Origin: a virus
Taxonomy: Duplodnaviria; Caudoviricetes
IMG/VR virus record: IMGVR_UViG_3300044701_002545
Location: 1 to 60,200 of that record
Length of the DNA: 60,200 bases
Direction: 5' to 3' (one strand)
Of the stretch, positions 1 to 60,200 are shown piece after piece. Within the stretch, counting starts at the first letter, position 1. The number at the start of each line of letters is the position of its first letter. Under the pieces are notes generated by a model, which searched no databases, was not told the DNA's origin, and saw nothing but the letters and a program-made list of their open reading frames with translations. The position numbers and the translations under genes were made by a program.

Positions 1-2
1 AT

Positions 3-179
3 GTTTATTCTAAGATTGCCGAACTTGAAGAACGTATTGTCGCATTAGAACAAGAAAACATTGAAAACTCTAATTGTTTTTATGAGTTGATGAACTCTAT
101 TGATGCAGTTGATGCTCGTATAGATATACTTGCTGGAACTACTATCAATCTTACCAAGTTTGAACTGGGAGAAAAGTAA
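3..179 (+). CDS. 3' end of hypothetical coiled-coil protein (truncated by window edge)
   Basis: Open frame ...VYSKIAELEERIVALEQENIE...GEK*; its TAA overlaps the next ATG (TAATG). Confidence 0.6.
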   Translation, partial: VYSKIAELEERIVALEQENIENSNCFYELMNSIDAVDARIDILAGTTINLTKFELGEK

Positions 180-352
180 TGTATGAACTTGATGATTTTG
201 AGAAAGCACTCGCTCATTTCGGCACACGGGTTGATATTATCATCGCGCTTGAAATGGGTGGAAAAATTGATGGAATTTCTGCCTATAAAGAAATCAAAGC
301 AGAACTCAAGGAACTTAAAAAAGCAAAGAAGCAATACGGTAAGGATATGTAG
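179..352 (+). CDS. Small hypothetical protein, 57 aa (MYELDDFEKALAHFGTRVDIIIALEMGGK...)
   Basis: Hand-read ORF coupled to the upstream stop; more protein-like than the N-terminal half of the overlapping 183..467 call. Confidence 0.65.
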   Translation: MYELDDFEKALAHFGTRVDIIIALEMGGKIDGISAYKEIKAELKELKKAKKQYGKDM

Positions 353-467
353 TAAATGTGATGAAGAGAAGCCACTTGACGAAGACCACTATCAGGTGGT
401 AAAATCATTCAGAGAAGGTTTCTCTTACTATTGTCTTGAGTGTTCTAAACCCAAACCCAGAGATTGA
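339..467 (+). CDS. Small Cys4 zinc-finger-like protein (true start uncertain)
   Basis: C-terminal part of track ORF 183..467: CSKC...CLEC motifs. Confidence 0.45.
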   Translation, partial: VRICSKCDEEKPLDEDHYQVVKSFREGFSYYCLECSKPKPRD

Positions 468-1243
468 TTATGGACTACAAAAAGTATTCACTTGAAAACC
501 TTGAAAACTGGTTGCATGATGCTCTTTCGTGTGGGGAAGCATCACCACACGAAATTTATTCTGTAATTCGTAAAGTCGTACAAGACGAATATAATTATTA
601 CAAAGAACAATCTCAAAAATGTCTTGGAGTATTGGAACTCTTGAGCGGTCATCGTCCTGTGAGTTTGGATAAACAAGAAGAAGGAAATCATAAAACTTAT
701 GATGAGATGATTGCCCTGGGATATACAATGACTGATGATGGGTTTTGGTTCAAAGAATCTAAAACTTTCTGTGATAAAGATGACCCTTCACCAGAGTGTA
801 AAGGTGCATGGAATGACTTTTGGGAAGTAGACGAAGATAATAGTCGTGAATATAATCTGCGTGAATCCGAATACTATAATAAAAGAGCACAACTTGATGT
901 TGATTTAGAAAAAATTAAAGCAGCAGGTGGCTTTGAATGGACTCCTGATCCAATAGTATCAAGAAATGATCCAGACAGAATTAAGTATGATGGTGTGTGG
1001 ATTTATGAATCTCCTGATAAAGGAAAAACCATCACAAAACGGAAACCTGGGTCTACAGAAAAGTTTCCTGTTAAAGAGGACAAGGTAGTTAAATGGCAAC
1101 TTCCTGTTGGAGTTGATGGGTTGACTGGGGAATGTTATGTTAATTTCCCTGATGATTTGTTGGAAGCAGCAAACCTTAAAGAAGGTGATCAAGTAGAATG
1201 GGTGGATAGGGGTGATGGCTCTTACCTGTTGCGTAAAATCTAA
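464..1243 (+). CDS. Acidic hypothetical protein with C-terminal AbrB/MazE-like DNA-binding domain
   Basis: C-terminus GECYVNFPDDLLEAANLKEGDQVEWVDRGDGSYLLRK fits the swapped-hairpin AbrB/MazE pattern. Confidence 0.65.
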   Translation: MIMDYKKYSLENLENWLHDALSCGEASPHEIYSVIRKVVQDEYNYYKEQSQKCLGVLELLSGHRPVSLDKQEEGNHKTYDEMIALGYTMTDDGFWFKESKTFCDKDDPSPECKGAWNDFWEVDEDNSREYNLRESEYYNKRAQLDVDLEKIKAAGGFEWTPDPIVSRNDPDRIKYDGVWIYESPDKGKTITKRKPGSTEKFPVKEDKVVKWQLPVGVDGLTGECYVNFPDDLLEAANLKEGDQVEWVDRGDGSYLLRKI

Positions 1244-1434
1244 TGAATACGATTGAGATTCTTGCCCCATTCGTTATTGGTATTTGTCTGAATAACTTTG
1301 TATCAGTAAAGGGTGATATTTGCAATGTTAGACAATCTCCACCTCCTGTGGTAAAATACTATGAACCAGGCAAAGCTTGTTACATTGAAGGTGTTTTCCA
1401 CCAATCTTGTCCTAAAATGAGTTACTTGAAATAA
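1243..1434 (+). CDS. Small Cys-containing hypothetical protein
   Basis: 63-aa ORF coupled to the previous stop (TAATG). Confidence 0.55.
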   Translation: MNTIEILAPFVIGICLNNFVSVKGDICNVRQSPPPVVKYYEPGKACYIEGVFHQSCPKMSYLK

Positions 1435-1443
1435 TTAAGAATC

Positions 1444-1668
1444 ATGGCATTATCTGAAAGCGTAGAAGAAAGTCTAAAGGAAGCAGAAGCATCATTGCGT
1501 AATGCACTTGCATATGCTGCACGTCAAGAACGTCCAATGGTTTGTAGTGTTATTGCTGATATGATTAGTCGTATTGAATCTCTACAAACAACTGATTCTC
1601 TTCTTGATAAACTGGAGAGTCGTAAACCAGGAGATTCTGGTATGTTTGGGACATTCTTTAATGATTAA
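1444..1668 (+). CDS. Hypothetical protein
   Basis: 74-aa helical ORF in operon context. Confidence 0.7.
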   Translation: MALSESVEESLKEAEASLRNALAYAARQERPMVCSVIADMISRIESLQTTDSLLDKLESRKPGDSGMFGTFFND

Positions 1669-1760
1669 GAACTATTAATACAGTCTAAAGACAACATTAA
1701 GAAACCGCACATCTCCCTTAAATACTGTTAGGATAAGAACACAATCGCGGGATCAAAACT

Positions 1761-1925
1761 ATGACGCTTCCATCCAAAGGCCAAATAAATCTCACAGATG
1801 ATGAGTGGAATGAAATGGATGCACTTAGAAAAGTTATCGCAGAAAGACCGCAAGCACTTGTACCCGAAAAGCTAGAAAAGTTTACTGAGTATATGGTGCG
1901 AAGTTTGAAAGAGATGGGCAATTAA
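1761..1925 (+). CDS. Small hypothetical protein, 54 aa (MTLPSKGQINLTDDEWNEMDALRK...)
   Basis: Hand-read ATG..TAA ORF on the coding strand of the region. Confidence 0.65.
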   Translation: MTLPSKGQINLTDDEWNEMDALRKVIAERPQALVPEKLEKFTEYMVRSLKEMGN

Positions 1926-1938
1926 ATATCTGTCACAA

Positions 1939-1973
1939 GGACACTGGACAAGTGTCCTTTTTTAATATATAAT
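1939..1973 (+). promoter_or_regulatory. sigma70-like promoter whose -35 lies in a stem-loop
   Basis: TGGACA(1945-50)-N17-TATAAT(1968-73); stem GGACACT/AGTGTCC followed by a T-run. Confidence 0.65.
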
Positions 1974-1993
1974 TGTTAAAACTATCAAAAACA

Positions 1994-2293
1994 ATGAACC
2001 TCAAAGCATTATTGCTTTCTGCAATACTACTTACTCCACAAGCAGTTTTTTCTCAACAAGTAACTGTTTATGGTGAGTGTAATGCTTATAGAGTAGTGGA
2101 AGAATATGTGCCTGGATATTATACTCGCTTTGGTGCATATATCAGTGGATATGTGAGAAGAACTAAAGTTAGAGTTCCGTGTGATCCAGAACCCTATTTT
2201 GTTCCTTATCGCCCTTATCCAAGGTATTATGATGAGTGTATTGAACGCAGGGGAATTGTTGGCGGAACTTTAGGTCTTCTGTTTGGATGTTGA
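1994..2293 (+). CDS. Putative secreted/membrane protein with C-terminal glycine-zipper-like segment
   Basis: Signal-peptide-like MNLKALLLSAILLTPQAVFS; C-terminal GIVGGTLGLLFG. Confidence 0.65.
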   Translation: MNLKALLLSAILLTPQAVFSQQVTVYGECNAYRVVEEYVPGYYTRFGAYISGYVRRTKVRVPCDPEPYFVPYRPYPRYYDECIERRGIVGGTLGLLFGC

Positions 2294-2324
2294 ACTGGGC
2301 CCTTTAAAGTGTACCAGTAGTGTA
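2294..2324 (+). repeat. 28-bp cassette-boundary element, copy 1
   Basis: ACTGGGCCCTTTAAAGTGTACCAGTAGT|GTA; abuts TGA at 2291-93. Confidence 0.95.
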
Positions 2325-2337
2325 AGCACTCAATCAA

Positions 2338-2748
2338 ATGGCAACTCGCGCTCGCATCGGTCTTGAACTTCCTGATGGTTCTATTCTCTCTGCATACCAC
2401 CATTGGGATGGTTATGAGTCTTGGTTGGGTCGCATTCTGAACACTCACTACAACACTAAAGAGAAAGCTGCTGAACTGATTGACGGTGGCGATATGAGCT
2501 CTGCTTGGACTAATGCTGGTTTCAAGAATGAAACTGTAGAGCAAGGTCCGCTGTATTATTCTCAGCGTGGCGAAGATTGCCCTCCTCGTCTTGATGCTGA
2601 TCTGTGTGAGTATCTTCTGCCCAACAACAGCGAAGAGTATGCCTATGTCTTCCGCAATGGTGAGTGGGTGTGCTATAATATGAATCAGTTTGACGATTCC
2701 AAACTTCCCGAAATCGTTGAAATCCCTTCTGGTGCTCTTGCTGTCTGA
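2338..2748 (+). CDS. Phage hypothetical protein (MATRARIG...YHHWDGY)
   Basis: 136-aa ORF directly after element copy 1. Confidence 0.8.
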   Translation: MATRARIGLELPDGSILSAYHHWDGYESWLGRILNTHYNTKEKAAELIDGGDMSSAWTNAGFKNETVEQGPLYYSQRGEDCPPRLDADLCEYLLPNNSEEYAYVFRNGEWVCYNMNQFDDSKLPEIVEIPSGALAV

Positions 2749-2751
2749 TCT

Positions 2752-2943
2752 ATGAAAACTTCTACTTCTGTTGGTATTATTTTTGCTGCTATTGTTCTTG
2801 TAACTGTCAGCATATTCTTTGAAGCAGCATTGCTTGGACTGATTCTATCTTGGTTTAATGTTTATTTGACTTTCTGGCAGAATCTTGCTATTGTGGTTCT
2901 TGCCAATATGATTTTCAAAAACACTGGGAGCTATTCTAAATGA
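2752..2943 (+). CDS. Small membrane protein
   Basis: Two hydrophobic segments in 63 aa. Confidence 0.65.
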   Translation: MKTSTSVGIIFAAIVLVTVSIFFEAALLGLILSWFNVYLTFWQNLAIVVLANMIFKNTGSYSK

Positions 2944-3104
2944 ATCGCAATCGTAAATATGTGATTGCTGGACTGATTGGTTTTGCTGCTATTGTTGGTT
3001 GGAATATCTTTCTAATCCAACGTGATGATAGAATGTTTGATGCCTACTATCGTCAACAAGCGATAGAAAATCTCAAGAAACCTCCCAGTGCTGAGATTCG
3101 GTGA
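2940..3104 (+). CDS. Small single-pass membrane protein, 54 aa
   Basis: MNRNRKYVIAGLIGFAAIVGWNIFLI...; ATGA overlap with the previous gene. Confidence 0.6.
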   Translation: MNRNRKYVIAGLIGFAAIVGWNIFLIQRDDRMFDAYYRQQAIENLKKPPSAEIR

Positions 3105-3199
3105 TTTACTTTCTTATTATTTCTGCAGCATTTGGATGGTTCTTTTTTGTATTATTCTCCAAACATTTTGATTACCTAGACGATAGAAAAAACAAATGA
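3101..3199 (+). CDS. Putative hydrophobic micropeptide, 32 aa
   Basis: GTG start; both ends overlap neighbours by 4 nt (GTGA, ATGA). Confidence 0.45.
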   Translation: MIYFLIISAAFGWFFFVLFSKHFDYLDDRKNK

Positions 3200-3333
3200 T
3201 TCCAAAACGTATCCGAGAACTGATTATGAACGCTGAACGTGAGAAGATTGCCCGTGAGTTTTGGGAGGAAATTGAACGTCTTGCTGCTGAAAAGGAAGTG
3301 ACTGTTGACTATTATCTTGCGGAGTTTTACTGA
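3196..3333 (+). CDS. Small hypothetical protein, 45 aa (...EVTVDYYLAEFY)
   Basis: Hand-read, translationally coupled ORF. Confidence 0.6.
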   Translation: MIPKRIRELIMNAEREKIAREFWEEIERLAAEKEVTVDYYLAEFY

Positions 3334-3452
3334 TGACTTTTATTCTTGGTGTAGGCCTTGGAATCCTAGCAACAATGGGATTTGCACTTCTTTCGATGGC
3401 ATCTAATGGTGATGATGCAGATGATATTGACAACAACACTGATTTTCGTTAA
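3333..3452 (+). CDS. Putative membrane micropeptide, 39 aa
   Basis: MTFILGVGLGILATMGFALLSMA plus an acidic tail; TGATG coupling. Confidence 0.45.
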   Translation: MTFILGVGLGILATMGFALLSMASNGDDADDIDNNTDFR

Positions 3453-3455
3453 ACT
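3427..3455 (+). promoter_or_regulatory. sigma70-like promoter
   Basis: TTGACA-N17-TAAACT, followed by AGGAG upstream of the ORF at 3479. Confidence 0.6.
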
Positions 3456-3478
3456 AAAGGAGTAATTTACAAAATACA

Positions 3479-3721
3479 ATGGCACAAAAGTTTCTCTACA
3501 TTGTTGACCACTACATTCCTTTTCCTTCTAGTGAGTATGGTGGACTTTGGAATGTCATTGCAGAAGATGACAATGAATGTTTCGATTTGATTTCTGCTGA
3601 AGATGAAGGTAATTTCTATGAGCAGCACTATACTGCTCTTCGTGAAAACATTCTAAATGCAAGGACTTATGCTCTTGCTGAAGATGTAGAATCCTCTATT
3701 GTTGAATCTTTTACCACCTGA
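3479..3721 (+). CDS. Phage hypothetical protein
   Basis: 80-aa acidic ORF (YIVDHYIPFPSSEYGGLW). Confidence 0.75.
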   Translation: MAQKFLYIVDHYIPFPSSEYGGLWNVIAEDDNECFDLISAEDEGNFYEQHYTALRENILNARTYALAEDVESSIVESFTT

Positions 3722-3882
3722 TGATTGACACTTCTCTAAATCTCCTTGAGTTTAATCTCAAGGAACAGTATCAAGATCGTATCAACTATCTTCAGCAAAA
3801 GATTACGGAGCAACAACATGAAATCTTGCGACTCCAAGAACAAATCAAATATATGTCAAAAGACAGATTTTACGATTGCTGA
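3721..3882 (+). CDS. Small coiled-coil protein, 53 aa
   Basis: Hand-read ORF coupled by TGATG. Confidence 0.55.
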   Translation: MIDTSLNLLEFNLKEQYQDRINYLQQKITEQQHEILRLQEQIKYMSKDRFYDC

Positions 3883-3980
3883 TAAATAATGATGCTTGTT
3901 TGTGGTTATTCAAGCAAAGAGATTTGGGGCAGAAATGCCCCTTTTCTTGTATAAATAAGTATAACCACAAACAAAGCAGT
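3882..3980 (+). promoter_or_regulatory. Structured leader of homing endonuclease: two late promoters, a terminator-like hairpin and a long inverted repeat
   Basis: ATAAATA 3882-88; arm TGCTTGTTTGTGGTTAT 3893-3909; GGGGCA-GAAA-TGCCCC-TTTT 3926-45; TATAAATA 3950-57; complementary arm ATAACCACAAACAAAGCA 3961-78. Confidence 0.75.
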
Positions 3981-4592
3981 ATGAATAACAAGTATTATAC
4001 TTACGCATATTTGCGTGAAGATGGAACACCTTATTACATAGGAAAGGGTAAAGGATATAGGGCTTATTATAAAAATAGAAGGAAGCAAATACAACCACCA
4101 AAAGATAGAAGAAGAATCATCTTTCTCAAACAAAATTTAACTGAAGAAGAAGCATTTAGACACGAAATCTATATGATTTCTGTATTTGGCAGAAAAGATT
4201 TAGGAACTGGTATTCTTCGTAATAGAACTGGTGGTGGAGAAGGAACAGCAAATATGATACTAAGTGAGGAACATAAGAAGTCCTTACTTGCGGGTAGATT
4301 AAATTATTCTTTTACTGACGAAGTGAAAGAAAAAATTAGAAATACTTTAAAAGAAAAAAATATCAAACCACCATCAAGAAAAGGTATAAACCATAACGAA
4401 CAATATTTTAATAAAAGATGTAAAAAGTTGTATGAAATTACAAGTCCAGACGGTAAAAAATATACTACAAATAGATTAAAAAACTTTTGTAAAATGAATA
4501 ATTTGAGTTGTGGTTGTATGTGTGAAGTTGCTAATGGAAAATATAAACAACATAAAGGGTGGACAGTTAAAATACTGGAACAAAAACCTTGA
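3981..4592 (+). CDS. Free-standing GIY-YIG-like (Seg-type) homing endonuclease with NUMOD-like C-terminal modules
   Basis: YYTYAYLREDGTPYYIGKG...R...E...N-TGGGEG; basic C-terminus; AT-rich; own late promoter. Start placed at ATG 3981. Confidence 0.85.
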   Translation: MNNKYYTYAYLREDGTPYYIGKGKGYRAYYKNRRKQIQPPKDRRRIIFLKQNLTEEEAFRHEIYMISVFGRKDLGTGILRNRTGGGEGTANMILSEEHKKSLLAGRLNYSFTDEVKEKIRNTLKEKNIKPPSRKGINHNEQYFNKRCKKLYEITSPDGKKYTTNRLKNFCKMNNLSCGCMCEVANGKYKQHKGWTVKILEQKP

Positions 4593-4617
4593 CTTCCTTT
4601 CGGTTTTTTGTTATTAT
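4582..4617 (+). promoter_or_regulatory. sigma70-like promoter at the 3' end of the endonuclease gene (-35 in hairpin loop)
   Basis: TTGACT(4589-94)-N17-TATTAT(4612-17) with TGn extension; arms AAAAACC/GGTTTTT. Confidence 0.6.
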
Positions 4618-4638
4618 ATCTTTGTTGAATAAAAAAAC

Positions 4639-4926
4639 TTGGAACTTCCATCTTCTTTCTTTCATTCTCCTCCAGACGGATATTATTATGAAGCAACTGA
4701 GTTCAAACGAAATGTTGTCAGTATTTGGTTATGTAATACTCGTAAGTTTGACTATAACAATGGTGCTCCTACAAGAACTATTCATTCCTTTTACAACACC
4801 AAAACCAGAGAATACTTCTCCCCAGTCAACAGTAAGACCATCGGTGCTTGTGTAAATATCAAGGAAACGCGGAACTATACCGCGATGCCAATTAAACAAT
4901 CTCCACTAGATGCGTTTTTTGTATGA
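4639..4926 (+). CDS. Phage hypothetical protein (TTG start)
   Basis: 95-aa ORF, ATGA-coupled to the next gene. Confidence 0.65.
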   Translation: MELPSSFFHSPPDGYYYEATEFKRNVVSIWLCNTRKFDYNNGAPTRTIHSFYNTKTREYFSPVNSKTIGACVNIKETRNYTAMPIKQSPLDAFFV

Positions 4927-5162
4927 GTTACGAACCACAAGTCAATCACTATGTTAAGTGGACAAAAGGTGTTGAGGGTTGGATTTACTTCAAGGATCAA
5001 GAATATGTTACCATCGAGTACACTGTTCGTCCTAAAGATGAAATAAACCTTGAATGCTGTCCTATTCACAAAAATGAAAGATTGCTTGTGATTTGCTATA
5101 ATAAACAGTGGAAAGAGTTGGAGTTTGTAAAGTCGAGAGAGTCTGTATATTCTGAAGTTTAA
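4923..5162 (+). CDS. Hypothetical protein
   Basis: 79-aa ORF in operon. Confidence 0.7.
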   Translation: MSYEPQVNHYVKWTKGVEGWIYFKDQEYVTIEYTVRPKDEINLECCPIHKNERLLVICYNKQWKELEFVKSRESVYSEV

Positions 5163-5166
5163 GTAA

Positions 5167-5751
5167 ATGATTCACGCATTATTTCCATCTATAGTGATAG
5201 ATGATGTTTGTCAAGATTTCTCTGCAGTTCAACCAGAATTGATTGACTGGATCTATTGGTATAGGGGAAAAAATCCAGATAGCATACATATATCAAATCG
5301 CGGGGGATGGCAATCTCCCGCATATTTTCATAATGAGGAATCTTTTCAGCCATTTCTGAAATATATTTTGGACAACTTCCAAAATATGACTGCTTGCTAC
5401 AAAACAAAGATGAAACTCCTCAATATGTGGATTAACATTAACAGAAAGGGAGACTATAATACAGAGCACGATCATCCTGTATCTGATCTCTCTGCTGTCT
5501 TATGGATAAAGACGCCCAAAGATTGTGGTGGATTAGTGTTTCCTTCTCCAAAATCTTTTGTTCAACATAAAATTATAGATGTTCTTGATGAGGAGATTCG
5601 TAATCAAACAAAGTGTGTTTATTCCACTATGTTTCATCCAGAAGAAGGTAAGACGGTTATATTTCCATCAAATATGAGGCATTCCGTTGAAATGAACAAC
5701 TCTGATGAGGATAGAATATCAATAGCATTTAATATGGAGTTCTGTGATTGA
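5167..5751 (+). CDS. 2OG-Fe(II) oxygenase family protein (TIGR02466-like)
   Basis: SNRGGWQS, WININ..GDYN..HDH, FPS.M.H.V, RISIAFN motifs. Confidence 0.85.
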   Translation: MIHALFPSIVIDDVCQDFSAVQPELIDWIYWYRGKNPDSIHISNRGGWQSPAYFHNEESFQPFLKYILDNFQNMTACYKTKMKLLNMWININRKGDYNTEHDHPVSDLSAVLWIKTPKDCGGLVFPSPKSFVQHKIIDVLDEEIRNQTKCVYSTMFHPEEGKTVIFPSNMRHSVEMNNSDEDRISIAFNMEFCD

Positions 5752-5753
5752 TT

Positions 5754-6017
5754 ATGAAAAGAAAAAGTGCATGGAGATTGCTAGCTAAAGCATTGGGAGA
5801 AAAGGCAAGCAAGGATAATAGAGAGGCAGATATTGTTGCAGGCATTCGTCTTGTAATGTTTATGTCTATTCTTATCACAAATTGTTTCATCGTAGCAAAT
5901 GCAATTCGTCACTGGAATGATGAAACTAAAGTAGAAATAATTCTAGAAACTTCTGGTATGCCAGAATATCACGTTCCACCATCCAATTATTCAAATAGAA
6001 CTATTGAGTTTGAATAA
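5754..6017 (+). CDS. Hypothetical membrane protein
   Basis: WRLLAKALGEKA...DIVAGIR followed by a hydrophobic helix. Confidence 0.7.
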   Translation: MKRKSAWRLLAKALGEKASKDNREADIVAGIRLVMFMSILITNCFIVANAIRHWNDETKVEIILETSGMPEYHVPPSNYSNRTIEFE

Positions 6018-6043
6018 AATAAATATCTAAAAACATCCTGAAT

Positions 6044-6235
6044 ATGAAGACATTTCAACAGTTCATGGAACAAACTCCACACATGGAGCCTAACTTCTAT
6101 AGTCAGCAAATTGCAAAGCGTCAGGCAGCACAAAAAGCATCGCAAATCAAACACGTTCACCAAGAGATTGGTGCAGAAGCAAGGGCACAACAGTCTCAAA
6201 AAAGAGCAGAAATGAAGGCAATCATGAGTCGTTGA
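6044..6235 (+). CDS. Small late protein, possible internal head protein
   Basis: ATAAATA at 6019-25; N-terminus MKTFQQFMEQ resembles the T4 capsid-targeting sequence. Confidence 0.6.
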   Translation: MKTFQQFMEQTPHMEPNFYSQQIAKRQAAQKASQIKHVHQEIGAEARAQQSQKRAEMKAIMSR

Positions 6236-6240
6236 TAAAA

Positions 6241-6271
6241 ATTGGGCCATGTAAAGTGTCCTAATAATGTA
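6241..6271 (+). repeat. 28-bp element, copy 2 (divergent)
   Basis: ATTGGGCCATGTAAAGTGTCCTAATAAT|GTA; 5 nt after the stop at 6235. Confidence 0.85.
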
Positions 6272-6285
6272 ATCACCCATTCACT

Positions 6286-6444
6286 ATGGATTTCTTCGAC
6301 GACATTCAAATTGAAGAGTTGGAAAACTTTGATTTTGTTGGAGATATGAATGAATTTCTTTTTGATGAGGAAGATCGACTGTATCCAACTCTAAACTCAA
6401 AGTTTGATATTAACGAATATCTTAACGGAAACATTGATTACTGA
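6286..6444 (+). CDS. Small highly acidic protein, 52 aa
   Basis: MDFFDDIQIEELENFDFVGDMNEFLFDEED...; 16 D/E versus 2 K/R. Confidence 0.65.
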   Translation: MDFFDDIQIEELENFDFVGDMNEFLFDEEDRLYPTLNSKFDINEYLNGNIDY

Positions 6445-6504
6445 CAGTTTACAGACTGTCCACTAAACTCTCCACACTGACCCTTTAACCTTTATTCTGG
6501 CCAC

Positions 6505-6705
6505 ATGATTGAACAAATCCCCAACGTGCTTCCTCACATCAAAGAACTGAAAGAAGCATGGCATCGTCAAGATTTCGTATTCACTAAGCAACAACAAGAA
6601 GAATACGATCTCTTGCTTGCCACTCGCCGCGAACGTGTCAAACAGTTTTATGCTGAAGGACGTGTGTTCAAAGGTTCTTACAAAGCAAAGGAAGAGGAGT
6701 TCTAA
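6505..6705 (+). CDS. Hypothetical protein
   Basis: 66-aa ORF; TATTCT 6 nt upstream of the ATG suggests a leaderless mRNA. Confidence 0.7.
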   Translation: MIEQIPNVLPHIKELKEAWHRQDFVFTKQQQEEYDLLLATRRERVKQFYAEGRVFKGSYKAKEEEF

Positions 6706-6732
6706 ATACTAAAAAAGTGTTTAGATAGTCCA

Positions 6733-7311
6733 ATGCGTACCTTTTCACAATTCATGTCTCTCTGCGAGAAATCTGATTCTGATGCTGCTAAACAACTTGG
6801 CTGGGGTGGTGGTGCTTCCATCACTCGCCAAGGTGAAGGTGGAAGAATCGGTAAAGAACGCAAGAAAACAGAAGCAGAGAGACGTAGAACTAAGAGAGGA
6901 CCAGGTGGCACAACTGTTCCTGCAAAGGAATACAAACCACGCAAAGATATTGGTCAACAGCGTAGTTCTGACACTAGAACACAAGCACCAACACAAGAGC
7001 GTGGTTCTGCAAGAGAAAGACAACTAGCTGCAGCAAAAGAAGAAAGAAGAAAAGCAGCACTTGCTAGAAGAGCAGCAAAGTCTGGCGGAGAGACTTCAAC
7101 AGCAAAACCTAAATCAAGAGATTTAGAAAAGCAAGCATCTAAACTTCTCACCAAGAAGAAAGCAGAGGCACCAAAGGGCAAACCCATTGAGAGAACAACC
7201 AAGCGCGAATATACCAGAGATGAGAAGAAGAAAATGGTAAGAGCTGGTAAGCGTCTACATGCAGACATCATCAAAGGTAGAGACCTTCCAGCATCGAAGT
7301 ACCAACCCTGA
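6733..7311 (+). CDS. Highly basic late protein, possible internal head/DNA-binding protein
   Basis: CTAAATA at 6702-08; N-terminus MRTFSQFMSLCE; very K/R-rich. Confidence 0.7.
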   Translation: MRTFSQFMSLCEKSDSDAAKQLGWGGGASITRQGEGGRIGKERKKTEAERRRTKRGPGGTTVPAKEYKPRKDIGQQRSSDTRTQAPTQERGSARERQLAAAKEERRKAALARRAAKSGGETSTAKPKSRDLEKQASKLLTKKKAEAPKGKPIERTTKREYTRDEKKKMVRAGKRLHADIIKGRDLPASKYQP

Positions 7312-7316
7312 CATTT

Positions 7317-7347
7317 ACTGGGCCCTGTAAAGTGTCCTAGTAGTATA
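7317..7347 (+). repeat. 28-bp element, copy 3
   Basis: ACTGGGCCCTGTAAAGTGTCCTAGTAGT|ATA; 5 nt after the stop at 7311. Confidence 0.95.
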
Positions 7348-7365
7348 AGGACAACACTCAAAACA

Positions 7366-7521
7366 ATGCTCTGGCAAGATCGCAACGGAACCTGGCACAG
7401 TACAGTTTCTCCCATCGACATTAAAATCGAACAAGCGATGATTGCTGAGAACGCTAACAAAGTCTGGGAAGAAAAAGAGCGTTCTGGTGATTGGCTTTTC
7501 GATGAAATGTTCGGGGGTTGA
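7366..7521 (+). CDS. Small hypothetical protein, 51 aa (MLWQDRNGTWHST...)
   Basis: Hand-read ORF directly after element copy 3. Confidence 0.65.
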   Translation: MLWQDRNGTWHSTVSPIDIKIEQAMIAENANKVWEEKERSGDWLFDEMFGG

Positions 7522-7533
7522 TTAAACCTCACC

Positions 7534-7569
7534 AGCACGCTCAGATTGACCTCTAAGCGTGCTATTTTT
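7534..7569 (+). terminator. Hairpin plus T-run (possible terminator; TTGACC in loop)
   Basis: AGCACGCT...AGCGTGCT followed by ATTTTT. Confidence 0.5.
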
Positions 7570-7597
7570 GTCTTTACCTATCAAACCACTGAGAACA

Positions 7598-7798
7598 ATG
7601 AATTACATCCAAATCCCTGATTATGCCTTTGATGATGTTATTCGCCTTCTTGAGGAAGGTGTTAATGTCGCCAAGAATGTTGATTTTAGTTCTAATCCTG
7701 AAGCTGAGAGAAGTCCATCCTTTGCAAATGGTTACAATCGTGCTACAATGCAAGGTGTGATTGATAAACTGAACTACTACAAACAGAAAGATAACTGA
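7598..7798 (+). CDS. Hypothetical protein
   Basis: MNYIQIPDYAFDDVIRLL...; ATG at 7598 preferred. Confidence 0.65.
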   Translation: MNYIQIPDYAFDDVIRLLEEGVNVAKNVDFSSNPEAERSPSFANGYNRATMQGVIDKLNYYKQKDN

Positions 7799-7799
7799 T

Positions 7800-7830
7800 A
7801 CTGGGCCCTGCAAAGTGTCCTAATACTACA
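7800..7830 (+). repeat. 28-bp element, copy 4
   Basis: ACTGGGCCCTGCAAAGTGTCCTAATACT|ACA(TG); 1 nt after the stop. Confidence 0.92.
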
Positions 7831-9080
7831 TGATGATTCCAATGCAAATCCAACTCCGTCCGCATCAAGAACGTGGTGTTGCTGCTATGCAACAACATGC
7901 TAAAGGTCAGATCATTGTTCCTACTGGCGGCGGTAAGACTCTCAAGATGATCTATGATGCTCTGCGTGAGTTGCAGTCTGAAACTCCCCAGACTATTGTA
8001 GTTGTTGCTCCTCGCATTCTGCTTGCTGAGCAGCTGTCTTCTGAGTTTCTGGAGTTCATCACTAACGCTGAAGTTCTGCACGTTCACAGTGGCGAAACTC
8101 ACCACGTTAGCACTACCAAACCTGATGACATTGCTGTTCACGCTGGTATGTGTGCTGCTGCTAATCGTCACCAACTGATCTTCACCACCTACAACTCTCT
8201 TTCGCGTCTGCAAGTGGCAGGAATTGATGTGGATACGATCTACTTTGATGAGGCACATAACAGTGTTCAGCGTCACTTTTTCCCTGCAACTGAGCACTTT
8301 GCTGCTAATGCACGTCGCTGCTATTTCTTCACTGCAACTCCCAAGCATTCTCTGGCAGTTGGCAAACCTGGGATGAATGATGCTGCTGTGTATGGTCAAG
8401 TCATCTGCAAAGTTCCTGCTCCTGAACTTGTCGAAGGCGGCTACATTGTGCCTCCTAAAGTGATTGTCAAGCAACTGGAGATGGTGAAGGGTAAGCAGAC
8501 CAACTTCGACCGCGATTCTGAGAATCTGCTGGAAACGATTGATGACAACAAGGTTGGCAAGATTCTGATTTGTGCTAAGGCAACCAAGCAAATCGTATCG
8601 CTGGTGACTGAAACTGATTTCTGTTTCCAACTGGAATGTCGCGGTTATTCCTGGATGTATATTACTGCTAAGACTGGTGCAGTTATTGACGGCAAGAAAG
8701 TCAATCGTGAGGTGTTCTTTGACACTCTGAGCGCATGGGGTAAGGATAACGATAAGAAGTTCGTTGTGCTTCACCACAGCATCCTAGCTGAAGGTATCAA
8801 CGTCAGCGGTCTGGAAGCAGTGCTGTTCCTGCGTAACATGGACTTCATTGGTATCAGTCAGACCATCGGCCGTTGCATCCGTCTGCATCACGATGATGCC
8901 AAAGGTATGCGCGATGGACGTATCCAACCTGGCAACCTGAGTCAGTATAGCAAATCGTTCGGTCTTGTGTGTATCCCTGTGTACTCTAAGGTTGGTATCA
9001 GCACCGCTCGCAGTGTGCAGGCAGTTGTTGATACTATCTTCCAGAAGGGAGAACCTGCCATCAGTGTGGTGAGGCGGTGA
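7830..9080 (+). CDS. Superfamily 2 DEAH-box helicase (ResIII-like)
   Basis: LRPHQ Q-motif, PTGGGKT Walker A, DEAH, TAT, QTIGRCIR motif VI. Confidence 0.92.
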   Translation: MMIPMQIQLRPHQERGVAAMQQHAKGQIIVPTGGGKTLKMIYDALRELQSETPQTIVVVAPRILLAEQLSSEFLEFITNAEVLHVHSGETHHVSTTKPDDIAVHAGMCAAANRHQLIFTTYNSLSRLQVAGIDVDTIYFDEAHNSVQRHFFPATEHFAANARRCYFFTATPKHSLAVGKPGMNDAAVYGQVICKVPAPELVEGGYIVPPKVIVKQLEMVKGKQTNFDRDSENLLETIDDNKVGKILICAKATKQIVSLVTETDFCFQLECRGYSWMYITAKTGAVIDGKKVNREVFFDTLSAWGKDNDKKFVVLHHSILAEGINVSGLEAVLFLRNMDFIGISQTIGRCIRLHHDDAKGMRDGRIQPGNLSQYSKSFGLVCIPVYSKVGISTARSVQAVVDTIFQKGEPAISVVRR

Positions 9081-9193
9081 GTCTCACCCAAGACTCAAGT
9101 GGCCACCTAGCCCGAAACCTTGATTTTTCTGCAATTTCACTGCAACCGACCTAGAACCCATCCACCGCAACAAAAACACCGATTTTTCTCAAA

Positions 9194-9724
9194 ATGAACT
9201 CCAAGAACTGGAAAGCCTACTGTCAAACTACATTCAACTCTCTGGGTGCTAATGTAGTGAATTGGGGCAACCCTGATTTCTTCCGACCCATCACACGATT
9301 GTACTACATTGGTGTGTTTGATTGTGGTCAGGTTAATCACCTTGGTCTGATAAGTGAGCAAGCAAAGGATAATCCTAGCGAGCGAACTCATGATCACTGT
9401 TTGTCTCCACAATTCATCGGCCGAATGATCATGGACAATCCCGACAAATACCTGTCTGATTATGATGTATTTGAGAATCTGTTCTGGTTGTCTTGCTCCA
9501 CGATTACAGTCACAAAGGATGAGAACAAGCGGCTGAGTATGTTGACTGAGAATGACGGAATTGACTATAAAGTTCACGTTCCAACTAACCTTAAGTATCA
9601 ACATCTTGACATCGAACTGTATCAGAAGACTGGTGCAAGATGGGAAAATGCTGTAGAATACGACGATAACATTATTCCAGCGCCTACAGATTTGCTGGAA
9701 TATGAGAAGAGGTTTCTGGTATGA
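9194..9724 (+). CDS. Hypothetical protein, possible His-Me-finger-like nuclease
   Basis: 176 aa; THDHCLSP...TVTKDEN pattern (function speculative). Confidence 0.6.
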   Translation: MNSKNWKAYCQTTFNSLGANVVNWGNPDFFRPITRLYYIGVFDCGQVNHLGLISEQAKDNPSERTHDHCLSPQFIGRMIMDNPDKYLSDYDVFENLFWLSCSTITVTKDENKRLSMLTENDGIDYKVHVPTNLKYQHLDIELYQKTGARWENAVEYDDNIIPAPTDLLEYEKRFLV

Positions 9725-9897
9725 AAGAGGGATTTATTATCGGCAAAGGTAACTATGCAGCCGTGCCCTATGGTAATCAACTGATGGTTATACATAACGG
9801 TCAACAGTTGAAGGTGTGTAGGACTGAAAGCTCTGCACGAAAGTTCATTGATGACCACAAGAAGGGTAAGAGTGTAGCAAAGTTGCCCGTTGATTGA
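9721..9897 (+). CDS. Small hypothetical protein, 58 aa (MKEGFIIGKGNYAAVPYGNQ...)
   Basis: Hand-read ORF with ATGA overlap. Confidence 0.65.
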   Translation: MKEGFIIGKGNYAAVPYGNQLMVIHNGQQLKVCRTESSARKFIDDHKKGKSVAKLPVD

Positions 9898-9898
9898 A

Positions 9899-9929
9899 AC
9901 TGGGCCCTTGAAAGTGTATTAGTAGTGTC
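9899..9929 (+). repeat. 28-bp element, copy 5
   Basis: ACTGGGCCCTTGAAAGTGTATTAGTAGT|GTC; 1 nt after the stop. Confidence 0.95.
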
Positions 9930-9959
9930 AGGAGCACCCTGCTCCACAATCAATACCAA

Positions 9960-10250
9960 ATGCAAGACAAAATCGCACAGGTTAAGACTTTCGTGAATGA
10001 GAATGTTTCCAATGAACTTCTCAAGAATGTCGGTCTCTCTACTGCTATTCTGTTTGTCGTGATTGTTGCTCAACTTCTTATTCATGAGGTTGTTGCAGTT
10101 GTTGATGCAATCCCAGTGTTCAATGGTGTTATGGAACTCGTTGGACTTTTTGCTTTCATTAACTTCACCCGCAACAATCTAATCACTGCAGAACAGCGTA
10201 ACGCACTGGTTGATAAAGTCAAGAGCACTTACAATCAAGTCGTTGAGTGA
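9960..10250 (+). CDS. CAAD-domain / CurT (CURT1)-like membrane protein
   Basis: TM1-VVAVVDAIPVFNGVMELVGL-TM2-F.R.NL...EQR..L..K matches the CAAD/CURT1 pattern (IP....ELVG...R). Confidence 0.75.
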   Translation: MQDKIAQVKTFVNENVSNELLKNVGLSTAILFVVIVAQLLIHEVVAVVDAIPVFNGVMELVGLFAFINFTRNNLITAEQRNALVDKVKSTYNQVVE

Positions 10251-10270
10251 GGGGTTTATCCCCTTTTTTT
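10250..10270 (+). terminator. Rho-independent terminator
   Basis: AGGGG-TTTAT-CCCCT-TTTTTT. Confidence 0.75.
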
Positions 10271-10281
10271 ATGTCTAAGTA

Positions 10282-10312
10282 ACTGGGCCCTTGAAAGTGT
10301 CCCTATAGTATG
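10282..10312 (+). repeat. 28-bp element, copy 6
   Basis: ACTGGGCCCTTGAAAGTGTCCCTATAGT|ATG; follows the terminator. Confidence 0.95.
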
Positions 10313-11233
10313 AGCATCAAGCAAATGACGAAAAATCTACATTTGGAGCATCCTGAAGATGAGATCCTGACTGGCAATCTGTCAGTTCTCGATTGGTTCT
10401 CTGAGGTAGATTCTACTATCAGTGTCAAAATGGATGGAAGCCCTGCTATTGTGTGGGGTACAAATCCGCAGAATGGTAAGTTCTTTGTCTGCACCAAAGC
10501 AGCATTTAACAAGAAGAAAATCCGCCTTTGCTATAATCAAGATGACATCTTCACTCATTTTGGCCATCAACCTGGTGTAGCACAGATTCTCATTTTCTGT
10601 CTTGATTTTCTGCCTCGCACTCAACAAGTGCTGCAAGGTGACTTTATTGGTTTTGGAAGTGGTCTTGATACATTCAAACCGCAACTGATTACTTACAAGT
10701 TTCCTGCTCCAGTTCGTCAGGACATTATCATCGCTCCGCATACAATCTACAGCGGTGCTGATGACATTCGTGAGATGACTGCTGCTCCTTTGATGAACAA
10801 ACTGATCAGCACTAAAAATTGTCTGTTCGTTCAGCCTTCTGTGGAACTGAACCCTTATCGTGAAGATTTGGAGGATGTGTGTAAGTTTGCCAAGCAAATG
10901 AGCACTCTATGTGAGTTTGTGTCTGATCGCAAGGCATCACAAATCAAAAAAGAGATCAATGCCTGCATCCGTGAGCAAAAGGTCGTGGATGAGAATGAAA
11001 TTGCAGAGAAATGTGATTGTGATGTGAATGTCCTACGGCTTTGGAAGTTGGTGAAGTCTATCAAGGATGATTTGTTCCTGTTCATTCACGAAATGGATCA
11101 GATTGAATGTTCTATCAATGGTGAGGATAGTTTCCACGAAGGTTATGTTATCAGCAACAAGTATGGGACACATAAAGTAGTGGACCGTGAAACATTCTCT
11201 TATGCAAACTTTGTGACTCCCAAGAGCTGGTAA
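10310..11233 (+). CDS. Ligase-fold (covalent nucleotidyltransferase-like) protein of unknown substrate
   Basis: HLEHPED, KMDG (motif I KxDG), QGD, EGYV (motif IV), KVVDR (motif V). Start is 10310 or 10325. Confidence 0.7.
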   Translation: MSIKQMTKNLHLEHPEDEILTGNLSVLDWFSEVDSTISVKMDGSPAIVWGTNPQNGKFFVCTKAAFNKKKIRLCYNQDDIFTHFGHQPGVAQILIFCLDFLPRTQQVLQGDFIGFGSGLDTFKPQLITYKFPAPVRQDIIIAPHTIYSGADDIREMTAAPLMNKLISTKNCLFVQPSVELNPYREDLEDVCKFAKQMSTLCEFVSDRKASQIKKEINACIREQKVVDENEIAEKCDCDVNVLRLWKLVKSIKDDLFLFIHEMDQIECSINGEDSFHEGYVISNKYGTHKVVDRETFSYANFVTPKSW

Positions 11234-11263
11234 CTGGGCCCTTTAAAGTGTACCAGTAGTATG
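11233..11263 (+). repeat. 28-bp element, copy 7
   Basis: ACTGGGCCCTTTAAAGTGTACCAGTAGT|ATG; overlaps the last base of TAA. Confidence 0.95.
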
Positions 11264-11341
11264 AGAACCACACATCGCTTCCAAACTTTCAAAGAAGCAC
11301 TCAGCTTTCTGATGAATCAATTTATTCGTTTAGAAGAATGA
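11261..11341 (+). CDS. Putative 26-aa peptide starting at the element ATG
   Basis: MRTTHRFQTFKEALSFLMNQFIRLEE*; ATGA-coupled to 11338. Confidence 0.45.
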   Translation: MRTTHRFQTFKEALSFLMNQFIRLEE

Positions 11342-11571
11342 CTGACAACAACACGGACCACATTGAAAAGTATGTGCAACGAATCTCTGAACTTCGTGAA
11401 AGTTTAATTAACAAATACGAATATGATTACCATGAGGAGGATGATTATGATCCAGAATATGAAAAGAGGCGTATTCATTCGTTGAGTGATGATGAACTAA
11501 TCTACGAGTTCATGGAAGTTTATCAACTTGATGATGAATCTGAAATCGAAAAAAATATTGGTTTTTATTGA
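11338..11571 (+). CDS. Acidic hypothetical protein
   Basis: 77 aa, D/E/Y-rich. Confidence 0.65.
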   Translation: MTDNNTDHIEKYVQRISELRESLINKYEYDYHEEDDYDPEYEKRRIHSLSDDELIYEFMEVYQLDDESEIEKNIGFY

Positions 11572-11574
11572 CAA

Positions 11575-11829
11575 ATGACTTACTCTAACCTCTCAAAGAT
11601 CCGTCCTAAACTGAGAACAACTGGTCGTGTGTCTGGTAACTTCGGACGCAACAAAGTATCAGCAGGTTCATCACTCAATGACATCGGTGGTGATGGTAAC
11701 ATAGGTGCCACACAAGATGATTATTTGAATCGCCTGTATTATGCTTTTGATAGCACTACCGATCCTAAACTTCAACGCTTCATTTATTCCGAAATTCGTA
11801 AGATTCACATTCAGAGAGGTACTTGGTAG
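11575..11829 (+). CDS. Hypothetical protein
   Basis: 84-aa ORF (SNLSKIRPKLRTTGRVSGNFG). Confidence 0.7.
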   Translation: MTYSNLSKIRPKLRTTGRVSGNFGRNKVSAGSSLNDIGGDGNIGATQDDYLNRLYYAFDSTTDPKLQRFIYSEIRKIHIQRGTW

Positions 11830-11831
11830 TG

Positions 11832-12152
11832 ATGCTACATGACATCGAAGTTCGCCCTGGTCCGAATAGTGGTTACTTTCAATACTACACAGAAACTGTA
11901 GAAGCTGCAACATCACAAGATGCAGTTGCTAGAGTACAACGTGCAAACCCTGGATGTAGTGTAAGGTGCTGTCGTTCCTATAACAAATCGAGTGGCAATT
12001 CATCATCATCAGATTCTGGAGATGTTGGTGGTTATTTGATACTTGGTGCAATTCTGTTTGGTATCTGGTTGCTGGTAGAATACTGGTGGATTGTTGTTCC
12101 TGTTGCTGTAATTCTTGGACTTCTTGTATGGTATGGATGGAACAGTGATTGA
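11832..12152 (+). CDS. Membrane-anchored hypothetical protein
   Basis: Soluble N-domain, Ser linker, two C-terminal hydrophobic helices. Confidence 0.7.
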   Translation: MLHDIEVRPGPNSGYFQYYTETVEAATSQDAVARVQRANPGCSVRCCRSYNKSSGNSSSSDSGDVGGYLILGAILFGIWLLVEYWWIVVPVAVILGLLVWYGWNSD

Positions 12153-12153
12153 A

Positions 12154-12184
12154 ACTGGGCCCTTGAAAGTGTACCAGTAGTATG
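12154..12184 (+). repeat. 28-bp element, copy 8
   Basis: ACTGGGCCCTTGAAAGTGTACCAGTAGT|ATG; 1 nt after the stop. Confidence 0.95.
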
Positions 12185-12403
12185 AACAACAACATCGTTT
12201 CCGAAATCTACTCCTACCACACCAACTGGAAGGAAGGTAAAGTCAACCAAATGTGGATTCAGCAAGTGAACGACAAGTTCATTGCTATTGCATACAATCC
12301 CGAAAAGAATGTGTCGATGCCTATGTCCAAACCCCGCACATCTTACCGTGAAACTCTAGAATGGGTTCGCGGTTGGTGTGGAACTTTCTGTCCTCTTTAC
12401 TGA
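12182..12403 (+). CDS. Hypothetical protein
   Basis: 73-aa ORF starting at the element ATG. Confidence 0.7.
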   Translation: MNNNIVSEIYSYHTNWKEGKVNQMWIQQVNDKFIAIAYNPEKNVSMPMSKPRTSYRETLEWVRGWCGTFCPLY

Positions 12404-12413
12404 TTAAAGTATT

Positions 12414-12620
12414 ATGAGCATCACTTTTACTAACGATCAAAAACAGTATCTTATTTCAGAACTTCAATCTAAAATTAAAGAAATTATAGATCAAAAGATT
12501 GAAATTGTAGAGCAATTTGATGATGATGGTGAATGTTATGAAGATGATTTCTATATTGGTAGTTCTTTTGATCTCGAACTTCAACTAAATTGTGCTCTGG
12601 TCGAAACCATTCTAAAGTGA
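12414..12620 (+). CDS. Acidic hypothetical protein
   Basis: 68-aa ORF. Confidence 0.6.
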   Translation: MSITFTNDQKQYLISELQSKIKEIIDQKIEIVEQFDDDGECYEDDFYIGSSFDLELQLNCALVETILK

Positions 12621-12631
12621 GGTATTGAAGT

Positions 12632-12775
12632 ATGAAATACGAAGTCAAATTGTATCAAGGCGGCAAAACTTTCATTGAGGAAGTGTATGCTCCTGACCCC
12701 AAATCTGCAAGAGAAACTGCACTCATTCGCAACCCATCTTGTAAAGTTGTTGGCGTCAATGTCAGCTTCAAATAA
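12632..12775 (+). CDS. Small hypothetical protein, 47 aa (MKYEVKLYQGGKTFIEEVYA...)
   Basis: Hand-read ORF with GAGGT Shine-Dalgarno upstream. Confidence 0.7.
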   Translation: MKYEVKLYQGGKTFIEEVYAPDPKSARETALIRNPSCKVVGVNVSFK

Positions 12776-12779
12776 AGTT

Positions 12780-12810
12780 ACTGGGCCCTTTAAACTGTAT
12801 CAGTAGTATG
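12780..12810 (+). repeat. 28-bp element, copy 9
   Basis: ACTGGGCCCTTTAAACTGTATCAGTAGT|ATG. Confidence 0.93.
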
Positions 12811-12996
12811 ACAAGCAACAATCCCGATAAAATGTTCATTCTCAACGATGCTGCAAAGAATGATCCTGCAGTGCAAATGGCAATTCAATCTTATATGAAA
12901 CGCTTGCAGAAAGAAGAAGAGTATCGCGCACAAGTTCGTGCTGGATTGATTAAACCTCAACCCACAACTGTTTGGAACATTTCTGACCGCGATTGA
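12808..12996 (+). CDS. Hypothetical protein
   Basis: 62-aa ORF starting at the element ATG. Confidence 0.65.
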   Translation: MTSNNPDKMFILNDAAKNDPAVQMAIQSYMKRLQKEEEYRAQVRAGLIKPQPTTVWNISDRD

Positions 12997-13148
12997 TGGC
13001 ACGTTCATTAACATTCAAGAACCCATCAAAAGTGAAAACAATTCTTCTCATTTTTGCTGTTGCGATGATACTCTCGCCAGGAGTTCGTAACATCACATCG
13101 AACACATTGCACACTGTTGCCGACATTATTGCACCCAGCAGTAACTGA
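12996..13148 (+). CDS. Small membrane protein, 50 aa
   Basis: Hand-read; TGATG coupling; ILLIFAVAMILSP hydrophobic core. Confidence 0.6.
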   Translation: MARSLTFKNPSKVKTILLIFAVAMILSPGVRNITSNTLHTVADIIAPSSN

Positions 13149-13149
13149 A

Positions 13150-13180
13150 ACTGGGCCCTTGAAAGTGTACCAATAGTATG
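13150..13180 (+). repeat. 28-bp element, copy 10
   Basis: ACTGGGCCCTTGAAAGTGTACCAATAGT|ATG. Confidence 0.95.
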
Positions 13181-13465
13181 AACATCAACGACCTCTTCGA
13201 AAGCAAGAAACTCTCTGAGCAACTTGCACTGGAAAACTATCAACAACGTAATGGTGTTGTTGATTATCGCTTGCCTGGAGTTTGCAATCACTACTTCCCA
13301 ACCTGGGATCTTCAAGGTAACAAAACCAGAGAAGTTTGCCTGACCTGTAAAGTTAGCAAGACTGTAAAAGGACAGCTGCGTTATACTTTCCAGATCAACG
13401 GTAAGCGTATTGCAGAGAAGCAAATCCCTGCCGAGTTTAATGCTCTCGGAGTCTTCACTCACTGA
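13178..13465 (+). CDS. Hypothetical protein filling a single-gene cassette
   Basis: 95 aa; its only Met is the element ATG; stop is 1 nt before the next copy. Confidence 0.7.
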   Translation: MNINDLFESKKLSEQLALENYQQRNGVVDYRLPGVCNHYFPTWDLQGNKTREVCLTCKVSKTVKGQLRYTFQINGKRIAEKQIPAEFNALGVFTH

Positions 13466-13466
13466 A

Positions 13467-13497
13467 ACTGGGCCCTTTAAAGTGTACCAGTAGTATC
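13467..13497 (+). repeat. 28-bp element, copy 11
   Basis: ACTGGGCCCTTTAAAGTGTACCAGTAGT|ATC. Confidence 0.95.
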
Positions 13498-13516
13498 ACC
13501 ACTGAACTTTCCCACA

Positions 13517-13828
13517 ATGCGTAAAATCGAATCACAAATGAATCAAGCCATCAGCACCGAGACTGATTGGAAAAAGGACAATACTCAAGTTGTTAACATT
13601 GAAGGTGTATCTTTCGTCTATCTGTATAACAACCTGATTGCAATGGTAGGTGATACCTGGCTCGAATTGTTTGATGGGGGATGGAAGACTAATACCACCA
13701 AAGCTAGACTGAACTCAATCCTTCAAGAACATGGATCTGGTGAGCGAGTCTACCAGAAAAACTTTGAGTGGTTCATCTCTACTAAAGATGGCGAAGTTCC
13801 CTTTGGTAATGGTATCAAACTAGATTGA
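13517..13828 (+). CDS. Phage hypothetical protein (MRKIE...DGGWKTNTTKARLN)
   Basis: 103-aa ORF after element copy 11. Confidence 0.8.
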   Translation: MRKIESQMNQAISTETDWKKDNTQVVNIEGVSFVYLYNNLIAMVGDTWLELFDGGWKTNTTKARLNSILQEHGSGERVYQKNFEWFISTKDGEVPFGNGIKLD

Positions 13829-14318
13829 TCTTTTCTAGAATCTTATAACCTTTGTGATGATTTACCTTTGTTAATGTCTTATGAAGATTTGACCTATTCA
13901 AGTCATTTTCTTCACACCATTTAGCAAGGTTCTTTATCACGAAGGTTTTGTTAGTTTCTATGTGTAAAATCTTCCATTCTGCTGCCTTATTTCTACCTAT
14001 GCTGTCTCTTGAAAGTTCACAGTTTTGTTTGTGACTTACCCACTCTAAATTATCTAAATTGTTGTTTTTTGGATTGTTATCTTTGTGATGAACATCTGAT
14101 AGATTGTGTGGATTAGGCAAATAAGTTTCTGCTACTAATCTATGCACAGATTTCTTTCTTTGATTATACAATCCCACTTGTATTCTCACTCTAGCATAAC
14201 CTCTCTCATCTATACTTTCTTTTAGTTTGCGAGGTGATTTGTAGTTCTTTCCTGTACTATAAATGCCACCATCTTTGTCAACTAAAATGTTACTATAGAG
14301 TGGATGTTGTTTCATCAT
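13815..14318 (-). CDS. Free-standing HNH homing endonuclease (NUMOD4/I-HmuI-like)
   Basis: GY.RV...VHRLVAETYLPNP...VHHKDNNPKNNNLDNLEWVSHKQN; upstream TGCTATAATAAATA on the minus strand. Confidence 0.88.
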   Translation of the reverse strand: MMKQHPLYSNILVDKDGGIYSTGKNYKSPRKLKESIDERGYARVRIQVGLYNQRKKSVHRLVAETYLPNPHNLSDVHHKDNNPKNNNLDNLEWVSHKQNCELSRDSIGRNKAAEWKILHIETNKTFVIKNLAKWCEENDLNRSNLHKTLTKVNHHKGYKILEKINLV

Positions 14319-14373
14319 TAAGCACCTAACTTTGTAGTATTTATTATAGCACACTCACATTTGATGAATAACA

Positions 14374-14404
14374 ACTGGGCCCTTGAAAGTGTCCCTATAG
14401 TATG
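14374..14404 (+). repeat. 28-bp element, copy 12
   Basis: ACTGGGCCCTTGAAAGTGTCCCTATAGT|ATG (identical to copy 6). Confidence 0.95.
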
Positions 14405-14581
14405 AGCAACCAACTTTCCCAAATCTGCCTCGACAAAGCACAACAAATCGCAAACGAAATCAACGGTGATTTGTATTATGTTCCCCAGGAAGATATTGAT
14501 CAACTGTTATCTCAACTGACTGAAGACAATGTAGATCAAATTGCTGAAGAACTTGCTGAATTAGCATATCAATTCAACTGA
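14402..14581 (+). CDS. Small acidic protein, 59 aa (MSNQLSQICLDKAQQ...)
   Basis: Hand-read; its only Met is the element ATG. Confidence 0.65.
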   Translation: MSNQLSQICLDKAQQIANEINGDLYYVPQEDIDQLLSQLTEDNVDQIAEELAELAYQFN

Positions 14582-14586
14582 GTTAA

Positions 14587-14760
14587 ATGATGACTGATAC
14601 CGACAAAGTATTTGCTCTAACTGAACTTCTGGGTGATGTAATTCACACTCTTGAAATGAAACAGTATGACATCGAAGATGCTACTCTGTCTTATGAATGT
14701 GTGACTGATGCTGATAAGTTTCACCAAAAGATGATCGACATTCTTCATTCTCAAGACTGA
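14587..14760 (+). CDS. Small acidic protein, 57 aa
   Basis: Hand-read ORF MMTDTDKVFALTELLG... Confidence 0.6.
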   Translation: MMTDTDKVFALTELLGDVIHTLEMKQYDIEDATLSYECVTDADKFHQKMIDILHSQD

Positions 14761-14767
14761 ATCCTAA

Positions 14768-14905
14768 ATGACATTCACAATCCGTTATTTCACTCCTTAT
14801 CAACAACAATGGAGGACACAAAGTTTCTCTACATTAGAGGAAGCAAATCGTATGGTTGAGTTCTATCGCTCTTGTGGATCTCCTGCTGAATTAATCAACA
14901 ACTGA
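14768..14905 (+). CDS. Small hypothetical protein, 45 aa (MTFTIRYFTPYQQQWRTQSF...)
   Basis: Hand-read ORF. Confidence 0.65.
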   Translation: MTFTIRYFTPYQQQWRTQSFSTLEEANRMVEFYRSCGSPAELINN

Positions 14906-14912
14906 ACCTTAA

Positions 14913-15140
14913 ATGATTACTCTTACCACTGTTAATCTGCCGTTCATTATTAACAAGGAAAAGACCAAAGATGAAAGCGATGAAGGTATGTTTGCTCTTT
15001 ACTTTTACAGTCGAAAGATTATACACAACAACAAACTAAGGTATAAGTTTGAACCCCTAAGATTCGATGGTAAGCAAGCAAGATTCAAGACAAGAAAGGA
15101 TGCAAAACGTTATGCACAGTACAGATTAGGCATTGATTGA
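14913..15140 (+). CDS. Basic hypothetical protein
   Basis: 75-aa ORF before the terminator. Confidence 0.6.
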   Translation: MITLTTVNLPFIINKEKTKDESDEGMFALYFYSRKIIHNNKLRYKFEPLRFDGKQARFKTRKDAKRYAQYRLGID

Positions 15141-15151
15141 TTATACTGTAG

Positions 15152-15178
15152 AGACCCCACTCTTAGGGGTCTTTTTTT
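15152..15178 (+). terminator. Rho-independent terminator
   Basis: AGACCCC-ACTCTTA-GGGGTCT-TTTTTT. Confidence 0.8.
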
Positions 15179-15390
15179 ATGCTTCGCTACGCTCTGTCTT
15201 CGACTTTTATGGCAAAATAAGGTAAAAAAACAATAAAAAGGTTTTAAAAAGCCTTTTTTAATTATAGCTGAGCGATTGTTATGTGTGATACTTATTGTTA
15301 TTGAAAGGTGATAATGATAAGAATTCGTATCATTTAAGACCTGATACTTATGTCCTTTAAATCCTTCTGGGGGTCGTTATCTTACGTAGC

Positions 15391-15419
15391 AAGCTATCAC
15401 ACTCCCCCACAAATGTCAA
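15391..15419 (-). promoter_or_regulatory. Leftward sigma70-like promoter pointing into non-coding DNA
   Basis: Minus strand TTGACA-N17-TAGCTT with TGn extension. Confidence 0.55.
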
Positions 15420-15494
15420 GCACCCCCACGTCACAAAATCCCCACAGATCCCCCACATAAATCCACCGACTCCAAATAAATATCCCCAGTCCCA

Positions 15495-15523
15495 TTGACA
15501 TTTACGCCCACAAGTCCTACAAT
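15495..15523 (+). promoter_or_regulatory. sigma70-like promoter
   Basis: TTGACA-N17-TACAAT; AGGAG before ATG 15550. Confidence 0.75.
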
Positions 15524-15549
15524 ACCCATATACACTCAGGAGCGCACTT

Positions 15550-15723
15550 ATGTCAGTAGCATACACCCAGGCACAGAAGCAGCGTTATAGGATCACTCTG
15601 GATCTATCAGTGTTCGGTGACTTCGACCCACATCAGATTGACTGGGAGAAGTTATTCAAGCTAGAACCTGCTGAGAAGTGTGAGGCTTATGTTGAGGACT
15701 TAAGTACACCTGATCGTTGGTGA
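15550..15723 (+). CDS. Small hypothetical protein, 57 aa (MSVAYTQAQKQRYRITLDL...)
   Basis: Hand-read ORF with promoter and Shine-Dalgarno. Confidence 0.7.
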   Translation: MSVAYTQAQKQRYRITLDLSVFGDFDPHQIDWEKLFKLEPAEKCEAYVEDLSTPDRW

Positions 15724-15732
15724 GTAACAGAT

Positions 15733-15763
15733 AGTGGGCCCTGTAAAGTGTCCTAATAGTATG
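15733..15763 (+). repeat. 28-bp element, copy 13
   Basis: AGTGGGCCCTGTAAAGTGTCCTAATAGT|ATG. Confidence 0.92.
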
Positions 15764-15804
15764 AGGGGCACAACCCCCACACAAGACTTCACTCAAGACC
15801 ACAA

Positions 15805-16053
15805 ATGACTGCCACTTATCAACAGAATCTCACCGACACTGAGTATAACGGTTGGACGAATTATGAGACCTGGAACGTTGCACTTTGGATCGGCAATGAT
15901 GAGGGTCTATATGACATCGCCCGTCGTTGTGATGATTATCAGGACTTCGTAGATTCCACTGAGGACTTTATCACTGAGACCCCAGACGGAGTATCATTTA
16001 CCAGTGATAAGCTGAACTGGATTGAACTCAACGAAGTGATCGCAGATCTCTGA
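15805..16053 (+). CDS. Acidic phage hypothetical protein (YNGWTNYETWNVALW)
   Basis: 82-aa ORF with a distinctive aromatic motif. Confidence 0.8.
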   Translation: MTATYQQNLTDTEYNGWTNYETWNVALWIGNDEGLYDIARRCDDYQDFVDSTEDFITETPDGVSFTSDKLNWIELNEVIADL

Positions 16054-16098
16054 TCTGATTCTACCTTACTCATTCACTCCTAACTAACACTTCTTCTC

Positions 16099-16344
16099 AT
16101 GAAAACCTCCACTAAGTATACCATCAAACTCAACGATGAAGAGATGACTATGCTCCGTGATCTTGTGCGGATTGGTATGCGCTCCAAGTATTATCAGGAC
16201 TTTGTGAATAAAGAATGTGACGACATTGATGAAGAAGATCACCAGATGAATGTCACTCTTGCTGTTACTCAATTTGTCAATCTTTGCTCACCTAGTCTAA
16301 TCGAAAGTGTGGTTGATAAGTACATCTTCGAAGGCATACAGTAA
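16099..16344 (+). CDS. Hypothetical protein
   Basis: 81-aa ORF. Confidence 0.6.
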   Translation: MKTSTKYTIKLNDEEMTMLRDLVRIGMRSKYYQDFVNKECDDIDEEDHQMNVTLAVTQFVNLCSPSLIESVVDKYIFEGIQ

Positions 16345-16414
16345 GCAACACTTACTCCTGTCGCATGAGTATAAACTAGGCACCACACAGTTCACAACAC
16401 TTTTCTTCTTTATT

Positions 16415-16555
16415 ATGTCCAAGTCCGTGATGCTTTCTCTGCTGGCTCAAGGTAACACTGGCACTGAGATTCTGTCGATTCTTGATACACTCGTTGCTGA
16501 TGAAGCTGTGAGTACTGATGATAACGGTCCTACTCTGAATGAGGTGCAGTTCTAA
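16415..16555 (+). CDS. Small hypothetical protein, 46 aa (MSKSVMLSLLAQGNTG...)
   Basis: ATG at 16415 within track ORF 16307..16555. Confidence 0.6.
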   Translation: MSKSVMLSLLAQGNTGTEILSILDTLVADEAVSTDDNGPTLNEVQF

Positions 16556-16567
16556 TAGTTAACTGTG

Positions 16568-16606
16568 TGCCCCTTGCTTGACAGTGAGGGGCATATGCGT
16601 TAAAGT
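16568..16606 (+). promoter_or_regulatory. sigma70-like promoter with -35 in hairpin loop
   Basis: TGCCCCT...AGGGGCA enclosing TTGACA(16578-83); N17; TAAAGT(16601-06). Confidence 0.65.
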
Positions 16607-16747
16607 AGTCGTCCGGCAGTTATTTGCGGTCGGGCGTTATATCGTCGCGGCGGCGTTGCGTATAAAAAATCGATAAGTCCCTAACCTACAGAGGTGACAA
16701 ATCGACCGATAAATATCACATCCTTAAAATTTTTCCGGAGGTAAAAA

Positions 16748-16828
16748 ATGGGCGTCAAATGGATTCACAAAGGTGGATATTCAAGACCTGATAAAAGAAC
16801 TCTGAAGAAGGGCGGAAAGAAAAAATGA
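16748..16828 (+). CDS. Putative basic micropeptide, 26 aa
   Basis: GGAGGT Shine-Dalgarno; MGVKWIHKGGYSRPDKRTLKKGGKKK. Confidence 0.5.
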   Translation: MGVKWIHKGGYSRPDKRTLKKGGKKK

Positions 16829-16965
16829 GAAGTCGCCCCTATTGGAACTTTTGGAAAGTTGTATTTGCTGGTTGGCTAATCAGGTATCCAAAGACAATGG
16901 GAAGAATAGTATTAATCCCCCTAGGGATTTTGATTGTACTGATATATAATGCAGTGGTGAATTAA
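16825..16965 (+). CDS. Small membrane protein, 46 aa
   Basis: ATGA overlap; PYWNFWKVVFAGWLIRYP plus a hydrophobic tail. Confidence 0.6.
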   Translation: MRSRPYWNFWKVVFAGWLIRYPKTMGRIVLIPLGILIVLIYNAVVN

Positions 16966-16999
16966 TTTACACCATAAAAATTCCGGAAATATTTTTTAT

Positions 17000-17191
17000 A
17001 TGGAAAAGGTTTATCACATATATGCTAAGGATAAGTGTATTCTTCATTCAATAAAAGAAGAAGACTTTGAAAGTACTTGGAGTACCATAAAGAACTTGGT
17101 GGGTCTGATGAAAACTGACTATTCATCTGATGATCTAAGTTATATTGAATTGCAAATTAACAAGGAAAGTATTTTGAATTCTTCGCATTGA
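17000..17191 (+). CDS. Hypothetical protein
   Basis: 63-aa ORF. Confidence 0.65.
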   Translation: MEKVYHIYAKDKCILHSIKEEDFESTWSTIKNLVGLMKTDYSSDDLSYIELQINKESILNSSH

Positions 17192-17210
17192 CACCGAAGG
17201 TAAGGAAATG

Positions 17211-17248
17211 TATATGCATTGACAAGTGCATATATAGACTGTTAAAAT
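17211..17248 (+). promoter_or_regulatory. sigma70-like promoter with -35 in hairpin loop
   Basis: TATATGCA-TTGACAAG-TGCATATA; TGn-TAAAAT at 17243-48. Confidence 0.65.
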
Positions 17249-17272
17249 TGAACTTGAAAGTTTATTTCTCTT

Positions 17273-18040
17273 ATGGCAAAAGGATTTACTGTTAAAGCAA
17301 CTGCACCTAAGCCCCAAACTGAAGAATGGGATTATGATGCAATTAAAGAAAGGATGCGAGGGAAGAGTATTGTATTTTGTCTTCCAGGTCGCGGATGTTC
17401 ATTTATTTTTCTGAAGGCATTTGTTCAACTGTGCTTTGATATGGTACAGAATGGAATGAGTATTCAGATTTCTCAAGATTATTCTTCCATGGTAAACTTT
17501 GCACGTTGTAAGTGTCTTGGTGCAAATGTTCTTCGTGGACCTAAGCAAGTACCTTGGGATGGAAAACTAGAGTATGATTATCAACTCTGGATTGACTCGG
17601 ATATTGTCTTTGATACAAACAAGTTCTGGCAACTCTGTGATCTTGCTCTTTCTGCTGAAGAAGAAGAGAAAGAAATTGTTTCAGGTTGGTATGCAACAGA
17701 AGATGGTCACACAACCTCTGTCGCACATTGGTTGGAAGAAGATGATTTCCGCAAGAACGGTGGAGTGATGAATCATGAAACTGTGGAATCGATCAGCAAG
17801 CGTCGTAAGCCATTCACTGTAGACTACACAGGTTTTGGATGGGTACTGATTAAGAAGGGCGTTTTTGAGAATCTTGAGTATCCTTGGTTTGCTCCAAAGA
17901 TGCAAGTCTTTGAATCCGGAGCCGTTCAGGATATGTGTGGAGAGGATGTGTCATTCTGTCTTGATGCAAAAGAAGCAGGCTTCGAGATCTGGTGCGATCC
18001 TCGTATTAGAGTCGGACATGAAAAAACTCGTATTATCTGA
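17273..18040 (+). CDS. GT-A fold (GT2-like) glycosyltransferase
   Basis: WIDSD (DxD) motif, GFGWVLIKKGVFE, GEDVSFC, C-terminal VGHEK. Confidence 0.8.
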   Translation: MAKGFTVKATAPKPQTEEWDYDAIKERMRGKSIVFCLPGRGCSFIFLKAFVQLCFDMVQNGMSIQISQDYSSMVNFARCKCLGANVLRGPKQVPWDGKLEYDYQLWIDSDIVFDTNKFWQLCDLALSAEEEEKEIVSGWYATEDGHTTSVAHWLEEDDFRKNGGVMNHETVESISKRRKPFTVDYTGFGWVLIKKGVFENLEYPWFAPKMQVFESGAVQDMCGEDVSFCLDAKEAGFEIWCDPRIRVGHEKTRII

Positions 18041-18201
18041 TGAAGACGTATAACGTATTCTACAAAGGCAATAAGATTTATGTGGACCTTACTCATGAAG
18101 AATGTGCAGAGGTCCTTCAAGATATCTCGGAAAACTTTTTCTCGGGAAAAGATGATATTAATCCTAACTTAATTGAATTGGAGGAAATTAACAATGGCTA
18201 A
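18040..18201 (+). CDS. Small hypothetical protein, 53 aa
   Basis: Hand-read ORF coupled by TGATG. Confidence 0.6.
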   Translation: MKTYNVFYKGNKIYVDLTHEECAEVLQDISENFFSGKDDINPNLIELEEINNG

Positions 18202-18337
18202 AGGTGGTGGAAATAAGACTCTGTTTGAACCCGGAGCACCTAAGAAAACTCGTCAAGGTCGTTCTCCTCGTACATTACTGAGTCCTACCTCTCGTAATGG
18301 ACGTAAGAAGAAGTATCGGGGTCAAGGTAAAGGTTAA
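18194..18337 (+). CDS. Small basic protein, 47 aa (...KKTRQG...KKYRGQG)
   Basis: GGAGG Shine-Dalgarno; followed by a terminator. Confidence 0.65.
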   Translation: MAKGGGNKTLFEPGAPKKTRQGRSPRTLLSPTSRNGRKKKYRGQGKG

Positions 18338-18349
18338 TAGTATAGATAG

Positions 18350-18374
18350 AGCAGGAAGAAATTCCTGCTTTTTT
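18350..18374 (+). terminator. Rho-independent terminator
   Basis: AGCAGGAA-GAAA-TTCCTGCT-TTTTT. Confidence 0.85.
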
Positions 18375-18385
18375 ATTATCATTTT

Positions 18386-19081
18386 ATGGCATACTTAAAT
18401 CACAATCTTCCAACATTTACTTGTTACATTCGTAATGAATTTCTCTATAACCATAAAAAAGGCCATGGAGAGGTAACTTTATGCGACGTACACTCTGTAG
18501 CGTCCTTAGAGAAGCACGTACCCCTCTTTGAGGTGTTTCTAGAGAATGGGGTCAACTGGACTCGTAGACCGATTCATGCACTATGTTGGAAACCAGATGC
18601 ACCAGTTCAAGAATTAGAAGAGTGTATGTGGTGGGATTGTTTTTCTCCTTATGTTGATGTTCAAGTTCGTTCAAGATTGGCTAACTTACGTGCTGAACTC
18701 ATCAATTATCGCGGAGAAAAGAATGAAGGAACTTATATGTTCACTCTTGATTGGTCATGGGAGTCAAAATCAACTCTGAATACGAATTTCAGTGAGACTC
18801 CAGAGCACAAATCTGCTCATTTTTTCAAGATGGACAATGGAAATTTCTATGCATACCCAAATAATAAGATTTTATGGTACGATGATGCATGGACAAAGAA
18901 CAGAATTACTAAAAATCCAGGCTATGAGATTGATTTAACGGAATATTCAGTCGAAAATCGTCGTAAAATCGAGACATCTGATGATTTTATGTACGAAATT
19001 ACAAAAATTCGGGATAGCAACCCCGTAAAAAGTTCTGATTTAACAAATCAGGAGCAAAACAATGACCAAAAAAGTCGATAA
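18386..19081 (+). CDS. Phage hypothetical protein
   Basis: 231-aa aromatic-rich ORF. Confidence 0.8.
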   Translation: MAYLNHNLPTFTCYIRNEFLYNHKKGHGEVTLCDVHSVASLEKHVPLFEVFLENGVNWTRRPIHALCWKPDAPVQELEECMWWDCFSPYVDVQVRSRLANLRAELINYRGEKNEGTYMFTLDWSWESKSTLNTNFSETPEHKSAHFFKMDNGNFYAYPNNKILWYDDAWTKNRITKNPGYEIDLTEYSVENRRKIETSDDFMYEITKIRDSNPVKSSDLTNQEQNNDQKSR

Positions 19082-19316
19082 AGATGAAAATTTCATGAAA
19101 AATGAGTGGGGAACTCAATATTTGGCAAGTGAATATGGTTGGGAAGAGCAAATCAAGAAGCAAAAGATGCTTCGTGAGATCGCAAATGATGATTTAACTC
19201 CCAAAAAGCACGATTTCTTTCATCAAAACGAAATACATGAAAAAATTCGCAATGATGAGGACTATGATGATTGGGAATATGGGACGGAACCACTCTACGA
19301 ATCAAAAAATCCATAA
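19062..19316 (+). CDS. Acidic hypothetical protein
   Basis: 84 aa; GGAG Shine-Dalgarno inside a hairpin. Confidence 0.7.
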   Translation: MTKKVDKDENFMKNEWGTQYLASEYGWEEQIKKQKMLREIANDDLTPKKHDFFHQNEIHEKIRNDEDYDDWEYGTEPLYESKNP

Positions 19317-19322
19317 TAAATA
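19315..19322 (+). promoter_or_regulatory. T4-type late promoter
   Basis: AATAAATA about 20 nt before gp25. Similar boxes at 33899, 37770, 38114, 47567, 51005, 56280 and 59151. Confidence 0.7.
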
Positions 19323-19342
19323 AGATAGAATTATAATAATCC

Positions 19343-19744
19343 ATGCCTCTAGAGCGGGTAAGTAAAGGTTTTAAAGACATAAGTATGTCGTTTCAGTATA
19401 ATCCACTGAACAACGACCTTATTGCGATCAAAAATGAGACCGCAATAAGCCGCTCCATTCGTAATATTGTTTTTACTCTACCTGGAGAAAAGTTTTTTAA
19501 TGAAAATTTTGGATCTTCAGTCTCTAGAGTGCTATTTGAAAATGTAGATGAGATTTCAGCATCTAGTATTGAAAGTCAGATAAGGACATCTATCAATAAC
19601 TATGAACCAAGGGTTTCTTTGATAAGCGTAACTGCATACCCAGACTATGATAATAATTCCTTTGATGTTACTATCACTTACAATATCATTGGAGTAGATG
19701 TTTCTACTCAACAGTTAGAATTTGTTTTACAACCTACAAGGTAA
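19343..19744 (+). CDS. gp25: Baseplate wedge subunit gp25
   Basis: SIRNIVFT.PGEKFF...FGS...YEPRV motif; synteny. Confidence 0.92.
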   Translation: MPLERVSKGFKDISMSFQYNPLNNDLIAIKNETAISRSIRNIVFTLPGEKFFNENFGSSVSRVLFENVDEISASSIESQIRTSINNYEPRVSLISVTAYPDYDNNSFDVTITYNIIGVDVSTQQLEFVLQPTR

Positions 19745-21712
19745 ATGCCACTAGTAAACTTCACAAATCTGGACTTTGACCAGATTAAAGAATCTATTAA
19801 AAGTTATTTGAGGTCTAATTCGAACTTTACGGATTATGACTTTGAGGGATCTAATCTCTCCACAATAATTGATGTATTGGCATATAATACCTATATTACT
19901 TCATACAATGCCAACATGGTGTCGAATGAAGTTTTTATTGATAGCGCAACTCTAAGAGAAAACGTAGTTGCTCTGGCAAGAAACATAGGTTATAACCCAA
20001 AATCAAGAAAGGCTGCAAGAGCAACGGTTTCTTTTTTCGTTGATACTTCAAATATTACACCAAGACCCTCAACAGTAACTCTTAGAGATGGTGTTGTTGC
20101 AACTTCTTTTGGTAACTTTGGAAATCAATCATATTCCTTCTGCATTTTAAAAGGAAATGATGTATTAAAAGGAAATGATCAGGCAACAAACAATAATCCA
20201 TCGGGACTCACAGTTCCAGTAGTCGATAATATAGCAACTTTTACAGACATTGAGATTATTGAAGGAACTGTTCTATCAAATACATTCACATATTCTTCAA
20301 GAAATCCAAATCAAAGATTTATTCTACCAAACTCAGGTATCGATACTGATACTATTTCTGTAATAGTAACTGAGGGTGGAAGAAAGGCAAAATATATCCT
20401 TCAAGATAGTTTATTTGATATTGATTCAACTTCAAGAGTTTTCTTTTTGCAAGAAATAGAAGATGAAAGATATGAAATCATTTTTGGAGATGGAATATTT
20501 GGTAAGAAACTAGAAGAAGGTTATCAGATAGACGTTTCTTACATAGTTTCGAGTGGTGATAGTGCGAATGGTATTTCACAATTCTCATTCTCAGGAAGAA
20601 TTACATATGAAAGAAATGGAGTTACTTATCCAGTAACATCTGGAATTTCTCTACTAACAACAGGTTTAGGTTCATCTGGAGGAGAGCCTATTGAGTCTGT
20701 AAGTTCTATCAAAAAATATGCTCCAAGAATATATGCTAGTCAGAATAGAGCTTTAACTTCCAGTGATTATGAAACTTTAATCCCAACAAAAATATATCCA
20801 GAAACTGAATCAATTTCAGTGTTTGGTGGAGAAGATTTGGTTCCTCCACAATATGGAAAAGTCTTTATAAGCATAAAACCACGAAATGGAGACTTCCTAC
20901 CAAATCTAATTAAGGATAATATTAAACTTAAACTGAAAAAGTACGCAGTTGCAGGAATTGTTCCTGAAATTTTAGATCTAAAATATCTCTATATCGAGAC
21001 GGCTTCTAAAGTTTATTACAATACAAATCTTGCCCCAAGTTCATCATATGTTTCCAGTTTGATACAATCAAACGTCAATAATTACTCGGAATCAAGTGAG
21101 TTAAATAAGTATGGTGCAAGATTTAAGTATAGTAAATTTTTGAAAATTATTGATGATAGTCATGAATCAGTGACTTCTAATATTACAACCATTAGTATTA
21201 GAAGAGATTTGAGAATTGCATTAAATTCCTTTGCAGAATATCAAATTGGATTTGGTAATGAATTTCATATCAAGAGTATGAATGGTTACAATATTAAATC
21301 AAGTGGATTTAGAGTTTCTGGAATTACTCAGGAAGTTTATCTTTCAGATATTCCAGATAGTGATGCGATTACTGGTTCTATTTTCTTATTCACTGTTCCA
21401 TCCGTGACTTCAACATCTTCAACTATCGTAAGTAGAAATGTTGGAACAATTAATTATAAAACAGGAATAATTACATTGAACCCCATTAACATTACCTCAG
21501 GTAAAGTTAAAAATGGCCAATCAGTTATTGAAATATCTGCAACACCACAATCAAATGATGTTATTGGATTGCAGGATCTTTATTTGCAACTAGATACTAG
21601 TAATAGTTCTTTTGAAATGATATCTGATGAAATTGCATCAGGTCTTGATCCTTCAGCATCTAACTACATTGTATCATCAAGCTACAGCAACGGGAACCTA
21701 GTAAGATCATAA
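19745..21712 (+). CDS. gp6: Baseplate wedge subunit gp6
   Basis: LDFDQIK...FTDYDFEGS...LAYNT...SATLRENVV; QNRA...DY. Confidence 0.95.
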   Translation: MPLVNFTNLDFDQIKESIKSYLRSNSNFTDYDFEGSNLSTIIDVLAYNTYITSYNANMVSNEVFIDSATLRENVVALARNIGYNPKSRKAARATVSFFVDTSNITPRPSTVTLRDGVVATSFGNFGNQSYSFCILKGNDVLKGNDQATNNNPSGLTVPVVDNIATFTDIEIIEGTVLSNTFTYSSRNPNQRFILPNSGIDTDTISVIVTEGGRKAKYILQDSLFDIDSTSRVFFLQEIEDERYEIIFGDGIFGKKLEEGYQIDVSYIVSSGDSANGISQFSFSGRITYERNGVTYPVTSGISLLTTGLGSSGGEPIESVSSIKKYAPRIYASQNRALTSSDYETLIPTKIYPETESISVFGGEDLVPPQYGKVFISIKPRNGDFLPNLIKDNIKLKLKKYAVAGIVPEILDLKYLYIETASKVYYNTNLAPSSSYVSSLIQSNVNNYSESSELNKYGARFKYSKFLKIIDDSHESVTSNITTISIRRDLRIALNSFAEYQIGFGNEFHIKSMNGYNIKSSGFRVSGITQEVYLSDIPDSDAITGSIFLFTVPSVTSTSSTIVSRNVGTINYKTGIITLNPINITSGKVKNGQSVIEISATPQSNDVIGLQDLYLQLDTSNSSFEMISDEIASGLDPSASNYIVSSSYSNGNLVRS

Positions 21713-21716
21713 TCAA

Positions 21717-24700
21717 ATGACAGAGAAAAGAATTCAATTTAGCAACATTGTACGCAACCAACTCCCTGCGTATGTAACAGAGCAATACCCATTGGTTGCT
21801 GAGTTTATATCCCAATATTATCTTTCTCAAGAATTTCAAGGTGCTCCCACAGATTTAATACAAAATATTGATAAGTATACAAAGTTAGATAATATTACAA
21901 ATCTAAAGAATACTGCTGTACTTAATTCAGATATATCATCTTTAGATACTACAATTACAGTATCTTTATCCCAAACAACTGATTCTGGTGTTGATTTATC
22001 AGGAACTGTTGGATTTCCCGATTCTTATGGCCTGTTACTAATTGATGATGAAATAATCACATATACAGGCAAAACTGAAACATCTTTTACTGGATGTATT
22101 CGTGGTTTTAGTGGCGTATCTTCTCTAAAGAAGAAAAACTCACCAGATGAACTTGTCTTTTCAAGTACAAGTGCAGCGGCTCATATATCTGGCGCTACAA
22201 TTACCAATTTAAGTAATTTATTCTTAAATGAATTTTTATTAAAAACAAAGTATCAATTAACTCCTGGACTGGATAGCAGATCTTTTGATGAAGGTCTTAA
22301 TCAGAATTTATTCATAAAGCAAGTAAAAGATTTTTACCTGAGCAAAGGTACACCAGAATCTTTTAAAATTTTGTTTAAGGCACTTTACAATGAGGAAGTT
22401 GATGTAATAAAACCGAAAGAATATATTTTCAAACCATCAGATGCCCAATATAGAGTAACTAATAGTTTTGTAGTAGAGGCTATTTCTGGAGATCCTGAAG
22501 AATTAGTTAATGCGACTTTGTTCCAAGACGAGTATGGAACTATAAACAAAGCCTATGCTCCGGTTGCTCAGGTTGAAAAAATTACTTCCAAAGACGGAAA
22601 AACATATTATAAAATTGGAATAGATGCAGGTTACTCTAGAGACATTAGAGTGGATGGATCTGTTTATGGAGATTTCTCAATACATCCAAAATCCAAATTA
22701 ATTAAAAATGTCTCTGCTAATTCAACATATCTCGATGTTGACTCTACAGTCGGATTTCCTGAAAGTGGAGAATTGTATGTAACTTATAATGATAATACCA
22801 CCGGCACTGTAACTTATACTTCAAAATCGTATAACCAATTTTTTGGTTGCTCAAATATTAGCAAAACTATACTTGATGGAAGTTCAATTGCAATTAATAC
22901 ATTTGCATATGGATACTCTCCAACTAACGAATTAATAAAAATTAGAGTTAATTCTGTAATAGAAGATATTGAAATAGTAGACGATACTTTTTACTTGAAC
23001 GCTGAGGAAAACATTCAAGTAAAAACTTTAGGAGTTAATCCAAAAGACAACATTTCGAATAATTGGTTCTTTAATGTACCAGCTTCTTTTTCTGTAAAGA
23101 ACTTTTCTTTAGTTGATAACTCTGAGTTAAAGACTTATCTATTGGAGACTAATGAAGATAATTATTTAAAAATAGGGGATTTTATAACTCTTATTAATGT
23201 AGATGGATTGGAAAAAAATGGACAAGTTGCATCTATTCAGTCACTAAGATCATTTAATTTTACTTCATCAGAAATAATTGTTTCGCCATCAAAGGTAAAA
23301 AGATCACTATCAAAATCTAATACTCAATATTTTCCAGATTCCTCTAATATTAATACAAATGTTCAAAATGTTTATAAGATAAAAGATAGAACATTAGTTG
23401 CATCTTCATCAATACCAACGTATTTAAATCAAAAATTAGATGTTTTTAATCGTGCTGTAACCATATCTGGAACATTTGCAGAAGGAACCAGTACTTTTAC
23501 CATAACATCACAGTCTGATCATGGTTTTTACACAGGTGATGCAATTTATTATACTCCACAGAAAATAACCGTATCTACATTTAATGACGATATTACAATA
23601 GAGTCCACTGAAATTTTAAGTTCTTTGTTTGATGAAGGAATTTATTTTATAAAAAGAGTTGATAAAAACAACGTAAAGTTCGCAAGAAGCCTTTCTGATA
23701 TTAACACAGGAAATTTTATAACGTTAAGTTTAGAAAAAACTGTATCTGATAATACTATTATACCATATAGATTTAATGGAAAAACCCTATCACATCAAAA
23801 GTTATTAAGAGAAATAAGTTCTCCAACAAATGACGGCAAGGTTTATGAAACTAAACCAGGTAATACAGGTATTTTGATTAATGGAGTTGAAATTTTAAAC
23901 TATAAATCAAAAGATGTTGTATATTATGGAAACATTGAGGATGTAGAAGTTACATCTCCTGGTTTTGGATATGATGTTATTAATCCACCAGCAATTTCAA
24001 TATCAGATGAAGTTGGAACTGGAGCAACAGGTTATGTTTCAGTAAGAGGATTTTTAGATTCTATCAGAATTGTTGATCCTGGATTTGATTACGTTTCTAC
24101 TCCGACTGTTACTATAACGGGAGGAAATGGATCTGGGGCTAGCGCAAGTGTTAATTTAAAGTCTGTAATACACTCAGCAACTTTTAATTCACAGCAAGCA
24201 TCGAATCAAATTTCTTTAGGATCTACTCAATCTATAATTGGATTTTCCACATTCCACAAATTTAGAGATTCTGAAAGAGTAATCTATAAGACAGATGGAC
24301 AAAATGCGATAGGCGGAATATCAACGGAAGCTTCATACTACATTTCCATACAATCACCAACATCAGTTAAGTTACATAAAACTTTTGAGGATTCTGCTGC
24401 CGGAATTAACACGGTAGTGTTGACTTCATATGGAACTGGAAATCATAGATTGCAATCATATAATTTAAAATCTGTTATTGATTCTATAAATGTTGTTAAC
24501 TCTGGATCTGGATATGAAAATAAAAAGAGAACCGTTTCATCATCTGGCATAAACACAACAGCAAATACAATAACAATACCAGATCATCAATATAATTCTG
24601 GCGAACTAGTCAAATACACAAGTACTGGATCTCCTATTGGTGGATTAACAAGTGGATCACAATATTATATTACAAAATTAAATTCAAATATTTTCAGATT

Positions 24701-27700
24701 ATCTGAAGTAAACTCAAATGGAAATGATAAAGATCTTTATTATAAAAACAATCAATATGTCAATTTAACCAGTTTTGGTTCTGGTACGCATAGTTTTAAT
24801 TATCCAGATATAAGTGTTGTTGTTGAAGGAAAAATAGGAGTTTCTTCGGTTAGTGGAGAAACTTTCCAAGCCGTAGTGCAACCATTCTTCAGTGGAGAAA
24901 TAACTTCGCTTCATTTGTCCAATGGTGGACAAAACTATGGATCTAACAGCATTCTTAATTATAATAGACAACCATTAGTAACTTTAATTAATGGAAGAAA
25001 CGCACAATTAAATCCCGTAATTTCTAACGGAAGAATAGTTGAAGTCCTAGTTAATAATGCAGGTTCTGGTTATGTTAGCACTCCTCGTTTGTTAATTTTA
25101 GGTGGAGGATCTGGTGCAGTAATAACACCTGTTCTTGAAAATGGACAAATAACTGAGGTTAAAGTCATAAATGGTGGATCAGGATATCAAAATGGAGTAA
25201 CTAGTATTCAAGTTATCCCTGCTGGACAAGGTGCTGAATTTAACACAAAAATCAAGACTTGGACTGTTAATCTTTTCCAAAAGTATCTCTCAAGTATTTC
25301 TGGTGATGATGGATTTGTATCAGATTCTCCATTAGAAAAATATGGATTACAATACACTCACTTATATGCTCCTAGAAAATTAAGAGAGTCTGTATATTCT
25401 GTTAATTCTGACGGAAATACGTTATATGGAAAGTTAGACCTAATAAAGAGAAACAATACCGAAACTTCTTCTACAAGTCACTCACCAATAATTGGATGGG
25501 CATATGATGGAAATCCTATCTATGGCCCTTATGGATATGAAACAAAGAATGGAGGGAAGATAACCCAGATGAAATCTGGGTATAAATTACAACCATCTCC
25601 AATTAGGCCATCTACTCTAGAGTTTCCAGTTGGATTTTTTGTTGAGGACTATGTTTATGATGAAGTGAATGGAGAAGACATTTTAGATGAAAATAATGGA
25701 AGATTTTGCATAACACCAGATTATCCTAATGGTACTTATGCGTATTTTTCTACAATCAATGATTCTTCTGCAGATTCATTTGGTCCTTTTTCTGGATATA
25801 GAAGACCAGCTTTCCCATATTTGATTGGAAATAGTTATAAATCAAAACCAATAGATTTTAACTTTGAAAATACATCGAATCAAGATAATATAAACTTAAA
25901 TGAAACGAATTGGGTTAGAAACACTACACCATATAATTTGCTTTCATACGAATATGCTACAATACCAAATTCTTTAGATCAAAAGTTTAAGATAAGATAT
26001 AGTTCCCCAGGTTCTATAGAATCTGTTGGTATCAATAGTGGTGGTGTTGATTATAAAGTAAATGATAGGGTTATCTTTGATAATGGTGAAACTGGTGGAT
26101 CTGGTGTAGACGTAAGAGTTTCTAGAATAAAAGGAAAACAAGTAAGTTCTGTAAGTGTTGCATCTAGTAATATTTTTAATGTAGAATTTTATCCATTTGA
26201 TCAGAAAGGTACTTTCATAGCTTTCTCACCAAATCCACACAATTTTTCAAATCAACAAACTATTTCTGTCACAGGTATTAATACATCATCTTCTTCGTTA
26301 GAGGGTTCATACCGAGTTGGAATTAGTTCAATAGTTCTGGCTCCTGTTGGTTTGGGAACAAGTACAATAGCAATTCAAAGTTCATCTACTACAGGTATTG
26401 TAACTTACATTAGTGTTATAGGAAATATTTCCGAAATTAGAGAAAATGATATACTTGGAATTGGTACTGAAAGAGTAAAAGTATTAAATGTAGATTATAT
26501 TTCTTCTCGACTGAGAATTCTTAGAGCAGTTGATGGAACAGTAGGATCTTCGCATACAATTTCAGAGCTTTTATATGAAGATCCCAGAAAACTTACATTT
26601 GAAGTAGGATTAACTACAAATTCCAATTATAGATTTAACAAAGAAATTTATTTTAATCCAGTAGACTCTATTGGTCTGGGAACTTTGTCTGGAGTTGGTA
26701 TTGGAACAACTATAATATTCTCAAATCCAGGTTCTGGAATTTCTTCGGTCTTTATTCCAACCAGAACAATTTATCTACCATCCCATAACTTGAAGACTGG
26801 GGACGAACTTATTTACAATGTAAATGTTGGATCGGGAATATCAGTTTCTACGAATGGTTCTACCATCTTTAGGTTGAATGATCAGTCTCTGGTTTATGTA
26901 GCAAAGATTTCTGATGATCTAATCGGAATATCTACTGTTAAAGTTGGATTAGGTACAACAGGATCTTTTGTAGGTATTGCAAGTACACAGTCCAATCAGT
27001 CAACCTTATACTTCACTGGAATTGGCACTGGTGTGTACCATAGTTTCAAAACAAACTATCCAACAATCAAAGGTCAGCTCTTAAGAAACTTAGTAACAGT
27101 TTCAACAGCACAAACACACGGTCTTTTAAATGAAGATGTTGTTAATGTTTCTGTCAAATCTGGTATTATAACTTCAGTTGTTGTAAAATATAATGATAAT
27201 AACAGAAAACTGGTCGTAAATCCAAAAGATTTTGTATCTGGGGGAGTAAGTACAACAACCAATTCAATCAACATCCCAAATCATAATTTTTATGCCGGCC
27301 AAAAAGTTTTACACACATCAGCATCACCTTCAGGTGGTTTAAATAATAATCAAGAGTATTATATTGTTATAGTTGATCAAAATAATATAAAATTATCTGA
27401 TACATATCTAAATTCAATTTCCCCATCTCCAGTTATTGTTGATATTTCAAGTTCATCTTCTGGAACAATATCTCCAGTAAATCCTGAAATTGTAATAACT
27501 AAAAATTCAACTGTTCAGTTTGATCTTTCTGATATTTCCCTTTCTTACTCTTATCTTGGAACAAGATATCCAGCTTTTAATTTAAAATTCTACAAAGATT
27601 CTAACTTCGTAGAAGAATTTAATACTACAGGAAAAGATATCCTCTTTGATGTAAGAAAGTCTGGTATAGTTGGCACTAATGGATTAGTAACACTATATTC

Positions 27701-30700
27701 GAATGAACTGTTCCCTGAGAAGTTATTCTATAAATTAGTTCCTCTCGAAACTAACGGAATTCCTAAAGAAAAATATGAAGTAGACATTGATGATACTGTA
27801 TTTGCAAATAATCAAATTACATTTTCTGATAGCCTTTATAATGGTGAATATCAAGTTTCTGTTGCATCATCAACTTCTTTCAATTATACGGTATCCAGAC
27901 TACCAGAGTCTTCTTCATATGCTCCAACTAACTCTGCTATAGAATATGACACCACATCACTAAATGCACTTGGTTCAATTTTCGAACTAAACATTGCTAA
28001 CAGCGGAGCAAATTATTATTCCTTACCAGGAATTTCCACAATTTCATCTGTTAATGGATCTAGTGCAATCTTAGAACCAAACAGCAGATCTATTGGAGTT
28101 GTTCAAAAAACTAGAAAGATTGACATCGGATTTGATTTTCCATCAGATTTTAGTTTGAGACCAAGTGCATCTTTGCCTCAACTTGCAAAGATGGAACCTC
28201 TATCTACAATAGATTATATTGGTATTACCTCTTCAGGAAGAGGATATTCTAAAGCTCCAAAATTAATTTTACTTGACGGCAAAACTAATCAACTGGTTAA
28301 AGATGTTGATTTGAAATATACTCTTGGAGACTCTAAAGTAACTATACTGAATAATACGTTCTCTCTGAATAATGTAAAACCAACAATAATTCCAACACAA
28401 AATACAAATGGAATTGGAATTGGATCGATATCTTACAACTCAACAAATAAAAAAGTTACGGTAGTTCTTTCTGTTGGATTTAGTACTGAAAACACGTTCC
28501 CATTTGCAGTAAATGATAAAGTTTTAATAGAAAATATTAGTGTTGGTGTAGGATCTACAGGAAAAGGATATAATTCAGAAAAATATAACTACACTCTTTT
28601 CACTTTAACTGATGTTGATCAGAATCTTGGTGGAATTGGAACTGTGGCTTACAGTTTGGATGGATTACTTTCTTCAAATGAAATTCCAGGAATTTTTGAT
28701 CCTTTCAATTCTTCTGGAAGGATCATACCACAAAAAGATTTTCCACTTTTCAACCCAGTATTGAAGAAAGGAGAATTTTTAAAAGGAGAAACAATTGTAT
28801 CAGATTCTGCAGTTGGTTTTGTTGAGAAATGGGATCCAAAATCAAGTATTCTATCGATAGGATCAAAATCAGATTTTGTAACAGGTGAAGTTGTTAAAGG
28901 AGCCTCATCCAATGCAAGTGGTTTAATTTCTAATATTACAATATTTGATGCTTTCTTTAAATTAAATGCACTATCAAAAGTAGAGAATGGTTGGAATTCT
29001 AATGTAGGATTTTTGAATGATAACTTACAAAGAATTCAAGATAGTTTTTATTATCAAAACTTCTCATACTCTCTAAAATCTGCAGTTCCTTATGATGATT
29101 GGGAAGATGTTGTAGGATCACTAAACCATACCGCCGGATTTAAAAAGTTTAGTGACCTTGAGATGAAATCTTCTCTCAAGTATAATTCTAACAGAGAAGA
29201 ATTGAATTCTTTGGACGATTCTTTGGTTGTCAGAAGTCCAATAGATTCATCTTTCACTGTTTTGGTAGATTTTGTCAGTGTTGTTGATTTAAATTGTGTT
29301 AAAGATTTTGACTTAGTTAGAGAAAATGCTCTAGTGAGTGACAGATTATTCTCCGATGAAATTACATTCTCAAGTAGAGTGTTAACGGATTATTTTGAAT
29401 CTGTTGGAAATCGTGTTTTACTCATAGATGATGTAAGTTATCTATTCAACAGTAATCCTAGAGATGAAAGATACTCTAATATTTCAAGAATCAATTCAAA
29501 TAATTTTAAAACTAAAAAGTGCTTTATCTATACAAGAGATTCTAGGTATTATAATGAGAGGCAAATAACAGCACTGAGTTTGGCTCAGAATGATGGTTTA
29601 GGATATTTAAATCAGTATGCTAGAGTCGAAACCCAATATGATATGGGTTCATATGATTTTGCGATAGAGGGTTCTGATGCTGTTCTACGTTTTTATCCAA
29701 CCAAATTTGAAAGAAACAATTTTAATACAACTGTACTATCGTATGATGTAAACGATGGCATTTCTGGAATTGGTAGTACAAATCTTAATATTGTAAATAT
29801 TGTCACAAATAATGCAACAGTATCCTCTGGAACAACTACGACAATAGTATCGTTTGATAAGGCTTCTTATAGATCATCAAAACTTCTTATACAATTTTAT
29901 AATCAAACTCAGACTGATTATCAGTTTGATGAAATTACTTTATTACATGATGATACTGATGTAAGTATACTAGAATATGGAAGATTAAACACAAATCTTA
30001 GAGAAGAGAGTTTATCTGGTTTTGGAACTTATAATGCTTACATTTCTGGATCCAATGTAATCTTAGATTTCATACCAAATGCAGGTATTGCTGGAACTGT
30101 AAACTTAATCAACACATTAATAACAGATTCGACAGGATCTACTACCAATTCCGAAATAACTCTAAATCATGCTGTTTTAGAAGGAAATAGAGTTGCAATT
30201 TCTTCAACAGTTTCACCAATATCAACTGTTGTTGTTGATTATGACGACATTTATGATACAGCATATTGTATCGTACAAGTAACAGATACTACAAATAACA
30301 GACATCAAATATCTGAAATTGTAATTATTGATGATGATAGTGAAGTATATTTCACTGAATTTGGAAATATTGAAACTTCTGTTGGGTTAGGAACATTTGG
30401 AGCAACCAGAAGTGGTGGAGTAACACAACTCACATTTACACCACTTCCAAATATTAATGTTGATGTAAGATCTTTTGTAAATTCCATCTCCATAGCCTCA
30501 ACAACAACAGACACATTAAGTTTGAATAATGCAACAATTGTGTCTGAAAGTGGTACTTATTTTGGAACAGGATTTGACGTTAAGCGTTCTTTCCCACTAC
30601 AACATAATCAAAGAGATATTTTCTCAAGATATTTTGATGGATCTAGTTCCACTGTTGTTGATGTTACCAATGACACGGTGACTGTTCCTGGACACTTCTT

Positions 30701-33700
30701 TGTTAGTGGAGAAGAAGTAGAATATTCTAACGGATCTTCTTCTTCAGCAAACTCTATTAGTATTGGATCTACCTTTATTGTTGGCATAGGAACGACCGAT
30801 AAATTACCATCATCAGTGTTTATTATCAAGGAAAGTGATAATAAAATTAAATTTGCTGCTAGTGCAGAAAATGCATTAAAAGTTGTTCCCGACTATTTGA
30901 ACATTACAAGCGTAGGTGCAGGAAGTTCTCACACAATTGTAGCTAAAAATAAAAATCCAAAAGTTATTGTTACAATTGATAATGTTATACAATCACCTGT
31001 AGTTTCTACAGCAATAACTTCAACATTAGCTTCAAAATCTCTTGTAATTGATGATGTACTGTATTTCAGCGGCATAACTTCATTCTTCAGTGGAGATCTA
31101 ATCAAAATTGAAGATGAGATAATGTTGGTTGACTCTGTTGGATTTGGTAGCACAAATGCAGTAAAAGTAACTAGACCTTGGATGGGAACTGATATTGGTC
31201 CAGTTGTCGGGTATTCTACAAATTCTGTTGTTACGAAAGTTACTGGATCGTACAATATTGTTGGTAATACTATCAATTTTGCAAGTGCTCCATATGGAAA
31301 CGTTCCTAAAGAAACAACTGATCCTGATGAGAGAGATTGGGTTGGAATAAAGAGTTCCTCTTCTTTCCACGGAAGAGTATTCTTGAAAAATGGAGTTGAA
31401 CTTACTACTGAGGAGACTTATTATAAGAATCGCGTATTCTTTGATGTGTCAAGTGAATTTGATGGAAATACAGATAAATTTAGTTTAAAATATGAAAATC
31501 AAAGTAATGTTACTGGCGTATCAACAGATAATGTTATAGTTTTAGTAAATGATATTTTCCAAACTCCAGGATTATCAAATAATTATACTTTAACAGAGTC
31601 TTCTGGAATAACAACAGCAACTTTCATAGGATCTGGAGTTTCTATAACTAGCGATCCAAACACATCAACATTACCTATGGGTGGTGTTATTGTCTCTGTT
31701 GGATCGGAAGAGGGATTTGGTTATCAACCACTGGTTTCTGCTGGTGGAACTGCTATAGTTTCTGGACTTGGGACAATATCTTCTGTAAGTATTGGAAACA
31801 GTGGATCTGGATACAGAGTTGGAGTTCAAACTGTAAGAGTTGGTGTTGCAACTTCAACAACAGGAACTCCGAATGTAGTTTATGTTGGAGTGGCTTCCGT
31901 AAGCAATGGAAACGTAGTTAGCATCGCCATTACCAATCCCGGTGTTGGATATACAAACACAAATCCACCATATGTAATAATCGATTCTCCACTATCATAT
32001 TCAAATATTCCATTAGTTTATAGTTCTCCTTCTTCTGGAATTGGAACTGGAGCAGTTGTTGATATTGTTGTTGGACAAGGTTCTAGTGTAATAGATTTTG
32101 AACTCAAAAATACTGGTTATGGATATGGTCAGGGAGATGTATTGACGATACCTATTGGAGGTTCTGCAGGAATATTAACAACATCTAGCCCAAGTTTCAG
32201 TGAATTTAAAATAACAGTAGATAGAACTTTTACTGATAAGTTTTCTGGATGGTATATTGGTCAACTACAAACACTTGATACTATTGAAGATCAATTCAAT
32301 GGTCAAAAAACAAGTTTCCAACTCAAGGTTGGTGGAGTAATAACTTCCATTCTATCTAAGAGGGGAACTTCAATTGACGTTGAGCAATGTTTATTAGTTT
32401 TCCTAAATGATGTTCTTCAAGTTCCAGGTGATTCTTACATATTTGCTGGAGGAAGCACAATCACGTTTACTGAAGCTCCAAGAGAAGGAGACAGTTGTAC
32501 AATTGTATTCTATAAAGGAAACGGAGACACTGATGTCATCTTCAGAAACGTAATAGAAACAGTTAAAGAAGGTGATGAATTAACTATTGATTATGATCCA
32601 TCAATTGGACAGTCTCCAACTTTACAAGAAGAAGAAAGAACAGTAACGTCAGTTCTTGCAACTGATGTTGTTGAAACAGTTCCTTATTTTGGCCCAGGAA
32701 ATACTGCCGATGAGGAGTTGGTAAGACCAGTAACTTGGTGCAGACAAACTGAAGATAAGATTATTAATGGAAAGGAAGTAGGAAAGAGTAGAGAACTTTA
32801 TGAGGCGGTAATTTACCCATCAGCATATGTAATTCAGACTGTTTCTACAGGTACTACGACAATTTATGTTGACAATATTCGCCCATTCTTCAATCCTTCA
32901 AATGAAAATAACATATCATTGACCTTCCAAGATAGAATTATTATTTCATCTCAAGATACAAAAGTATCTGCTTCAGCAACAGCAATAGTTTCTGGGCTTG
33001 GAACAATATCGTCAATTTCTATCAATAGTGGCGGATCTGGATACTTAACTACACCATCAGTTTCTATCCAATCTCCAATTGGACTAGGAACTACTGCATC
33101 CGCAACAGCCTCTGCTACGTTGATTAGTGATTCCGTCTCTACTATTACTGTTACAAATCCCGGAACAGGATACACAAACACAAATCCACCTGCAGTTCTT
33201 GTAGAATCTCCTTCACCTCAAAGAGAATCAAACAGAGTTTCTTCATATTCTGGCGATTCTGGTGTTATAGTTGGATTTGGTACAACTTCGGTTAATCCAG
33301 ACGTTTTCCAATTTGTCTTTGATCTTTACATTCCTGAAAATTCATATTTAAGACAGTCATCTATTGCAGGATCATCAACAACAATAAGTTCATTGAACAC
33401 TGGTGATTATTTTGTTGTTTATGGTTCAAATGTTGGATTCTCTACTCAATTCTTATCACCAAGATCCGCAAGAATTGATGGTTCTACAATAGGACTCTCA
33501 ACACAGTTTATTGATAATGTTTATCAAGTTGAAACTGCGGAAAATGTACGAGTAAATGTGGCAGGAATAGGAACAACATATGCTCGAAGAATATTTACAA
33601 GAATTTCTGGAATTAGTACAGTTGACTTTAGTTACAGTACAATAACATTTGATTCTACTGTTTATTCTTTTGATTCTATTGGCGTTTCTACAGCAGGAAT

Positions 33701-33896
33701 TTCAACTTTCTCATCTGGGACGATTGGAACTTCATTCTACTTTGGCCAATTTAGTTGGGGTAAAGTAGTAATACCTCAGAGATCTGGAACTTCTACATAC
33801 AATTTCTATGGAAACAATGGTGTTGGTGGAATATCCACATCAGCTATAGTAAGAAGAAGCGAAAATCTTCGTTATGAAAATTACATTATCACTTAA
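21717..33896 (+). CDS. gp7: Giant baseplate wedge initiator gp7-like structural protein (4059 aa)
   Basis: Lies between gp6 and gp8; FYLSKGT..SFKILFK; QDSFYYQNFSYSLKS...HTAGFK; YHYH-like HSPIIGWAYDGNPIYGPYG; many beta-repeats. Confidence 0.8.
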   Translation: MTEKRIQFSNIVRNQLPAYVTEQYPLVAEFISQYYLSQEFQGAPTDLIQNIDKYTKLDNITNLKNTAVLNSDISSLDTTITVSLSQTTDSGVDLSGTVGFPDSYGLLLIDDEIITYTGKTETSFTGCIRGFSGVSSLKKKNSPDELVFSSTSAAAHISGATITNLSNLFLNEFLLKTKYQLTPGLDSRSFDEGLNQNLFIKQVKDFYLSKGTPESFKILFKALYNEEVDVIKPKEYIFKPSDAQYRVTNSFVVEAISGDPEELVNATLFQDEYGTINKAYAPVAQVEKITSKDGKTYYKIGIDAGYSRDIRVDGSVYGDFSIHPKSKLIKNVSANSTYLDVDSTVGFPESGELYVTYNDNTTGTVTYTSKSYNQFFGCSNISKTILDGSSIAINTFAYGYSPTNELIKIRVNSVIEDIEIVDDTFYLNAEENIQVKTLGVNPKDNISNNWFFNVPASFSVKNFSLVDNSELKTYLLETNEDNYLKIGDFITLINVDGLEKNGQVASIQSLRSFNFTSSEIIVSPSKVKRSLSKSNTQYFPDSSNINTNVQNVYKIKDRTLVASSSIPTYLNQKLDVFNRAVTISGTFAEGTSTFTITSQSDHGFYTGDAIYYTPQKITVSTFNDDITIESTEILSSLFDEGIYFIKRVDKNNVKFARSLSDINTGNFITLSLEKTVSDNTIIPYRFNGKTLSHQKLLREISSPTNDGKVYETKPGNTGILINGVEILNYKSKDVVYYGNIEDVEVTSPGFGYDVINPPAISISDEVGTGATGYVSVRGFLDSIRIVDPGFDYVSTPTVTITGGNGSGASASVNLKSVIHSATFNSQQASNQISLGSTQSIIGFSTFHKFRDSERVIYKTDGQNAIGGISTEASYYISIQSPTSVKLHKTFEDSAAGINTVVLTSYGTGNHRLQSYNLKSVIDSINVVNSGSGYENKKRTVSSSGINTTANTITIPDHQYNSGELVKYTSTGSPIGGLTSGSQYYITKLNSNIFRLSEVNSNGNDKDLYYKNNQYVNLTSFGSGTHSFNYPDISVVVEGKIGVSSVSGETFQAVVQPFFSGEITSLHLSNGGQNYGSNSILNYNRQPLVTLINGRNAQLNPVISNGRIVEVLVNNAGSGYVSTPRLLILGGGSGAVITPVLENGQITEVKVINGGSGYQNGVTSIQVIPAGQGAEFNTKIKTWTVNLFQKYLSSISGDDGFVSDSPLEKYGLQYTHLYAPRKLRESVYSVNSDGNTLYGKLDLIKRNNTETSSTSHSPIIGWAYDGNPIYGPYGYETKNGGKITQMKSGYKLQPSPIRPSTLEFPVGFFVEDYVYDEVNGEDILDENNGRFCITPDYPNGTYAYFSTINDSSADSFGPFSGYRRPAFPYLIGNSYKSKPIDFNFENTSNQDNINLNETNWVRNTTPYNLLSYEYATIPNSLDQKFKIRYSSPGSIESVGINSGGVDYKVNDRVIFDNGETGGSGVDVRVSRIKGKQVSSVSVASSNIFNVEFYPFDQKGTFIAFSPNPHNFSNQQTISVTGINTSSSSLEGSYRVGISSIVLAPVGLGTSTIAIQSSSTTGIVTYISVIGNISEIRENDILGIGTERVKVLNVDYISSRLRILRAVDGTVGSSHTISELLYEDPRKLTFEVGLTTNSNYRFNKEIYFNPVDSIGLGTLSGVGIGTTIIFSNPGSGISSVFIPTRTIYLPSHNLKTGDELIYNVNVGSGISVSTNGSTIFRLNDQSLVYVAKISDDLIGISTVKVGLGTTGSFVGIASTQSNQSTLYFTGIGTGVYHSFKTNYPTIKGQLLRNLVTVSTAQTHGLLNEDVVNVSVKSGIITSVVVKYNDNNRKLVVNPKDFVSGGVSTTTNSINIPNHNFYAGQKVLHTSASPSGGLNNNQEYYIVIVDQNNIKLSDTYLNSISPSPVIVDISSSSSGTISPVNPEIVITKNSTVQFDLSDISLSYSYLGTRYPAFNLKFYKDSNFVEEFNTTGKDILFDVRKSGIVGTNGLVTLYSNELFPEKLFYKLVPLETNGIPKEKYEVDIDDTVFANNQITFSDSLYNGEYQVSVASSTSFNYTVSRLPESSSYAPTNSAIEYDTTSLNALGSIFELNIANSGANYYSLPGISTISSVNGSSAILEPNSRSIGVVQKTRKIDIGFDFPSDFSLRPSASLPQLAKMEPLSTIDYIGITSSGRGYSKAPKLILLDGKTNQLVKDVDLKYTLGDSKVTILNNTFSLNNVKPTIIPTQNTNGIGIGSISYNSTNKKVTVVLSVGFSTENTFPFAVNDKVLIENISVGVGSTGKGYNSEKYNYTLFTLTDVDQNLGGIGTVAYSLDGLLSSNEIPGIFDPFNSSGRIIPQKDFPLFNPVLKKGEFLKGETIVSDSAVGFVEKWDPKSSILSIGSKSDFVTGEVVKGASSNASGLISNITIFDAFFKLNALSKVENGWNSNVGFLNDNLQRIQDSFYYQNFSYSLKSAVPYDDWEDVVGSLNHTAGFKKFSDLEMKSSLKYNSNREELNSLDDSLVVRSPIDSSFTVLVDFVSVVDLNCVKDFDLVRENALVSDRLFSDEITFSSRVLTDYFESVGNRVLLIDDVSYLFNSNPRDERYSNISRINSNNFKTKKCFIYTRDSRYYNERQITALSLAQNDGLGYLNQYARVETQYDMGSYDFAIEGSDAVLRFYPTKFERNNFNTTVLSYDVNDGISGIGSTNLNIVNIVTNNATVSSGTTTTIVSFDKASYRSSKLLIQFYNQTQTDYQFDEITLLHDDTDVSILEYGRLNTNLREESLSGFGTYNAYISGSNVILDFIPNAGIAGTVNLINTLITDSTGSTTNSEITLNHAVLEGNRVAISSTVSPISTVVVDYDDIYDTAYCIVQVTDTTNNRHQISEIVIIDDDSEVYFTEFGNIETSVGLGTFGATRSGGVTQLTFTPLPNINVDVRSFVNSISIASTTTDTLSLNNATIVSESGTYFGTGFDVKRSFPLQHNQRDIFSRYFDGSSSTVVDVTNDTVTVPGHFFVSGEEVEYSNGSSSSANSISIGSTFIVGIGTTDKLPSSVFIIKESDNKIKFAASAENALKVVPDYLNITSVGAGSSHTIVAKNKNPKVIVTIDNVIQSPVVSTAITSTLASKSLVIDDVLYFSGITSFFSGDLIKIEDEIMLVDSVGFGSTNAVKVTRPWMGTDIGPVVGYSTNSVVTKVTGSYNIVGNTINFASAPYGNVPKETTDPDERDWVGIKSSSSFHGRVFLKNGVELTTEETYYKNRVFFDVSSEFDGNTDKFSLKYENQSNVTGVSTDNVIVLVNDIFQTPGLSNNYTLTESSGITTATFIGSGVSITSDPNTSTLPMGGVIVSVGSEEGFGYQPLVSAGGTAIVSGLGTISSVSIGNSGSGYRVGVQTVRVGVATSTTGTPNVVYVGVASVSNGNVVSIAITNPGVGYTNTNPPYVIIDSPLSYSNIPLVYSSPSSGIGTGAVVDIVVGQGSSVIDFELKNTGYGYGQGDVLTIPIGGSAGILTTSSPSFSEFKITVDRTFTDKFSGWYIGQLQTLDTIEDQFNGQKTSFQLKVGGVITSILSKRGTSIDVEQCLLVFLNDVLQVPGDSYIFAGGSTITFTEAPREGDSCTIVFYKGNGDTDVIFRNVIETVKEGDELTIDYDPSIGQSPTLQEEERTVTSVLATDVVETVPYFGPGNTADEELVRPVTWCRQTEDKIINGKEVGKSRELYEAVIYPSAYVIQTVSTGTTTIYVDNIRPFFNPSNENNISLTFQDRIIISSQDTKVSASATAIVSGLGTISSISINSGGSGYLTTPSVSIQSPIGLGTTASATASATLISDSVSTITVTNPGTGYTNTNPPAVLVESPSPQRESNRVSSYSGDSGVIVGFGTTSVNPDVFQFVFDLYIPENSYLRQSSIAGSSTTISSLNTGDYFVVYGSNVGFSTQFLSPRSARIDGSTIGLSTQFIDNVYQVETAENVRVNVAGIGTTYARRIFTRISGISTVDFSYSTITFDSTVYSFDSIGVSTAGISTFSSGTIGTSFYFGQFSWGKVVIPQRSGTSTYNFYGNNGVGGISTSAIVRRSENLRYENYIIT

Positions 33897-33927
33897 ACCA
33901 TAAATACTTCTAAACTTTTGCGTAATA

Positions 33928-35754
33928 ATGGCAAAATTAGGGATAAGCACAGGAACTATTCCAGATGATGGTACAGGTGATAGTTTATTAGATGGTGCTA
34001 TTAAAATCAATAGTAATTTTAGTGAACTATATACTCTTCTTGGTGACGGAACTACTTTAACTAGTGGTATTGTAACTTCTATCGTTGCTGGAAGTAATAT
34101 TACTGTTTCGGGATCAACGGGGCAAGTTACAGTAAATGCAGCCTCTCCTAAAAATTGGGAAACCACTGCGGCAGGAATTCATACATTAAGTAATGTTGGT
34201 ATTGGAACCACAAATCCAACAAGTAAACTCACAGTTACTGGAAGTGGATTATTTACGGGTGTTGTTACCGCGACAAGTTTCAGTGGATCTGGATCAAATC
34301 TAACTGGAATCGTTACTGGAATAACTGCTGGAGCTAATATTACTGTATTAGAGAGTCCAAGTGGAAACTTTATTATTACATCCACATCATCGGGGAGTGC
34401 TGGCGCAGGTGGAACTTGGGCAACGACAAGTGTTGGAATTCATACTTTAAAAAATGTTGGCATAGGAACCACTAATCCACGATTTGCTTTAGAAGTTGGT
34501 GCTGTTGGTGCATCAGGAACTTCCTTATATGTAAATGGTGATGCTAGAATTACTGGTATTTTGACAGTTGGAACATCAAGTATTACACTTAATGGATCTA
34601 CAAATCAATTACTTGTTGGTACAGGTGTTACAATATACGGCAATACAGGTATTGTTAGTGCTACTAAATTCTATGGTGATGGATCTTCCATAACTGGAGT
34701 AATTGCTGCAGGTGTTGGAATTACTATTAGAGATGGTGGTGGAGACTTAGGATCTGCCGAAGTTATTGATTTTGGCGACAATCTTACTGTTTCTTTTGCA
34801 TCAGGCATTGCAACTGTTACAGGCTCTGCTGGTGGTGGAGGATCATCTCAATGGGTCACTACAGCAGCAGGTATTCACACACTTTCTAATGTTGGAGTAG
34901 GAACCACAAATCCAACAAGTGCTCTTACTGTAAAAGGAAATACTTCTCTCGAAACTTTAAGTGTTTCCGGAGTTTCTACTTTCAATAATCTTAATGTAAC
35001 TGGTGTCTCCACATTTCAAAATGATATAAAAGTTGATTATAACAAAGGATTATATTTTGGTAATGGAAATGAATTCTTGGTTTATCGTTATGATGGACTT
35101 CCATCTGATAAAACCGTAGTTTCTAATTCTGTTGGAGCCATACAAGTAACATCTGTTCAAGGACTATCTATTGATAATGGAACTCGTAATTATGCCATTT
35201 TTGATGATAGTGGAACAGCACTTTATCATACTGCTAGTGATGTTCCAGCAGTTACACTGAGGTATAATACAACTACTAGTGGAACTGATTTTTATAAAGA
35301 TATTACTGTTAGAAATATTTCGGGGTCTGCTGAGTATTTTACAGTAAAAACTGAAGGTGGGTCTAGCACCACACAACAAACTAGAGTTGGTATTGCAACT
35401 ACAAATCCAATCACACAACTTCAAGTTGGTAGATCTGGTACACAATCTGGTTTTGGTACATTTAGTGCATCTGTGGGAGTATCTACTACCATTGATACTT
35501 TTGCAACATCATTCTTAACAGCAGAATATACAGTTCATATTGGATATGGAACTTATATTCAAGCACAAAAAGTTCTTGTGATGAACAATGGATCTACAGC
35601 ATATTCTCAAGAGTATGCAATTATGTATGAACCAAGTCAAATTGTTTCAGTAGGAGCTACTGTTTCTGGTGTCAATGTTCTCTTACAGGTAACACCACAA
35701 ACAGGGGTAACTGGATTAACTACTTATAGATTTGTAAGAAATTCTTTAATATAA
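33928..35754 (+). CDS. Baseplate-attached fibre-like protein
   Basis: gp9/gp10-like N-terminus (GT.PDDGTGDSL..GAIKINSNF.ELY); three W.TT..GIHTL.NVG.GTTNP repeats. Confidence 0.75.
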   Translation: MAKLGISTGTIPDDGTGDSLLDGAIKINSNFSELYTLLGDGTTLTSGIVTSIVAGSNITVSGSTGQVTVNAASPKNWETTAAGIHTLSNVGIGTTNPTSKLTVTGSGLFTGVVTATSFSGSGSNLTGIVTGITAGANITVLESPSGNFIITSTSSGSAGAGGTWATTSVGIHTLKNVGIGTTNPRFALEVGAVGASGTSLYVNGDARITGILTVGTSSITLNGSTNQLLVGTGVTIYGNTGIVSATKFYGDGSSITGVIAAGVGITIRDGGGDLGSAEVIDFGDNLTVSFASGIATVTGSAGGGGSSQWVTTAAGIHTLSNVGVGTTNPTSALTVKGNTSLETLSVSGVSTFNNLNVTGVSTFQNDIKVDYNKGLYFGNGNEFLVYRYDGLPSDKTVVSNSVGAIQVTSVQGLSIDNGTRNYAIFDDSGTALYHTASDVPAVTLRYNTTTSGTDFYKDITVRNISGSAEYFTVKTEGGSSTTQQTRVGIATTNPITQLQVGRSGTQSGFGTFSASVGVSTTIDTFATSFLTAEYTVHIGYGTYIQAQKVLVMNNGSTAYSQEYAIMYEPSQIVSVGATVSGVNVLLQVTPQTGVTGLTTYRFVRNSLI

Positions 35755-35758
35755 TTTT

Positions 35759-37774
35759 ATGGAAGATTTAATTATCGAGAGACAAATTGCTGTTGGGGTG
35801 GGGTCTGATGTTCCTCAAGAATATACAGTGGCCGCAAATAATGAAGAGCAGTGGATAGAACTTCATACTTTGTTAACAAAAGTGACAAGGAGACAATACA
35901 TACCAAATAGAGTTGTAGAATGTGTCTCAGATTACCCTTTCTCCAAAGTAAGAGGTTGCTATAAACTAACCGAAAATGAAGTTGAAGAACTAAAAAATCA
36001 TCCATATATTAATTGGATTCAAAAAGATGGACTTTTTAATCCAAATGTAATCGAACAAGCTAGATTGGATGTTCAGCATCCAGACCATACCCCAATGTCT
36101 TTTGGATATAGGTTTGGCGAACAAGAAATGAATGTTAGATATGATGCTAATCTTAATGCATTATCTGGCGCAGGCTTGACTTATACTCATTGGGGATTAA
36201 TTCGTCATTCAAGCAAAACAAATCAGTTTATTGGAGTAGGAACAACAGCAAGGTATTATTCGGATTTACCATATTCTCTGACGGGTAAAAATGTAGACAT
36301 AGTTGTAGTAGATACCGGTGTTCATTGGGCTCATCCAGAATTTTTGAAACCAGGATATAATTCGGTTCCAGTTGGTGTGGGAACATCGACTGTAACTCGC
36401 GTAAAGGATATATTACTTCACGGTCCAGATGAATTTGGTTTTACCTGGGCAGGTGCTGGATTAACAGAACCAGGAACAGGATCTTTAGCAAACTATACAA
36501 TAGCAAGAGCACTTGAGGGTGTGGATGGAGCAAGTAATACTTTTGGAAATACTGCATGGCATGGCAGCACATGCGCTTCTATGGCTGCAGGCAATCGATT
36601 TGGTTATGCATATGAAGCAAACATTTGGTCAATAGCAGCATCAGATAGAGCAGACATTGGATTTGCGGACACCGCAGATGCTTTTGATTATGTTGCAGTC
36701 TGGCACGATAATAAACCAATAAATCCAGAAACTGGTGTTAAAAATCCAACGATTATGTCATCTAGTTTTGGATATTTGAGAAGAATTGCTTTTCAGGCCC
36801 ACGAATGCACATCTGGCGGAACACTGCTAGGTCCAATTAATACCGCACTACCTGCAGTCAATTGGAATGCTAGTTTTAGAAATGTTAGTTATGGATCAAC
36901 GACTGTTAGAGCAAGTCAGTTAAATGTTCCTGCAATTAATCCCGGATTAAAAACTGATTTATCCACAGTTGTACAAGGTCCTATAGTAGGAAAATATTAT
37001 AGATTAAATTATTACACATTTAATAGCGCATTAACATCAGCGAGAACTAAACTATCGGATCTTTTAGACGAAAGACCTGATATTATATGGGTTCAAGCAG
37101 CTGCAAATAACTACCACAAGTCTGATATTCCGGGAGGTTCTGATTATAATAATTTATTTACCCCAAATGCAAATACAGCAACTTTAGGATCTGGTGATGA
37201 GTACTATTACAATAGACCAGGAAGTCCTCCTGATTATCATCGTGGTTTACCAGATGCTGTAATTAATGTTGGAAATTTTGGCGGCGGAATGTATGATGAT
37301 GATACTGAAGCAAAGTGGTTTACAAGCAACTCTGGACCTGCTATTGATGTTTGGACTTCAGGATCTTACATAATTGGTCCAACATACGCTACTAAACCAT
37401 TTAGTTGGGTAGATCCAAGATCTGTAGGTACTGGGGTAAGTTTTTATCTTGGATTTGATTCTGGAACTAGTTTTGCAGCACCTTTTGCTGCAGGACTGGT
37501 CGCACTATATGCACAAACAAAACCAAATTTAACCAGAGTAGATGCAAGAAATTGGGTTTTAAATCAAGCATCCGTTGGCCTAAGTACAAGTTTGTTTTAC
37601 GAAGGAGAACCAGAAAGTTCTGCTGTTGCTGTTGGAAGTTCTTTAGCATACTGGTCAGATCTAAATGGATTGAGAGGTGCTCCTCGGAGAGTTTTATATA
37701 ATCCATTTGCAAATGCAGACGTTCCAAAAATAACAGGACTGAATATTACCGGACTTAATATAAAACAACAATAA
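35759..37774 (+). CDS. Subtilisin-like (S8) serine peptidase
   Basis: Catalytic D (VVVDTG), H (HGSTCAS), oxyanion N (AAANN), S (GTSFAAP); propeptide-like N-terminus. Confidence 0.88.
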   Translation: MEDLIIERQIAVGVGSDVPQEYTVAANNEEQWIELHTLLTKVTRRQYIPNRVVECVSDYPFSKVRGCYKLTENEVEELKNHPYINWIQKDGLFNPNVIEQARLDVQHPDHTPMSFGYRFGEQEMNVRYDANLNALSGAGLTYTHWGLIRHSSKTNQFIGVGTTARYYSDLPYSLTGKNVDIVVVDTGVHWAHPEFLKPGYNSVPVGVGTSTVTRVKDILLHGPDEFGFTWAGAGLTEPGTGSLANYTIARALEGVDGASNTFGNTAWHGSTCASMAAGNRFGYAYEANIWSIAASDRADIGFADTADAFDYVAVWHDNKPINPETGVKNPTIMSSSFGYLRRIAFQAHECTSGGTLLGPINTALPAVNWNASFRNVSYGSTTVRASQLNVPAINPGLKTDLSTVVQGPIVGKYYRLNYYTFNSALTSARTKLSDLLDERPDIIWVQAAANNYHKSDIPGGSDYNNLFTPNANTATLGSGDEYYYNRPGSPPDYHRGLPDAVINVGNFGGGMYDDDTEAKWFTSNSGPAIDVWTSGSYIIGPTYATKPFSWVDPRSVGTGVSFYLGFDSGTSFAAPFAAGLVALYAQTKPNLTRVDARNWVLNQASVGLSTSLFYEGEPESSAVAVGSSLAYWSDLNGLRGAPRRVLYNPFANADVPKITGLNITGLNIKQQ

Positions 37775-37792
37775 ATAAGAATAAAACCTAAG

Positions 37793-38110
37793 ATGGCAGA
37801 TAAAAGTTTCGGTGTAAAAGAATTAAATCTAATACAACCTTCTGGATCACCAACAATAACTAGTCCCAATAATTTGACCATCAATGCAACTCAGGTTTCT
37901 ATTAGTACTGATGTAAGTATTGGTAATCAAGTTGTTTCAAATATATTAGTTGGAACTGGATATTCTGTTGGCATTGGAACCACAATTCCAAGAGGTACTT
38001 TGCACGTTGGATTAAATACTTCTCAGGGAATTATCTTAACATCGGCAAATGGAACTAGGTATAGACTGTTTGTTGAAAACAGTGGTACGTTAAATACAGT
38101 TGCAATATAA
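37793..38110 (+). CDS. Small virion structural/fibre-associated protein
   Basis: Late promoter upstream; VGIGTT.P...L.V and IILTSANGTRYRL motifs. Confidence 0.65.
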   Translation: MADKSFGVKELNLIQPSGSPTITSPNNLTINATQVSISTDVSIGNQVVSNILVGTGYSVGIGTTIPRGTLHVGLNTSQGIILTSANGTRYRLFVENSGTLNTVAI

Positions 38111-38137
38111 CTACTAAATAGATAAAAAACTCATAAA

Positions 38138-39694
38138 ATGGCAGCAATTATAACTGATCAAATTAGAATATTAAATGCAAAAAACTTTGTTGCTGGAGTA
38201 ACTACTACAGACAACGTATATTATTCTTTTATTGGTCTACCAAATGCCACAGAGGTACAATCTGATTGGGATTCTAATCCACCTTCACCAAAAGATAATT
38301 TTGATGAAGAGAATAATTATTGGGATACTATGATTGCATTGAAAAAAATCAATGCATCTGATGTTAGACAAGTTATTCCAAGGATAACCTGGGTATCAGG
38401 AAATACTTATGATATGTATCGCCATGATTACAGCAGATCAAACACTGCTAAAGTTTCTGGTGCAACAAATCTATATTCGTCACTTTTCTATGTGATGAAT
38501 AGTGAGTATAAGGTTTATATTTGTCTGCAAAATGGAACCAGTCCAGATAATCCTAACGGAAGACCTTCTTTAGATGAACCAACTTTCACTGACTTAGAAC
38601 CTAGAGCTGCAGGTTCTAGTGGAGATGGTTATGTATGGAAATATTTGTACACAATTAACCCATCAGATCTTGTAAAATTTGAATCGACTGATTTTATCCC
38701 TGTTCCAGTAAACTGGGCAACTACAACTAACGCAGATAATTCAGCAGTTAGAGATAATGCGGTAGATGGTTCTATTAAGATAGTTACCATTACTAATAGA
38801 GGAGTTGGGCTTGGGACAGCAAACTCAACTTATACCAGAGTTCCAATCAAGGGAGATGGAACTGGTGCTGAATGCACTATAATCATCAATAACGATCAAA
38901 AAGTAGAATCTATTACAGTATCCAATCAAGGATCTGGATACACTTATGGTAGTGTAGATTTAGAAGCAGGTAATGTTCCTACAGGAACAACGAGGCCAAC
39001 ATTTAATGTCATAATTCCACCAAAAGGTGGACATGGAAAAGACATTTACAGAGAGTTGGGAGCATATAATGTTCTTCTTTATTCTAGAATTGAAAATGAT
39101 ATAGAAAATCCAGACTTTATAACGGGTAATCAAATTTCTAGAATAGGTATTGTTCAAAATCCACAAGCATTTGGATCAACCGATTTACTTTCCTTAGATA
39201 AAGCTAGTGCAGTTTATGCATTAAAGTTGACCGGTGCTGGATATAGCACAGCAGCGTTCGCTGCAGACGCTTATATAACACAAACTATTTCTACTGGAAC
39301 AACTGCAGTAGGTAGGGTTATAAACTATGATCAAATTACAGGTGTCTTGAAGTATTGGCAAGATAGATCAAATGCCGGATTTACAACTGTTGGAGTAGCA
39401 ATCACAACTCCAACATATGGATTTAAACAAAACAGATTTACAAGTTCCCCCGGAACGGGTGGTGGATTAGCAATATCAGGGGGAACTGTAAGTTTGTCCA
39501 TTGATAGCACTTTTACAGGTGTCTCAACCACAATAAATAGTAGGACATACTATCTTGGTCAATCTTTCACTAGTGGCGTGTCAAATCCAGAAGTTAAAAA
39601 ATATTCTGGAAACATTATATATGCTGACAACAGACCATCAATAACAAGGTCATCAAACCAAAAAGAAGATATCAAAGTTATTTTGCAGTTCTAA
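38138..39694 (+). CDS. gp8: Baseplate wedge subunit gp8
   Basis: MAAIITDQIRILNA...VYICL.NG...DGYVWKYLYTI...R.SITRSSNQKEDIKVILQF. Confidence 0.9.
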   Translation: MAAIITDQIRILNAKNFVAGVTTTDNVYYSFIGLPNATEVQSDWDSNPPSPKDNFDEENNYWDTMIALKKINASDVRQVIPRITWVSGNTYDMYRHDYSRSNTAKVSGATNLYSSLFYVMNSEYKVYICLQNGTSPDNPNGRPSLDEPTFTDLEPRAAGSSGDGYVWKYLYTINPSDLVKFESTDFIPVPVNWATTTNADNSAVRDNAVDGSIKIVTITNRGVGLGTANSTYTRVPIKGDGTGAECTIIINNDQKVESITVSNQGSGYTYGSVDLEAGNVPTGTTRPTFNVIIPPKGGHGKDIYRELGAYNVLLYSRIENDIENPDFITGNQISRIGIVQNPQAFGSTDLLSLDKASAVYALKLTGAGYSTAAFAADAYITQTISTGTTAVGRVINYDQITGVLKYWQDRSNAGFTTVGVAITTPTYGFKQNRFTSSPGTGGGLAISGGTVSLSIDSTFTGVSTTINSRTYYLGQSFTSGVSNPEVKKYSGNIIYADNRPSITRSSNQKEDIKVILQF

Positions 39695-39700
39695 AGAATT

Positions 39701-42700
39701 ATGGCTCAACAAACCAACCTCAACGTAGCACCATATTTTGATGACTTTAATCCTGATAGTGATTATCATAGGGTTTTATTTAAACCGGGATATGCTGTTC
39801 AAGCAAGAGAGTTAACGACTTTACAGTCCATACTTCAGAATCAAATTGAGAGGTTTGGTCAGCACTTCTTTAAAGAGGGTGCAAAGGTTATTCCAGGTAA
39901 CACGTCATATAATCAACTGTATTATGCAGTTCAAGTTCAAAACTTGTATCTGGGTGTTCCAGTTGATGCGTATGTAAATCAATTAATTGGAACCACGATT
40001 ACTGGTCAAACTTCTGGTGTTACTGCATATGTAGATAATGTTATCACATCTTCTCAGTCTATAAGATCAACAACTACGTTATATGTAAGTTATATTTCTT
40101 CAAGCACTGCAAATAATTCTTCTCAGACATTTTTTGATAATGAGCCACTGACCTGTAACATCGATATCTCTTCAGGTTTACTTGGAAATACAACTATTCC
40201 TGCAGGAACACCTTTTGCATCTACACTTGCATCATCTGCAACTGCAACTGGATGCTCTTTCAGTATTCAAGAAGGAATTTATTTCATTAGAGGGCAGTTC
40301 GTAAACGTAAATAAAGAAACTTTAATTCTAGATCAGTACAATAATAAACCAAATTATAGAGTTGGTCTCAATATAAGTGAGCAAATTATAAACTCAGATA
40401 TTGACGAGACTCTGACAGATAACTCACAAGGATTTAATAATTACTCAGCACCAGGTGCCGATAGATTAAGAATATCTGTATCATTGTTTAAAAAAAGTTT
40501 AGATGACTTTAATGATAACAATTTCATAGAATTAGCAACTATTGAAAATGGAACAATAAGAACTGTTGTTCAGGGAACACAATATAATGAATTTGCCAAC
40601 GAACTAGCACGAAGAACTTATGAAGAATCTGGTGACTATTATGTAAAACCATTTAAAGTTGCTCTTAAAGAGTCCCTAAACAACGGAATGGGGAATGAAG
40701 GTATATACAACTCGGGTCAGTTTACAGCAAATGGTTCAATACCTTCAGAAAATTTAGCTGTATGTCAAATTTCTCCAGGTAAAGCTTACGTTAGAGGTTA
40801 TGAACTTAAAACAACAAGTTCTACCTTTTTAGATCTACAAAAACCAAGAACAACAAAAACTTTAGAAAATCAAGCAATTAATTATAAAACAGGACCAACA
40901 CTCCGTTTAAATAGAGCAAACGGTGCTCCTGTTATTGGAGTAGGAAATACATATGTATTGAGTCTTAGAGATTCTAGAATTGGAGTAACTTCATTTACTG
41001 CTGCTGGAAAAGAAATCGGAGTAGCAAGAGTATATGATTACAGATTGGAGTCTGGATCATATAATAGTTTGTCTGATTTAAATGAGTGGAATATATCACT
41101 TTACGATATTCAAACAACTACAGAAATTACAATCAATGAGCCCACTAGTTTTTCTGTTCCCACCTTTATAAAAGGTAAAAATAGTGGAGCTACTGCTTTC
41201 ATAAAAGATGCAGTTGTTGCGGGAATTGCAGTTACAGTCTATGAAACAAAAGGAAATTTTGTTACCAACGAACAACTAATTGTCGATGGCATAGAAACTG
41301 GTTTAGTTTCTATTGCAGTTACTTCGTATGGAATTTCTGATGTAAAATCAGTATATGGAGTAGTTGGATCTGGATCAACTTTTAACGCAGATACGATTCA
41401 AAGTACAGGAATTGTTTTAGGACAATCTACTATTTCTGCAGGGAGTGGTGGAATTAGTACAGTAACAATTTCTTCTATTGTAGATCTAATAAAGGTTTTC
41501 AAACCAGGAAACTTAATTTCATATAGCAATTCCTCAGTAACATCAGATCCAATATATTCGAAGGTCACAAACGTAACCACATCTTCTCTAAGAATAGAAG
41601 CAGTTACTGCTGTATCGGGTATTAATAGTGGAGCACTTCCAACAACTGCAACTACAACAACAGATTTATCAATCTTAAGTACAAATCTAGCAGATTCTAA
41701 AGATAATACACTCTACACACAATTACCAAAATCAAATATTTCAAATATCGATTTAGTTGATGGTTATTTAAATATTAGAAAAATATACACTGTAAGTATT
41801 TCTTCAAATCAACTCTCAACAAACGTTCTTGCTGGAGCAAATGAAACATTTTTACCATTTGATGAAGAAAGATACTCCTTAGTAAGATCAAACGGAAAAA
41901 TTGAAGTATTAACGGCAGATAAATTTGCATTTATTAATGGTGGAACAGAACTTCAGATTTATAATCTAGGTTCTAACGATACTGGTGCGAAATTAATAAC
42001 AACTCTTAAGAAGTTAAATCCAAAAGCAAAAATTAAGAGAAAGAACAGAGTAAACAGTATTGTAGTTGACAAATCAAAGTATTCTGGTTCTGGTATAGGT
42101 GCAACTACTTTGAATGATGGATTAACTTATGGTAATTATCCATATGGAACCAGAGTTCAAGATGAAACTATATCATTAAATGTTCCAGATGTTATGTCAG
42201 TTTTGGCAATTTACGAATCATCGGGAACAGCAGATCCTTCTGCTCCAACTATGATCTTGTCCAATATTAATGGCCCAACATTAACAACTGGCGACCTATT
42301 AATTGGTGAAAAAATAACTGGATCAACAAGTGGCGCAGTTGCAGTATTGGCAGAAAAAACTTCAGCAACACAAATTTCATATATCAATAAAAACTCAAAT
42401 CTCTTCCAACAAGGAGAAACTGTAACTTTTGAAGAGTCTGGAATACAAGCAGTTGTTACAACTCTAGGTTCCACGAGTTTTAATATCGCAGCAAATTATA
42501 CTTTCTCACCAAATCAAAAGGGTACTTTATATGATTATAGTTTTATAACTAGAAAATCAGATTCTTTTGAGCCTACAAGAAAGTTAAAAATTTACTTTGA
42601 TAGTGCATATTATGATTCAACAGATGATGGTGATATTACAACGGTAAATTCTTATAGTTCGTTCGATTATTCTACAGAAATTAAAACGGTTGATGGAGTT

Positions 42701-45700
42701 AGAACTACTGACCTCATCGATATAAGGCCAAGAACATCTAACTATACTGTTTCAGAAAACTCAAGATCTCCGTTAGAATTTTATGGAAGATCCTTTAATC
42801 AGTCTGGAAATTCTGCAGCTAATGTTCTAGCATCAGATGAATCCATGATTATTAACTATTCTTTCTACCTAGGAAGAATAGATAGAATTTTCTTGACAAA
42901 GGATGGTCTATTCCAAATAAGATATGGGGATCCTTCAGAAAAACCAGAAAAACCTTTAGTTATTGATGATGCTCTTGAAATAGCAACTATTACATTACCA
43001 CCATATCTCTACAATGTTGCTCAGGCAAATGTTAGATTCCTGGATCACAAGAGATATAGAATGTCTGATATTAAAAAAATTGAAGACAGAGTTAAAAACT
43101 TAGAGTATTATACAACATTATCCTTACTTGAAACAAATACTTCTAATCTGTTTATTCCAGATGAAAATGGACTTAATAGATTTAAATCTGGATTTTTGGT
43201 AGATAATTTTACATCTTCTCTAATACAAGAATCTAAGTTTGGTATTAAAAACAGTACAGATAGAGCAAACAGAGAGTTAAGACCTCAGCACTATACAAAT
43301 TCGATCGACCTATCTCTTGGGCCCGTTGTAAATGTAAATCCAAATGAAGATAAAGAATTTTCTACAGTTGAAGGTATTAATGTAAGAAGATCTAATGATA
43401 TTATTACTCTCGATTATTCTGAAATTGAATGGTTAGCACAAACTTTTGCAACCAGAACTGAAAGTGTAACGCCATTTATGATCAGTTTCTGGAGTGGGGA
43501 TGTTACTCTTACTCCATCTTCCGACACTTGGGTTGATACTGCAAGAATTGATTCCAATATTATTGATGTTGAAGGAAATTACCAGAGCACTTTATTCTCA
43601 GCTCAGGAAACTTATGACTTAGATCCACAAACTGGATTTGCGCCAACTATCTGGGATTCTTGGCAAACTGATTGGACTGGAGTGACTGATGTTTCCACAT
43701 CATCATCCACTTCATCTTGGACGCAAAATAGCAGAGATCAAGCTTGGTCTCCTGGACAAACTACAGGATTACCTCAATTTGGAAGAATTACTGAGACAAC
43801 ATTTTTTGAAACAACATCTTCAGTTACTACAACTACAACTACAGAACAAAGTAGAACTGGAACAACTTATTATGTAACAGAATCTCTCGATCAAGTATCT
43901 TTGGGGGATAATGTAGTTTCTACAGAAATTATCTCATATATGAGATCCAGAAACATTGAATTTGTTTCTAAGAGAGTAAAACCAAATACACAACTATATG
44001 CTTTCTTTGATGGTATCGATGTAACTTCCTATTGTATTCCAAAACTACTAGAAATTAGTATGGTTTCTGGAGTTTTCCAGGTCGGAGAAACTGTAGTTGG
44101 AACAATGCCTGAAATTGGTATAAATGAGAATCTTGGCCAAACTACACCTACAATATCTTTCAGAGTTGCTCAATCAAATCATATGGAAGGATCATATGAT
44201 TCACCTACAGCAATTTTCCCAGAAAATCCATACACTAACCAGGTTCTTTCTGCAAATTATTCTTCAACTTCTAATATTTTAAATGTTGACACATATTCTC
44301 TTGCAGATCAACCAGAAGGATTATATTCTGGTTGGGTCTCATCTGGAATGTCTTTGATTGGGCAAACAAGTGGTGCTCAAGCTACAATCACTAATGTTAG
44401 ATTGGTTTCAGACTTATCCGCAACTTTAATTGGAAGTTTCTATGTACCAAATCCAAACATAGATGTACATCCAAGATTTGAAACAGGAACTAAAGTATTT
44501 ACTTTAGTCAATAGCAATATTAACGACCAAAATTCCGCAACTACTATAGCAGAATCATCTTTCGTTTCTAGCGGAACACTAGAAACTGTACAAGAAAATG
44601 TTCTATCAGTTAGAAATGCAACTATTGAATCTAGACAAGAATTTGATACTCGCACTTTAACTTCTTCATCAACAAGTTCTTCATCATCAGTTAGTTCTAG
44701 CAGTTCTTCAAGAACTGGTATCGTTGGATGGTATGATCCTCTAGCACAATCATTCTTTGTTGATGATGCAGAAGGAGTTTTCCTAACAAAATGTCAAGTT
44801 TATTTTGAATCAAAAGATGACGAGAATACTCCAGTGACTGTTCAGATAAGAACAATGTCTAATGGATATCCAACCACAACAATTGTCCCATTCTCCGAAG
44901 TTGACCTATCACCATCTCAAGTCAATACTTCAAGTGATGGATCTGTTGCAACGACTGTTCAATTTAAAGCTCCAGTTTATCTTGAGGGTGGAAAAGAATA
45001 TGCATTAGCACTTGTATCTACCTCAACTAAGTATCAAGTGTTTATCTCTAGAGTTGGTGAAAATGATTTGCTAACTCAAGCTTATATTTCAAATCAACCA
45101 TACTTGGGATCTTTGTTTAAATCCCAAAATGCATCCACTTGGGAAGCAAGTCAGTGGGACGACCTGAAGTTCAAACTTTATAGAGCAGACTTCTTAACTT
45201 CTGGTACTGTTGAATTTTATAATCCAGAGTTGTCTGAAGGAAACGGACAAATAGCAAAATTAATGCCAGATTCACTCAGTATGAGTGCTAAGAAAATTAG
45301 AGTAGGCCTAGGCACTACAGTTCAGGATACTGGATTAACTCTAGGCAACACTATCTATCAGGCAAATACAAATGCAACTGGAGATTATGTCGGAAGTGCT
45401 GGAATAGCAACAGGTTCACTCAGAGTCATCAATGCGGGTATTGGTTACACACCATCCGCAGGAATTCAAACTTTTACAGGAGTTAACTTAGTCACTATTA
45501 CAGGATCTGGAAGAAATGCAGTTGCAAATGTAACAGTTAATGCGGGATCAATTTCTTCTGCATCCATCACTAACGGTGGAGTTGGATATATTGTAGGTGA
45601 TGTTCTAGGAATTACTACAATAGGATCATTTAATGTTGGTTCTGGTGCAAGATTGTCAGTAAGTTCAATATTGGCTACAAATGAAATAATTCTTGACAAT

Positions 45701-47170
45701 GTTCAAGGAGATTTTGCAACTGGAGCAGGTGGAACAATTTTCTACACTAATAGTGTTGGAGTTAATACAGAACTTAATTATTCTGTTGGTGGTGGTGTTA
45801 TTATTCAATCTCCAATAGTAACAGTATCAGATGGATTGCACATAAAAGTCAATCACAAAAATCATGGAATGTATTCCGATGAGAATTACGTTACAATTTC
45901 TGGTGCTATGCCAGATTCGAAGCCAACTACAATAACTACAGAATATAGATCAGACTCTACTGCACCAATTTCTATAGTACTTGGATCAACATTCTCAACA
46001 TTCGAAAATGTTGGGGTTGGAACAACGAATCCTGGTTATATTTTGATTGGTGATGAGGTCATTTCTTATACATCATCCTCAACAAATACCATTGGTGGAA
46101 CTATAACTAGAGGTTCAAATCCAAAAACATATCCAGCAGGTACTCCAGTTTACAAATATGAACTCAATAGTGTATCTCTAAGAAGAATCAATAAAACACA
46201 CAATCTTGACGATGTTACTGTGTCAGATCCAATTACATTTGATTCTTATCATATTAAATTGGATATGTCTTCAGACGGTGTTGATAGAAGTGTAGGTACT
46301 TCTGTTCCCAAACTTTATACAGGTAGAACAAAAACTACTGGTGGTTATCTCATAAAAGCAACTCAAAATATGCCTTATGAAGTAGTAACACCAATGGTTC
46401 ATAATTTAACACTCAGAGAAACTAATTTGAGTGCAACAATGAGAACTGTGACTGGAAAGAGTTTAAGTGGAACAGAATCTCCATTTGTTGACAATGGTGT
46501 TGAAGCAGTGTCCTTGAATAATGCAAATTATCTGAACACTCCAAGAATTATTTGCTCAAAGATTAACGAAACTCAAAAGTTACAAAATATCAAAGGAAAT
46601 AAGTCCTTTAATATGTCTTTGAGACTTGAAACATCGAACAGCAAACTTTCGCCTGTGATAGATGCACAAAGAGTTTCTCTAGTTTTAACTTCAAATAGAG
46701 TAAACGATGTCATCACAAATTATGCTACAGATAATAGAGTGAATGGTGTTTTTGAAGATCCTACAGCATGTCAATATATTTCTAAGGAAATTGTCTTAGA
46801 AAACTCAGCAACCTCTATTAAGGTTCTTGCTGCAGCCCACATCAACAACTATAGTGATATAAGAGTATTCTATTCTATTAGCGAAAATCCAAACTTTGAT
46901 CCTATTTTCATACCATTCCCAGGATATAATAATTTAAATGCAAATAATCAAGTTATAGATTTAAGCAACAGTGATGGAAGATCTGACAGAAAAATTGAAA
47001 AGTCAAATGTAATCGAATTCTCACAATCAAAACTAGATTATAAAGATTATGAATTTACTGTAGATGGTCTTCCTGCATTTAGAGCATGTAGAGTTAAAAT
47101 TGTACTAACGTCCACAAGTCAAGTTTATGTTCCTAGACTTAGAGACTTGAGAATCATAACTCTTGCATGA
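39701..47170 (+). CDS. VrlC-like (DUF4815-type) large virion structural protein
   Basis: NLNVAPYFDDF...VLFKPG..VQARELT; ARRTYEESGDY; LEYYT.LSLLE; DPLAQSF. Confidence 0.85.
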   Translation: MAQQTNLNVAPYFDDFNPDSDYHRVLFKPGYAVQARELTTLQSILQNQIERFGQHFFKEGAKVIPGNTSYNQLYYAVQVQNLYLGVPVDAYVNQLIGTTITGQTSGVTAYVDNVITSSQSIRSTTTLYVSYISSSTANNSSQTFFDNEPLTCNIDISSGLLGNTTIPAGTPFASTLASSATATGCSFSIQEGIYFIRGQFVNVNKETLILDQYNNKPNYRVGLNISEQIINSDIDETLTDNSQGFNNYSAPGADRLRISVSLFKKSLDDFNDNNFIELATIENGTIRTVVQGTQYNEFANELARRTYEESGDYYVKPFKVALKESLNNGMGNEGIYNSGQFTANGSIPSENLAVCQISPGKAYVRGYELKTTSSTFLDLQKPRTTKTLENQAINYKTGPTLRLNRANGAPVIGVGNTYVLSLRDSRIGVTSFTAAGKEIGVARVYDYRLESGSYNSLSDLNEWNISLYDIQTTTEITINEPTSFSVPTFIKGKNSGATAFIKDAVVAGIAVTVYETKGNFVTNEQLIVDGIETGLVSIAVTSYGISDVKSVYGVVGSGSTFNADTIQSTGIVLGQSTISAGSGGISTVTISSIVDLIKVFKPGNLISYSNSSVTSDPIYSKVTNVTTSSLRIEAVTAVSGINSGALPTTATTTTDLSILSTNLADSKDNTLYTQLPKSNISNIDLVDGYLNIRKIYTVSISSNQLSTNVLAGANETFLPFDEERYSLVRSNGKIEVLTADKFAFINGGTELQIYNLGSNDTGAKLITTLKKLNPKAKIKRKNRVNSIVVDKSKYSGSGIGATTLNDGLTYGNYPYGTRVQDETISLNVPDVMSVLAIYESSGTADPSAPTMILSNINGPTLTTGDLLIGEKITGSTSGAVAVLAEKTSATQISYINKNSNLFQQGETVTFEESGIQAVVTTLGSTSFNIAANYTFSPNQKGTLYDYSFITRKSDSFEPTRKLKIYFDSAYYDSTDDGDITTVNSYSSFDYSTEIKTVDGVRTTDLIDIRPRTSNYTVSENSRSPLEFYGRSFNQSGNSAANVLASDESMIINYSFYLGRIDRIFLTKDGLFQIRYGDPSEKPEKPLVIDDALEIATITLPPYLYNVAQANVRFLDHKRYRMSDIKKIEDRVKNLEYYTTLSLLETNTSNLFIPDENGLNRFKSGFLVDNFTSSLIQESKFGIKNSTDRANRELRPQHYTNSIDLSLGPVVNVNPNEDKEFSTVEGINVRRSNDIITLDYSEIEWLAQTFATRTESVTPFMISFWSGDVTLTPSSDTWVDTARIDSNIIDVEGNYQSTLFSAQETYDLDPQTGFAPTIWDSWQTDWTGVTDVSTSSSTSSWTQNSRDQAWSPGQTTGLPQFGRITETTFFETTSSVTTTTTTEQSRTGTTYYVTESLDQVSLGDNVVSTEIISYMRSRNIEFVSKRVKPNTQLYAFFDGIDVTSYCIPKLLEISMVSGVFQVGETVVGTMPEIGINENLGQTTPTISFRVAQSNHMEGSYDSPTAIFPENPYTNQVLSANYSSTSNILNVDTYSLADQPEGLYSGWVSSGMSLIGQTSGAQATITNVRLVSDLSATLIGSFYVPNPNIDVHPRFETGTKVFTLVNSNINDQNSATTIAESSFVSSGTLETVQENVLSVRNATIESRQEFDTRTLTSSSTSSSSSVSSSSSSRTGIVGWYDPLAQSFFVDDAEGVFLTKCQVYFESKDDENTPVTVQIRTMSNGYPTTTIVPFSEVDLSPSQVNTSSDGSVATTVQFKAPVYLEGGKEYALALVSTSTKYQVFISRVGENDLLTQAYISNQPYLGSLFKSQNASTWEASQWDDLKFKLYRADFLTSGTVEFYNPELSEGNGQIAKLMPDSLSMSAKKIRVGLGTTVQDTGLTLGNTIYQANTNATGDYVGSAGIATGSLRVINAGIGYTPSAGIQTFTGVNLVTITGSGRNAVANVTVNAGSISSASITNGGVGYIVGDVLGITTIGSFNVGSGARLSVSSILATNEIILDNVQGDFATGAGGTIFYTNSVGVNTELNYSVGGGVIIQSPIVTVSDGLHIKVNHKNHGMYSDENYVTISGAMPDSKPTTITTEYRSDSTAPISIVLGSTFSTFENVGVGTTNPGYILIGDEVISYTSSSTNTIGGTITRGSNPKTYPAGTPVYKYELNSVSLRRINKTHNLDDVTVSDPITFDSYHIKLDMSSDGVDRSVGTSVPKLYTGRTKTTGGYLIKATQNMPYEVVTPMVHNLTLRETNLSATMRTVTGKSLSGTESPFVDNGVEAVSLNNANYLNTPRIICSKINETQKLQNIKGNKSFNMSLRLETSNSKLSPVIDAQRVSLVLTSNRVNDVITNYATDNRVNGVFEDPTACQYISKEIVLENSATSIKVLAAAHINNYSDIRVFYSISENPNFDPIFIPFPGYNNLNANNQVIDLSNSDGRSDRKIEKSNVIEFSQSKLDYKDYEFTVDGLPAFRACRVKIVLTSTSQVYVPRLRDLRIITLA

Positions 47171-47177
47171 TTGAACT

Positions 47178-47405
47178 ATGGATTATTTAAAAATAAAAGG
47201 TCATTCTGGATTACTGAGAGATAAAAATTCACATACTATTATCAATACAAACATGAATGACTACAATGAATATATTAAGAAAAGAGACGCCAAACGTGAA
47301 GAGAGTCAAAAGTTACAAAACTTTGAGGAGGATCTTGCTAATATGAAAGATGATATCAATGAAATTAAAAATTTACTGAGGAGTTTGTTGCATGAATCCA
47401 AATGA
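47178..47405 (+). CDS. Small coiled-coil protein
   Basis: 75-aa ORF between the VrlC-like gene and gp13. Confidence 0.75.
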   Translation: MDYLKIKGHSGLLRDKNSHTIINTNMNDYNEYIKKRDAKREESQKLQNFEEDLANMKDDINEIKNLLRSLLHESK

Positions 47406-47571
47406 TATAGAGCTAGAAAATTTAAATAAAAGTTTTGAATACGTCAAATTTTGTGGTGAAATAGAAAAAATTGATAATATCGAAGATATAAAAAATATTG
47501 CAAAGTGTTACTTCAAATTGTATTTAAAACAACAGGAAGTTTTTTCATCTTTGGTTAGCACTCAACCATAA
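47392..47571 (+). CDS. Small helical protein, 59 aa, weakly NblA-like
   Basis: Hand-read MNPNDIELENLNKSFEYVKF...KLYLKQQEV; GAGGAG Shine-Dalgarno upstream. Confidence 0.6.
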   Translation: MNPNDIELENLNKSFEYVKFCGEIEKIDNIEDIKNIAKCYFKLYLKQQEVFSSLVSTQP

Positions 47572-47595
47572 ATAAGTTTAAGAGGTAATAAGTAA

Positions 47596-48441
47596 ATGGC
47601 ACAACCATCTACAAGACAGGAACTAATTGATTATTGTAAAAGAAGACTTGGTGCGCCAGTCTTAGAGATAAACGTTGCTGATGAGCAAATAGAAGATCTT
47701 GTAGATGATGCCATACAATTTTTTCAAGAAAGACATTTTGATGGTGTCTATAATGCGTTTTACAAATATAAATTAACTCAAGCAGATATTGATAGGGGAA
47801 GGGCTAGAGGAGCAGATTCTGTTGCAGGAATAGCAACTACTTCTGTTACAACATCAATAGTTGGAACTGCAACTACTTTTACTTATGAAGAGAATAGTAA
47901 TTACTTGCAAATTCCATCATCTGTTATAGGAGTCACTAAAATATTTTTGTTTGATAGTGCCAACACAATTACAAACAATATGTTTAGTGTTAAATATCAG
48001 TTGTTTTTGAATGATATTTATTATTGGGGAAGTACAGAACTTCTTTCTTATGCAATGGTAAAAACTTATTTGGAAGATTTGGACTTCCTTCTAAATACAC
48101 AAAAACAAATTAGATTCAATAAGAGACAAGATAGATTATATCTAGATATTGATTGGGGGTCAGTAAGTCCTGGTCAGTATATAATTATAGATTGTTTTGC
48201 AACTTTAAATCCAAGTGAATATTCTCGTGTTTGGAATGATTCTTTTATCAAACCATACCTAACAGCTCTCATAAAGAGACAGTGGGGTCAAAATATGATG
48301 AAGTTTACTGGAGTAAAACTACCTGGTGGGGTAGAACTCAATGGTAGACAAATGTATGATGATGCTCAGAGAGAAATTGACCTCATAATGGAAAAAATGT
48401 CCAATACTTATGAGTTACCACCTCTTGATATGATAGGGTAA
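47596..48441 (+). CDS. gp13: Neck protein gp13
   Basis: ELIDYCKRRLGAPVLEINV...KRQWGQN..KF.G..LPGGV..NG. Confidence 0.95.
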   Translation: MAQPSTRQELIDYCKRRLGAPVLEINVADEQIEDLVDDAIQFFQERHFDGVYNAFYKYKLTQADIDRGRARGADSVAGIATTSVTTSIVGTATTFTYEENSNYLQIPSSVIGVTKIFLFDSANTITNNMFSVKYQLFLNDIYYWGSTELLSYAMVKTYLEDLDFLLNTQKQIRFNKRQDRLYLDIDWGSVSPGQYIIIDCFATLNPSEYSRVWNDSFIKPYLTALIKRQWGQNMMKFTGVKLPGGVELNGRQMYDDAQREIDLIMEKMSNTYELPPLDMIG

Positions 48442-48446
48442 TATAC

Positions 48447-51008
48447 ATGTTAAATCCTTTTTTCCTTCAAGGGTCAGCAGGCGAACAAGGTCTTATTCAA
48501 GACTTAATAAACGAACAGCTTCGCATGTATGGAACTGATGTTTATTATTTGCCCAGAAAATACATAACCGAAAAAACGGTTATGAGAGAAGTTATAGAAT
48601 CTTTGTTTGATTATGCTTATCCAATAGAGGCTTATATTAATAGTTTTGATGGTTATTCTGACAACCCCACTATTCTATCAAAATTTGGTATTCAGGCATT
48701 GAATGAAATAGTTTTAACAATTTCTAGAGAAAGATTTCAAAATTATATTTCACCTCTTATCAAAAATCAACCAAATGTAAAACTTTCTAGTAGACCTAAG
48801 GAAGGGGATTTAGTTTATTTTCCTTTAGGTGATAGATTGTTTGAAATTAAATATGTTGAACATGAAAAACCATTTTATCAATTAAACACCAACTATACAT
48901 ATGAACTTAGATGTGAATTGTTTAGATATGAAGATGAAGTTATCGATACTGGAATTGATCAAATAGATGATGAAAATGCTGGTGTTGGAATTGGTTCTGA
49001 GTTGTTTAGTGGTGTAGGCATAACACAAACACTAACTCTTACAGGAGTGGGATCGACTGCACGAGCAGTAACGTCTATTGTAAATGGTGCTATACGATTT
49101 ATTTCAGTTACAAACAGAGGTGGGGGATATACATCAACACCGACAGTCGCAATATCTTCTGCTCCAAGTGGTGGTTTAACTGGTGTAGCTACAGCATTAA
49201 TGATTGGTGGAATAGTTGTATGCAATGATAATATAAATCCACAAGCAAAATCTGTTCAATCAGTGCAAATAATTAATCCTGGATATGGATATACTGTTGC
49301 TCCAGGAATTAAATTTATTGGTGGAAAAGGATCGGGTGCAGCTGCTATCGCAGGAATAGGAACTACTGGTAGTGTTGGAATTGTTACTTTAACTTCTGTT
49401 GGTTCTGGATATACATCAACACCAACAGTTACGTTTAGTGCTCCAAAACATGTTGGTGCTGCAGCAACTGCCACGCTTGATTATCCTATAGTTGGTGGTG
49501 GAGTAAGTGTTGTATCTGCAACTATAAGTATAGGTGCATCTTCATTCCTATTCCCTGGAGGGACAACCGGCGGTGTATTCTATAAAACTGCGCCAACTGT
49601 TACTTTCTCGCTACCACCAGGATCTGCCAGTGCGGCCGCTGCAACAGCAACACTTTCCAACTATAATCAAACTGGAGGTACAGTACAATCTGTTGCAATT
49701 ACAACTGGAGGAAAGTTCTATACCAGTGCTCCAACAGTAACTATATCTCATCCTGGAACTAGTTTTGCTGCAGCAACAATAGACATTGGTGGTGGGATAG
49801 ATGGATCTTCGATTAATCCAGCTTCAATTGCATTTAGCACAACGGGAAGAGCATACACTACTGCACCTATTGTTGCTATTAGCACGGGAGGTATATATGG
49901 AAATGTTGCACCAACAATAGTTGCTGTTGGAATTGCAACAATAGATCCAATCACTGGAATTGTAACAGCCGTAGGATTCTCAACCGCAGATCCTTGGTGT
50001 GTAGGAACTGGAGCAACAGTTGGTTCTGGATATACTGTTCCACCAAATATAACCTTCTCAGGAAGTCCCTCACCAGTACAAGCAACTGCAACAGCAACAA
50101 TATCTATTGCCGGTACAGTTAATACTCTTTCTATTGGAAATAGTGGCTTTGGTTATGTGTCAACACCAATAGTAACAATTTCAGCGCCTGTAGGAGGAAC
50201 TGAAGGATTTAGAGCTCTTGGAATAGCAACTATCAGATTCAATTCCGTTTCATCATCGGGTACTTTGGGAATAGGATCAACTCAAATTAGTGGAATCAAT
50301 ACAACAAACATTGTGGTTGGTGATCGAGTAAGACTTGGAGTTGGTTACAGTGATCTTTACAATTTTATACCCGACAACACATTCGTAACTTCAATTGGAT
50401 CAAGCACAGTATTCATCAATAATGCAGCAACAAATGTTGGAATTGCAACATCTGTATTTGAATTTGGAATTGATAAATGCGGTATTGTGACTGGAATAGC
50501 AGTTACATATGGTGGTGGTGGATATTTACATCCACCGACAGTAACGATTTCAAACAATGTATCTGAGAAGAACTATGTCGAAATAATACCAGGAATATCA
50601 ACAGCAATTGGAATAGCATCGGTCAATTCTTCAGGAAATATTTCTGCAATCAATGTAATTGATTCGGGATATGGATACATTCTCAATCCAGAAATTACAA
50701 TATCAAATCCATCTTTAGTTGGTGTTGGAACGTATCAGTTTAACGAAATAATAACAGGAAGTATAAGTGGAGTAACTGCTAGAGTGAGATCCTGGAACGC
50801 CACTACAAATAAACTTGAGATTTCGAATGTCACAGGTTCATTTATTGCAGGAGAATCAATTGTTGGATCAGCATCTTCAGCATCATATGCTTTACTTTCA
50901 ACAAATGAAAATAACATAAACGATGGATATACGGATAATGAAAACATAGAGATTGAAGCTGATGATATTATCGATTTCAGCGAAAAAAATCCTTTTGGAA
51001 TGCCCTAA
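48447..51008 (+). CDS. gp14: Neck protein gp14 with large repetitive insertion
   Basis: EQ.LI.DLINEQLRMYG..VYYLPR...PKEGDLVYFP...FYQL; C-terminal DFSEKNPFG. Confidence 0.9.
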   Translation: MLNPFFLQGSAGEQGLIQDLINEQLRMYGTDVYYLPRKYITEKTVMREVIESLFDYAYPIEAYINSFDGYSDNPTILSKFGIQALNEIVLTISRERFQNYISPLIKNQPNVKLSSRPKEGDLVYFPLGDRLFEIKYVEHEKPFYQLNTNYTYELRCELFRYEDEVIDTGIDQIDDENAGVGIGSELFSGVGITQTLTLTGVGSTARAVTSIVNGAIRFISVTNRGGGYTSTPTVAISSAPSGGLTGVATALMIGGIVVCNDNINPQAKSVQSVQIINPGYGYTVAPGIKFIGGKGSGAAAIAGIGTTGSVGIVTLTSVGSGYTSTPTVTFSAPKHVGAAATATLDYPIVGGGVSVVSATISIGASSFLFPGGTTGGVFYKTAPTVTFSLPPGSASAAAATATLSNYNQTGGTVQSVAITTGGKFYTSAPTVTISHPGTSFAAATIDIGGGIDGSSINPASIAFSTTGRAYTTAPIVAISTGGIYGNVAPTIVAVGIATIDPITGIVTAVGFSTADPWCVGTGATVGSGYTVPPNITFSGSPSPVQATATATISIAGTVNTLSIGNSGFGYVSTPIVTISAPVGGTEGFRALGIATIRFNSVSSSGTLGIGSTQISGINTTNIVVGDRVRLGVGYSDLYNFIPDNTFVTSIGSSTVFINNAATNVGIATSVFEFGIDKCGIVTGIAVTYGGGGYLHPPTVTISNNVSEKNYVEIIPGISTAIGIASVNSSGNISAINVIDSGYGYILNPEITISNPSLVGVGTYQFNEIITGSISGVTARVRSWNATTNKLEISNVTGSFIAGESIVGSASSASYALLSTNENNINDGYTDNENIEIEADDIIDFSEKNPFGMP

Positions 51009-51033
51009 ATAGATTTTAATAAAAGTAATTAAA

Positions 51034-52035
51034 ATGTTTGAGTATTTTTACAACGAAATTCTTAGAAAAACCGTTATATCATTTGGTTCTTTATTCAATG
51101 ATATAAAAATAAAGCATACAAATTCTTCGGATCAAGTTGTTAGTGTCATAAAAGTGCCACTTGCGTATGGCCCAACGCAAAAATTTCTTGCGAGAATAGA
51201 ACAGTCTCCAGACTTAAATAAACCCGTTCAAATTACATTACCAAGAATGTCTTTTGAATTTACAGGTTTAACTTATGATGCATCAAGAAAATCTACAACA
51301 ACTCAAACATTTACTGTAAAGGATTCGACTGATGGTTCAATAACCAAAAAAGCATATTTGCCTGTTCCGTATAATATGCAATTTGAGTTATCGATCATGG
51401 CAAAATTGAATGACGATGCTTTACAAATTGTTGAGCAAATTTTACCTTACTTTCAACCAGCATATACATTATCAGTTAATTTAGTTGAAGAATTAAATGA
51501 AAAGAGAGATATACCTGTAATATTAGAAAATATTACGATGCAGGATGATTATGAAGGAAACTTTACGACCAGAAGAGTTCTATTATACACACTAAGATTT
51601 ACTGCTAAGATTTATCTTTTTGGACCTATTTCTACAGCAACCAAAGATATTATCAAGAAGACCACAATCAGTTATATTACTGGAGATTCTACTATTACAC
51701 CAACAAGGGAAGTTGTATATTCTGCAGAACCAAGAGCTATAAAAAATTATACAGGAACAGTTTTAACAGTTCTAGCTAAAGATATTACAACTACAGATAT
51801 TCTTGTTGAAGTTGATGATGCATCTTCAATTTCTGCAAACACCTATTTGGATTTGGAAGGAGAAGAGGTATACGTTAAGTTAGTGTCCGGAAATGTTTTA
51901 ACTGTAGATAGGGGTAGAGACGAAACAACTATTACTTCTCATTTAAGAGGTTCTAGTGTTAAATCAATTACAGCAGCAGATAATTTGCTAATCGAAGACG
52001 GAGATGATTTTGGATTTAGTGGATCGACGTTATGA
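51034..52035 (+). CDS. gp15: Tail sheath stabiliser/terminator gp15
   Basis: YFYNEILRK..I.FG.LFN; VPLAYGP.QKFLAR; LPRMSFE; QILPYFQP. Confidence 0.95.
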   Translation: MFEYFYNEILRKTVISFGSLFNDIKIKHTNSSDQVVSVIKVPLAYGPTQKFLARIEQSPDLNKPVQITLPRMSFEFTGLTYDASRKSTTTQTFTVKDSTDGSITKKAYLPVPYNMQFELSIMAKLNDDALQIVEQILPYFQPAYTLSVNLVEELNEKRDIPVILENITMQDDYEGNFTTRRVLLYTLRFTAKIYLFGPISTATKDIIKKTTISYITGDSTITPTREVVYSAEPRAIKNYTGTVLTVLAKDITTTDILVEVDDASSISANTYLDLEGEEVYVKLVSGNVLTVDRGRDETTITSHLRGSSVKSITAADNLLIEDGDDFGFSGSTL

Positions 52036-52457
52036 AAATGACAAAAAAATTTGATGGATTGGAAGAAGCATTCAATGTAGATACTGAAATAGTACACGTT
52101 GATGAGCAAGAAAAGACAATACAAAAAGCACAGACATCAGTCGATGATGTGAAAAAAGATTATGAATACACTAGAGGGAATTTGTATTCTTTAATTGAAA
52201 AAGGTCAAGAAGCAATAAATGGAATTCTTGAACTAGCACAAGAAAGTGAAATGCCAAGAGCATATGAAGTAGCAGGTCAACTTATTAAAAATGTTGCAGA
52301 TGCGACAGACAAATTAATGGATCTACAGAAGAAATTAAAAGACATTGAAGAAGAGAAACCAAAAGGTCCTACTACAGTAAACAATGCACTTTTTGTTGGT
52401 TCTACTGCAGAATTAGCTAAGCTCTTAAAACAACAAAAACCAGATGAAAACGTTTAA
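52032..52457 (+). CDS. gp16: Terminase small subunit gp16
   Basis: DYEYTR.NLY; PRAYEVAGQLIK; NNALFVGSTAEL. Confidence 0.93.
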   Translation: MKMTKKFDGLEEAFNVDTEIVHVDEQEKTIQKAQTSVDDVKKDYEYTRGNLYSLIEKGQEAINGILELAQESEMPRAYEVAGQLIKNVADATDKLMDLQKKLKDIEEEKPKGPTTVNNALFVGSTAELAKLLKQQKPDENV

Positions 52458-52599
52458 GCAGTTTCAAGAAGAGTGGACTAATAAATATAAAAAGAGTATT
52501 GACTGCTCAAATCCAAAAGGATTTTCTCAACGTGCTCATTGTGCGGGGAGAAAGAAAAGAGCAAAAGGCGAAGAAACTAAATCCAAATCAGTTGAATGA
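52444..52599 (+). CDS. Small basic late protein, 51 aa (MKTFKQFQEEWTNKYKKSIDCSNPKGFSQRAHC...)
   Basis: Hand-read; overlaps the gp16 end; ATGA-coupled to 52596. Confidence 0.7.
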   Translation: MKTFKQFQEEWTNKYKKSIDCSNPKGFSQRAHCAGRKKRAKGEETKSKSVE

Positions 52600-54338
52600 A
52601 GAATCCAAAGTTCTCCCACAAAACACCACATCTAAAGGGGAAACAACATCAGTTAGATCCCAATTTAGATCTCAAACAATTAGTTCATCACGCAGCAGTT
52701 CAATATGTTGATCGTGATGCTGATGGTGATGTGGATGTTTATGACAACCCCAAAAGAAAAACACCAGACGAGAATCCAAAAGATATTAACGTCAGTACTG
52801 GATCCAAAAAACTTCTTGCTAAGCAAAAAGGAGAATTGAAACATACCAAAGTTGGTATGGCATACGAAGGATCATTACATAAATGGTTTAAGTCTTCCAG
52901 TTCTAAAGATGGAAAACCTGGATGGGTAAATGTTGTTACAGGTGGAACATGTGCAAGTGATGAACCTAGAGAAGGAACTCCAAAATGCGTTTCCTCTGCT
53001 AAGAGAGCAAGTATGACGCCAGCAGAGAGACTTTCCGCAGCAAGAAGAAAAAAAGCAGCAGATCCTGGTCAGCAACAAAAATCAGGCGCTGCAAAGCCAA
53101 CTTATGTTTCTACAGATTCACCTAAAGAGAAAATGAAAGAAGAAATTGAAGTAAAAGAAGCAAAAGATAAACCAGGAAAGAGTAGTGGTAAAAAAGATGC
53201 TTGTTATCATAAAGTAAAGTCTCGTTATAGTGTTTGGCCAAGTGCATATGCTTCTGGAGCCTTGGTTAAGTGTCGCAAAGTCGGTGCTGCAAATTGGGGC
53301 ACCAAAACAGAAGAAATGCATATGCATGAAGAGGAAAGATATTGTCCTCTTTGTAAGAAGAGAGAAACTAGATCAGAATGTTCTTATGGGGAAAAGGCGT
53401 GGGATAAAGTTTCTGTGAAAGATGAAGAATACTCTATGGCAAGATCTGAATTGAGTACCATAGTAGATGCTGTAAGAAGACTAAAATCTAAAGTAGAAAA
53501 TGGTGAAGGAAATCTTGAGGCATGGGTTCAATCAAAAATTACCAAGGCAGCAGACTATATTGACACTGCGGCAGATTATGTTATGGGAGGCGAGATGGAT
53601 GAGATGAAGTGTTGGCCTGGTTATGAAAAGAAGGGAACTCAAAAACTTTTTGGAAAGAAGTATAATCGTTGCGTTAAAAAAGAAGACGTAACTATTGAAG
53701 ATGCTGACGGAAATACATTTGCTGAAATTGTTGATGTAATCAAACCAGAACCAATCAAAGGATTTAAATCTCAAGTTGAAGAGGCAACTCGTTTACAATC
53801 ACAAACTGGAAATGTTGTTATGGTTACTCTCTCTTGGAGAGGAAAGTATTACGCACTAAAAATCTTTTTCCCACAAGTGAAGTTGCCAACCCGTAAAGAA
53901 ATCAATGATGAACTTCAAAAAGTTTATCCTGGATCGATGGTAGTTCATCATACAGTATCTGAGATTCAACCTGGCCAACCACTAGTTCAATCCATCGGTC
54001 CTCAGGGAGGTAGTTTTGCATCTCCAGGACCATCTAAAAAATACGTTAAACCATATGGAGAACAGGTAGAATTCAATGAAGATTGGCAAAAAGTAAATCG
54101 TCAAGATAAAACAGATGGATTGAGTCCTGCTGCAGTTAAAGCCTATAGACGCGAAAATCCAGGTTCAAAACTTCAAACTGCCGTAACTGAAAAGAATCCA
54201 GAAGGCAAAAGAGCAAAGCGTCGTTCTTCATTCTGCAGACGTATGAAGGGAATGAAATCAAAACTTACCTCAGCAGAAACTGCAAGAGATCCAGATTCAA
54301 GAATCAACAAAGCACTTCGTCGTTGGAATTGTAACTGA
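52596..54338 (+). CDS. Modular basic protein between the terminase genes (possible internal head polyprotein)
   Basis: 580 aa of short basic, Cys-containing modules separated by acidic linkers. Confidence 0.75.
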   Translation: MKNPKFSHKTPHLKGKQHQLDPNLDLKQLVHHAAVQYVDRDADGDVDVYDNPKRKTPDENPKDINVSTGSKKLLAKQKGELKHTKVGMAYEGSLHKWFKSSSSKDGKPGWVNVVTGGTCASDEPREGTPKCVSSAKRASMTPAERLSAARRKKAADPGQQQKSGAAKPTYVSTDSPKEKMKEEIEVKEAKDKPGKSSGKKDACYHKVKSRYSVWPSAYASGALVKCRKVGAANWGTKTEEMHMHEEERYCPLCKKRETRSECSYGEKAWDKVSVKDEEYSMARSELSTIVDAVRRLKSKVENGEGNLEAWVQSKITKAADYIDTAADYVMGGEMDEMKCWPGYEKKGTQKLFGKKYNRCVKKEDVTIEDADGNTFAEIVDVIKPEPIKGFKSQVEEATRLQSQTGNVVMVTLSWRGKYYALKIFFPQVKLPTRKEINDELQKVYPGSMVVHHTVSEIQPGQPLVQSIGPQGGSFASPGPSKKYVKPYGEQVEFNEDWQKVNRQDKTDGLSPAAVKAYRRENPGSKLQTAVTEKNPEGKRAKRRSSFCRRMKGMKSKLTSAETARDPDSRINKALRRWNCN

Positions 54339-54353
54339 TAGGTAGGTTTTGTT

Positions 54354-55997
54354 ATGTCTGATGTATATCTTGGTAATCCGCTTTTAAAAAAAGCAAATAC
54401 TCCTATTGAGTTCACACAAGAACAGATTGAGGAATTCATTAGGTGTAAGGATGATCCCGTTTACTTTGCGAATAATTATGTAAAAATTGTAACTCTGGAT
54501 CACGGTCTCCAGACTTTTAAACCATATCATTTCCAAGAGAAGTTAATTAATAATTTCCACAATCACAGATTTAATATCTGTAAGATGCCACGACAGACTG
54601 GTAAATCTACCACTGTAGTATCTTTTCTATTGCATTATGCAGTTTTTAATGATAATGTCAATATTGGTATTCTTGCAAACAAAGCAGCAACTGCAAGAGA
54701 ACTTTTAGATAGATTGCAAACTGCATATGAGAATCTTCCAAAATGGATGCAACAAGGTATTATTTCTTGGAATAAAGGTTCATTAGAACTTGAAAACGGT
54801 TCCAAGATTTTGGCAGCATCAACTTCTGCATCTGCTGTTCGAGGAATGTCATTCAACATTCTATTCTTGGACGAATTTGCATTCGTTCCAAATCATATTG
54901 CGGATTCATTCTTTGCATCCGTATATCCAACGATTACTTCTGGTAAACAAACCAAAGTTATCATAGTTTCCACTCCACATGGTATGAACCATTTCTACCG
55001 CATGTGGCACGATGCAGAAAAGGGTAAAAATGAATATGTTTATACTGATGTCCATTGGAGCGAAGTTCCGGGAAGGGATGAGGAATGGAAGAAGCAAACA
55101 ATAGCCAATACTTCAGATTCCCAGTTTAAGGTTGAGTTTGAATGCGAATTCTTAGGATCTGTTGATACACTCATTGCACCATCTAAACTCAGAAACCTCG
55201 TATACGACCACCCTAAGACCCGCAACGCAGGTTTAGATGTATATGTTGACCCACAAGAGCAACACGATTACTTAGTAACTGTAGACGTTGCTAGAGGTGT
55301 TGGAAATGATTACTCAGCATTTACAGTTGTCGATATTACACAGTTTCCTCACAGACTTGTAGCAAAGTATAGAAACAATGAAATAAAACCAATGCTTTTT
55401 CCAAGCATAATTTATGATCTTGCAAAAAGTTATAATGACGCATACATTTTGTGCGAAGTTAATGACGTTGGCGATCAGGTTGCAAGTATTCTCCAATACG
55501 ATTTAGAGTACAATAATCTTCTCATGTGTTCCATGAGAGGCCGTGCTGGGCAAATAGTTGGTCAAGGATTTTCTGGAAAGAAAACTCAACTTGGAGTTAA
55601 GATGTCCAAAACTGTAAAAAAAATTGGATGCCTTAACCTCAAAACAATGATTGAGGAAGATAAACTTTATTTAAATGATTATGATGTTATTTCTGAGTTA
55701 ACAACTTTTATTCAAAAACATAACTCTTTTGAAGCAGAAGAGGGATGTAATGATGACCTTGCTATGTGTCTTGTAATATATGCATGGTTAGTTGCTCAAG
55801 ATTATTTCAAAGAACTTACTGATCAAGATGTAAGAAAAAGATTATACGAAGAACAAAAAAATCAAATTGAGCAGGACATGGCTCCATTTGGATTCATATC
55901 AGATGGTTTGGGAGAAAGTAGTTTTGTTGATGATGAAGGTGATAGGTGGTATGTTGATGAATATGGAGATAGATCGTATATGTGGGATTATATGTAA
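54354..55997 (+). CDS. gp17: Terminase large subunit gp17
   Basis: PRQTGKST Walker A, ILFLDEFAF Walker B, STPHG, DVARG, NDDLAM. Confidence 0.97.
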   Translation: MSDVYLGNPLLKKANTPIEFTQEQIEEFIRCKDDPVYFANNYVKIVTLDHGLQTFKPYHFQEKLINNFHNHRFNICKMPRQTGKSTTVVSFLLHYAVFNDNVNIGILANKAATARELLDRLQTAYENLPKWMQQGIISWNKGSLELENGSKILAASTSASAVRGMSFNILFLDEFAFVPNHIADSFFASVYPTITSGKQTKVIIVSTPHGMNHFYRMWHDAEKGKNEYVYTDVHWSEVPGRDEEWKKQTIANTSDSQFKVEFECEFLGSVDTLIAPSKLRNLVYDHPKTRNAGLDVYVDPQEQHDYLVTVDVARGVGNDYSAFTVVDITQFPHRLVAKYRNNEIKPMLFPSIIYDLAKSYNDAYILCEVNDVGDQVASILQYDLEYNNLLMCSMRGRAGQIVGQGFSGKKTQLGVKMSKTVKKIGCLNLKTMIEEDKLYLNDYDVISELTTFIQKHNSFEAEEGCNDDLAMCLVIYAWLVAQDYFKELTDQDVRKRLYEEQKNQIEQDMAPFGFISDGLGESSFVDDEGDRWYVDEYGDRSYMWDYM

Positions 55998-56239
55998 TGA
56001 ACACTGAAGAAGATTTTGATAAGCAAATAAAACTTGGGCACCTTTTACTGAATGATAGAAAATGTAGGACTTGTGGTGAACTAAAAAATTTGGTTGATGA
56101 ATTTTATAGAACTCGCAAGGATAGAGGTCCAGTAGCATCATCATATTCATATGAGTGTAAAGAATGCACTATAAAACGAGTTGTTATTGGAAAAATACAA
56201 CGTAACGTTTTTGGTAAATGGGAATATCCTGACTGGTAA
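55997..56239 (+). CDS. Small zinc-finger protein
   Basis: CRTC...CKEC; TAATG coupling to gp17. Confidence 0.7.
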   Translation: MNTEEDFDKQIKLGHLLLNDRKCRTCGELKNLVDEFYRTRKDRGPVASSYSYECKECTIKRVVIGKIQRNVFGKWEYPDW

Positions 56240-56320
56240 TCCATTCACGTCATGTTTCCCCCACGAAAAGTATATTTTTAATAAATATTTTCAGACAAAC
56301 TGAGATTTACGGAGAAAAAC

Positions 56321-58543
56321 ATGGCGACTCCTCAATTATCTCCTGGTGTATTAACTAGGGAGGTTGATTTAACGGTAGGAAGAGCTGATAATGTTTTAGA
56401 TAATATCGGTGCGATTGCCGGACCTTTCCCTATCGGACCTGTTGACGAACCAATTGATATTGCTACTGAACAAGATTTAATTAACGTTTTTGGAAAGCCA
56501 AGAACTACAGACTCCCAATATGAGTACTGGATGAGTGCTTCATCTTTCCTATCATATGGAGGAGTTCTTAAGGTAGTCAGAACCAGCGGAGCATCACTCA
56601 ACAATGCTAATGCCGGTGTTGGTATCGCTTCAACTTCCATATTGAAAATTGATAACTATGATGACTACACAAACAATCATGCAGAGGCAACAAACTTTAC
56701 CTTTGCTGCTAAGAACCCAGGATCTTGGGCAAACAGTTTAAAGGTATGTTTTATTGATGATTTAGCAGATCAAGTCATTGGCATCAATACCACAAATCTT
56801 GGTTCTTTAGGTGCTCAAATTGGTTATGGTGTAACTGCTGCAATTACAAACACCGTTATTGCAGGATCTGGCACCACATCACTTTTCAACGGATTCATTA
56901 AGGGAATTATTACTGGAATTACCACAGATTCCACAAATGGAAATAGCTCAATTAATGTAAAAGTTCTCTCAAGAGTTTCTTCTGCTGGAACAGAAACTGC
57001 TGTTACCTACGCAGAGGGTTCCGTAACCAATTCATTTGACGCTGACACCAACATCAGATTTGTTAACAACTCTGGAATTGTAACCGGAACATCAGCAGCT
57101 ACTGGAATAGAACCAACATCAGTTGTTGATTGGTATGATCAGCAAACCCTTGGATTAACAAACAGCACAATTTTCTGGAAGTCTATTGCACCAAAACCAG
57201 TAACTAACAAGTACTCACTGGATAGAGGTGGTAAAGGAGATGCTCTTCACGTTGTAGTTGTCGATGATTTAGGTACGATTACCGGAAATCAGGGAACTCT
57301 TCTAGAAAAGCATTTGAACCTCTCAAAGGCTTTAGATTCAGTTTCTGCAGTCAATTCACCACAAAAAATCTGGTATAAGAATTATCTTGCAGATTTCTCA
57401 TCTCAGATTTATGCTGGATACAATCCATCAAGTGCTGCAGATGCATATCATGGAACAACTCCAACACCAACTGCATTTAGTGGAGTGGGTGGTGTCGGTA
57501 TTGCTACTGGATGGACTAAAATTACTACTGCAGATGGTCTATGGGGACTAAATGCTCAAGATGTAACTTATAGTGCAATCGGAAACGTATCATACACACT
57601 CAATGGTGGTGTTGATTATTCTGCTGCTGGTGGATTAGCTGCAGAACTATCTGATTTAATCACTTCTTATGGTCTATTCTCTAACAAAGATGAGATTCAG
57701 GTAGATTATTTGATTAATGGCCCTTCTGCTAATTCAGAATCAGACTCTCAGGCAAAAGCAAATTATTTGATTTCTATTGCCGAGTCAAGAAAAGATTGTG
57801 TTGCCGTAATTTCACCATACAAGCAAACCGTTGTTGGACTTACTAATACAACAACACAAACTACAAATATTATTAAGTTCTTCAGTTCACTTTCATCTTC
57901 ATCATACGCAATATTTGATAGTGGATATAAGTACACCTATGACAGATTTAATAACAAGTTTGTTTACCTAGCATGTAACGCAGATGTTGCTGGTCTTATG
58001 ACTCGCACAAATGTGGTCGCATACCCTTGGTTCTCACCTGCAGGTCAGCAACGTGGTATCCTGAATAATGCTATCAAACTTGCATACAATCCAAATAAGG
58101 CTCAGAGAGATCAACTGTACCCACAGAGAATTAACTCAATCATAACACAACCTGGAATTGGAACTCTCCTATTCGGTGATAAAACTGCTCTAGGTTATGC
58201 ATCGGCATTTGATCGCATTAACGTTCGTCGCCTCTTCTTGACCATTGAACAGGCACTACAAAGAGCAGCACAAGCTCAACTATTCGAACTAAACGACGAG
58301 CTCACAAGAGCAAACTTCAAGAATATTGTTGAACCATATCTCCGTGATGTCCAGGCAAAGAGAGGTCTTTATGGTTTCTTAGTTGTTTGCGACAGCACAA
58401 ACAATACTCCTGATGTGATTGATAATAATGAGTTTAGAGCAGACATTTACCTGAAGCCTGCTAAGTCGATCAACTACGTAACACTAACCTTTGTTGCAAC
58501 CAGAACTGGTGTTGCATTCGAAGAAGTAGCTGGCACAGTTTGA
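56321..58543 (+). CDS. gp18: Tail sheath protein gp18
   Basis: SPGV..REVDLT; PWFSPAG..RG; FDRINVRRLF; KPAKSINY.TL.FVATRTG..F.E. Confidence 0.97.
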   Translation: MATPQLSPGVLTREVDLTVGRADNVLDNIGAIAGPFPIGPVDEPIDIATEQDLINVFGKPRTTDSQYEYWMSASSFLSYGGVLKVVRTSGASLNNANAGVGIASTSILKIDNYDDYTNNHAEATNFTFAAKNPGSWANSLKVCFIDDLADQVIGINTTNLGSLGAQIGYGVTAAITNTVIAGSGTTSLFNGFIKGIITGITTDSTNGNSSINVKVLSRVSSAGTETAVTYAEGSVTNSFDADTNIRFVNNSGIVTGTSAATGIEPTSVVDWYDQQTLGLTNSTIFWKSIAPKPVTNKYSLDRGGKGDALHVVVVDDLGTITGNQGTLLEKHLNLSKALDSVSAVNSPQKIWYKNYLADFSSQIYAGYNPSSAADAYHGTTPTPTAFSGVGGVGIATGWTKITTADGLWGLNAQDVTYSAIGNVSYTLNGGVDYSAAGGLAAELSDLITSYGLFSNKDEIQVDYLINGPSANSESDSQAKANYLISIAESRKDCVAVISPYKQTVVGLTNTTTQTTNIIKFFSSLSSSSYAIFDSGYKYTYDRFNNKFVYLACNADVAGLMTRTNVVAYPWFSPAGQQRGILNNAIKLAYNPNKAQRDQLYPQRINSIITQPGIGTLLFGDKTALGYASAFDRINVRRLFLTIEQALQRAAQAQLFELNDELTRANFKNIVEPYLRDVQAKRGLYGFLVVCDSTNNTPDVIDNNEFRADIYLKPAKSINYVTLTFVATRTGVAFEEVAGTV

Positions 58544-58577
58544 TTTAGTTAAACAAACAAAAAGGAGGACCTAAAAA

Positions 58578-59147
58578 ATGGCACACACTATTCAAGATTT
58601 CAAATCAGTACTAAGAGGGGGCGGTGCCCGCCCCAATCTATTTGAAGTTGTTTTAACTGATATTAAAGGTGGAGCAGAATTCGCTGCAGATGAGTTTTCA
58701 ATCTTATGCAAAGCAGCTAACTTACCAGCATCAAACGTAGCATCGATTGATGTTCCATTTAGAGGAAGAACCTTCAAGGTTGCTGGAGATCGTACCTTTG
58801 ATCCTTGGACAATCACCGTCATCAATGATGAAGACTTCAAAATCAGAACTGCTATGGAGCAGTGGATGCAGTCAATTGCACAATACTCTGATGGAAGTGG
58901 TTTCACCAACCCCGGTGATTACATGTCTGATGCAACTGTAAAACAACTCAAGAGGGTTGCTTCTACCACAGGACCAAACGTTGAGTCTGGTGGTGGACTA
59001 GAAGTTGCTAAGCAGTATAAGTTCTACAGCATTTTCCCAACCGCAATTTCTGCGATTGATCTATCATACGATACTGGAGACACCATTGAGGAGTTTACAG
59101 TTGAATTCCAAGTTCAATATTGGACTCCAATAACCGGAGAAAATTGA
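58578..59147 (+). CDS. gp19: Tail tube protein gp19
   Basis: GGARPNLFEV; VPFRGR..KVAGDRTF.PWT.TV.ND; IEEFTVEF. Confidence 0.96.
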   Translation: MAHTIQDFKSVLRGGGARPNLFEVVLTDIKGGAEFAADEFSILCKAANLPASNVASIDVPFRGRTFKVAGDRTFDPWTITVINDEDFKIRTAMEQWMQSIAQYSDGSGFTNPGDYMSDATVKQLKRVASTTGPNVESGGGLEVAKQYKFYSIFPTAISAIDLSYDTGDTIEEFTVEFQVQYWTPITGEN

Positions 59148-59189
59148 TCCGATAAATAGTCCATAGACTTTAAGGATCAAAAATAAATT

Positions 59190-60200
59190 ATGGCAAGGTT
59201 ATTTGGTTTCTCTATTGAAGATACAGAACCACTATCACCAAATGCAGTCAGTCCCGTTCCACCTAACAGTGATGACGGGTCTGACTTTTATTTGAGTAGT
59301 GGTTTTTTTGGTTCTTATGTAGACATTGAAGGCGTTTATAGAACAGAGTATGATCTTATCAAAAGATATCGTGAAATGGCACTTCATCCAGAATGCGATA
59401 GTGCTATTGAAGATATTGTAAATGAGGCTATTGTATCGGATAGTAATGATTCTCCTGTCCAGATTGAACTATCCAATTTAAATGCAAGTGATGGTATTAA
59501 AAAGAAAATAAGGGAAGAATTTAAATATATTCTCGAACTTTTAGATTTTGATAGAAAGTGTCATGAAATTTATAGGAATTGGTATATTGATGGTAGACTT
59601 CACTATCATAAAGTAATTGATTTAAAAAATCCATCAGAAGGAATACAAGAGTTAAGATATATCGATGCAATGAAAATTCGATATGTTAGGGCTCAAAAAA
59701 AGAAAGATAGAGATAAGTTTAGATTGTCTAATGTAAACACAGATAATCCAATGGAATATGAGTTTCCAGAAATTGATGAATATTTTGTTTATAATCCAAA
59801 AATGACATATCCAACTTCAAACCCATCATCGATGGGTGGTAGTTCTGGAATCAAAATGTCTAGAGACTCAATTACATATTGTACTTCGGGATTGGTAGAC
59901 AGAAATAAAGGATCAACTCTTTCATATCTTCATAAAGCAATCAAGTCACTCAACCAGCTAAGAATGATTGAGGACTCTCTTGTTATTTACAGATTGTCTC
60001 GTGCTCCAGAAAGAAGAATCTTCTACATTGATGTAGGCAATCTTCCTAAAGTAAAAGCGGAACAATATCTCCGCGATGTTATGATGCGTTATCGTAACAA
60101 GTTAGTATATGATGCTAATACCGGAGAGATTCGTGATGATAAAAAGTATATGAGTATGCTTGAGGACTTCTGGCTTCCTCGTCGTGAAGGTGGTAGAGGA
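59190..60200 (+). CDS. gp20: Portal protein gp20 (5' part, runs off the window)
   Basis: MARLFGFSI...YREMALHPECDSAIEDIVNE...NQLRMIEDSLVIYRLSRAPERRIFYIDVGNLP...EDFWLPRREGGRG. Confidence 0.96.
   Translation, partial: MARLFGFSIEDTEPLSPNAVSPVPPNSDDGSDFYLSSGFFGSYVDIEGVYRTEYDLIKRYREMALHPECDSAIEDIVNEAIVSDSNDSPVQIELSNLNASDGIKKKIREEFKYILELLDFDRKCHEIYRNWYIDGRLHYHKVIDLKNPSEGIQELRYIDAMKIRYVRAQKKKDRDKFRLSNVNTDNPMEYEFPEIDEYFVYNPKMTYPTSNPSSMGGSSGIKMSRDSITYCTSGLVDRNKGSTLSYLHKAIKSLNQLRMIEDSLVIYRLSRAPERRIFYIDVGNLPKVKAEQYLRDVMMRYRNKLVYDANTGEIRDDKKYMSMLEDFWLPRREGGRG

Follow-up and report, generated by a model that had tools for sequence, protein, structure and literature searches.

In T4-type coliphages and vibriophages, PeSL (promoter-early stem-loop) cassettes are elements of about 100 bp with -35 and -10 boxes close to the sigma-70 consensus, an upstream part rich in A and T, a transcription-terminating GC stem-loop and a Shine-Dalgarno (SD) sequence (Arbiol et al. 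2010, PMC2839356; Comeau et al. 2014, PMC4122927). The second paper does not contain the word 'cyanophage', and Puxty et al. 2015 (PMC4503421) saw no PeSL density in the cyanophage S-PM2. The middle promoters of phage T4 are composed of a MotA box near -30 (the Mot box of Comeau et al. 2014, PMC4122927) and a sigma-70 -10 box, and cyanomyoviruses are without motA and asiA (Clokie et al. 2010, PMC2984593).

An earlier note on the DNA described below had compared its repeated element with PeSL cassettes and with integron attC arrays; the first comparison stands as an analogy, the second does not. With moderate confidence, the element is most likely a compact, lineage-specific signal for the start of transcription and, at the same time, a stretch of common sequence for swapping gene groups between related phages, and not an integron-like recombination system.

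The array and the gene units behind it

The window, i.e. the whole stretch of 60,200 nucleotides that was analysed (IMG/VR record IMGVR_UViG_3300044701_002545), is a fragment of a T4-like cyanomyovirus, with a completeness of 28% by the tool's figure. A degenerate 28-mer search returned exactly 13 matches in these 60.2 kb, all on the plus strand and at each of the 13 starts claimed before, and no matches in 100 dinucleotide-preserving shuffles of the window. In addition, when scored with a position weight matrix of related copies, the 13 copies reached 38-53 bits, and nothing else exceeded 8 bits on either strand of the whole window; therefore, it contains no degenerate copies, and the structural module is free of the element, as the note had stated. 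Similarly, copies 1, 7 and 11 are indeed identical, as are copies 6 and 12, and a purine follows 13 of the 13 copies. The 28-mer as such was recovered, but its length of 28 bp was an underestimate, as the conserved block actually reaches about position 32, with R at 29, T at 30 (93%), R at 31 and A at 32 (84%) in 183 unique related copies. The features are as follows.

2294..2321, plus strand: motif copy 1 (52.1 bits), in front of a 14-ORF unit (2338-6235), ATG 16 nt past the 28-mer
6241..6268, plus strand: motif copy 2, ATTGGGCCA variant (39.8 bits), 3-ORF unit, ATG 17 nt on
7317..7344, plus strand: motif copy 3, 2-ORF unit, ATG 21 nt on
7800..7827, plus strand: motif copy 4, in front of the helicase unit (7830-9897)
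9899..9926, plus strand: motif copy 5, one-gene unit (9960-10250) plus terminator
10249..10272, plus strand: intrinsic-terminator-like hairpin plus T-run, 11 nt 5' of copy 6
10282..10309, plus strand: motif copy 6, adjoined by the ATG of the DUF6267 gene, with a second in-frame ATG at +15 nt
11233..11260, plus strand: motif copy 7, 1 nt overlap with the upstream stop codon
12154..12181, plus strand: motif copy 8, adjoining the ATG of a 73-aa ORF, no other in-frame ATG nearby
12780..12807, plus strand: motif copy 9, adjoining the ATG of a 62-aa ORF
13150..13177, plus strand: motif copy 10, adjoining the ATG of a 95-aa ORF
13467..13494, plus strand: motif copy 11, ATG 22 nt after
13815..14354, minus strand: HNH endonuclease gene (PF13392, E 9e-9), between unit 11 and copy 12
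14374..14401, plus strand: motif copy 12, adjoining the ATG of a 59-aa ORF, 7-ORF unit
15733..15760, plus strand: motif copy 13, AGTGGGCC variant, ATG at position 29 opening a 15-codon frame

The ATG at position 29 of copy 7 (11233) opens a short frame only, the gene start lying 77 nt after it; the gene start behind copy 13 (15733) lies 44 nt after the copy.

As proposed in the note, the element is a boundary signal: it occupies the space from a gene's stop to the following start, points in the direction of the genes in every case and lies in a region of variable gene content. Eleven copies start -1 to 9 nt past the stop codon of the preceding plus-strand ORF. Copy 6 does follow a terminator, being located 31 nt past a stop codon and behind the hairpin and T-run, and copy 12 does follow the HNH gene, lying 19 nt past the start of this minus-strand gene. 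The copy spacing ranges from 317 to 3947 bp, as had been given. Thirteen co-directional units of 1-14 genes, each behind one copy, precede the baseplate genes on their 5' side. Copies 1-12 are followed, in order, by 14, 3, 2, 3, 1, 1, 3, 3, 2, 1, 1 (plus HNH) and 7 ORFs; the end of unit 13 is not delimited, because no motif occurs after copy 13. The idea of single-gene modules had to be abandoned, since a single plus-strand gene is present in only four of the 12 units between two copies and most units are multi-gene. Among the genes, the helicase expected in the intervals was confirmed (7830-9080), as were a DUF6267 gene (10310-11233), a 2OG-Fe(II) oxygenase gene (5167-5751) and, in the window, two homing-endonuclease-type genes.

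A family of elements in one cyanophage clade

In one clade of the Kyanoviridae, the element and its relatives form a large family that had not been reported. It was found in the isolates SynMITS9220M01 (10 copies), S-SM2 (12 copies), S-B05, S-B43, RN05-S and RB11-B, and in hundreds of copies in IMG/VR, for which two scans returned at least 114 and at least 118 stretches. The motif was not found in the cyanomyovirus Syn9, whose transcription start sites were reportedly mapped by Doron and others in 2016. All copies lay on one strand in 108 of 115 sequences (114 loci listed and the first 19.7 kb of the window), the other seven having no copy above threshold. For 260 of 337 unique copies, the upstream long ORF terminated within a range from 3 nt inside the element to 5 nt ahead of it. 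In two complete genomes, the element is restricted to one region of 11-16 kb, which is odd for a general temporal-class promoter.

The family has a two-part layout, with a constant 3' core, AAAG(T/C)GT-N5-TAnT-RTRA, behind a 5' octamer. The core is the same in all lineages; the octamer is uniform per genome (ACTGGGCC in the window) and different between genomes. Indeed, 577 of 630 copies matched the majority hexamer of their own contig, compared with 59% in shuffles. At the orthologous helicase junction (window copy 4), the octamer is ACTGGGCC, TAGCTCAC or TTACTCAC, depending on the genome, although each of the two flanking genes is 74-89% identical across genomes. Mixed arrays, with one TTACTCAC copy within a TGGGCC array, occur in contigs L029, L036 and L046 and weaken the idea of a strictly cognate factor; in L029, the junction of the TTACTCAC copy falls inside the element.

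No conserved hairpin is present in the element. The quasi-palindrome by which it had been described is not a conserved trait, as the inverted repeat belongs to one sequence variant only; lineages with an entirely different 5' half retain the same 3' half. In an inverted-repeat test, pairing was kept in only 54.5% of the cells, versus 49.4% in shuffles, and the folding energies of the element were no better than those of shuffles.

The likeness to PeSL cassettes comprises a repeated intergenic element that extends from an upstream stop to a downstream start in co-directional copies, its concentration in a hyperplastic small-ORF region of a T4-like myovirus, sequences peculiar to one phage pair or lineage, and nearby indels or replacements between close relatives, for which homologous recombination within the element is the explanation given. 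In contrast with PeSL cassettes, the present element measures 28-32 bp, has an invariant central block and neither a consensus -35 box nor an SD sequence, is preceded by a terminator in only one of the 13 window copies (21 of 454 overall), abuts a start codon in one third of the cases, and switches its 5' half as a block between genomes.

Start codons and probable signals for expression

The element very probably drives expression, which is one half of the claim that it both expresses and recombines gene modules. A strong hairpin plus T-run is located 0-26 nt before 21 of 454 copies, window copy 6 among them; directly behind such terminators, a new transcript must start. Furthermore, start codons are phased with the element, as 37% lie exactly at position 29 and the others 14-25 nt later. 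In 175 of 455 copies, positions 29-31 are an ATG, which opens an ORF of at least 40 aa in 168 of these 175 (96% in frame), the chance expectation for in-frame copies being about one third. The remaining starts cluster 14-25 nt downstream, with about 16 at 1-13 nt (TGGGCC set, n = 337). The leaders contain an SD-like 4-mer in only 9 of 237 cases and have an A+C content of 67%. An RNA 5' end at position 29 would mean leaders of 14-25 nt.

Positions 25-30 constitute a -10-like signature, TAnTRT, of which R29 (97%) and T30 (93%) were not set by the search pattern; T25, A26 and T28 were preset by it. If this signature acted as a -10 box, transcription would start at about 36-38, downstream of the ATG used by one third of the units; this contradiction implies that either the start site or the mode of recognition is unusual. 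The octamer has no resemblance to TTGACA, and none of the 13 copies was among the best 60 of 73 sigma-70-type matches. None of the listed sequencing runs that contain the stretch is recorded as RNA. Canonical TTGACA-N17-TAnnnT sites occur in the window at 1945, 3427, 4589, 15495 and 17219, with a gap of 20-26 nt between hexamer and ATG.

Our favoured explanation is that, in one T4-like cyanophage clade, the element constitutes a compact promoter-type signal of about 32 bp ahead of the individual transcription units in the accessory-gene region. Its 3' core would be read by a machinery that these phages all share (host RNA polymerase), and its octamer by something phage-variable, conceivably a factor encoded by the phage, like that of T4 middle promoters. 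The RNA would most likely begin at position 29 or slightly ahead of it; roughly one third of the units would then have an mRNA starting at or a few bases from the AUG (leaderless), and the other units would possess an A/C-rich leader of 14-25 nt without SD sequence. The likeness to T4 middle promoters consists of a phage-specific box at the place of the -35 box and a host-type TAnnnT, although the box sequence is unrelated, the RNA start suggested here misfits the -10 position, and the factor is putative only. A sigma-70 region 4 domain was not found in S-SM2 or SynMITS9220M01, and the phyletic match of three window proteins tested yielded no candidate factor.

Promoters of T7-group single-subunit RNA polymerases have a conserved block of about 23-30 bp with the purine start right at its end; a phage-specific segment precedes a generic A/T-rich one, and the copies are uniform per genome. 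The element resembles them in block length, purine end, phage-specific upstream segment and per-genome uniformity. T4-like phages transcribe with the host RNA polymerase; the annotations of S-SM2 and SynMITS9220M01, as covered over stretches of 18-26 kb, list no single-subunit RNA polymerase gene, and a PHROGs scan of 10 large window ORFs returned none. The halovirus HF2 reportedly carries intergenic repeats with promoters as well; these are short repeats between the genes of a tailed virus, although it is an archaeal virus and the sequence is unrelated.

Alternatively, but with a rather low probability, the element may act at the RNA level, as an intercistronic signal on long polycistronic RNAs from a few ordinary promoters, where a protein of the phage or the host would read it as single-stranded RNA, either as a processing site just before position 29 or as a site of ribosome entry or re-initiation for the next cistron. 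The location exactly between stop and start, the in-frame ATGs at position 29, the nearly invariant U30 and purine 29, and the leaders without SD sequences are all compatible with this. Only five of the 10 plus-strand terminator-like sites listed (19.7 kb) lie in intergenic gaps or at ORF ends, making read-through plausible, and the five canonical promoter sites could supply the long transcripts; several of the 10 sites fall inside ORFs. Little RNA would arrive, however, at the 21 copies directly behind strong terminators, and the bimodal distance to the start codon (0 or 14-25 nt) is unlike that of a fixed-distance ribosome-binding element. Neither a conserved RNA structure nor a matching Rfam family was found for the element, and we know of no precedent for a linear, protein-recognised RNA site of 28 nt with a genome-specific half.

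It is less likely still that the element is an ordinary host-type promoter, with the octamer as a poor -35 box, TAnTRT as the -10 box and a start at about 36-38, whereby the ATGs at position 29 would be served only by read-through from upstream units. The spacing from the octamer (1-6 or 2-7) to TAnTRT is 17-18 bp, the octamer of TTACTCAC lineages is somewhat like a -35 box, and a second in-frame ATG, usable by such a transcript, follows 15-21 nt later in 83 of the 168 ATG-29 copies. Yet, no second ATG is present within 11 codons in 71 of 454 copies, seven of these 71 being located behind terminators; their N-terminus MKNTHLEHPED aligns with that of the orthologues. An ordinary promoter also leaves unexplained why the spacer holds an invariant AAAGTGT block, why hardly any starts lie 1-13 nt past the element, and why the octamer is stricter than positions 20-24 within a genome, yet swapped wholesale between genomes.

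Probable gene exchange at the element

The unit at window positions 9927-10281 is missing from L046, L109 and L061, where a single motif lies between the flanking genes. Copies 5 and 6 match the ORF192 case described for PeSL cassettes, where one genome has a copy on either side of a unit and the other genome has just one copy. There are clean cases of a unit being present, absent or replaced exactly between two copies, but the overall association of the element with rearrangement is statistically weak. Gene order was broken at 303 of 375 motif junctions (81%) and at 635 of 940 other junctions (68%; per-junction Mann-Whitney test, p = 0.15). Close relatives differed by 74 sharp events, either indels or replacements, of which nine had both ends and 27 had one end within 40 bp of a motif, and 38 touched no motif.

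As the note had remarked, no recombinase is visible in the window, which contains no Phage_integrase or Resolvase domain; the complete genomes of S-SM2 and SynMITS9220M01 contain none either. In metagenome contigs, ten joints with inserted letters were listed, and our own reading of the coordinates puts seven of them at a motif copy, with at least one side, and in most cases both, lying in the copy or only a few bases away from it. As the contigs are short k-mer contigs from mixed relatives, and as any repeat can give rise to such joints, the joints do not count as evidence of circles. The array shares with integron attC arrays its one-way orientation, the repeated boundary element between units and the variable content; unlike them, it has no integrase, no conserved imperfect hairpin and multi-gene units, and its element is located at the 5' end of the units and is expression-signal-like. 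A site for a dedicated recombinase that moves cassettes as circles, via hairpin or duplex, is therefore very improbable and, for canonical recombinases, largely refuted: the co-directional array in one genomic region with content variable between relatives, the cleanly present or absent units and the seven joints fit it, but the recombinase domains are lacking in this 28% complete fragment and both complete genomes, the inverted repeat lacks conservation, most units hold several genes, and breaks are nearly as common at non-motif junctions, with 38 of 74 sharp events off the motif. The other half of the claim, if taken as a dedicated recombination of single-gene modules, is not supported.

Recombination at the element is best seen as a by-product of homology, comparable with that proposed for PeSL cassettes, for which no dedicated recombinase would be needed. 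As the same 16-32 bp occur at the start of every unit, the general homologous recombination of the phage could cross over inside them. Such crossovers would add, remove or replace whole units, both within and between related phages.

Copies of the element and other signals in the window

All thirteen plus-strand copies of the 28-bp element that an earlier note had placed between 2294 and 15760, each heading a gene unit, were recovered, at precisely the coordinates given there, with a degenerate 28-mer that found no match in 100 shuffles. Pattern matching likewise confirmed the identity of copies 1, 7 and 11 with one another and of copy 6 with copy 12; a purine directly follows the 28-mer in 13 of 13 copies. 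The structural module had been described as free of copies. Indeed, a position weight matrix (PWM) built from related copies, which gives each of the 13 window copies 38-53 bits, exceeds 8 bits nowhere else on either strand of the 60.2 kb, so that the set is closed and contains no decayed copies. Among 183 unique related copies, conservation extends past the 28-mer (position 29, A/G in 97%; position 30, T in 93%; position 31, G/A in 94%; position 32, A in 84%).

The array lies in a small-ORF region upstream of the baseplate genes of a fragment whose genome completeness was estimated by one tool at 28%. From 19.7 kb on, the window carries T4-type baseplate wedge, head-closure, sheath-stabiliser, large terminase and tail sheath genes, and its large terminase shares 83-87% identity with that of the Kyanoviridae isolates S-SCSM1, S-SM2, SynMITS9220M01, Bellamy, P-TIM68 and S-B43. 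According to the ORF map, the first 19.7 kb contain 60 ORFs, 59 on the plus strand and one, an HNH gene, on the minus strand. Copies 1 to 12 head units of 14, 3, 2, 3, 1, 1, 3, 3, 2, 1, 1 (plus the opposite-strand HNH gene) and 7 ORFs, respectively; the thirteenth unit has no defined end. The products recognised in the array region are a helicase, a DUF6267 protein, a 2OG-Fe(II) oxygenase and those of two homing-endonuclease-type genes, at both of whose sites the gene content of relatives differs. Just upstream, ORF 470-1243 may encode a DNA-binding protein; S-SRM01 carries a gene annotated similarly.

Individual features of the window
470-1243: ORF of 257 aa whose C-terminus weakly matches the AbrB/MazE/SpoVT type (E 4e-4, short of the Pfam cut-off)
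1945-1973, 3427-3455, 4589-4617, 15495-15523 and 17219-17248: near-consensus TTGACA-N17/18-TAnnnT sites, 20-26 nt before ORF starts
3926-3941: terminator-like hairpin preceding the gene at 3981-4592
3981-4592, plus strand: homing-endonuclease-type gene, related to an S-SRM01 NUMOD3 protein and to PHROG homing/HNH endonuclease families
13815-14354, minus strand: HNH_3 gene, the second homing-endonuclease-type gene within the array
18386-19081: ORF of 231 aa, PHROG 3704 match labelled 'ferredoxin', a label with which the purM annotation of the syntenic gene in S-SM2 and SynMITS9220M01 disagrees
21717-33896: giant baseplate-module ORF (4059 aa), syntenic with the 'baseplate wedge initiator' of SynMITS9220M01
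39701-47170: second giant baseplate-module ORF (2489 aa)
19316, 33900, 38114, 47568, 51005, 56281 and 59152: ATAAATA/CTAAATA, each 17-33 nt ahead of a structural gene (19343, 33928, 38138, 47596, 51034, 56321 and 59190, respectively)

The array region also contains five intergenic-type plus-strand terminators. Because five near-consensus TTGACA-type sites precede ORF starts, ordinary host-type promoters probably coexist there with the 28-mer class. The ATAAATA/CTAAATA sites match the cyanophage late-promoter motif as given in the relevant passages of Clokie et al. 2010 (PMC2984593). As both of these signals occur elsewhere in the window, the 28-mer represents a third, separate class.

Distribution and two-part design of the family

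An exact-pattern scan of IMG/VR retrieved at least 114 stretches, many with 3-10 copies on the same strand. Together with the first 19.7 kb of the window, these at least 114 stretches contain 499 copies at a PWM threshold of 25 bits, all copies being placed on one strand in 108 of 115 sequences. A second scan, excluding the window's own 5' half, retrieved at least 118 stretches. Among cultured phages, the 3' half of the element occurs 9-10 times in SynMITS9220M01 and 12 times, with AAAGCGT variants, in S-SM2; it was also found in S-B05, S-B43, RN05-S and RB11-B. The full motif, with up to two mismatches allowed, is absent from S-SRM01, S-SCSM1, Bellamy and P-TIM68; Syn9, S-PM2, S-CRM01 and P-SSM4 lack the 3' half. 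A BLAST search of phage records with the window's 41-nt motif stretch returned nothing relevant, since the variable positions break the search words; the SynMITS9220M01 version did match isolates. In the two complete isolate genomes, the element is limited to regions syntenic with the window array, with 10 copies and one stray match for 38.9-50.0 kb of the 190-kb SynMITS9220M01 genome and 12 copies for 42.7-58.5 kb of the 191-kb S-SM2 genome.

The element consists of two parts. A core, C-T/C-n-n-AAAG(T/C)GT-N5-TAnT-RTRA, is constant in all lineages and is preceded by an octamer (positions 1-8) that takes several forms.

Octamer forms at positions 1-8
ACTGGGCC: window
GGGGGGTC: S-SM2
TTACTCAC, TAGCTCAC, TTAGTAAC, ACTGAAGC, ACTGTAGC, ACTGAGGC and ATGGGGGC: further forms

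The majority hexamer of a contig is carried by 577 of 630 copies, compared with 59% (maximum 61%) when copies are shuffled among contigs. Moreover, the orthologous junction between the helicase gene and its upstream neighbour carries ACTGGGCC, TAGCTCAC or TTACTCAC depending on the genome, despite 74-89% DNA identity of both flanking genes. Uniformity within contigs and difference at an orthologous junction together indicate that all copies in a genome switch their 5' half together, as one block. Mixed arrays were encountered as well, with lone TTACTCAC-type copies among another octamer type in four related contigs (L029 at 3429, L036 at 7305, L046 at 7938, L150 at 1676 and 1911), each preceded by AATTAAAG. 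This suggests that the lone copies may be units or half-elements imported from another lineage.

Start codons and transcription

Within the window's lineage (337 unique copies), the long ORF upstream terminates between 3 nt inside and 5 nt before the element in 260 cases, and an ATG occupies positions 29-31 in 164, of which 158 begin a frame of 40 codons or more. Across all lineages, ATG is found at 29-31 in 175 of 455 copies and is in frame with a long ORF in 168 of these 175, one third being expected by chance; GTG is nearly absent from these positions (5 of 455). An out-of-frame ATG at position 29 is thus selected against, as would be expected if that ATG stood at or next to the RNA 5' end. 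The remaining genes start 14-25 nt past the element (mode 18), starts at 1-13 nt being rare. This is also the place of a second in-frame ATG (codons 5-7) in 83 of the 168 in-frame cases; in 71 of 454 copies a second ATG is missing within 11 codons. Similarly, the conserved N-terminus of DUF6267 (M-K/Q-N-T/K-H-L-E-H-P-E-D) begins at position 29 or 15 nt later, depending on the genome. Leaders are A/C-rich (67%), and a Shine-Dalgarno (SD)-like 4-mer occurs in 9 of 237. A strong GC hairpin with a T-run lies 0-26 nt upstream of 21 of 454 copies, among them window copy 6, the only one of the 13 behind a terminator-like hairpin; in 7 of these 21, the ATG at position 29 is the only start. Given this coding logic and the upstream terminators, we infer that the transcript begins within the element and that position 29 is on the RNA.

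From these regularities in the DNA, we lean towards reading the element as an autonomous promoter-type signal. The RNA 5' end would then fall at or just before position 29, about one third of the units giving leaderless mRNAs and the others short leaders devoid of SD sequences. The sole -10-like feature conserved across all lineages is TAnTRT at positions 25-30, and the octamer, 17-18 bp upstream of it, recalls a -35/-10 or T4-middle-type layout. The weak point is that TAnTRT, taken as a -10, would predict a start near positions 36-38, which the coding logic contradicts. Placing the -10 at positions 12-17 (nAAAGT) instead is made less likely by S-SM2, most of whose copies read AAAGCGT. Furthermore, a search for sigma-70-type sites agreeing with the consensus at 9 or more of 12 positions gave 73 matches, the best 60 of which include none of the 13 copies.

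The octamer, genome-specific and strongly conserved, suggests reading by a phage-encoded specificity factor, although mixed-octamer arrays weaken the idea of a strictly cognate one. No candidate emerged among the proteins considered. The 136-aa protein and DUF6267 are found both in isolates with the motif and in isolates without it, SynMITS9220M01 encodes the 176-aa protein whereas S-SM2 does not, and Sigma70_r4, searched with one Pfam model, is absent from S-SM2, SynMITS9220M01, S-SCSM1, Syn9 and Bellamy. A more far-reaching scheme is considered unlikely, namely a private initiation system for the accessory region, in which the 28-bp promoter would be read by a putative phage factor or by the host enzyme acting in an unusual way, the octamer would act as a specificity code rewritten in concert at all copies as lineages diverge, and a start right after the element would yield leaderless mRNAs.

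Gene exchange and relation to known systems

The region is hyperplastic everywhere when the window is compared with at least 114 related stretches. Of the observations made at motif junctions, 303 of 375 (81%) show a broken window adjacency, versus 635 of 940 (68%) elsewhere. Averaged by junction, over the 57 that have five or more observations, the values are 0.80 and 0.71 (Mann-Whitney p = 0.15); tiny ORFs missed by tblastn inflate both. Among 74 de-duplicated indel or replacement events, taken from pairs with HSPs of at least 88% identity, 9 have both ends, 27 one end and 38 no end within 40 bp of a motif. These frequencies (12% with both ends, 49% with at least one) compare with 5% and 41% for random boundaries, a rough expectation based on about 22% of gene boundaries carrying the motif. 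In terms of the breakpoint check suggested in the earlier note, 36 of the 74 events thus have at least one end at a motif and the other 38 have none, the junction comparison giving p = 0.15. Clean cases do occur. The unit 9927-10281 (one gene and a terminator, between copies 5 and 6) is absent from three related stretches (L046, L109 and L061), which have a single copy between the same neighbours; several pairs differ by unrelated DNA exactly between two copies; and in L029 a TTACTCAC 5' half is joined to the 3' half and leader of window copy 4. Such cases may reflect crossover within the shared core by the general recombination system of the phage, as proposed in PMC2839356 for the PeSL cassettes discussed below; they are equally consistent with selection favouring insertions at the edges of units. 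Contigs of four DNA metagenome runs join the flank of one copy to that of another, and these joints, which may represent relatives or repeat artefacts, do not count as independent support for recombination. Contigs of this kind reveal neither transcripts nor mini-circles of the PeSL type, formed between neighbouring copies, and no RNA run is listed among those containing window positions 6200-16100. On the whole, the alignments show an apparent link between element and rearrangements that is only partial.

The closest known system consists of the promoter-early stem-loop (PeSL) cassettes of T4-type coliphages and vibriophages, which, as far as described in the relevant parts of PMC2839356 and PMC4122927, have in common with the element the presumed role of a portable regulatory header that doubles as a homology patch. 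As in PeSL, the copies are intergenic, co-directional and clustered in a hyperplastic small-ORF region. However, PeSL contain a terminating stem-loop, whereas 1 of the 13 copies in the window and 21 of 454 in the family are preceded by a terminator-like hairpin, and PeSL place an SD sequence before the ATG, whereas the element has SD-like 4-mers in 9 of 237 leaders and an abutting ATG in 168 of 455 copies. As to the consensus sigma-70 promoter of PeSL, the element has the -10-like TAnTRT, and none of its 13 copies is among the best 60 of 73 sigma-70-type matches. The T4 Mot-box is TGCTT in the relevant section of Comeau et al. 2014 (PMC4122927), and the window box differs from it in sequence. 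Bellamy (L245, 56-76 kb of the record), which lacks the window motif, carries another repeated intergenic cassette in the syntenic region, for example upstream of positions 4524, 7070, 8996, 10476, 13733 and 14746 of L245. It comprises a box reading GTGGCACA or GTGTCACA, a GC-rich hairpin followed by a T-run, a -10-like GTAT(A/T)TTA (also written GTAT(A/T)TTAAAGAGTCAAAGGAACA), an SD-bearing leader and an ATG, and looks nearer to the published PeSL layout than the window element does. Because the motif-less Bellamy has a different repeat at the syntenic place, repeated regulatory headers seem general in this region of cyanomyoviruses.

An integron-like array bounded by quasi-palindromic elements survives least well, since integrons encode the tyrosine recombinase IntI with the array and have a conserved imperfect hairpin at the boundary, whereas the arrays of the window, S-SM2 and SynMITS9220M01 come without such an enzyme and the element without a conserved hairpin. 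The inverted repeat is confined to the commonest variant of the window's lineage. Covariation is lacking between positions 2 and 24 (mutual information 0.066). For pair counts, 89 sequences from all lineages were assembled, namely 10 window copies and 79 drawn, with stratification by octamer, from 429 unique family copies. In this set, the proposed 6-bp helix pairs in 54.5% of cells, versus 49.4% for shuffles and 53.6% when the partner is shifted by three columns. The helix covariation score of 0.233 exceeds all 500 shuffles (0.163), which kinship alone can bring about without structure. Four copies fold no better than shuffles (MFE z = 0.0, +1.4, -0.45 and +0.4), and across lineages unrelated 5' halves are combined with the same 3' half, an arrangement incompatible with any helix. 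Rfam 15 covariance models, applied to positions 1-20000 with E up to 1, gave two weak unrelated matches, none at a motif copy. As to the enzyme, the statement that no recombinase is visible was borne out by PF00589 (Phage_integrase), without a match in the window fragment (control, 14 of 14 reference genomes). PF00239 (Resolvase) has none in the window, S-SM2 or SynMITS9220M01 (control positive in 12 of 14 reference genomes). Beyond the window, where the earlier note suggested looking, neither model found a recombinase in the complete S-SM2 and SynMITS9220M01 genomes.

Full-text literature searches, which did not extend to the supplement of Sullivan et al. 2010 or to Doron et al. 2016, returned no description of the motif; the S-SM2 genome paper (Sullivan et al. 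2010) mentions BPROM promoter predictions, with logos in a supplementary figure. Cyanomyoviruses are described in the relevant section of Clokie et al. 2010 (PMC2984593) as lacking Alt, Mod, MotA and AsiA, and the timing of early and middle genes in T4-like cyanophages is an acknowledged open point, for which the family provides a sharply defined candidate signal of 28-32 bp. As it occurs in the cultured phages S-SM2, SynMITS9220M01, S-B05 and S-B43, with natural octamer 'alleles' at orthologous sites, specificity swaps and start-site mapping are experimentally simple. From the phasing of start codons, dozens of small phage genes are predicted to be translated without a leader or without an SD sequence, which also bears on cyanophage gene calling. 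In addition, the idea of regulatory cassettes as portable homology is extended from coliphages and vibriophages to aquatic cyanophages, and, if a strong compact promoter, the element may serve as a part for cyanobacterial genetics. Finally, a private initiation system, if true, would be the missing cyanomyovirus counterpart of the MotA/AsiA middle mode and the first systematic leaderless expression in a cyanophage.

Follow-up and report, generated by a model that had tools for sequence, protein, structure and literature searches.

The stretch of DNA analysed here (the window) is a linear IMG/VR contig of 60.2 kb with a completeness estimate of 28%, and it carries a short gene of the CAAD family flanked by a promoter-like box, a leader hairpin and a terminator-like hairpin (Table 1). 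Based on PHROGs matches, the same contig encodes baseplate wedge proteins, a 4059-aa structural protein, a large terminase and a tail sheath. The large terminase shares 86.9% identity with its counterpart in Synechococcus phage S-SCSM1 (Kyanoviridae, host WH 7803) and 85-86% with those in S-SM2, SynMITS9220M01 and Bellamy. Judged by these genes, the window is a 60-kb piece of a T4-like cyanomyovirus (Kyanoviridae) with marine Synechococcus as the host group. Kyano_Gp96 and a 2OG-Fe(II) oxygenase (both Pfam matches) are found among the small genes 5' of the structural block, near the CAAD gene; together with the structural and packaging genes and the terminase identity, this context places the CAAD gene in a plastic, non-structural part of the genome.

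Two giant ORFs lie within the structural block, at window positions 21717-33896 (+, 4059 aa) and 39701-47170 (+, 2489 aa). Over most of their length, the former resembles phrog_2885, annotated as a baseplate wedge subunit, and the latter phrog_358, a family of unknown function. An assignment of the 4059-aa ORF as an N4-like virion RNA polymerase was considered and rejected in favour of a giant structural protein of the Kyanoviridae type (phrog_2885).

Table 1. Features at the CAAD locus, in window coordinates
Feature	Position	Strand	Description
Promoter-like box	9898..9928	+	Repeated 20-mer at 9898-9917; core AAAGTGT-N5-TAGTGT at 9911-9928
Leader hairpin	9931..9945	+	6-bp stem, 3-nt loop; unpaired A/C-rich bases between it and the ATG
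CAAD-family gene	9960..10250	+	ATG start, 96 codons and stop; predicted N-helix, two-helix hydrophobic hairpin and C-helix
Intrinsic-terminator-like hairpin and T run	10249..10272	+	Stem 10249-10265; overlaps the stop codon
Next promoter-like box copy	10281..10311	+	Starts the following unit
DUF6267 gene	10310..11233	+	PF19782, 253.5 bits; listed as context, with no claim of partnership

The 96-aa protein matched the Pfam CAAD model (PF14159) with 58.9 bits (E 4.4e-16), the curated gathering threshold being 30.7 bits, and its residues 25-95 align with profile positions 14-84 (of 85). CAAD was also the sole Pfam match in all 45 family members scanned (45/45). On this profile evidence the phage protein is a clear CAAD member. 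A Kyte-Doolittle hydropathy plot shows one hydrophobic block at residues ~24-70, interrupted at D49-A-I-P52-V-F-N-G56. The AlphaFold2 model, computed with 45 family sequences, consists of four helices (2-15, 18-49, 52-74 and 77-95); with a mean pLDDT of 81.7 and a pTM of 0.38, the helices themselves are confident and their packing is uncertain. When phage and cellular relatives are aligned (21 rows), only P52, G62 and R80 are invariant, and they correspond to the CAAD signature of a proline in the turn, a glycine in the second hydrophobic helix and an arginine just after it.

These results agree with most of what a preliminary description of the locus had read from the sequence. It had proposed a phage-encoded gene, which is confirmed by the structural and packaging genes of Kyanoviridae type that the contig also carries, and a 96-aa ORF of the CAAD type, for which the suggested HMM search gave the score above. 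The layout it described, a first membrane helix, an IP....ELVG turn, a second membrane helix, and then an arginine and a C-terminal helix, is likewise recovered by the hydropathy plot, the invariant residues and the four-helix model. The amphipathic N-terminal helix it described did not hold up: the hydrophobic moment of residues 2-24 is 0.20-0.24, a value equalled by 34-50% of 2000 shuffles. Across the family the moment of this helix is 0.15-0.22, and values of 0.51-0.53 were found only in 11-residue windows at 14-25. Both terminal helices are conserved in the 20-sequence family alignment, where K9, F11, E14, N15, V16, E19, L21, K22 and N23 are invariant in the N-helix, and Q79, R80 and K86 in the C-helix. 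No family matched the CAAD protein in PHROGs or NCBIfam, a PDB profile search returned no relative (best match E 0.55), and Foldseek against BFVD gave 0 matches at E <= 0.001.

Next, we analysed the signals that surround the gene. The 20-mer that starts the upstream box has 11 copies in the window (<=3 mismatches), all on the + strand and between 2293 and 14392, and 0 were found in 100 shuffles. Its core, AAAGTGT-N5-TAGT(A/G)T, occurs 10 times in the forward and 0 times in the reverse direction in the window, and 9 times on one strand within a 12-kb stretch of a 112-kb relative; the cultured phage S-SCSM1 has 0 copies. Of 60 related loci, 32 have the strict core ahead of the CAAD gene and 51 have a relaxed form. 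The 5' flank of the core (10-13 bases) is lineage-specific, yet the same in all copies within one genome, which points to a co-evolving phage-specific transcription factor or to gene conversion between cassettes. The box contains TTGAAA-like and TAGTAT-like hexamers 9 nt apart, and a sigma-70-like consensus scan of positions 7000-15000 gave 16 sites, with none of the box copies among them. From its position and its TANNNT end, we infer that the box is promoter-like.

Copies of the motif (10-11, on one strand) are spread over window positions 2293-15762, for example at 9898, 10281, 11232, 12153, 13149 and 14373. Six of the 11 copies have an ATG whose distance from the first base of the 20-mer is exactly 29 nt (window 10310, 11261, 12182, 13178 and others) and which overlaps the TAGTAT end, implying either leaderless or very-short-leader transcripts, or true starts further downstream.

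The CAAD gene alone carries a hairpin between box and ATG. Its folding energy is -8.9 kcal/mol (z -2.9), with 3 of 200 shuffles as good. We aligned 33 of the 44 distinct leaders, leaving out 2 loci without the element and 9 with a longer or differently spaced leader. In this alignment 96.9% of cells pair, and 2 of the 5 pairs have both partners changed (9 cells); neither the paired fraction nor the covariation score was reached in any of 500 shuffles (0/500), and the -3 slide control also gave 2 pairs with two-sided changes, at 73% pairing. The compensatory changes thus lend modest support to a 5-bp leader helix. A GTG or CTG codon 7 codons 5' of the ATG was considered as the true start and rejected because the codon varies (CTG, GTG, CCG, GCG, ACG) in step with the pairing of the hairpin. 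Downstream, the terminator-like hairpin has a folding energy of -9.2 kcal/mol (z -2.1), and such a site is present <=75 nt 3' of the gene in 50 of 61 related loci.

The genes on either side of this unit vary. Over 64 loci, the 5' neighbour belongs to 13 different families, including a helicase, three kinds of DNA methylase and a 2OG-Fe(II) oxygenase, and the DUF6267 family is the commonest 3' neighbour (40/64, absent in 24/64). The terminator stem-loop and the repeated promoter-like motif flank variable ORFs, which is the arrangement that characterises PeSL-type cassettes. Two further points of the preliminary description are therefore upheld by the box-to-terminator unit amid shuffled small genes and by the 11-copy 20-mer and the hairpin with its T run, namely a single-gene cassette and an own upstream element with a terminator downstream. 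Pfam matches to a lysis-type gene (lysozyme, peptidase or other) are absent from the 54 + strand ORFs of 1-19.7 kb; lysis-type Pfam families were also missing from the 25 neighbour families, and the surroundings do not correspond to a class II holin cassette.

Some neighbours deserve mention in their own right. CP12 lies directly 5' of the CAAD gene in 4 loci (L012:276-485 and three more), and a 2Fe-2S ferredoxin in 1 locus (L041:5268-5555); both are known cyanophage auxiliary genes. The DUF6267 gene (phrog_455) contains a K-M-D-G word, which we take to be reminiscent of motif I of ligases and capping enzymes; its protein has no PDB or NCBIfam relative.

In order to gain insights into the distribution of the gene, we searched protein and viral sequence collections. 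A word-index search of 5.8 billion proteins gave 180 matches, near relatives from metagenomes, at E <= 0.001 among 181 candidates; at least 120 of these are 73-95% identical to the query and carry PF14159. Within IMG/VR, exact peptide words detected the gene on 53 contigs and a family alignment on 64, including contigs of 51, 67 and 112 kb. The 96-codon frame is intact in all viral copies with an aligned start (61/61, 46 distinct alleles). The median dN/dS (Nei-Gojobori) is 0.19 and the maximum 0.47, calculated from the 1025 of 1035 pairs with dS between 0.05 and 3. By these values the CAAD gene is a real gene under purifying selection. In the ESM Atlas the sequence falls into an 87-member cluster that is automatically named CAAD-containing and of whose labelled members 91% are viral; automatic annotation had therefore already met these proteins as CAAD.

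The 50,697 GenBank phage records, a search scope in which records very near the window may be hidden, gave no match by tblastn of the protein at E 1e-3 or E 10, by blastn of the gene with its flanks, or by tblastn of a host-type CAAD protein. The blastn negative is the firmer one because zero matches at E 10 suggests low-complexity masking of the hydrophobic query in tblastn. This result is in line with the earlier remark that the gene stands outside the classic cyanophage genes, and it implies that the gene is dispensable for cyanomyoviruses in general. We found no paper linking the CAAD/CurT family to a phage; supplementary catalogues of cyanophage or virome studies may list the family. A search for psbA (PF00124) on 5 CAAD-bearing viral fragments found none, and these fragments, each only 10-52% complete, make the result uninformative.

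To place the phage protein among its relatives, a profile of 20 phage sequences was compared with 1.84 billion representatives, which yielded 55 proteins at E <= 0.001. Seven of these reached E <= 1e-10, six being short proteins (94-108 aa) matched over nearly their full length and the seventh a fusion ORF (P0138); another short full-length relative (P0139) followed at E 1.9e-10. The representatives ranked below the short ones are longer proteins with the CAAD match at the C-terminus. Two relatives, P0132 and P0133, are 55% and 48% identical to the window protein and come from metagenome contigs in which a regulatory motif of this type is also present. Single-protein scans of IMG/VR with the distant relatives P0137, P0133 and P0136 returned nothing, and a metagenome scan with an alignment of distant relatives returned mostly the close family. 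The fusion ORF (P0138, 71 aa, metagenome) combines ~40 last residues that equal the C-terminal half of a CAAD protein with ~30 first residues similar to the start of a gene family found 3' of the CAAD gene in two loci, and appears to have arisen by deletion or recombination at a short word common to both parts.

Next, we investigated the CAAD genes of the hosts. The genome scan for host-type sequences used a narrower alignment, the first having been too diverse. It confirmed 557 of 599 matched genome stretches as relatives, and the best cellular matches form one family, hereafter paralogue A. The best 80 of the 557 confirmed stretches are mostly recorded under Synechococcus (including WH7803, WH 8017 and several MIT strains), Cyanobium and Prochlorococcus. 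All five picocyanobacterial genomes searched (5/5) carry 1-3 CAAD genes above the Pfam cut-off, with two in WH7803. The phage gene thus combines a location in a phage genome with a homologue in the host group, as is expected of an auxiliary gene. Stand-alone CAAD genes of marine Synechococcus, Cyanobium and Prochlorococcus score 57-78 bits, and a Synechococcus elongatus control genome was also positive in the CAAD search. Three loci (L071, L072 and L130) carry a typical picocyanobacterial CAAD gene under the titles of Bordetella parapertussis, Salipiger bermudensis and Acidovorax caeni MAGs and are probably mis-binned or mislabelled.

Passages of two studies (PMC6395441, PMC9950537) describe CurT/CURT1 homologues in picocyanobacteria as doubtful or absent, and one of them describes Prochlorococcus and S. 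elongatus as lacking the curved convergence zones made by CurT. In contrast to this literature, our genome searches indicate that CAAD-family genes do occur in these hosts, a statement at the level of the family that does not imply CurT function.

The phage protein is 33% identical to WH7803 paralogue A (124 aa, CAAD at 46-124) over 67 aa and 24% identical to WH7803 paralogue B over 74 aa. The host paralogues carry N-terminal extensions of 45-100 residues, which the phage protein lacks (96 aa, CAAD from residue 25). A quick tree (123 rows, 120 columns) groups the phage sequences with the short relatives and gives each of the two host paralogues a starred clade of its own. For a careful tree (64 rows), ten very long-branched representatives were dropped and near-duplicates thinned. 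Here, the phage sequences and short relatives form a starred clade (98/91), as does paralogue A (96/91), and the two together make up one side of a 94/82 branch that is not starred. The comparison with host proteins suggested in the preliminary description therefore places the phage clade beside paralogue A and not within it, so the phage gene is an old separate lineage and not a recent capture. The nearest cellular kin of this lineage is probably the hosts' paralogue A. Eight positions (V34, Q38, P52, G62, N73, L74, T76 and R80) are >=90% conserved and identical in both clades, and five are fixed differently in the phage clade and paralogue A (K22/G, V47/T, D49/N, N55/P and F69/W), some of them in the hairpin turn. 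A complex prediction for the phage protein with paralogue A (residues 50-135) gave a score of 0.00 and a mark of 0.32, which speaks neither for nor against binding.

Taken together, comparative analysis indicates that the gene is an auxiliary gene of an uncultured T4-like Synechococcus myovirus lineage, encoding a minimal membrane protein of the CAAD/CurT family. This suggests a so-far-undescribed viral route to the host photosynthetic apparatus. According to the Pfam description of PF14159, CAAD hairpins anchor proteins in thylakoids. Extrapolating from the family, we see about an even chance that, in infected cells, the phage protein enters the host thylakoid and alters or stabilises the way this membrane is organised. 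In such a scenario, the CAAD gene would be transcribed as a separate unit, alongside the small non-structural genes around it. Both hydrophobic helices would enter the thylakoid membrane as a hairpin with both ends cytoplasmic, as in the CAAD family, and the wedge-like hairpin, alone or as an oligomer, could change or stabilise the organisation of the photosynthetic membrane in infection. The altered or stabilised membrane might then help to sustain the light-driven energy supply, much as other cyanophage photosynthesis genes do.

A more far-reaching proposal, in which a regulator-less "semi-reticulon" encoded by a lineage of marine cyanomyoviruses actively reshapes the thylakoids of hosts reported to be without a canonical CurT and creates or maintains, for example, curved zones for the insertion of phage D1, appears possible and distinctly more speculative. 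CURT1/CurT are portrayed in passages of PMC9950537 as predicted four-helix proteins (two transmembrane and two soluble helices) that induce or stabilise thylakoid curvature. The same passages attribute curvature by CURT1, for which no structure is solved, probably to a wedge-shaped hairpin and/or the N-helix, together with oligomers. Confidence in a thylakoid role of the phage protein as a whole is lowered by its N-helix, one candidate curvature-inducing part of CURT1, which is not amphipathic here, by an identity to the two host paralogues of only 33% and 24%, and by the doubtful or absent CurT described for these hosts.

Among the alternatives, the phage protein might interfere with or hijack a host protein, co-assembling with paralogue A and either capping or displacing its oligomers as a dominant negative or taking over its anchored cargo. 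This carries the poisoning of host CurT oligomers suggested in the preliminary description over to the paralogue that these hosts actually possess. The position of the phage clade beside paralogue A (94/82), the common membrane core with its eight identical positions and the missing N-terminal extension are all compatible with this explanation. The five positions fixed otherwise, partly in the hairpin turn, argue against it, and an overall identity of 33% and a long separate evolution speak rather for an independent job. Oligomers of paralogue A are, moreover, putative, and doubtful or absent CurT in picocyanobacteria means that there may be no canonical host CurT oligomer to poison. We therefore regard interference as unlikely.

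Next in rank, and likewise unlikely in our judgement, comes a membrane anchor or scaffold whose short N- and C-helices dock another phage or host protein at the thylakoid. Tethers of this kind define the Pfam CAAD family, as in the aminoacyl-tRNA synthetases after which it is named and in which the hairpin serves only to tie the enzyme to the thylakoid, the invariant residues of both terminal helices exceed the conservation that a mere spacer would need, and DUF6267 is the 3' neighbour in 40 of 64 loci. However, there are 13 kinds of 5' neighbour, DUF6267 is missing from 24 of 64 loci, and the protein is free-standing, without any fusion. Least probable of all is a thylakoid-unrelated job for a captured CAAD hairpin, such as a class-II-type holin or antiholin, superinfection exclusion or ion leakage: a small phage-encoded protein with two hydrophobic helices that goes undetected in isolated phages, as accessory membrane proteins often do, would fit, but the + strand ORFs of 1-19.7 kb hold no Pfam-matched lysis gene, the neighbours are a helicase, DNA methylases, CP12 and similar genes, the family signature is retained under purifying selection, and the C-terminus is not strongly basic.

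To our knowledge, the photosynthesis genes of cyanophages encode reaction-centre proteins, pigment functions, electron carriers and metabolic switches. A conserved phage gene from a family of thylakoid anchors and curvature proteins would add the membrane itself to these viral targets. If the protein does reshape thylakoids, it would be the first virus-encoded architecture factor of photosynthetic membranes in cyanophages and would represent a class of auxiliary genes whose point of action is the shape of the membrane and not electron flow or metabolism. What appears to be new is a known family in a new carrier, where it forms a distinct, stripped-down clade with a putative role that is directly testable. 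As a naturally minimal member of 96 aa that lacks a regulatory extension, the protein could be used to ask which parts of CurT/CURT1 bend membranes. It also highlights the stand-alone CAAD genes of Prochlorococcus and marine Synechococcus, a so far unstudied set of paralogues. Since the gene is frequent in environmental viral contigs and undetected in the isolates searched, its study will require heterologous expression or targeted isolation.

CurT (Synechocystis slr0483) and CURT1A-D (Arabidopsis) are thylakoid curvature proteins. The phage protein belongs to the same Pfam family and is similarly small, and it shares their predicted architecture, a pair of membrane helices with a soluble helix at either end, as laid out in passages of PMC9950537. 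It differs in its N-helix, which is not amphipathic, and in being encoded by a virus whose hosts are reported, in the passages cited above (PMC6395441, PMC9950537), to be without a clear CurT. The likeness to CurT/CURT1 is one of Pfam family and predicted helix plan and not of orthology. By profile search and tree, the nearest cellular relatives are the picocyanobacterial paralogue A proteins (for example that of WH7803, 124 aa), with which the phage protein has the eight positions in common; the host protein is set apart by its ~45-aa N-terminal extension, an identity of 33% over 67 aa and the five positions fixed otherwise. The CAAD domain of aminoacyl-tRNA synthetases matches the same family model, and there it is an insertion or extension of a large enzyme, whereas the phage hairpin is the whole protein.

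At the level of gene organisation, the locus resembles the PeSL (promoter-early, stem-loop) cassettes outlined in PMC2839356 and PMC4122927 for T4-like phages of enterobacteria and vibrios. In both cases small variable genes are separated by a terminator hairpin and, after it, a repeated promoter-like motif, and neighbours are shuffled among related genomes. PeSLs are described as sparse in cyanophage S-PM2 in a passage of PMC4503421. The motif found here differs from that of PeSLs in not being sigma-70-like and in having a lineage-specific 5' half.

The classical photosynthesis genes of cyanophages (psbA, psbD, hli, petE/F, cpeT and CP12) are close to their host copies. Like them, the CAAD gene is a host-type gene of the photosynthetic apparatus in a cyanomyovirus; unlike them, it is far more diverged from the host copy and was undetected in the 50,697 GenBank phage records searched. 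Its target would be the architecture of the membrane rather than a component of electron transfer or a pigment.
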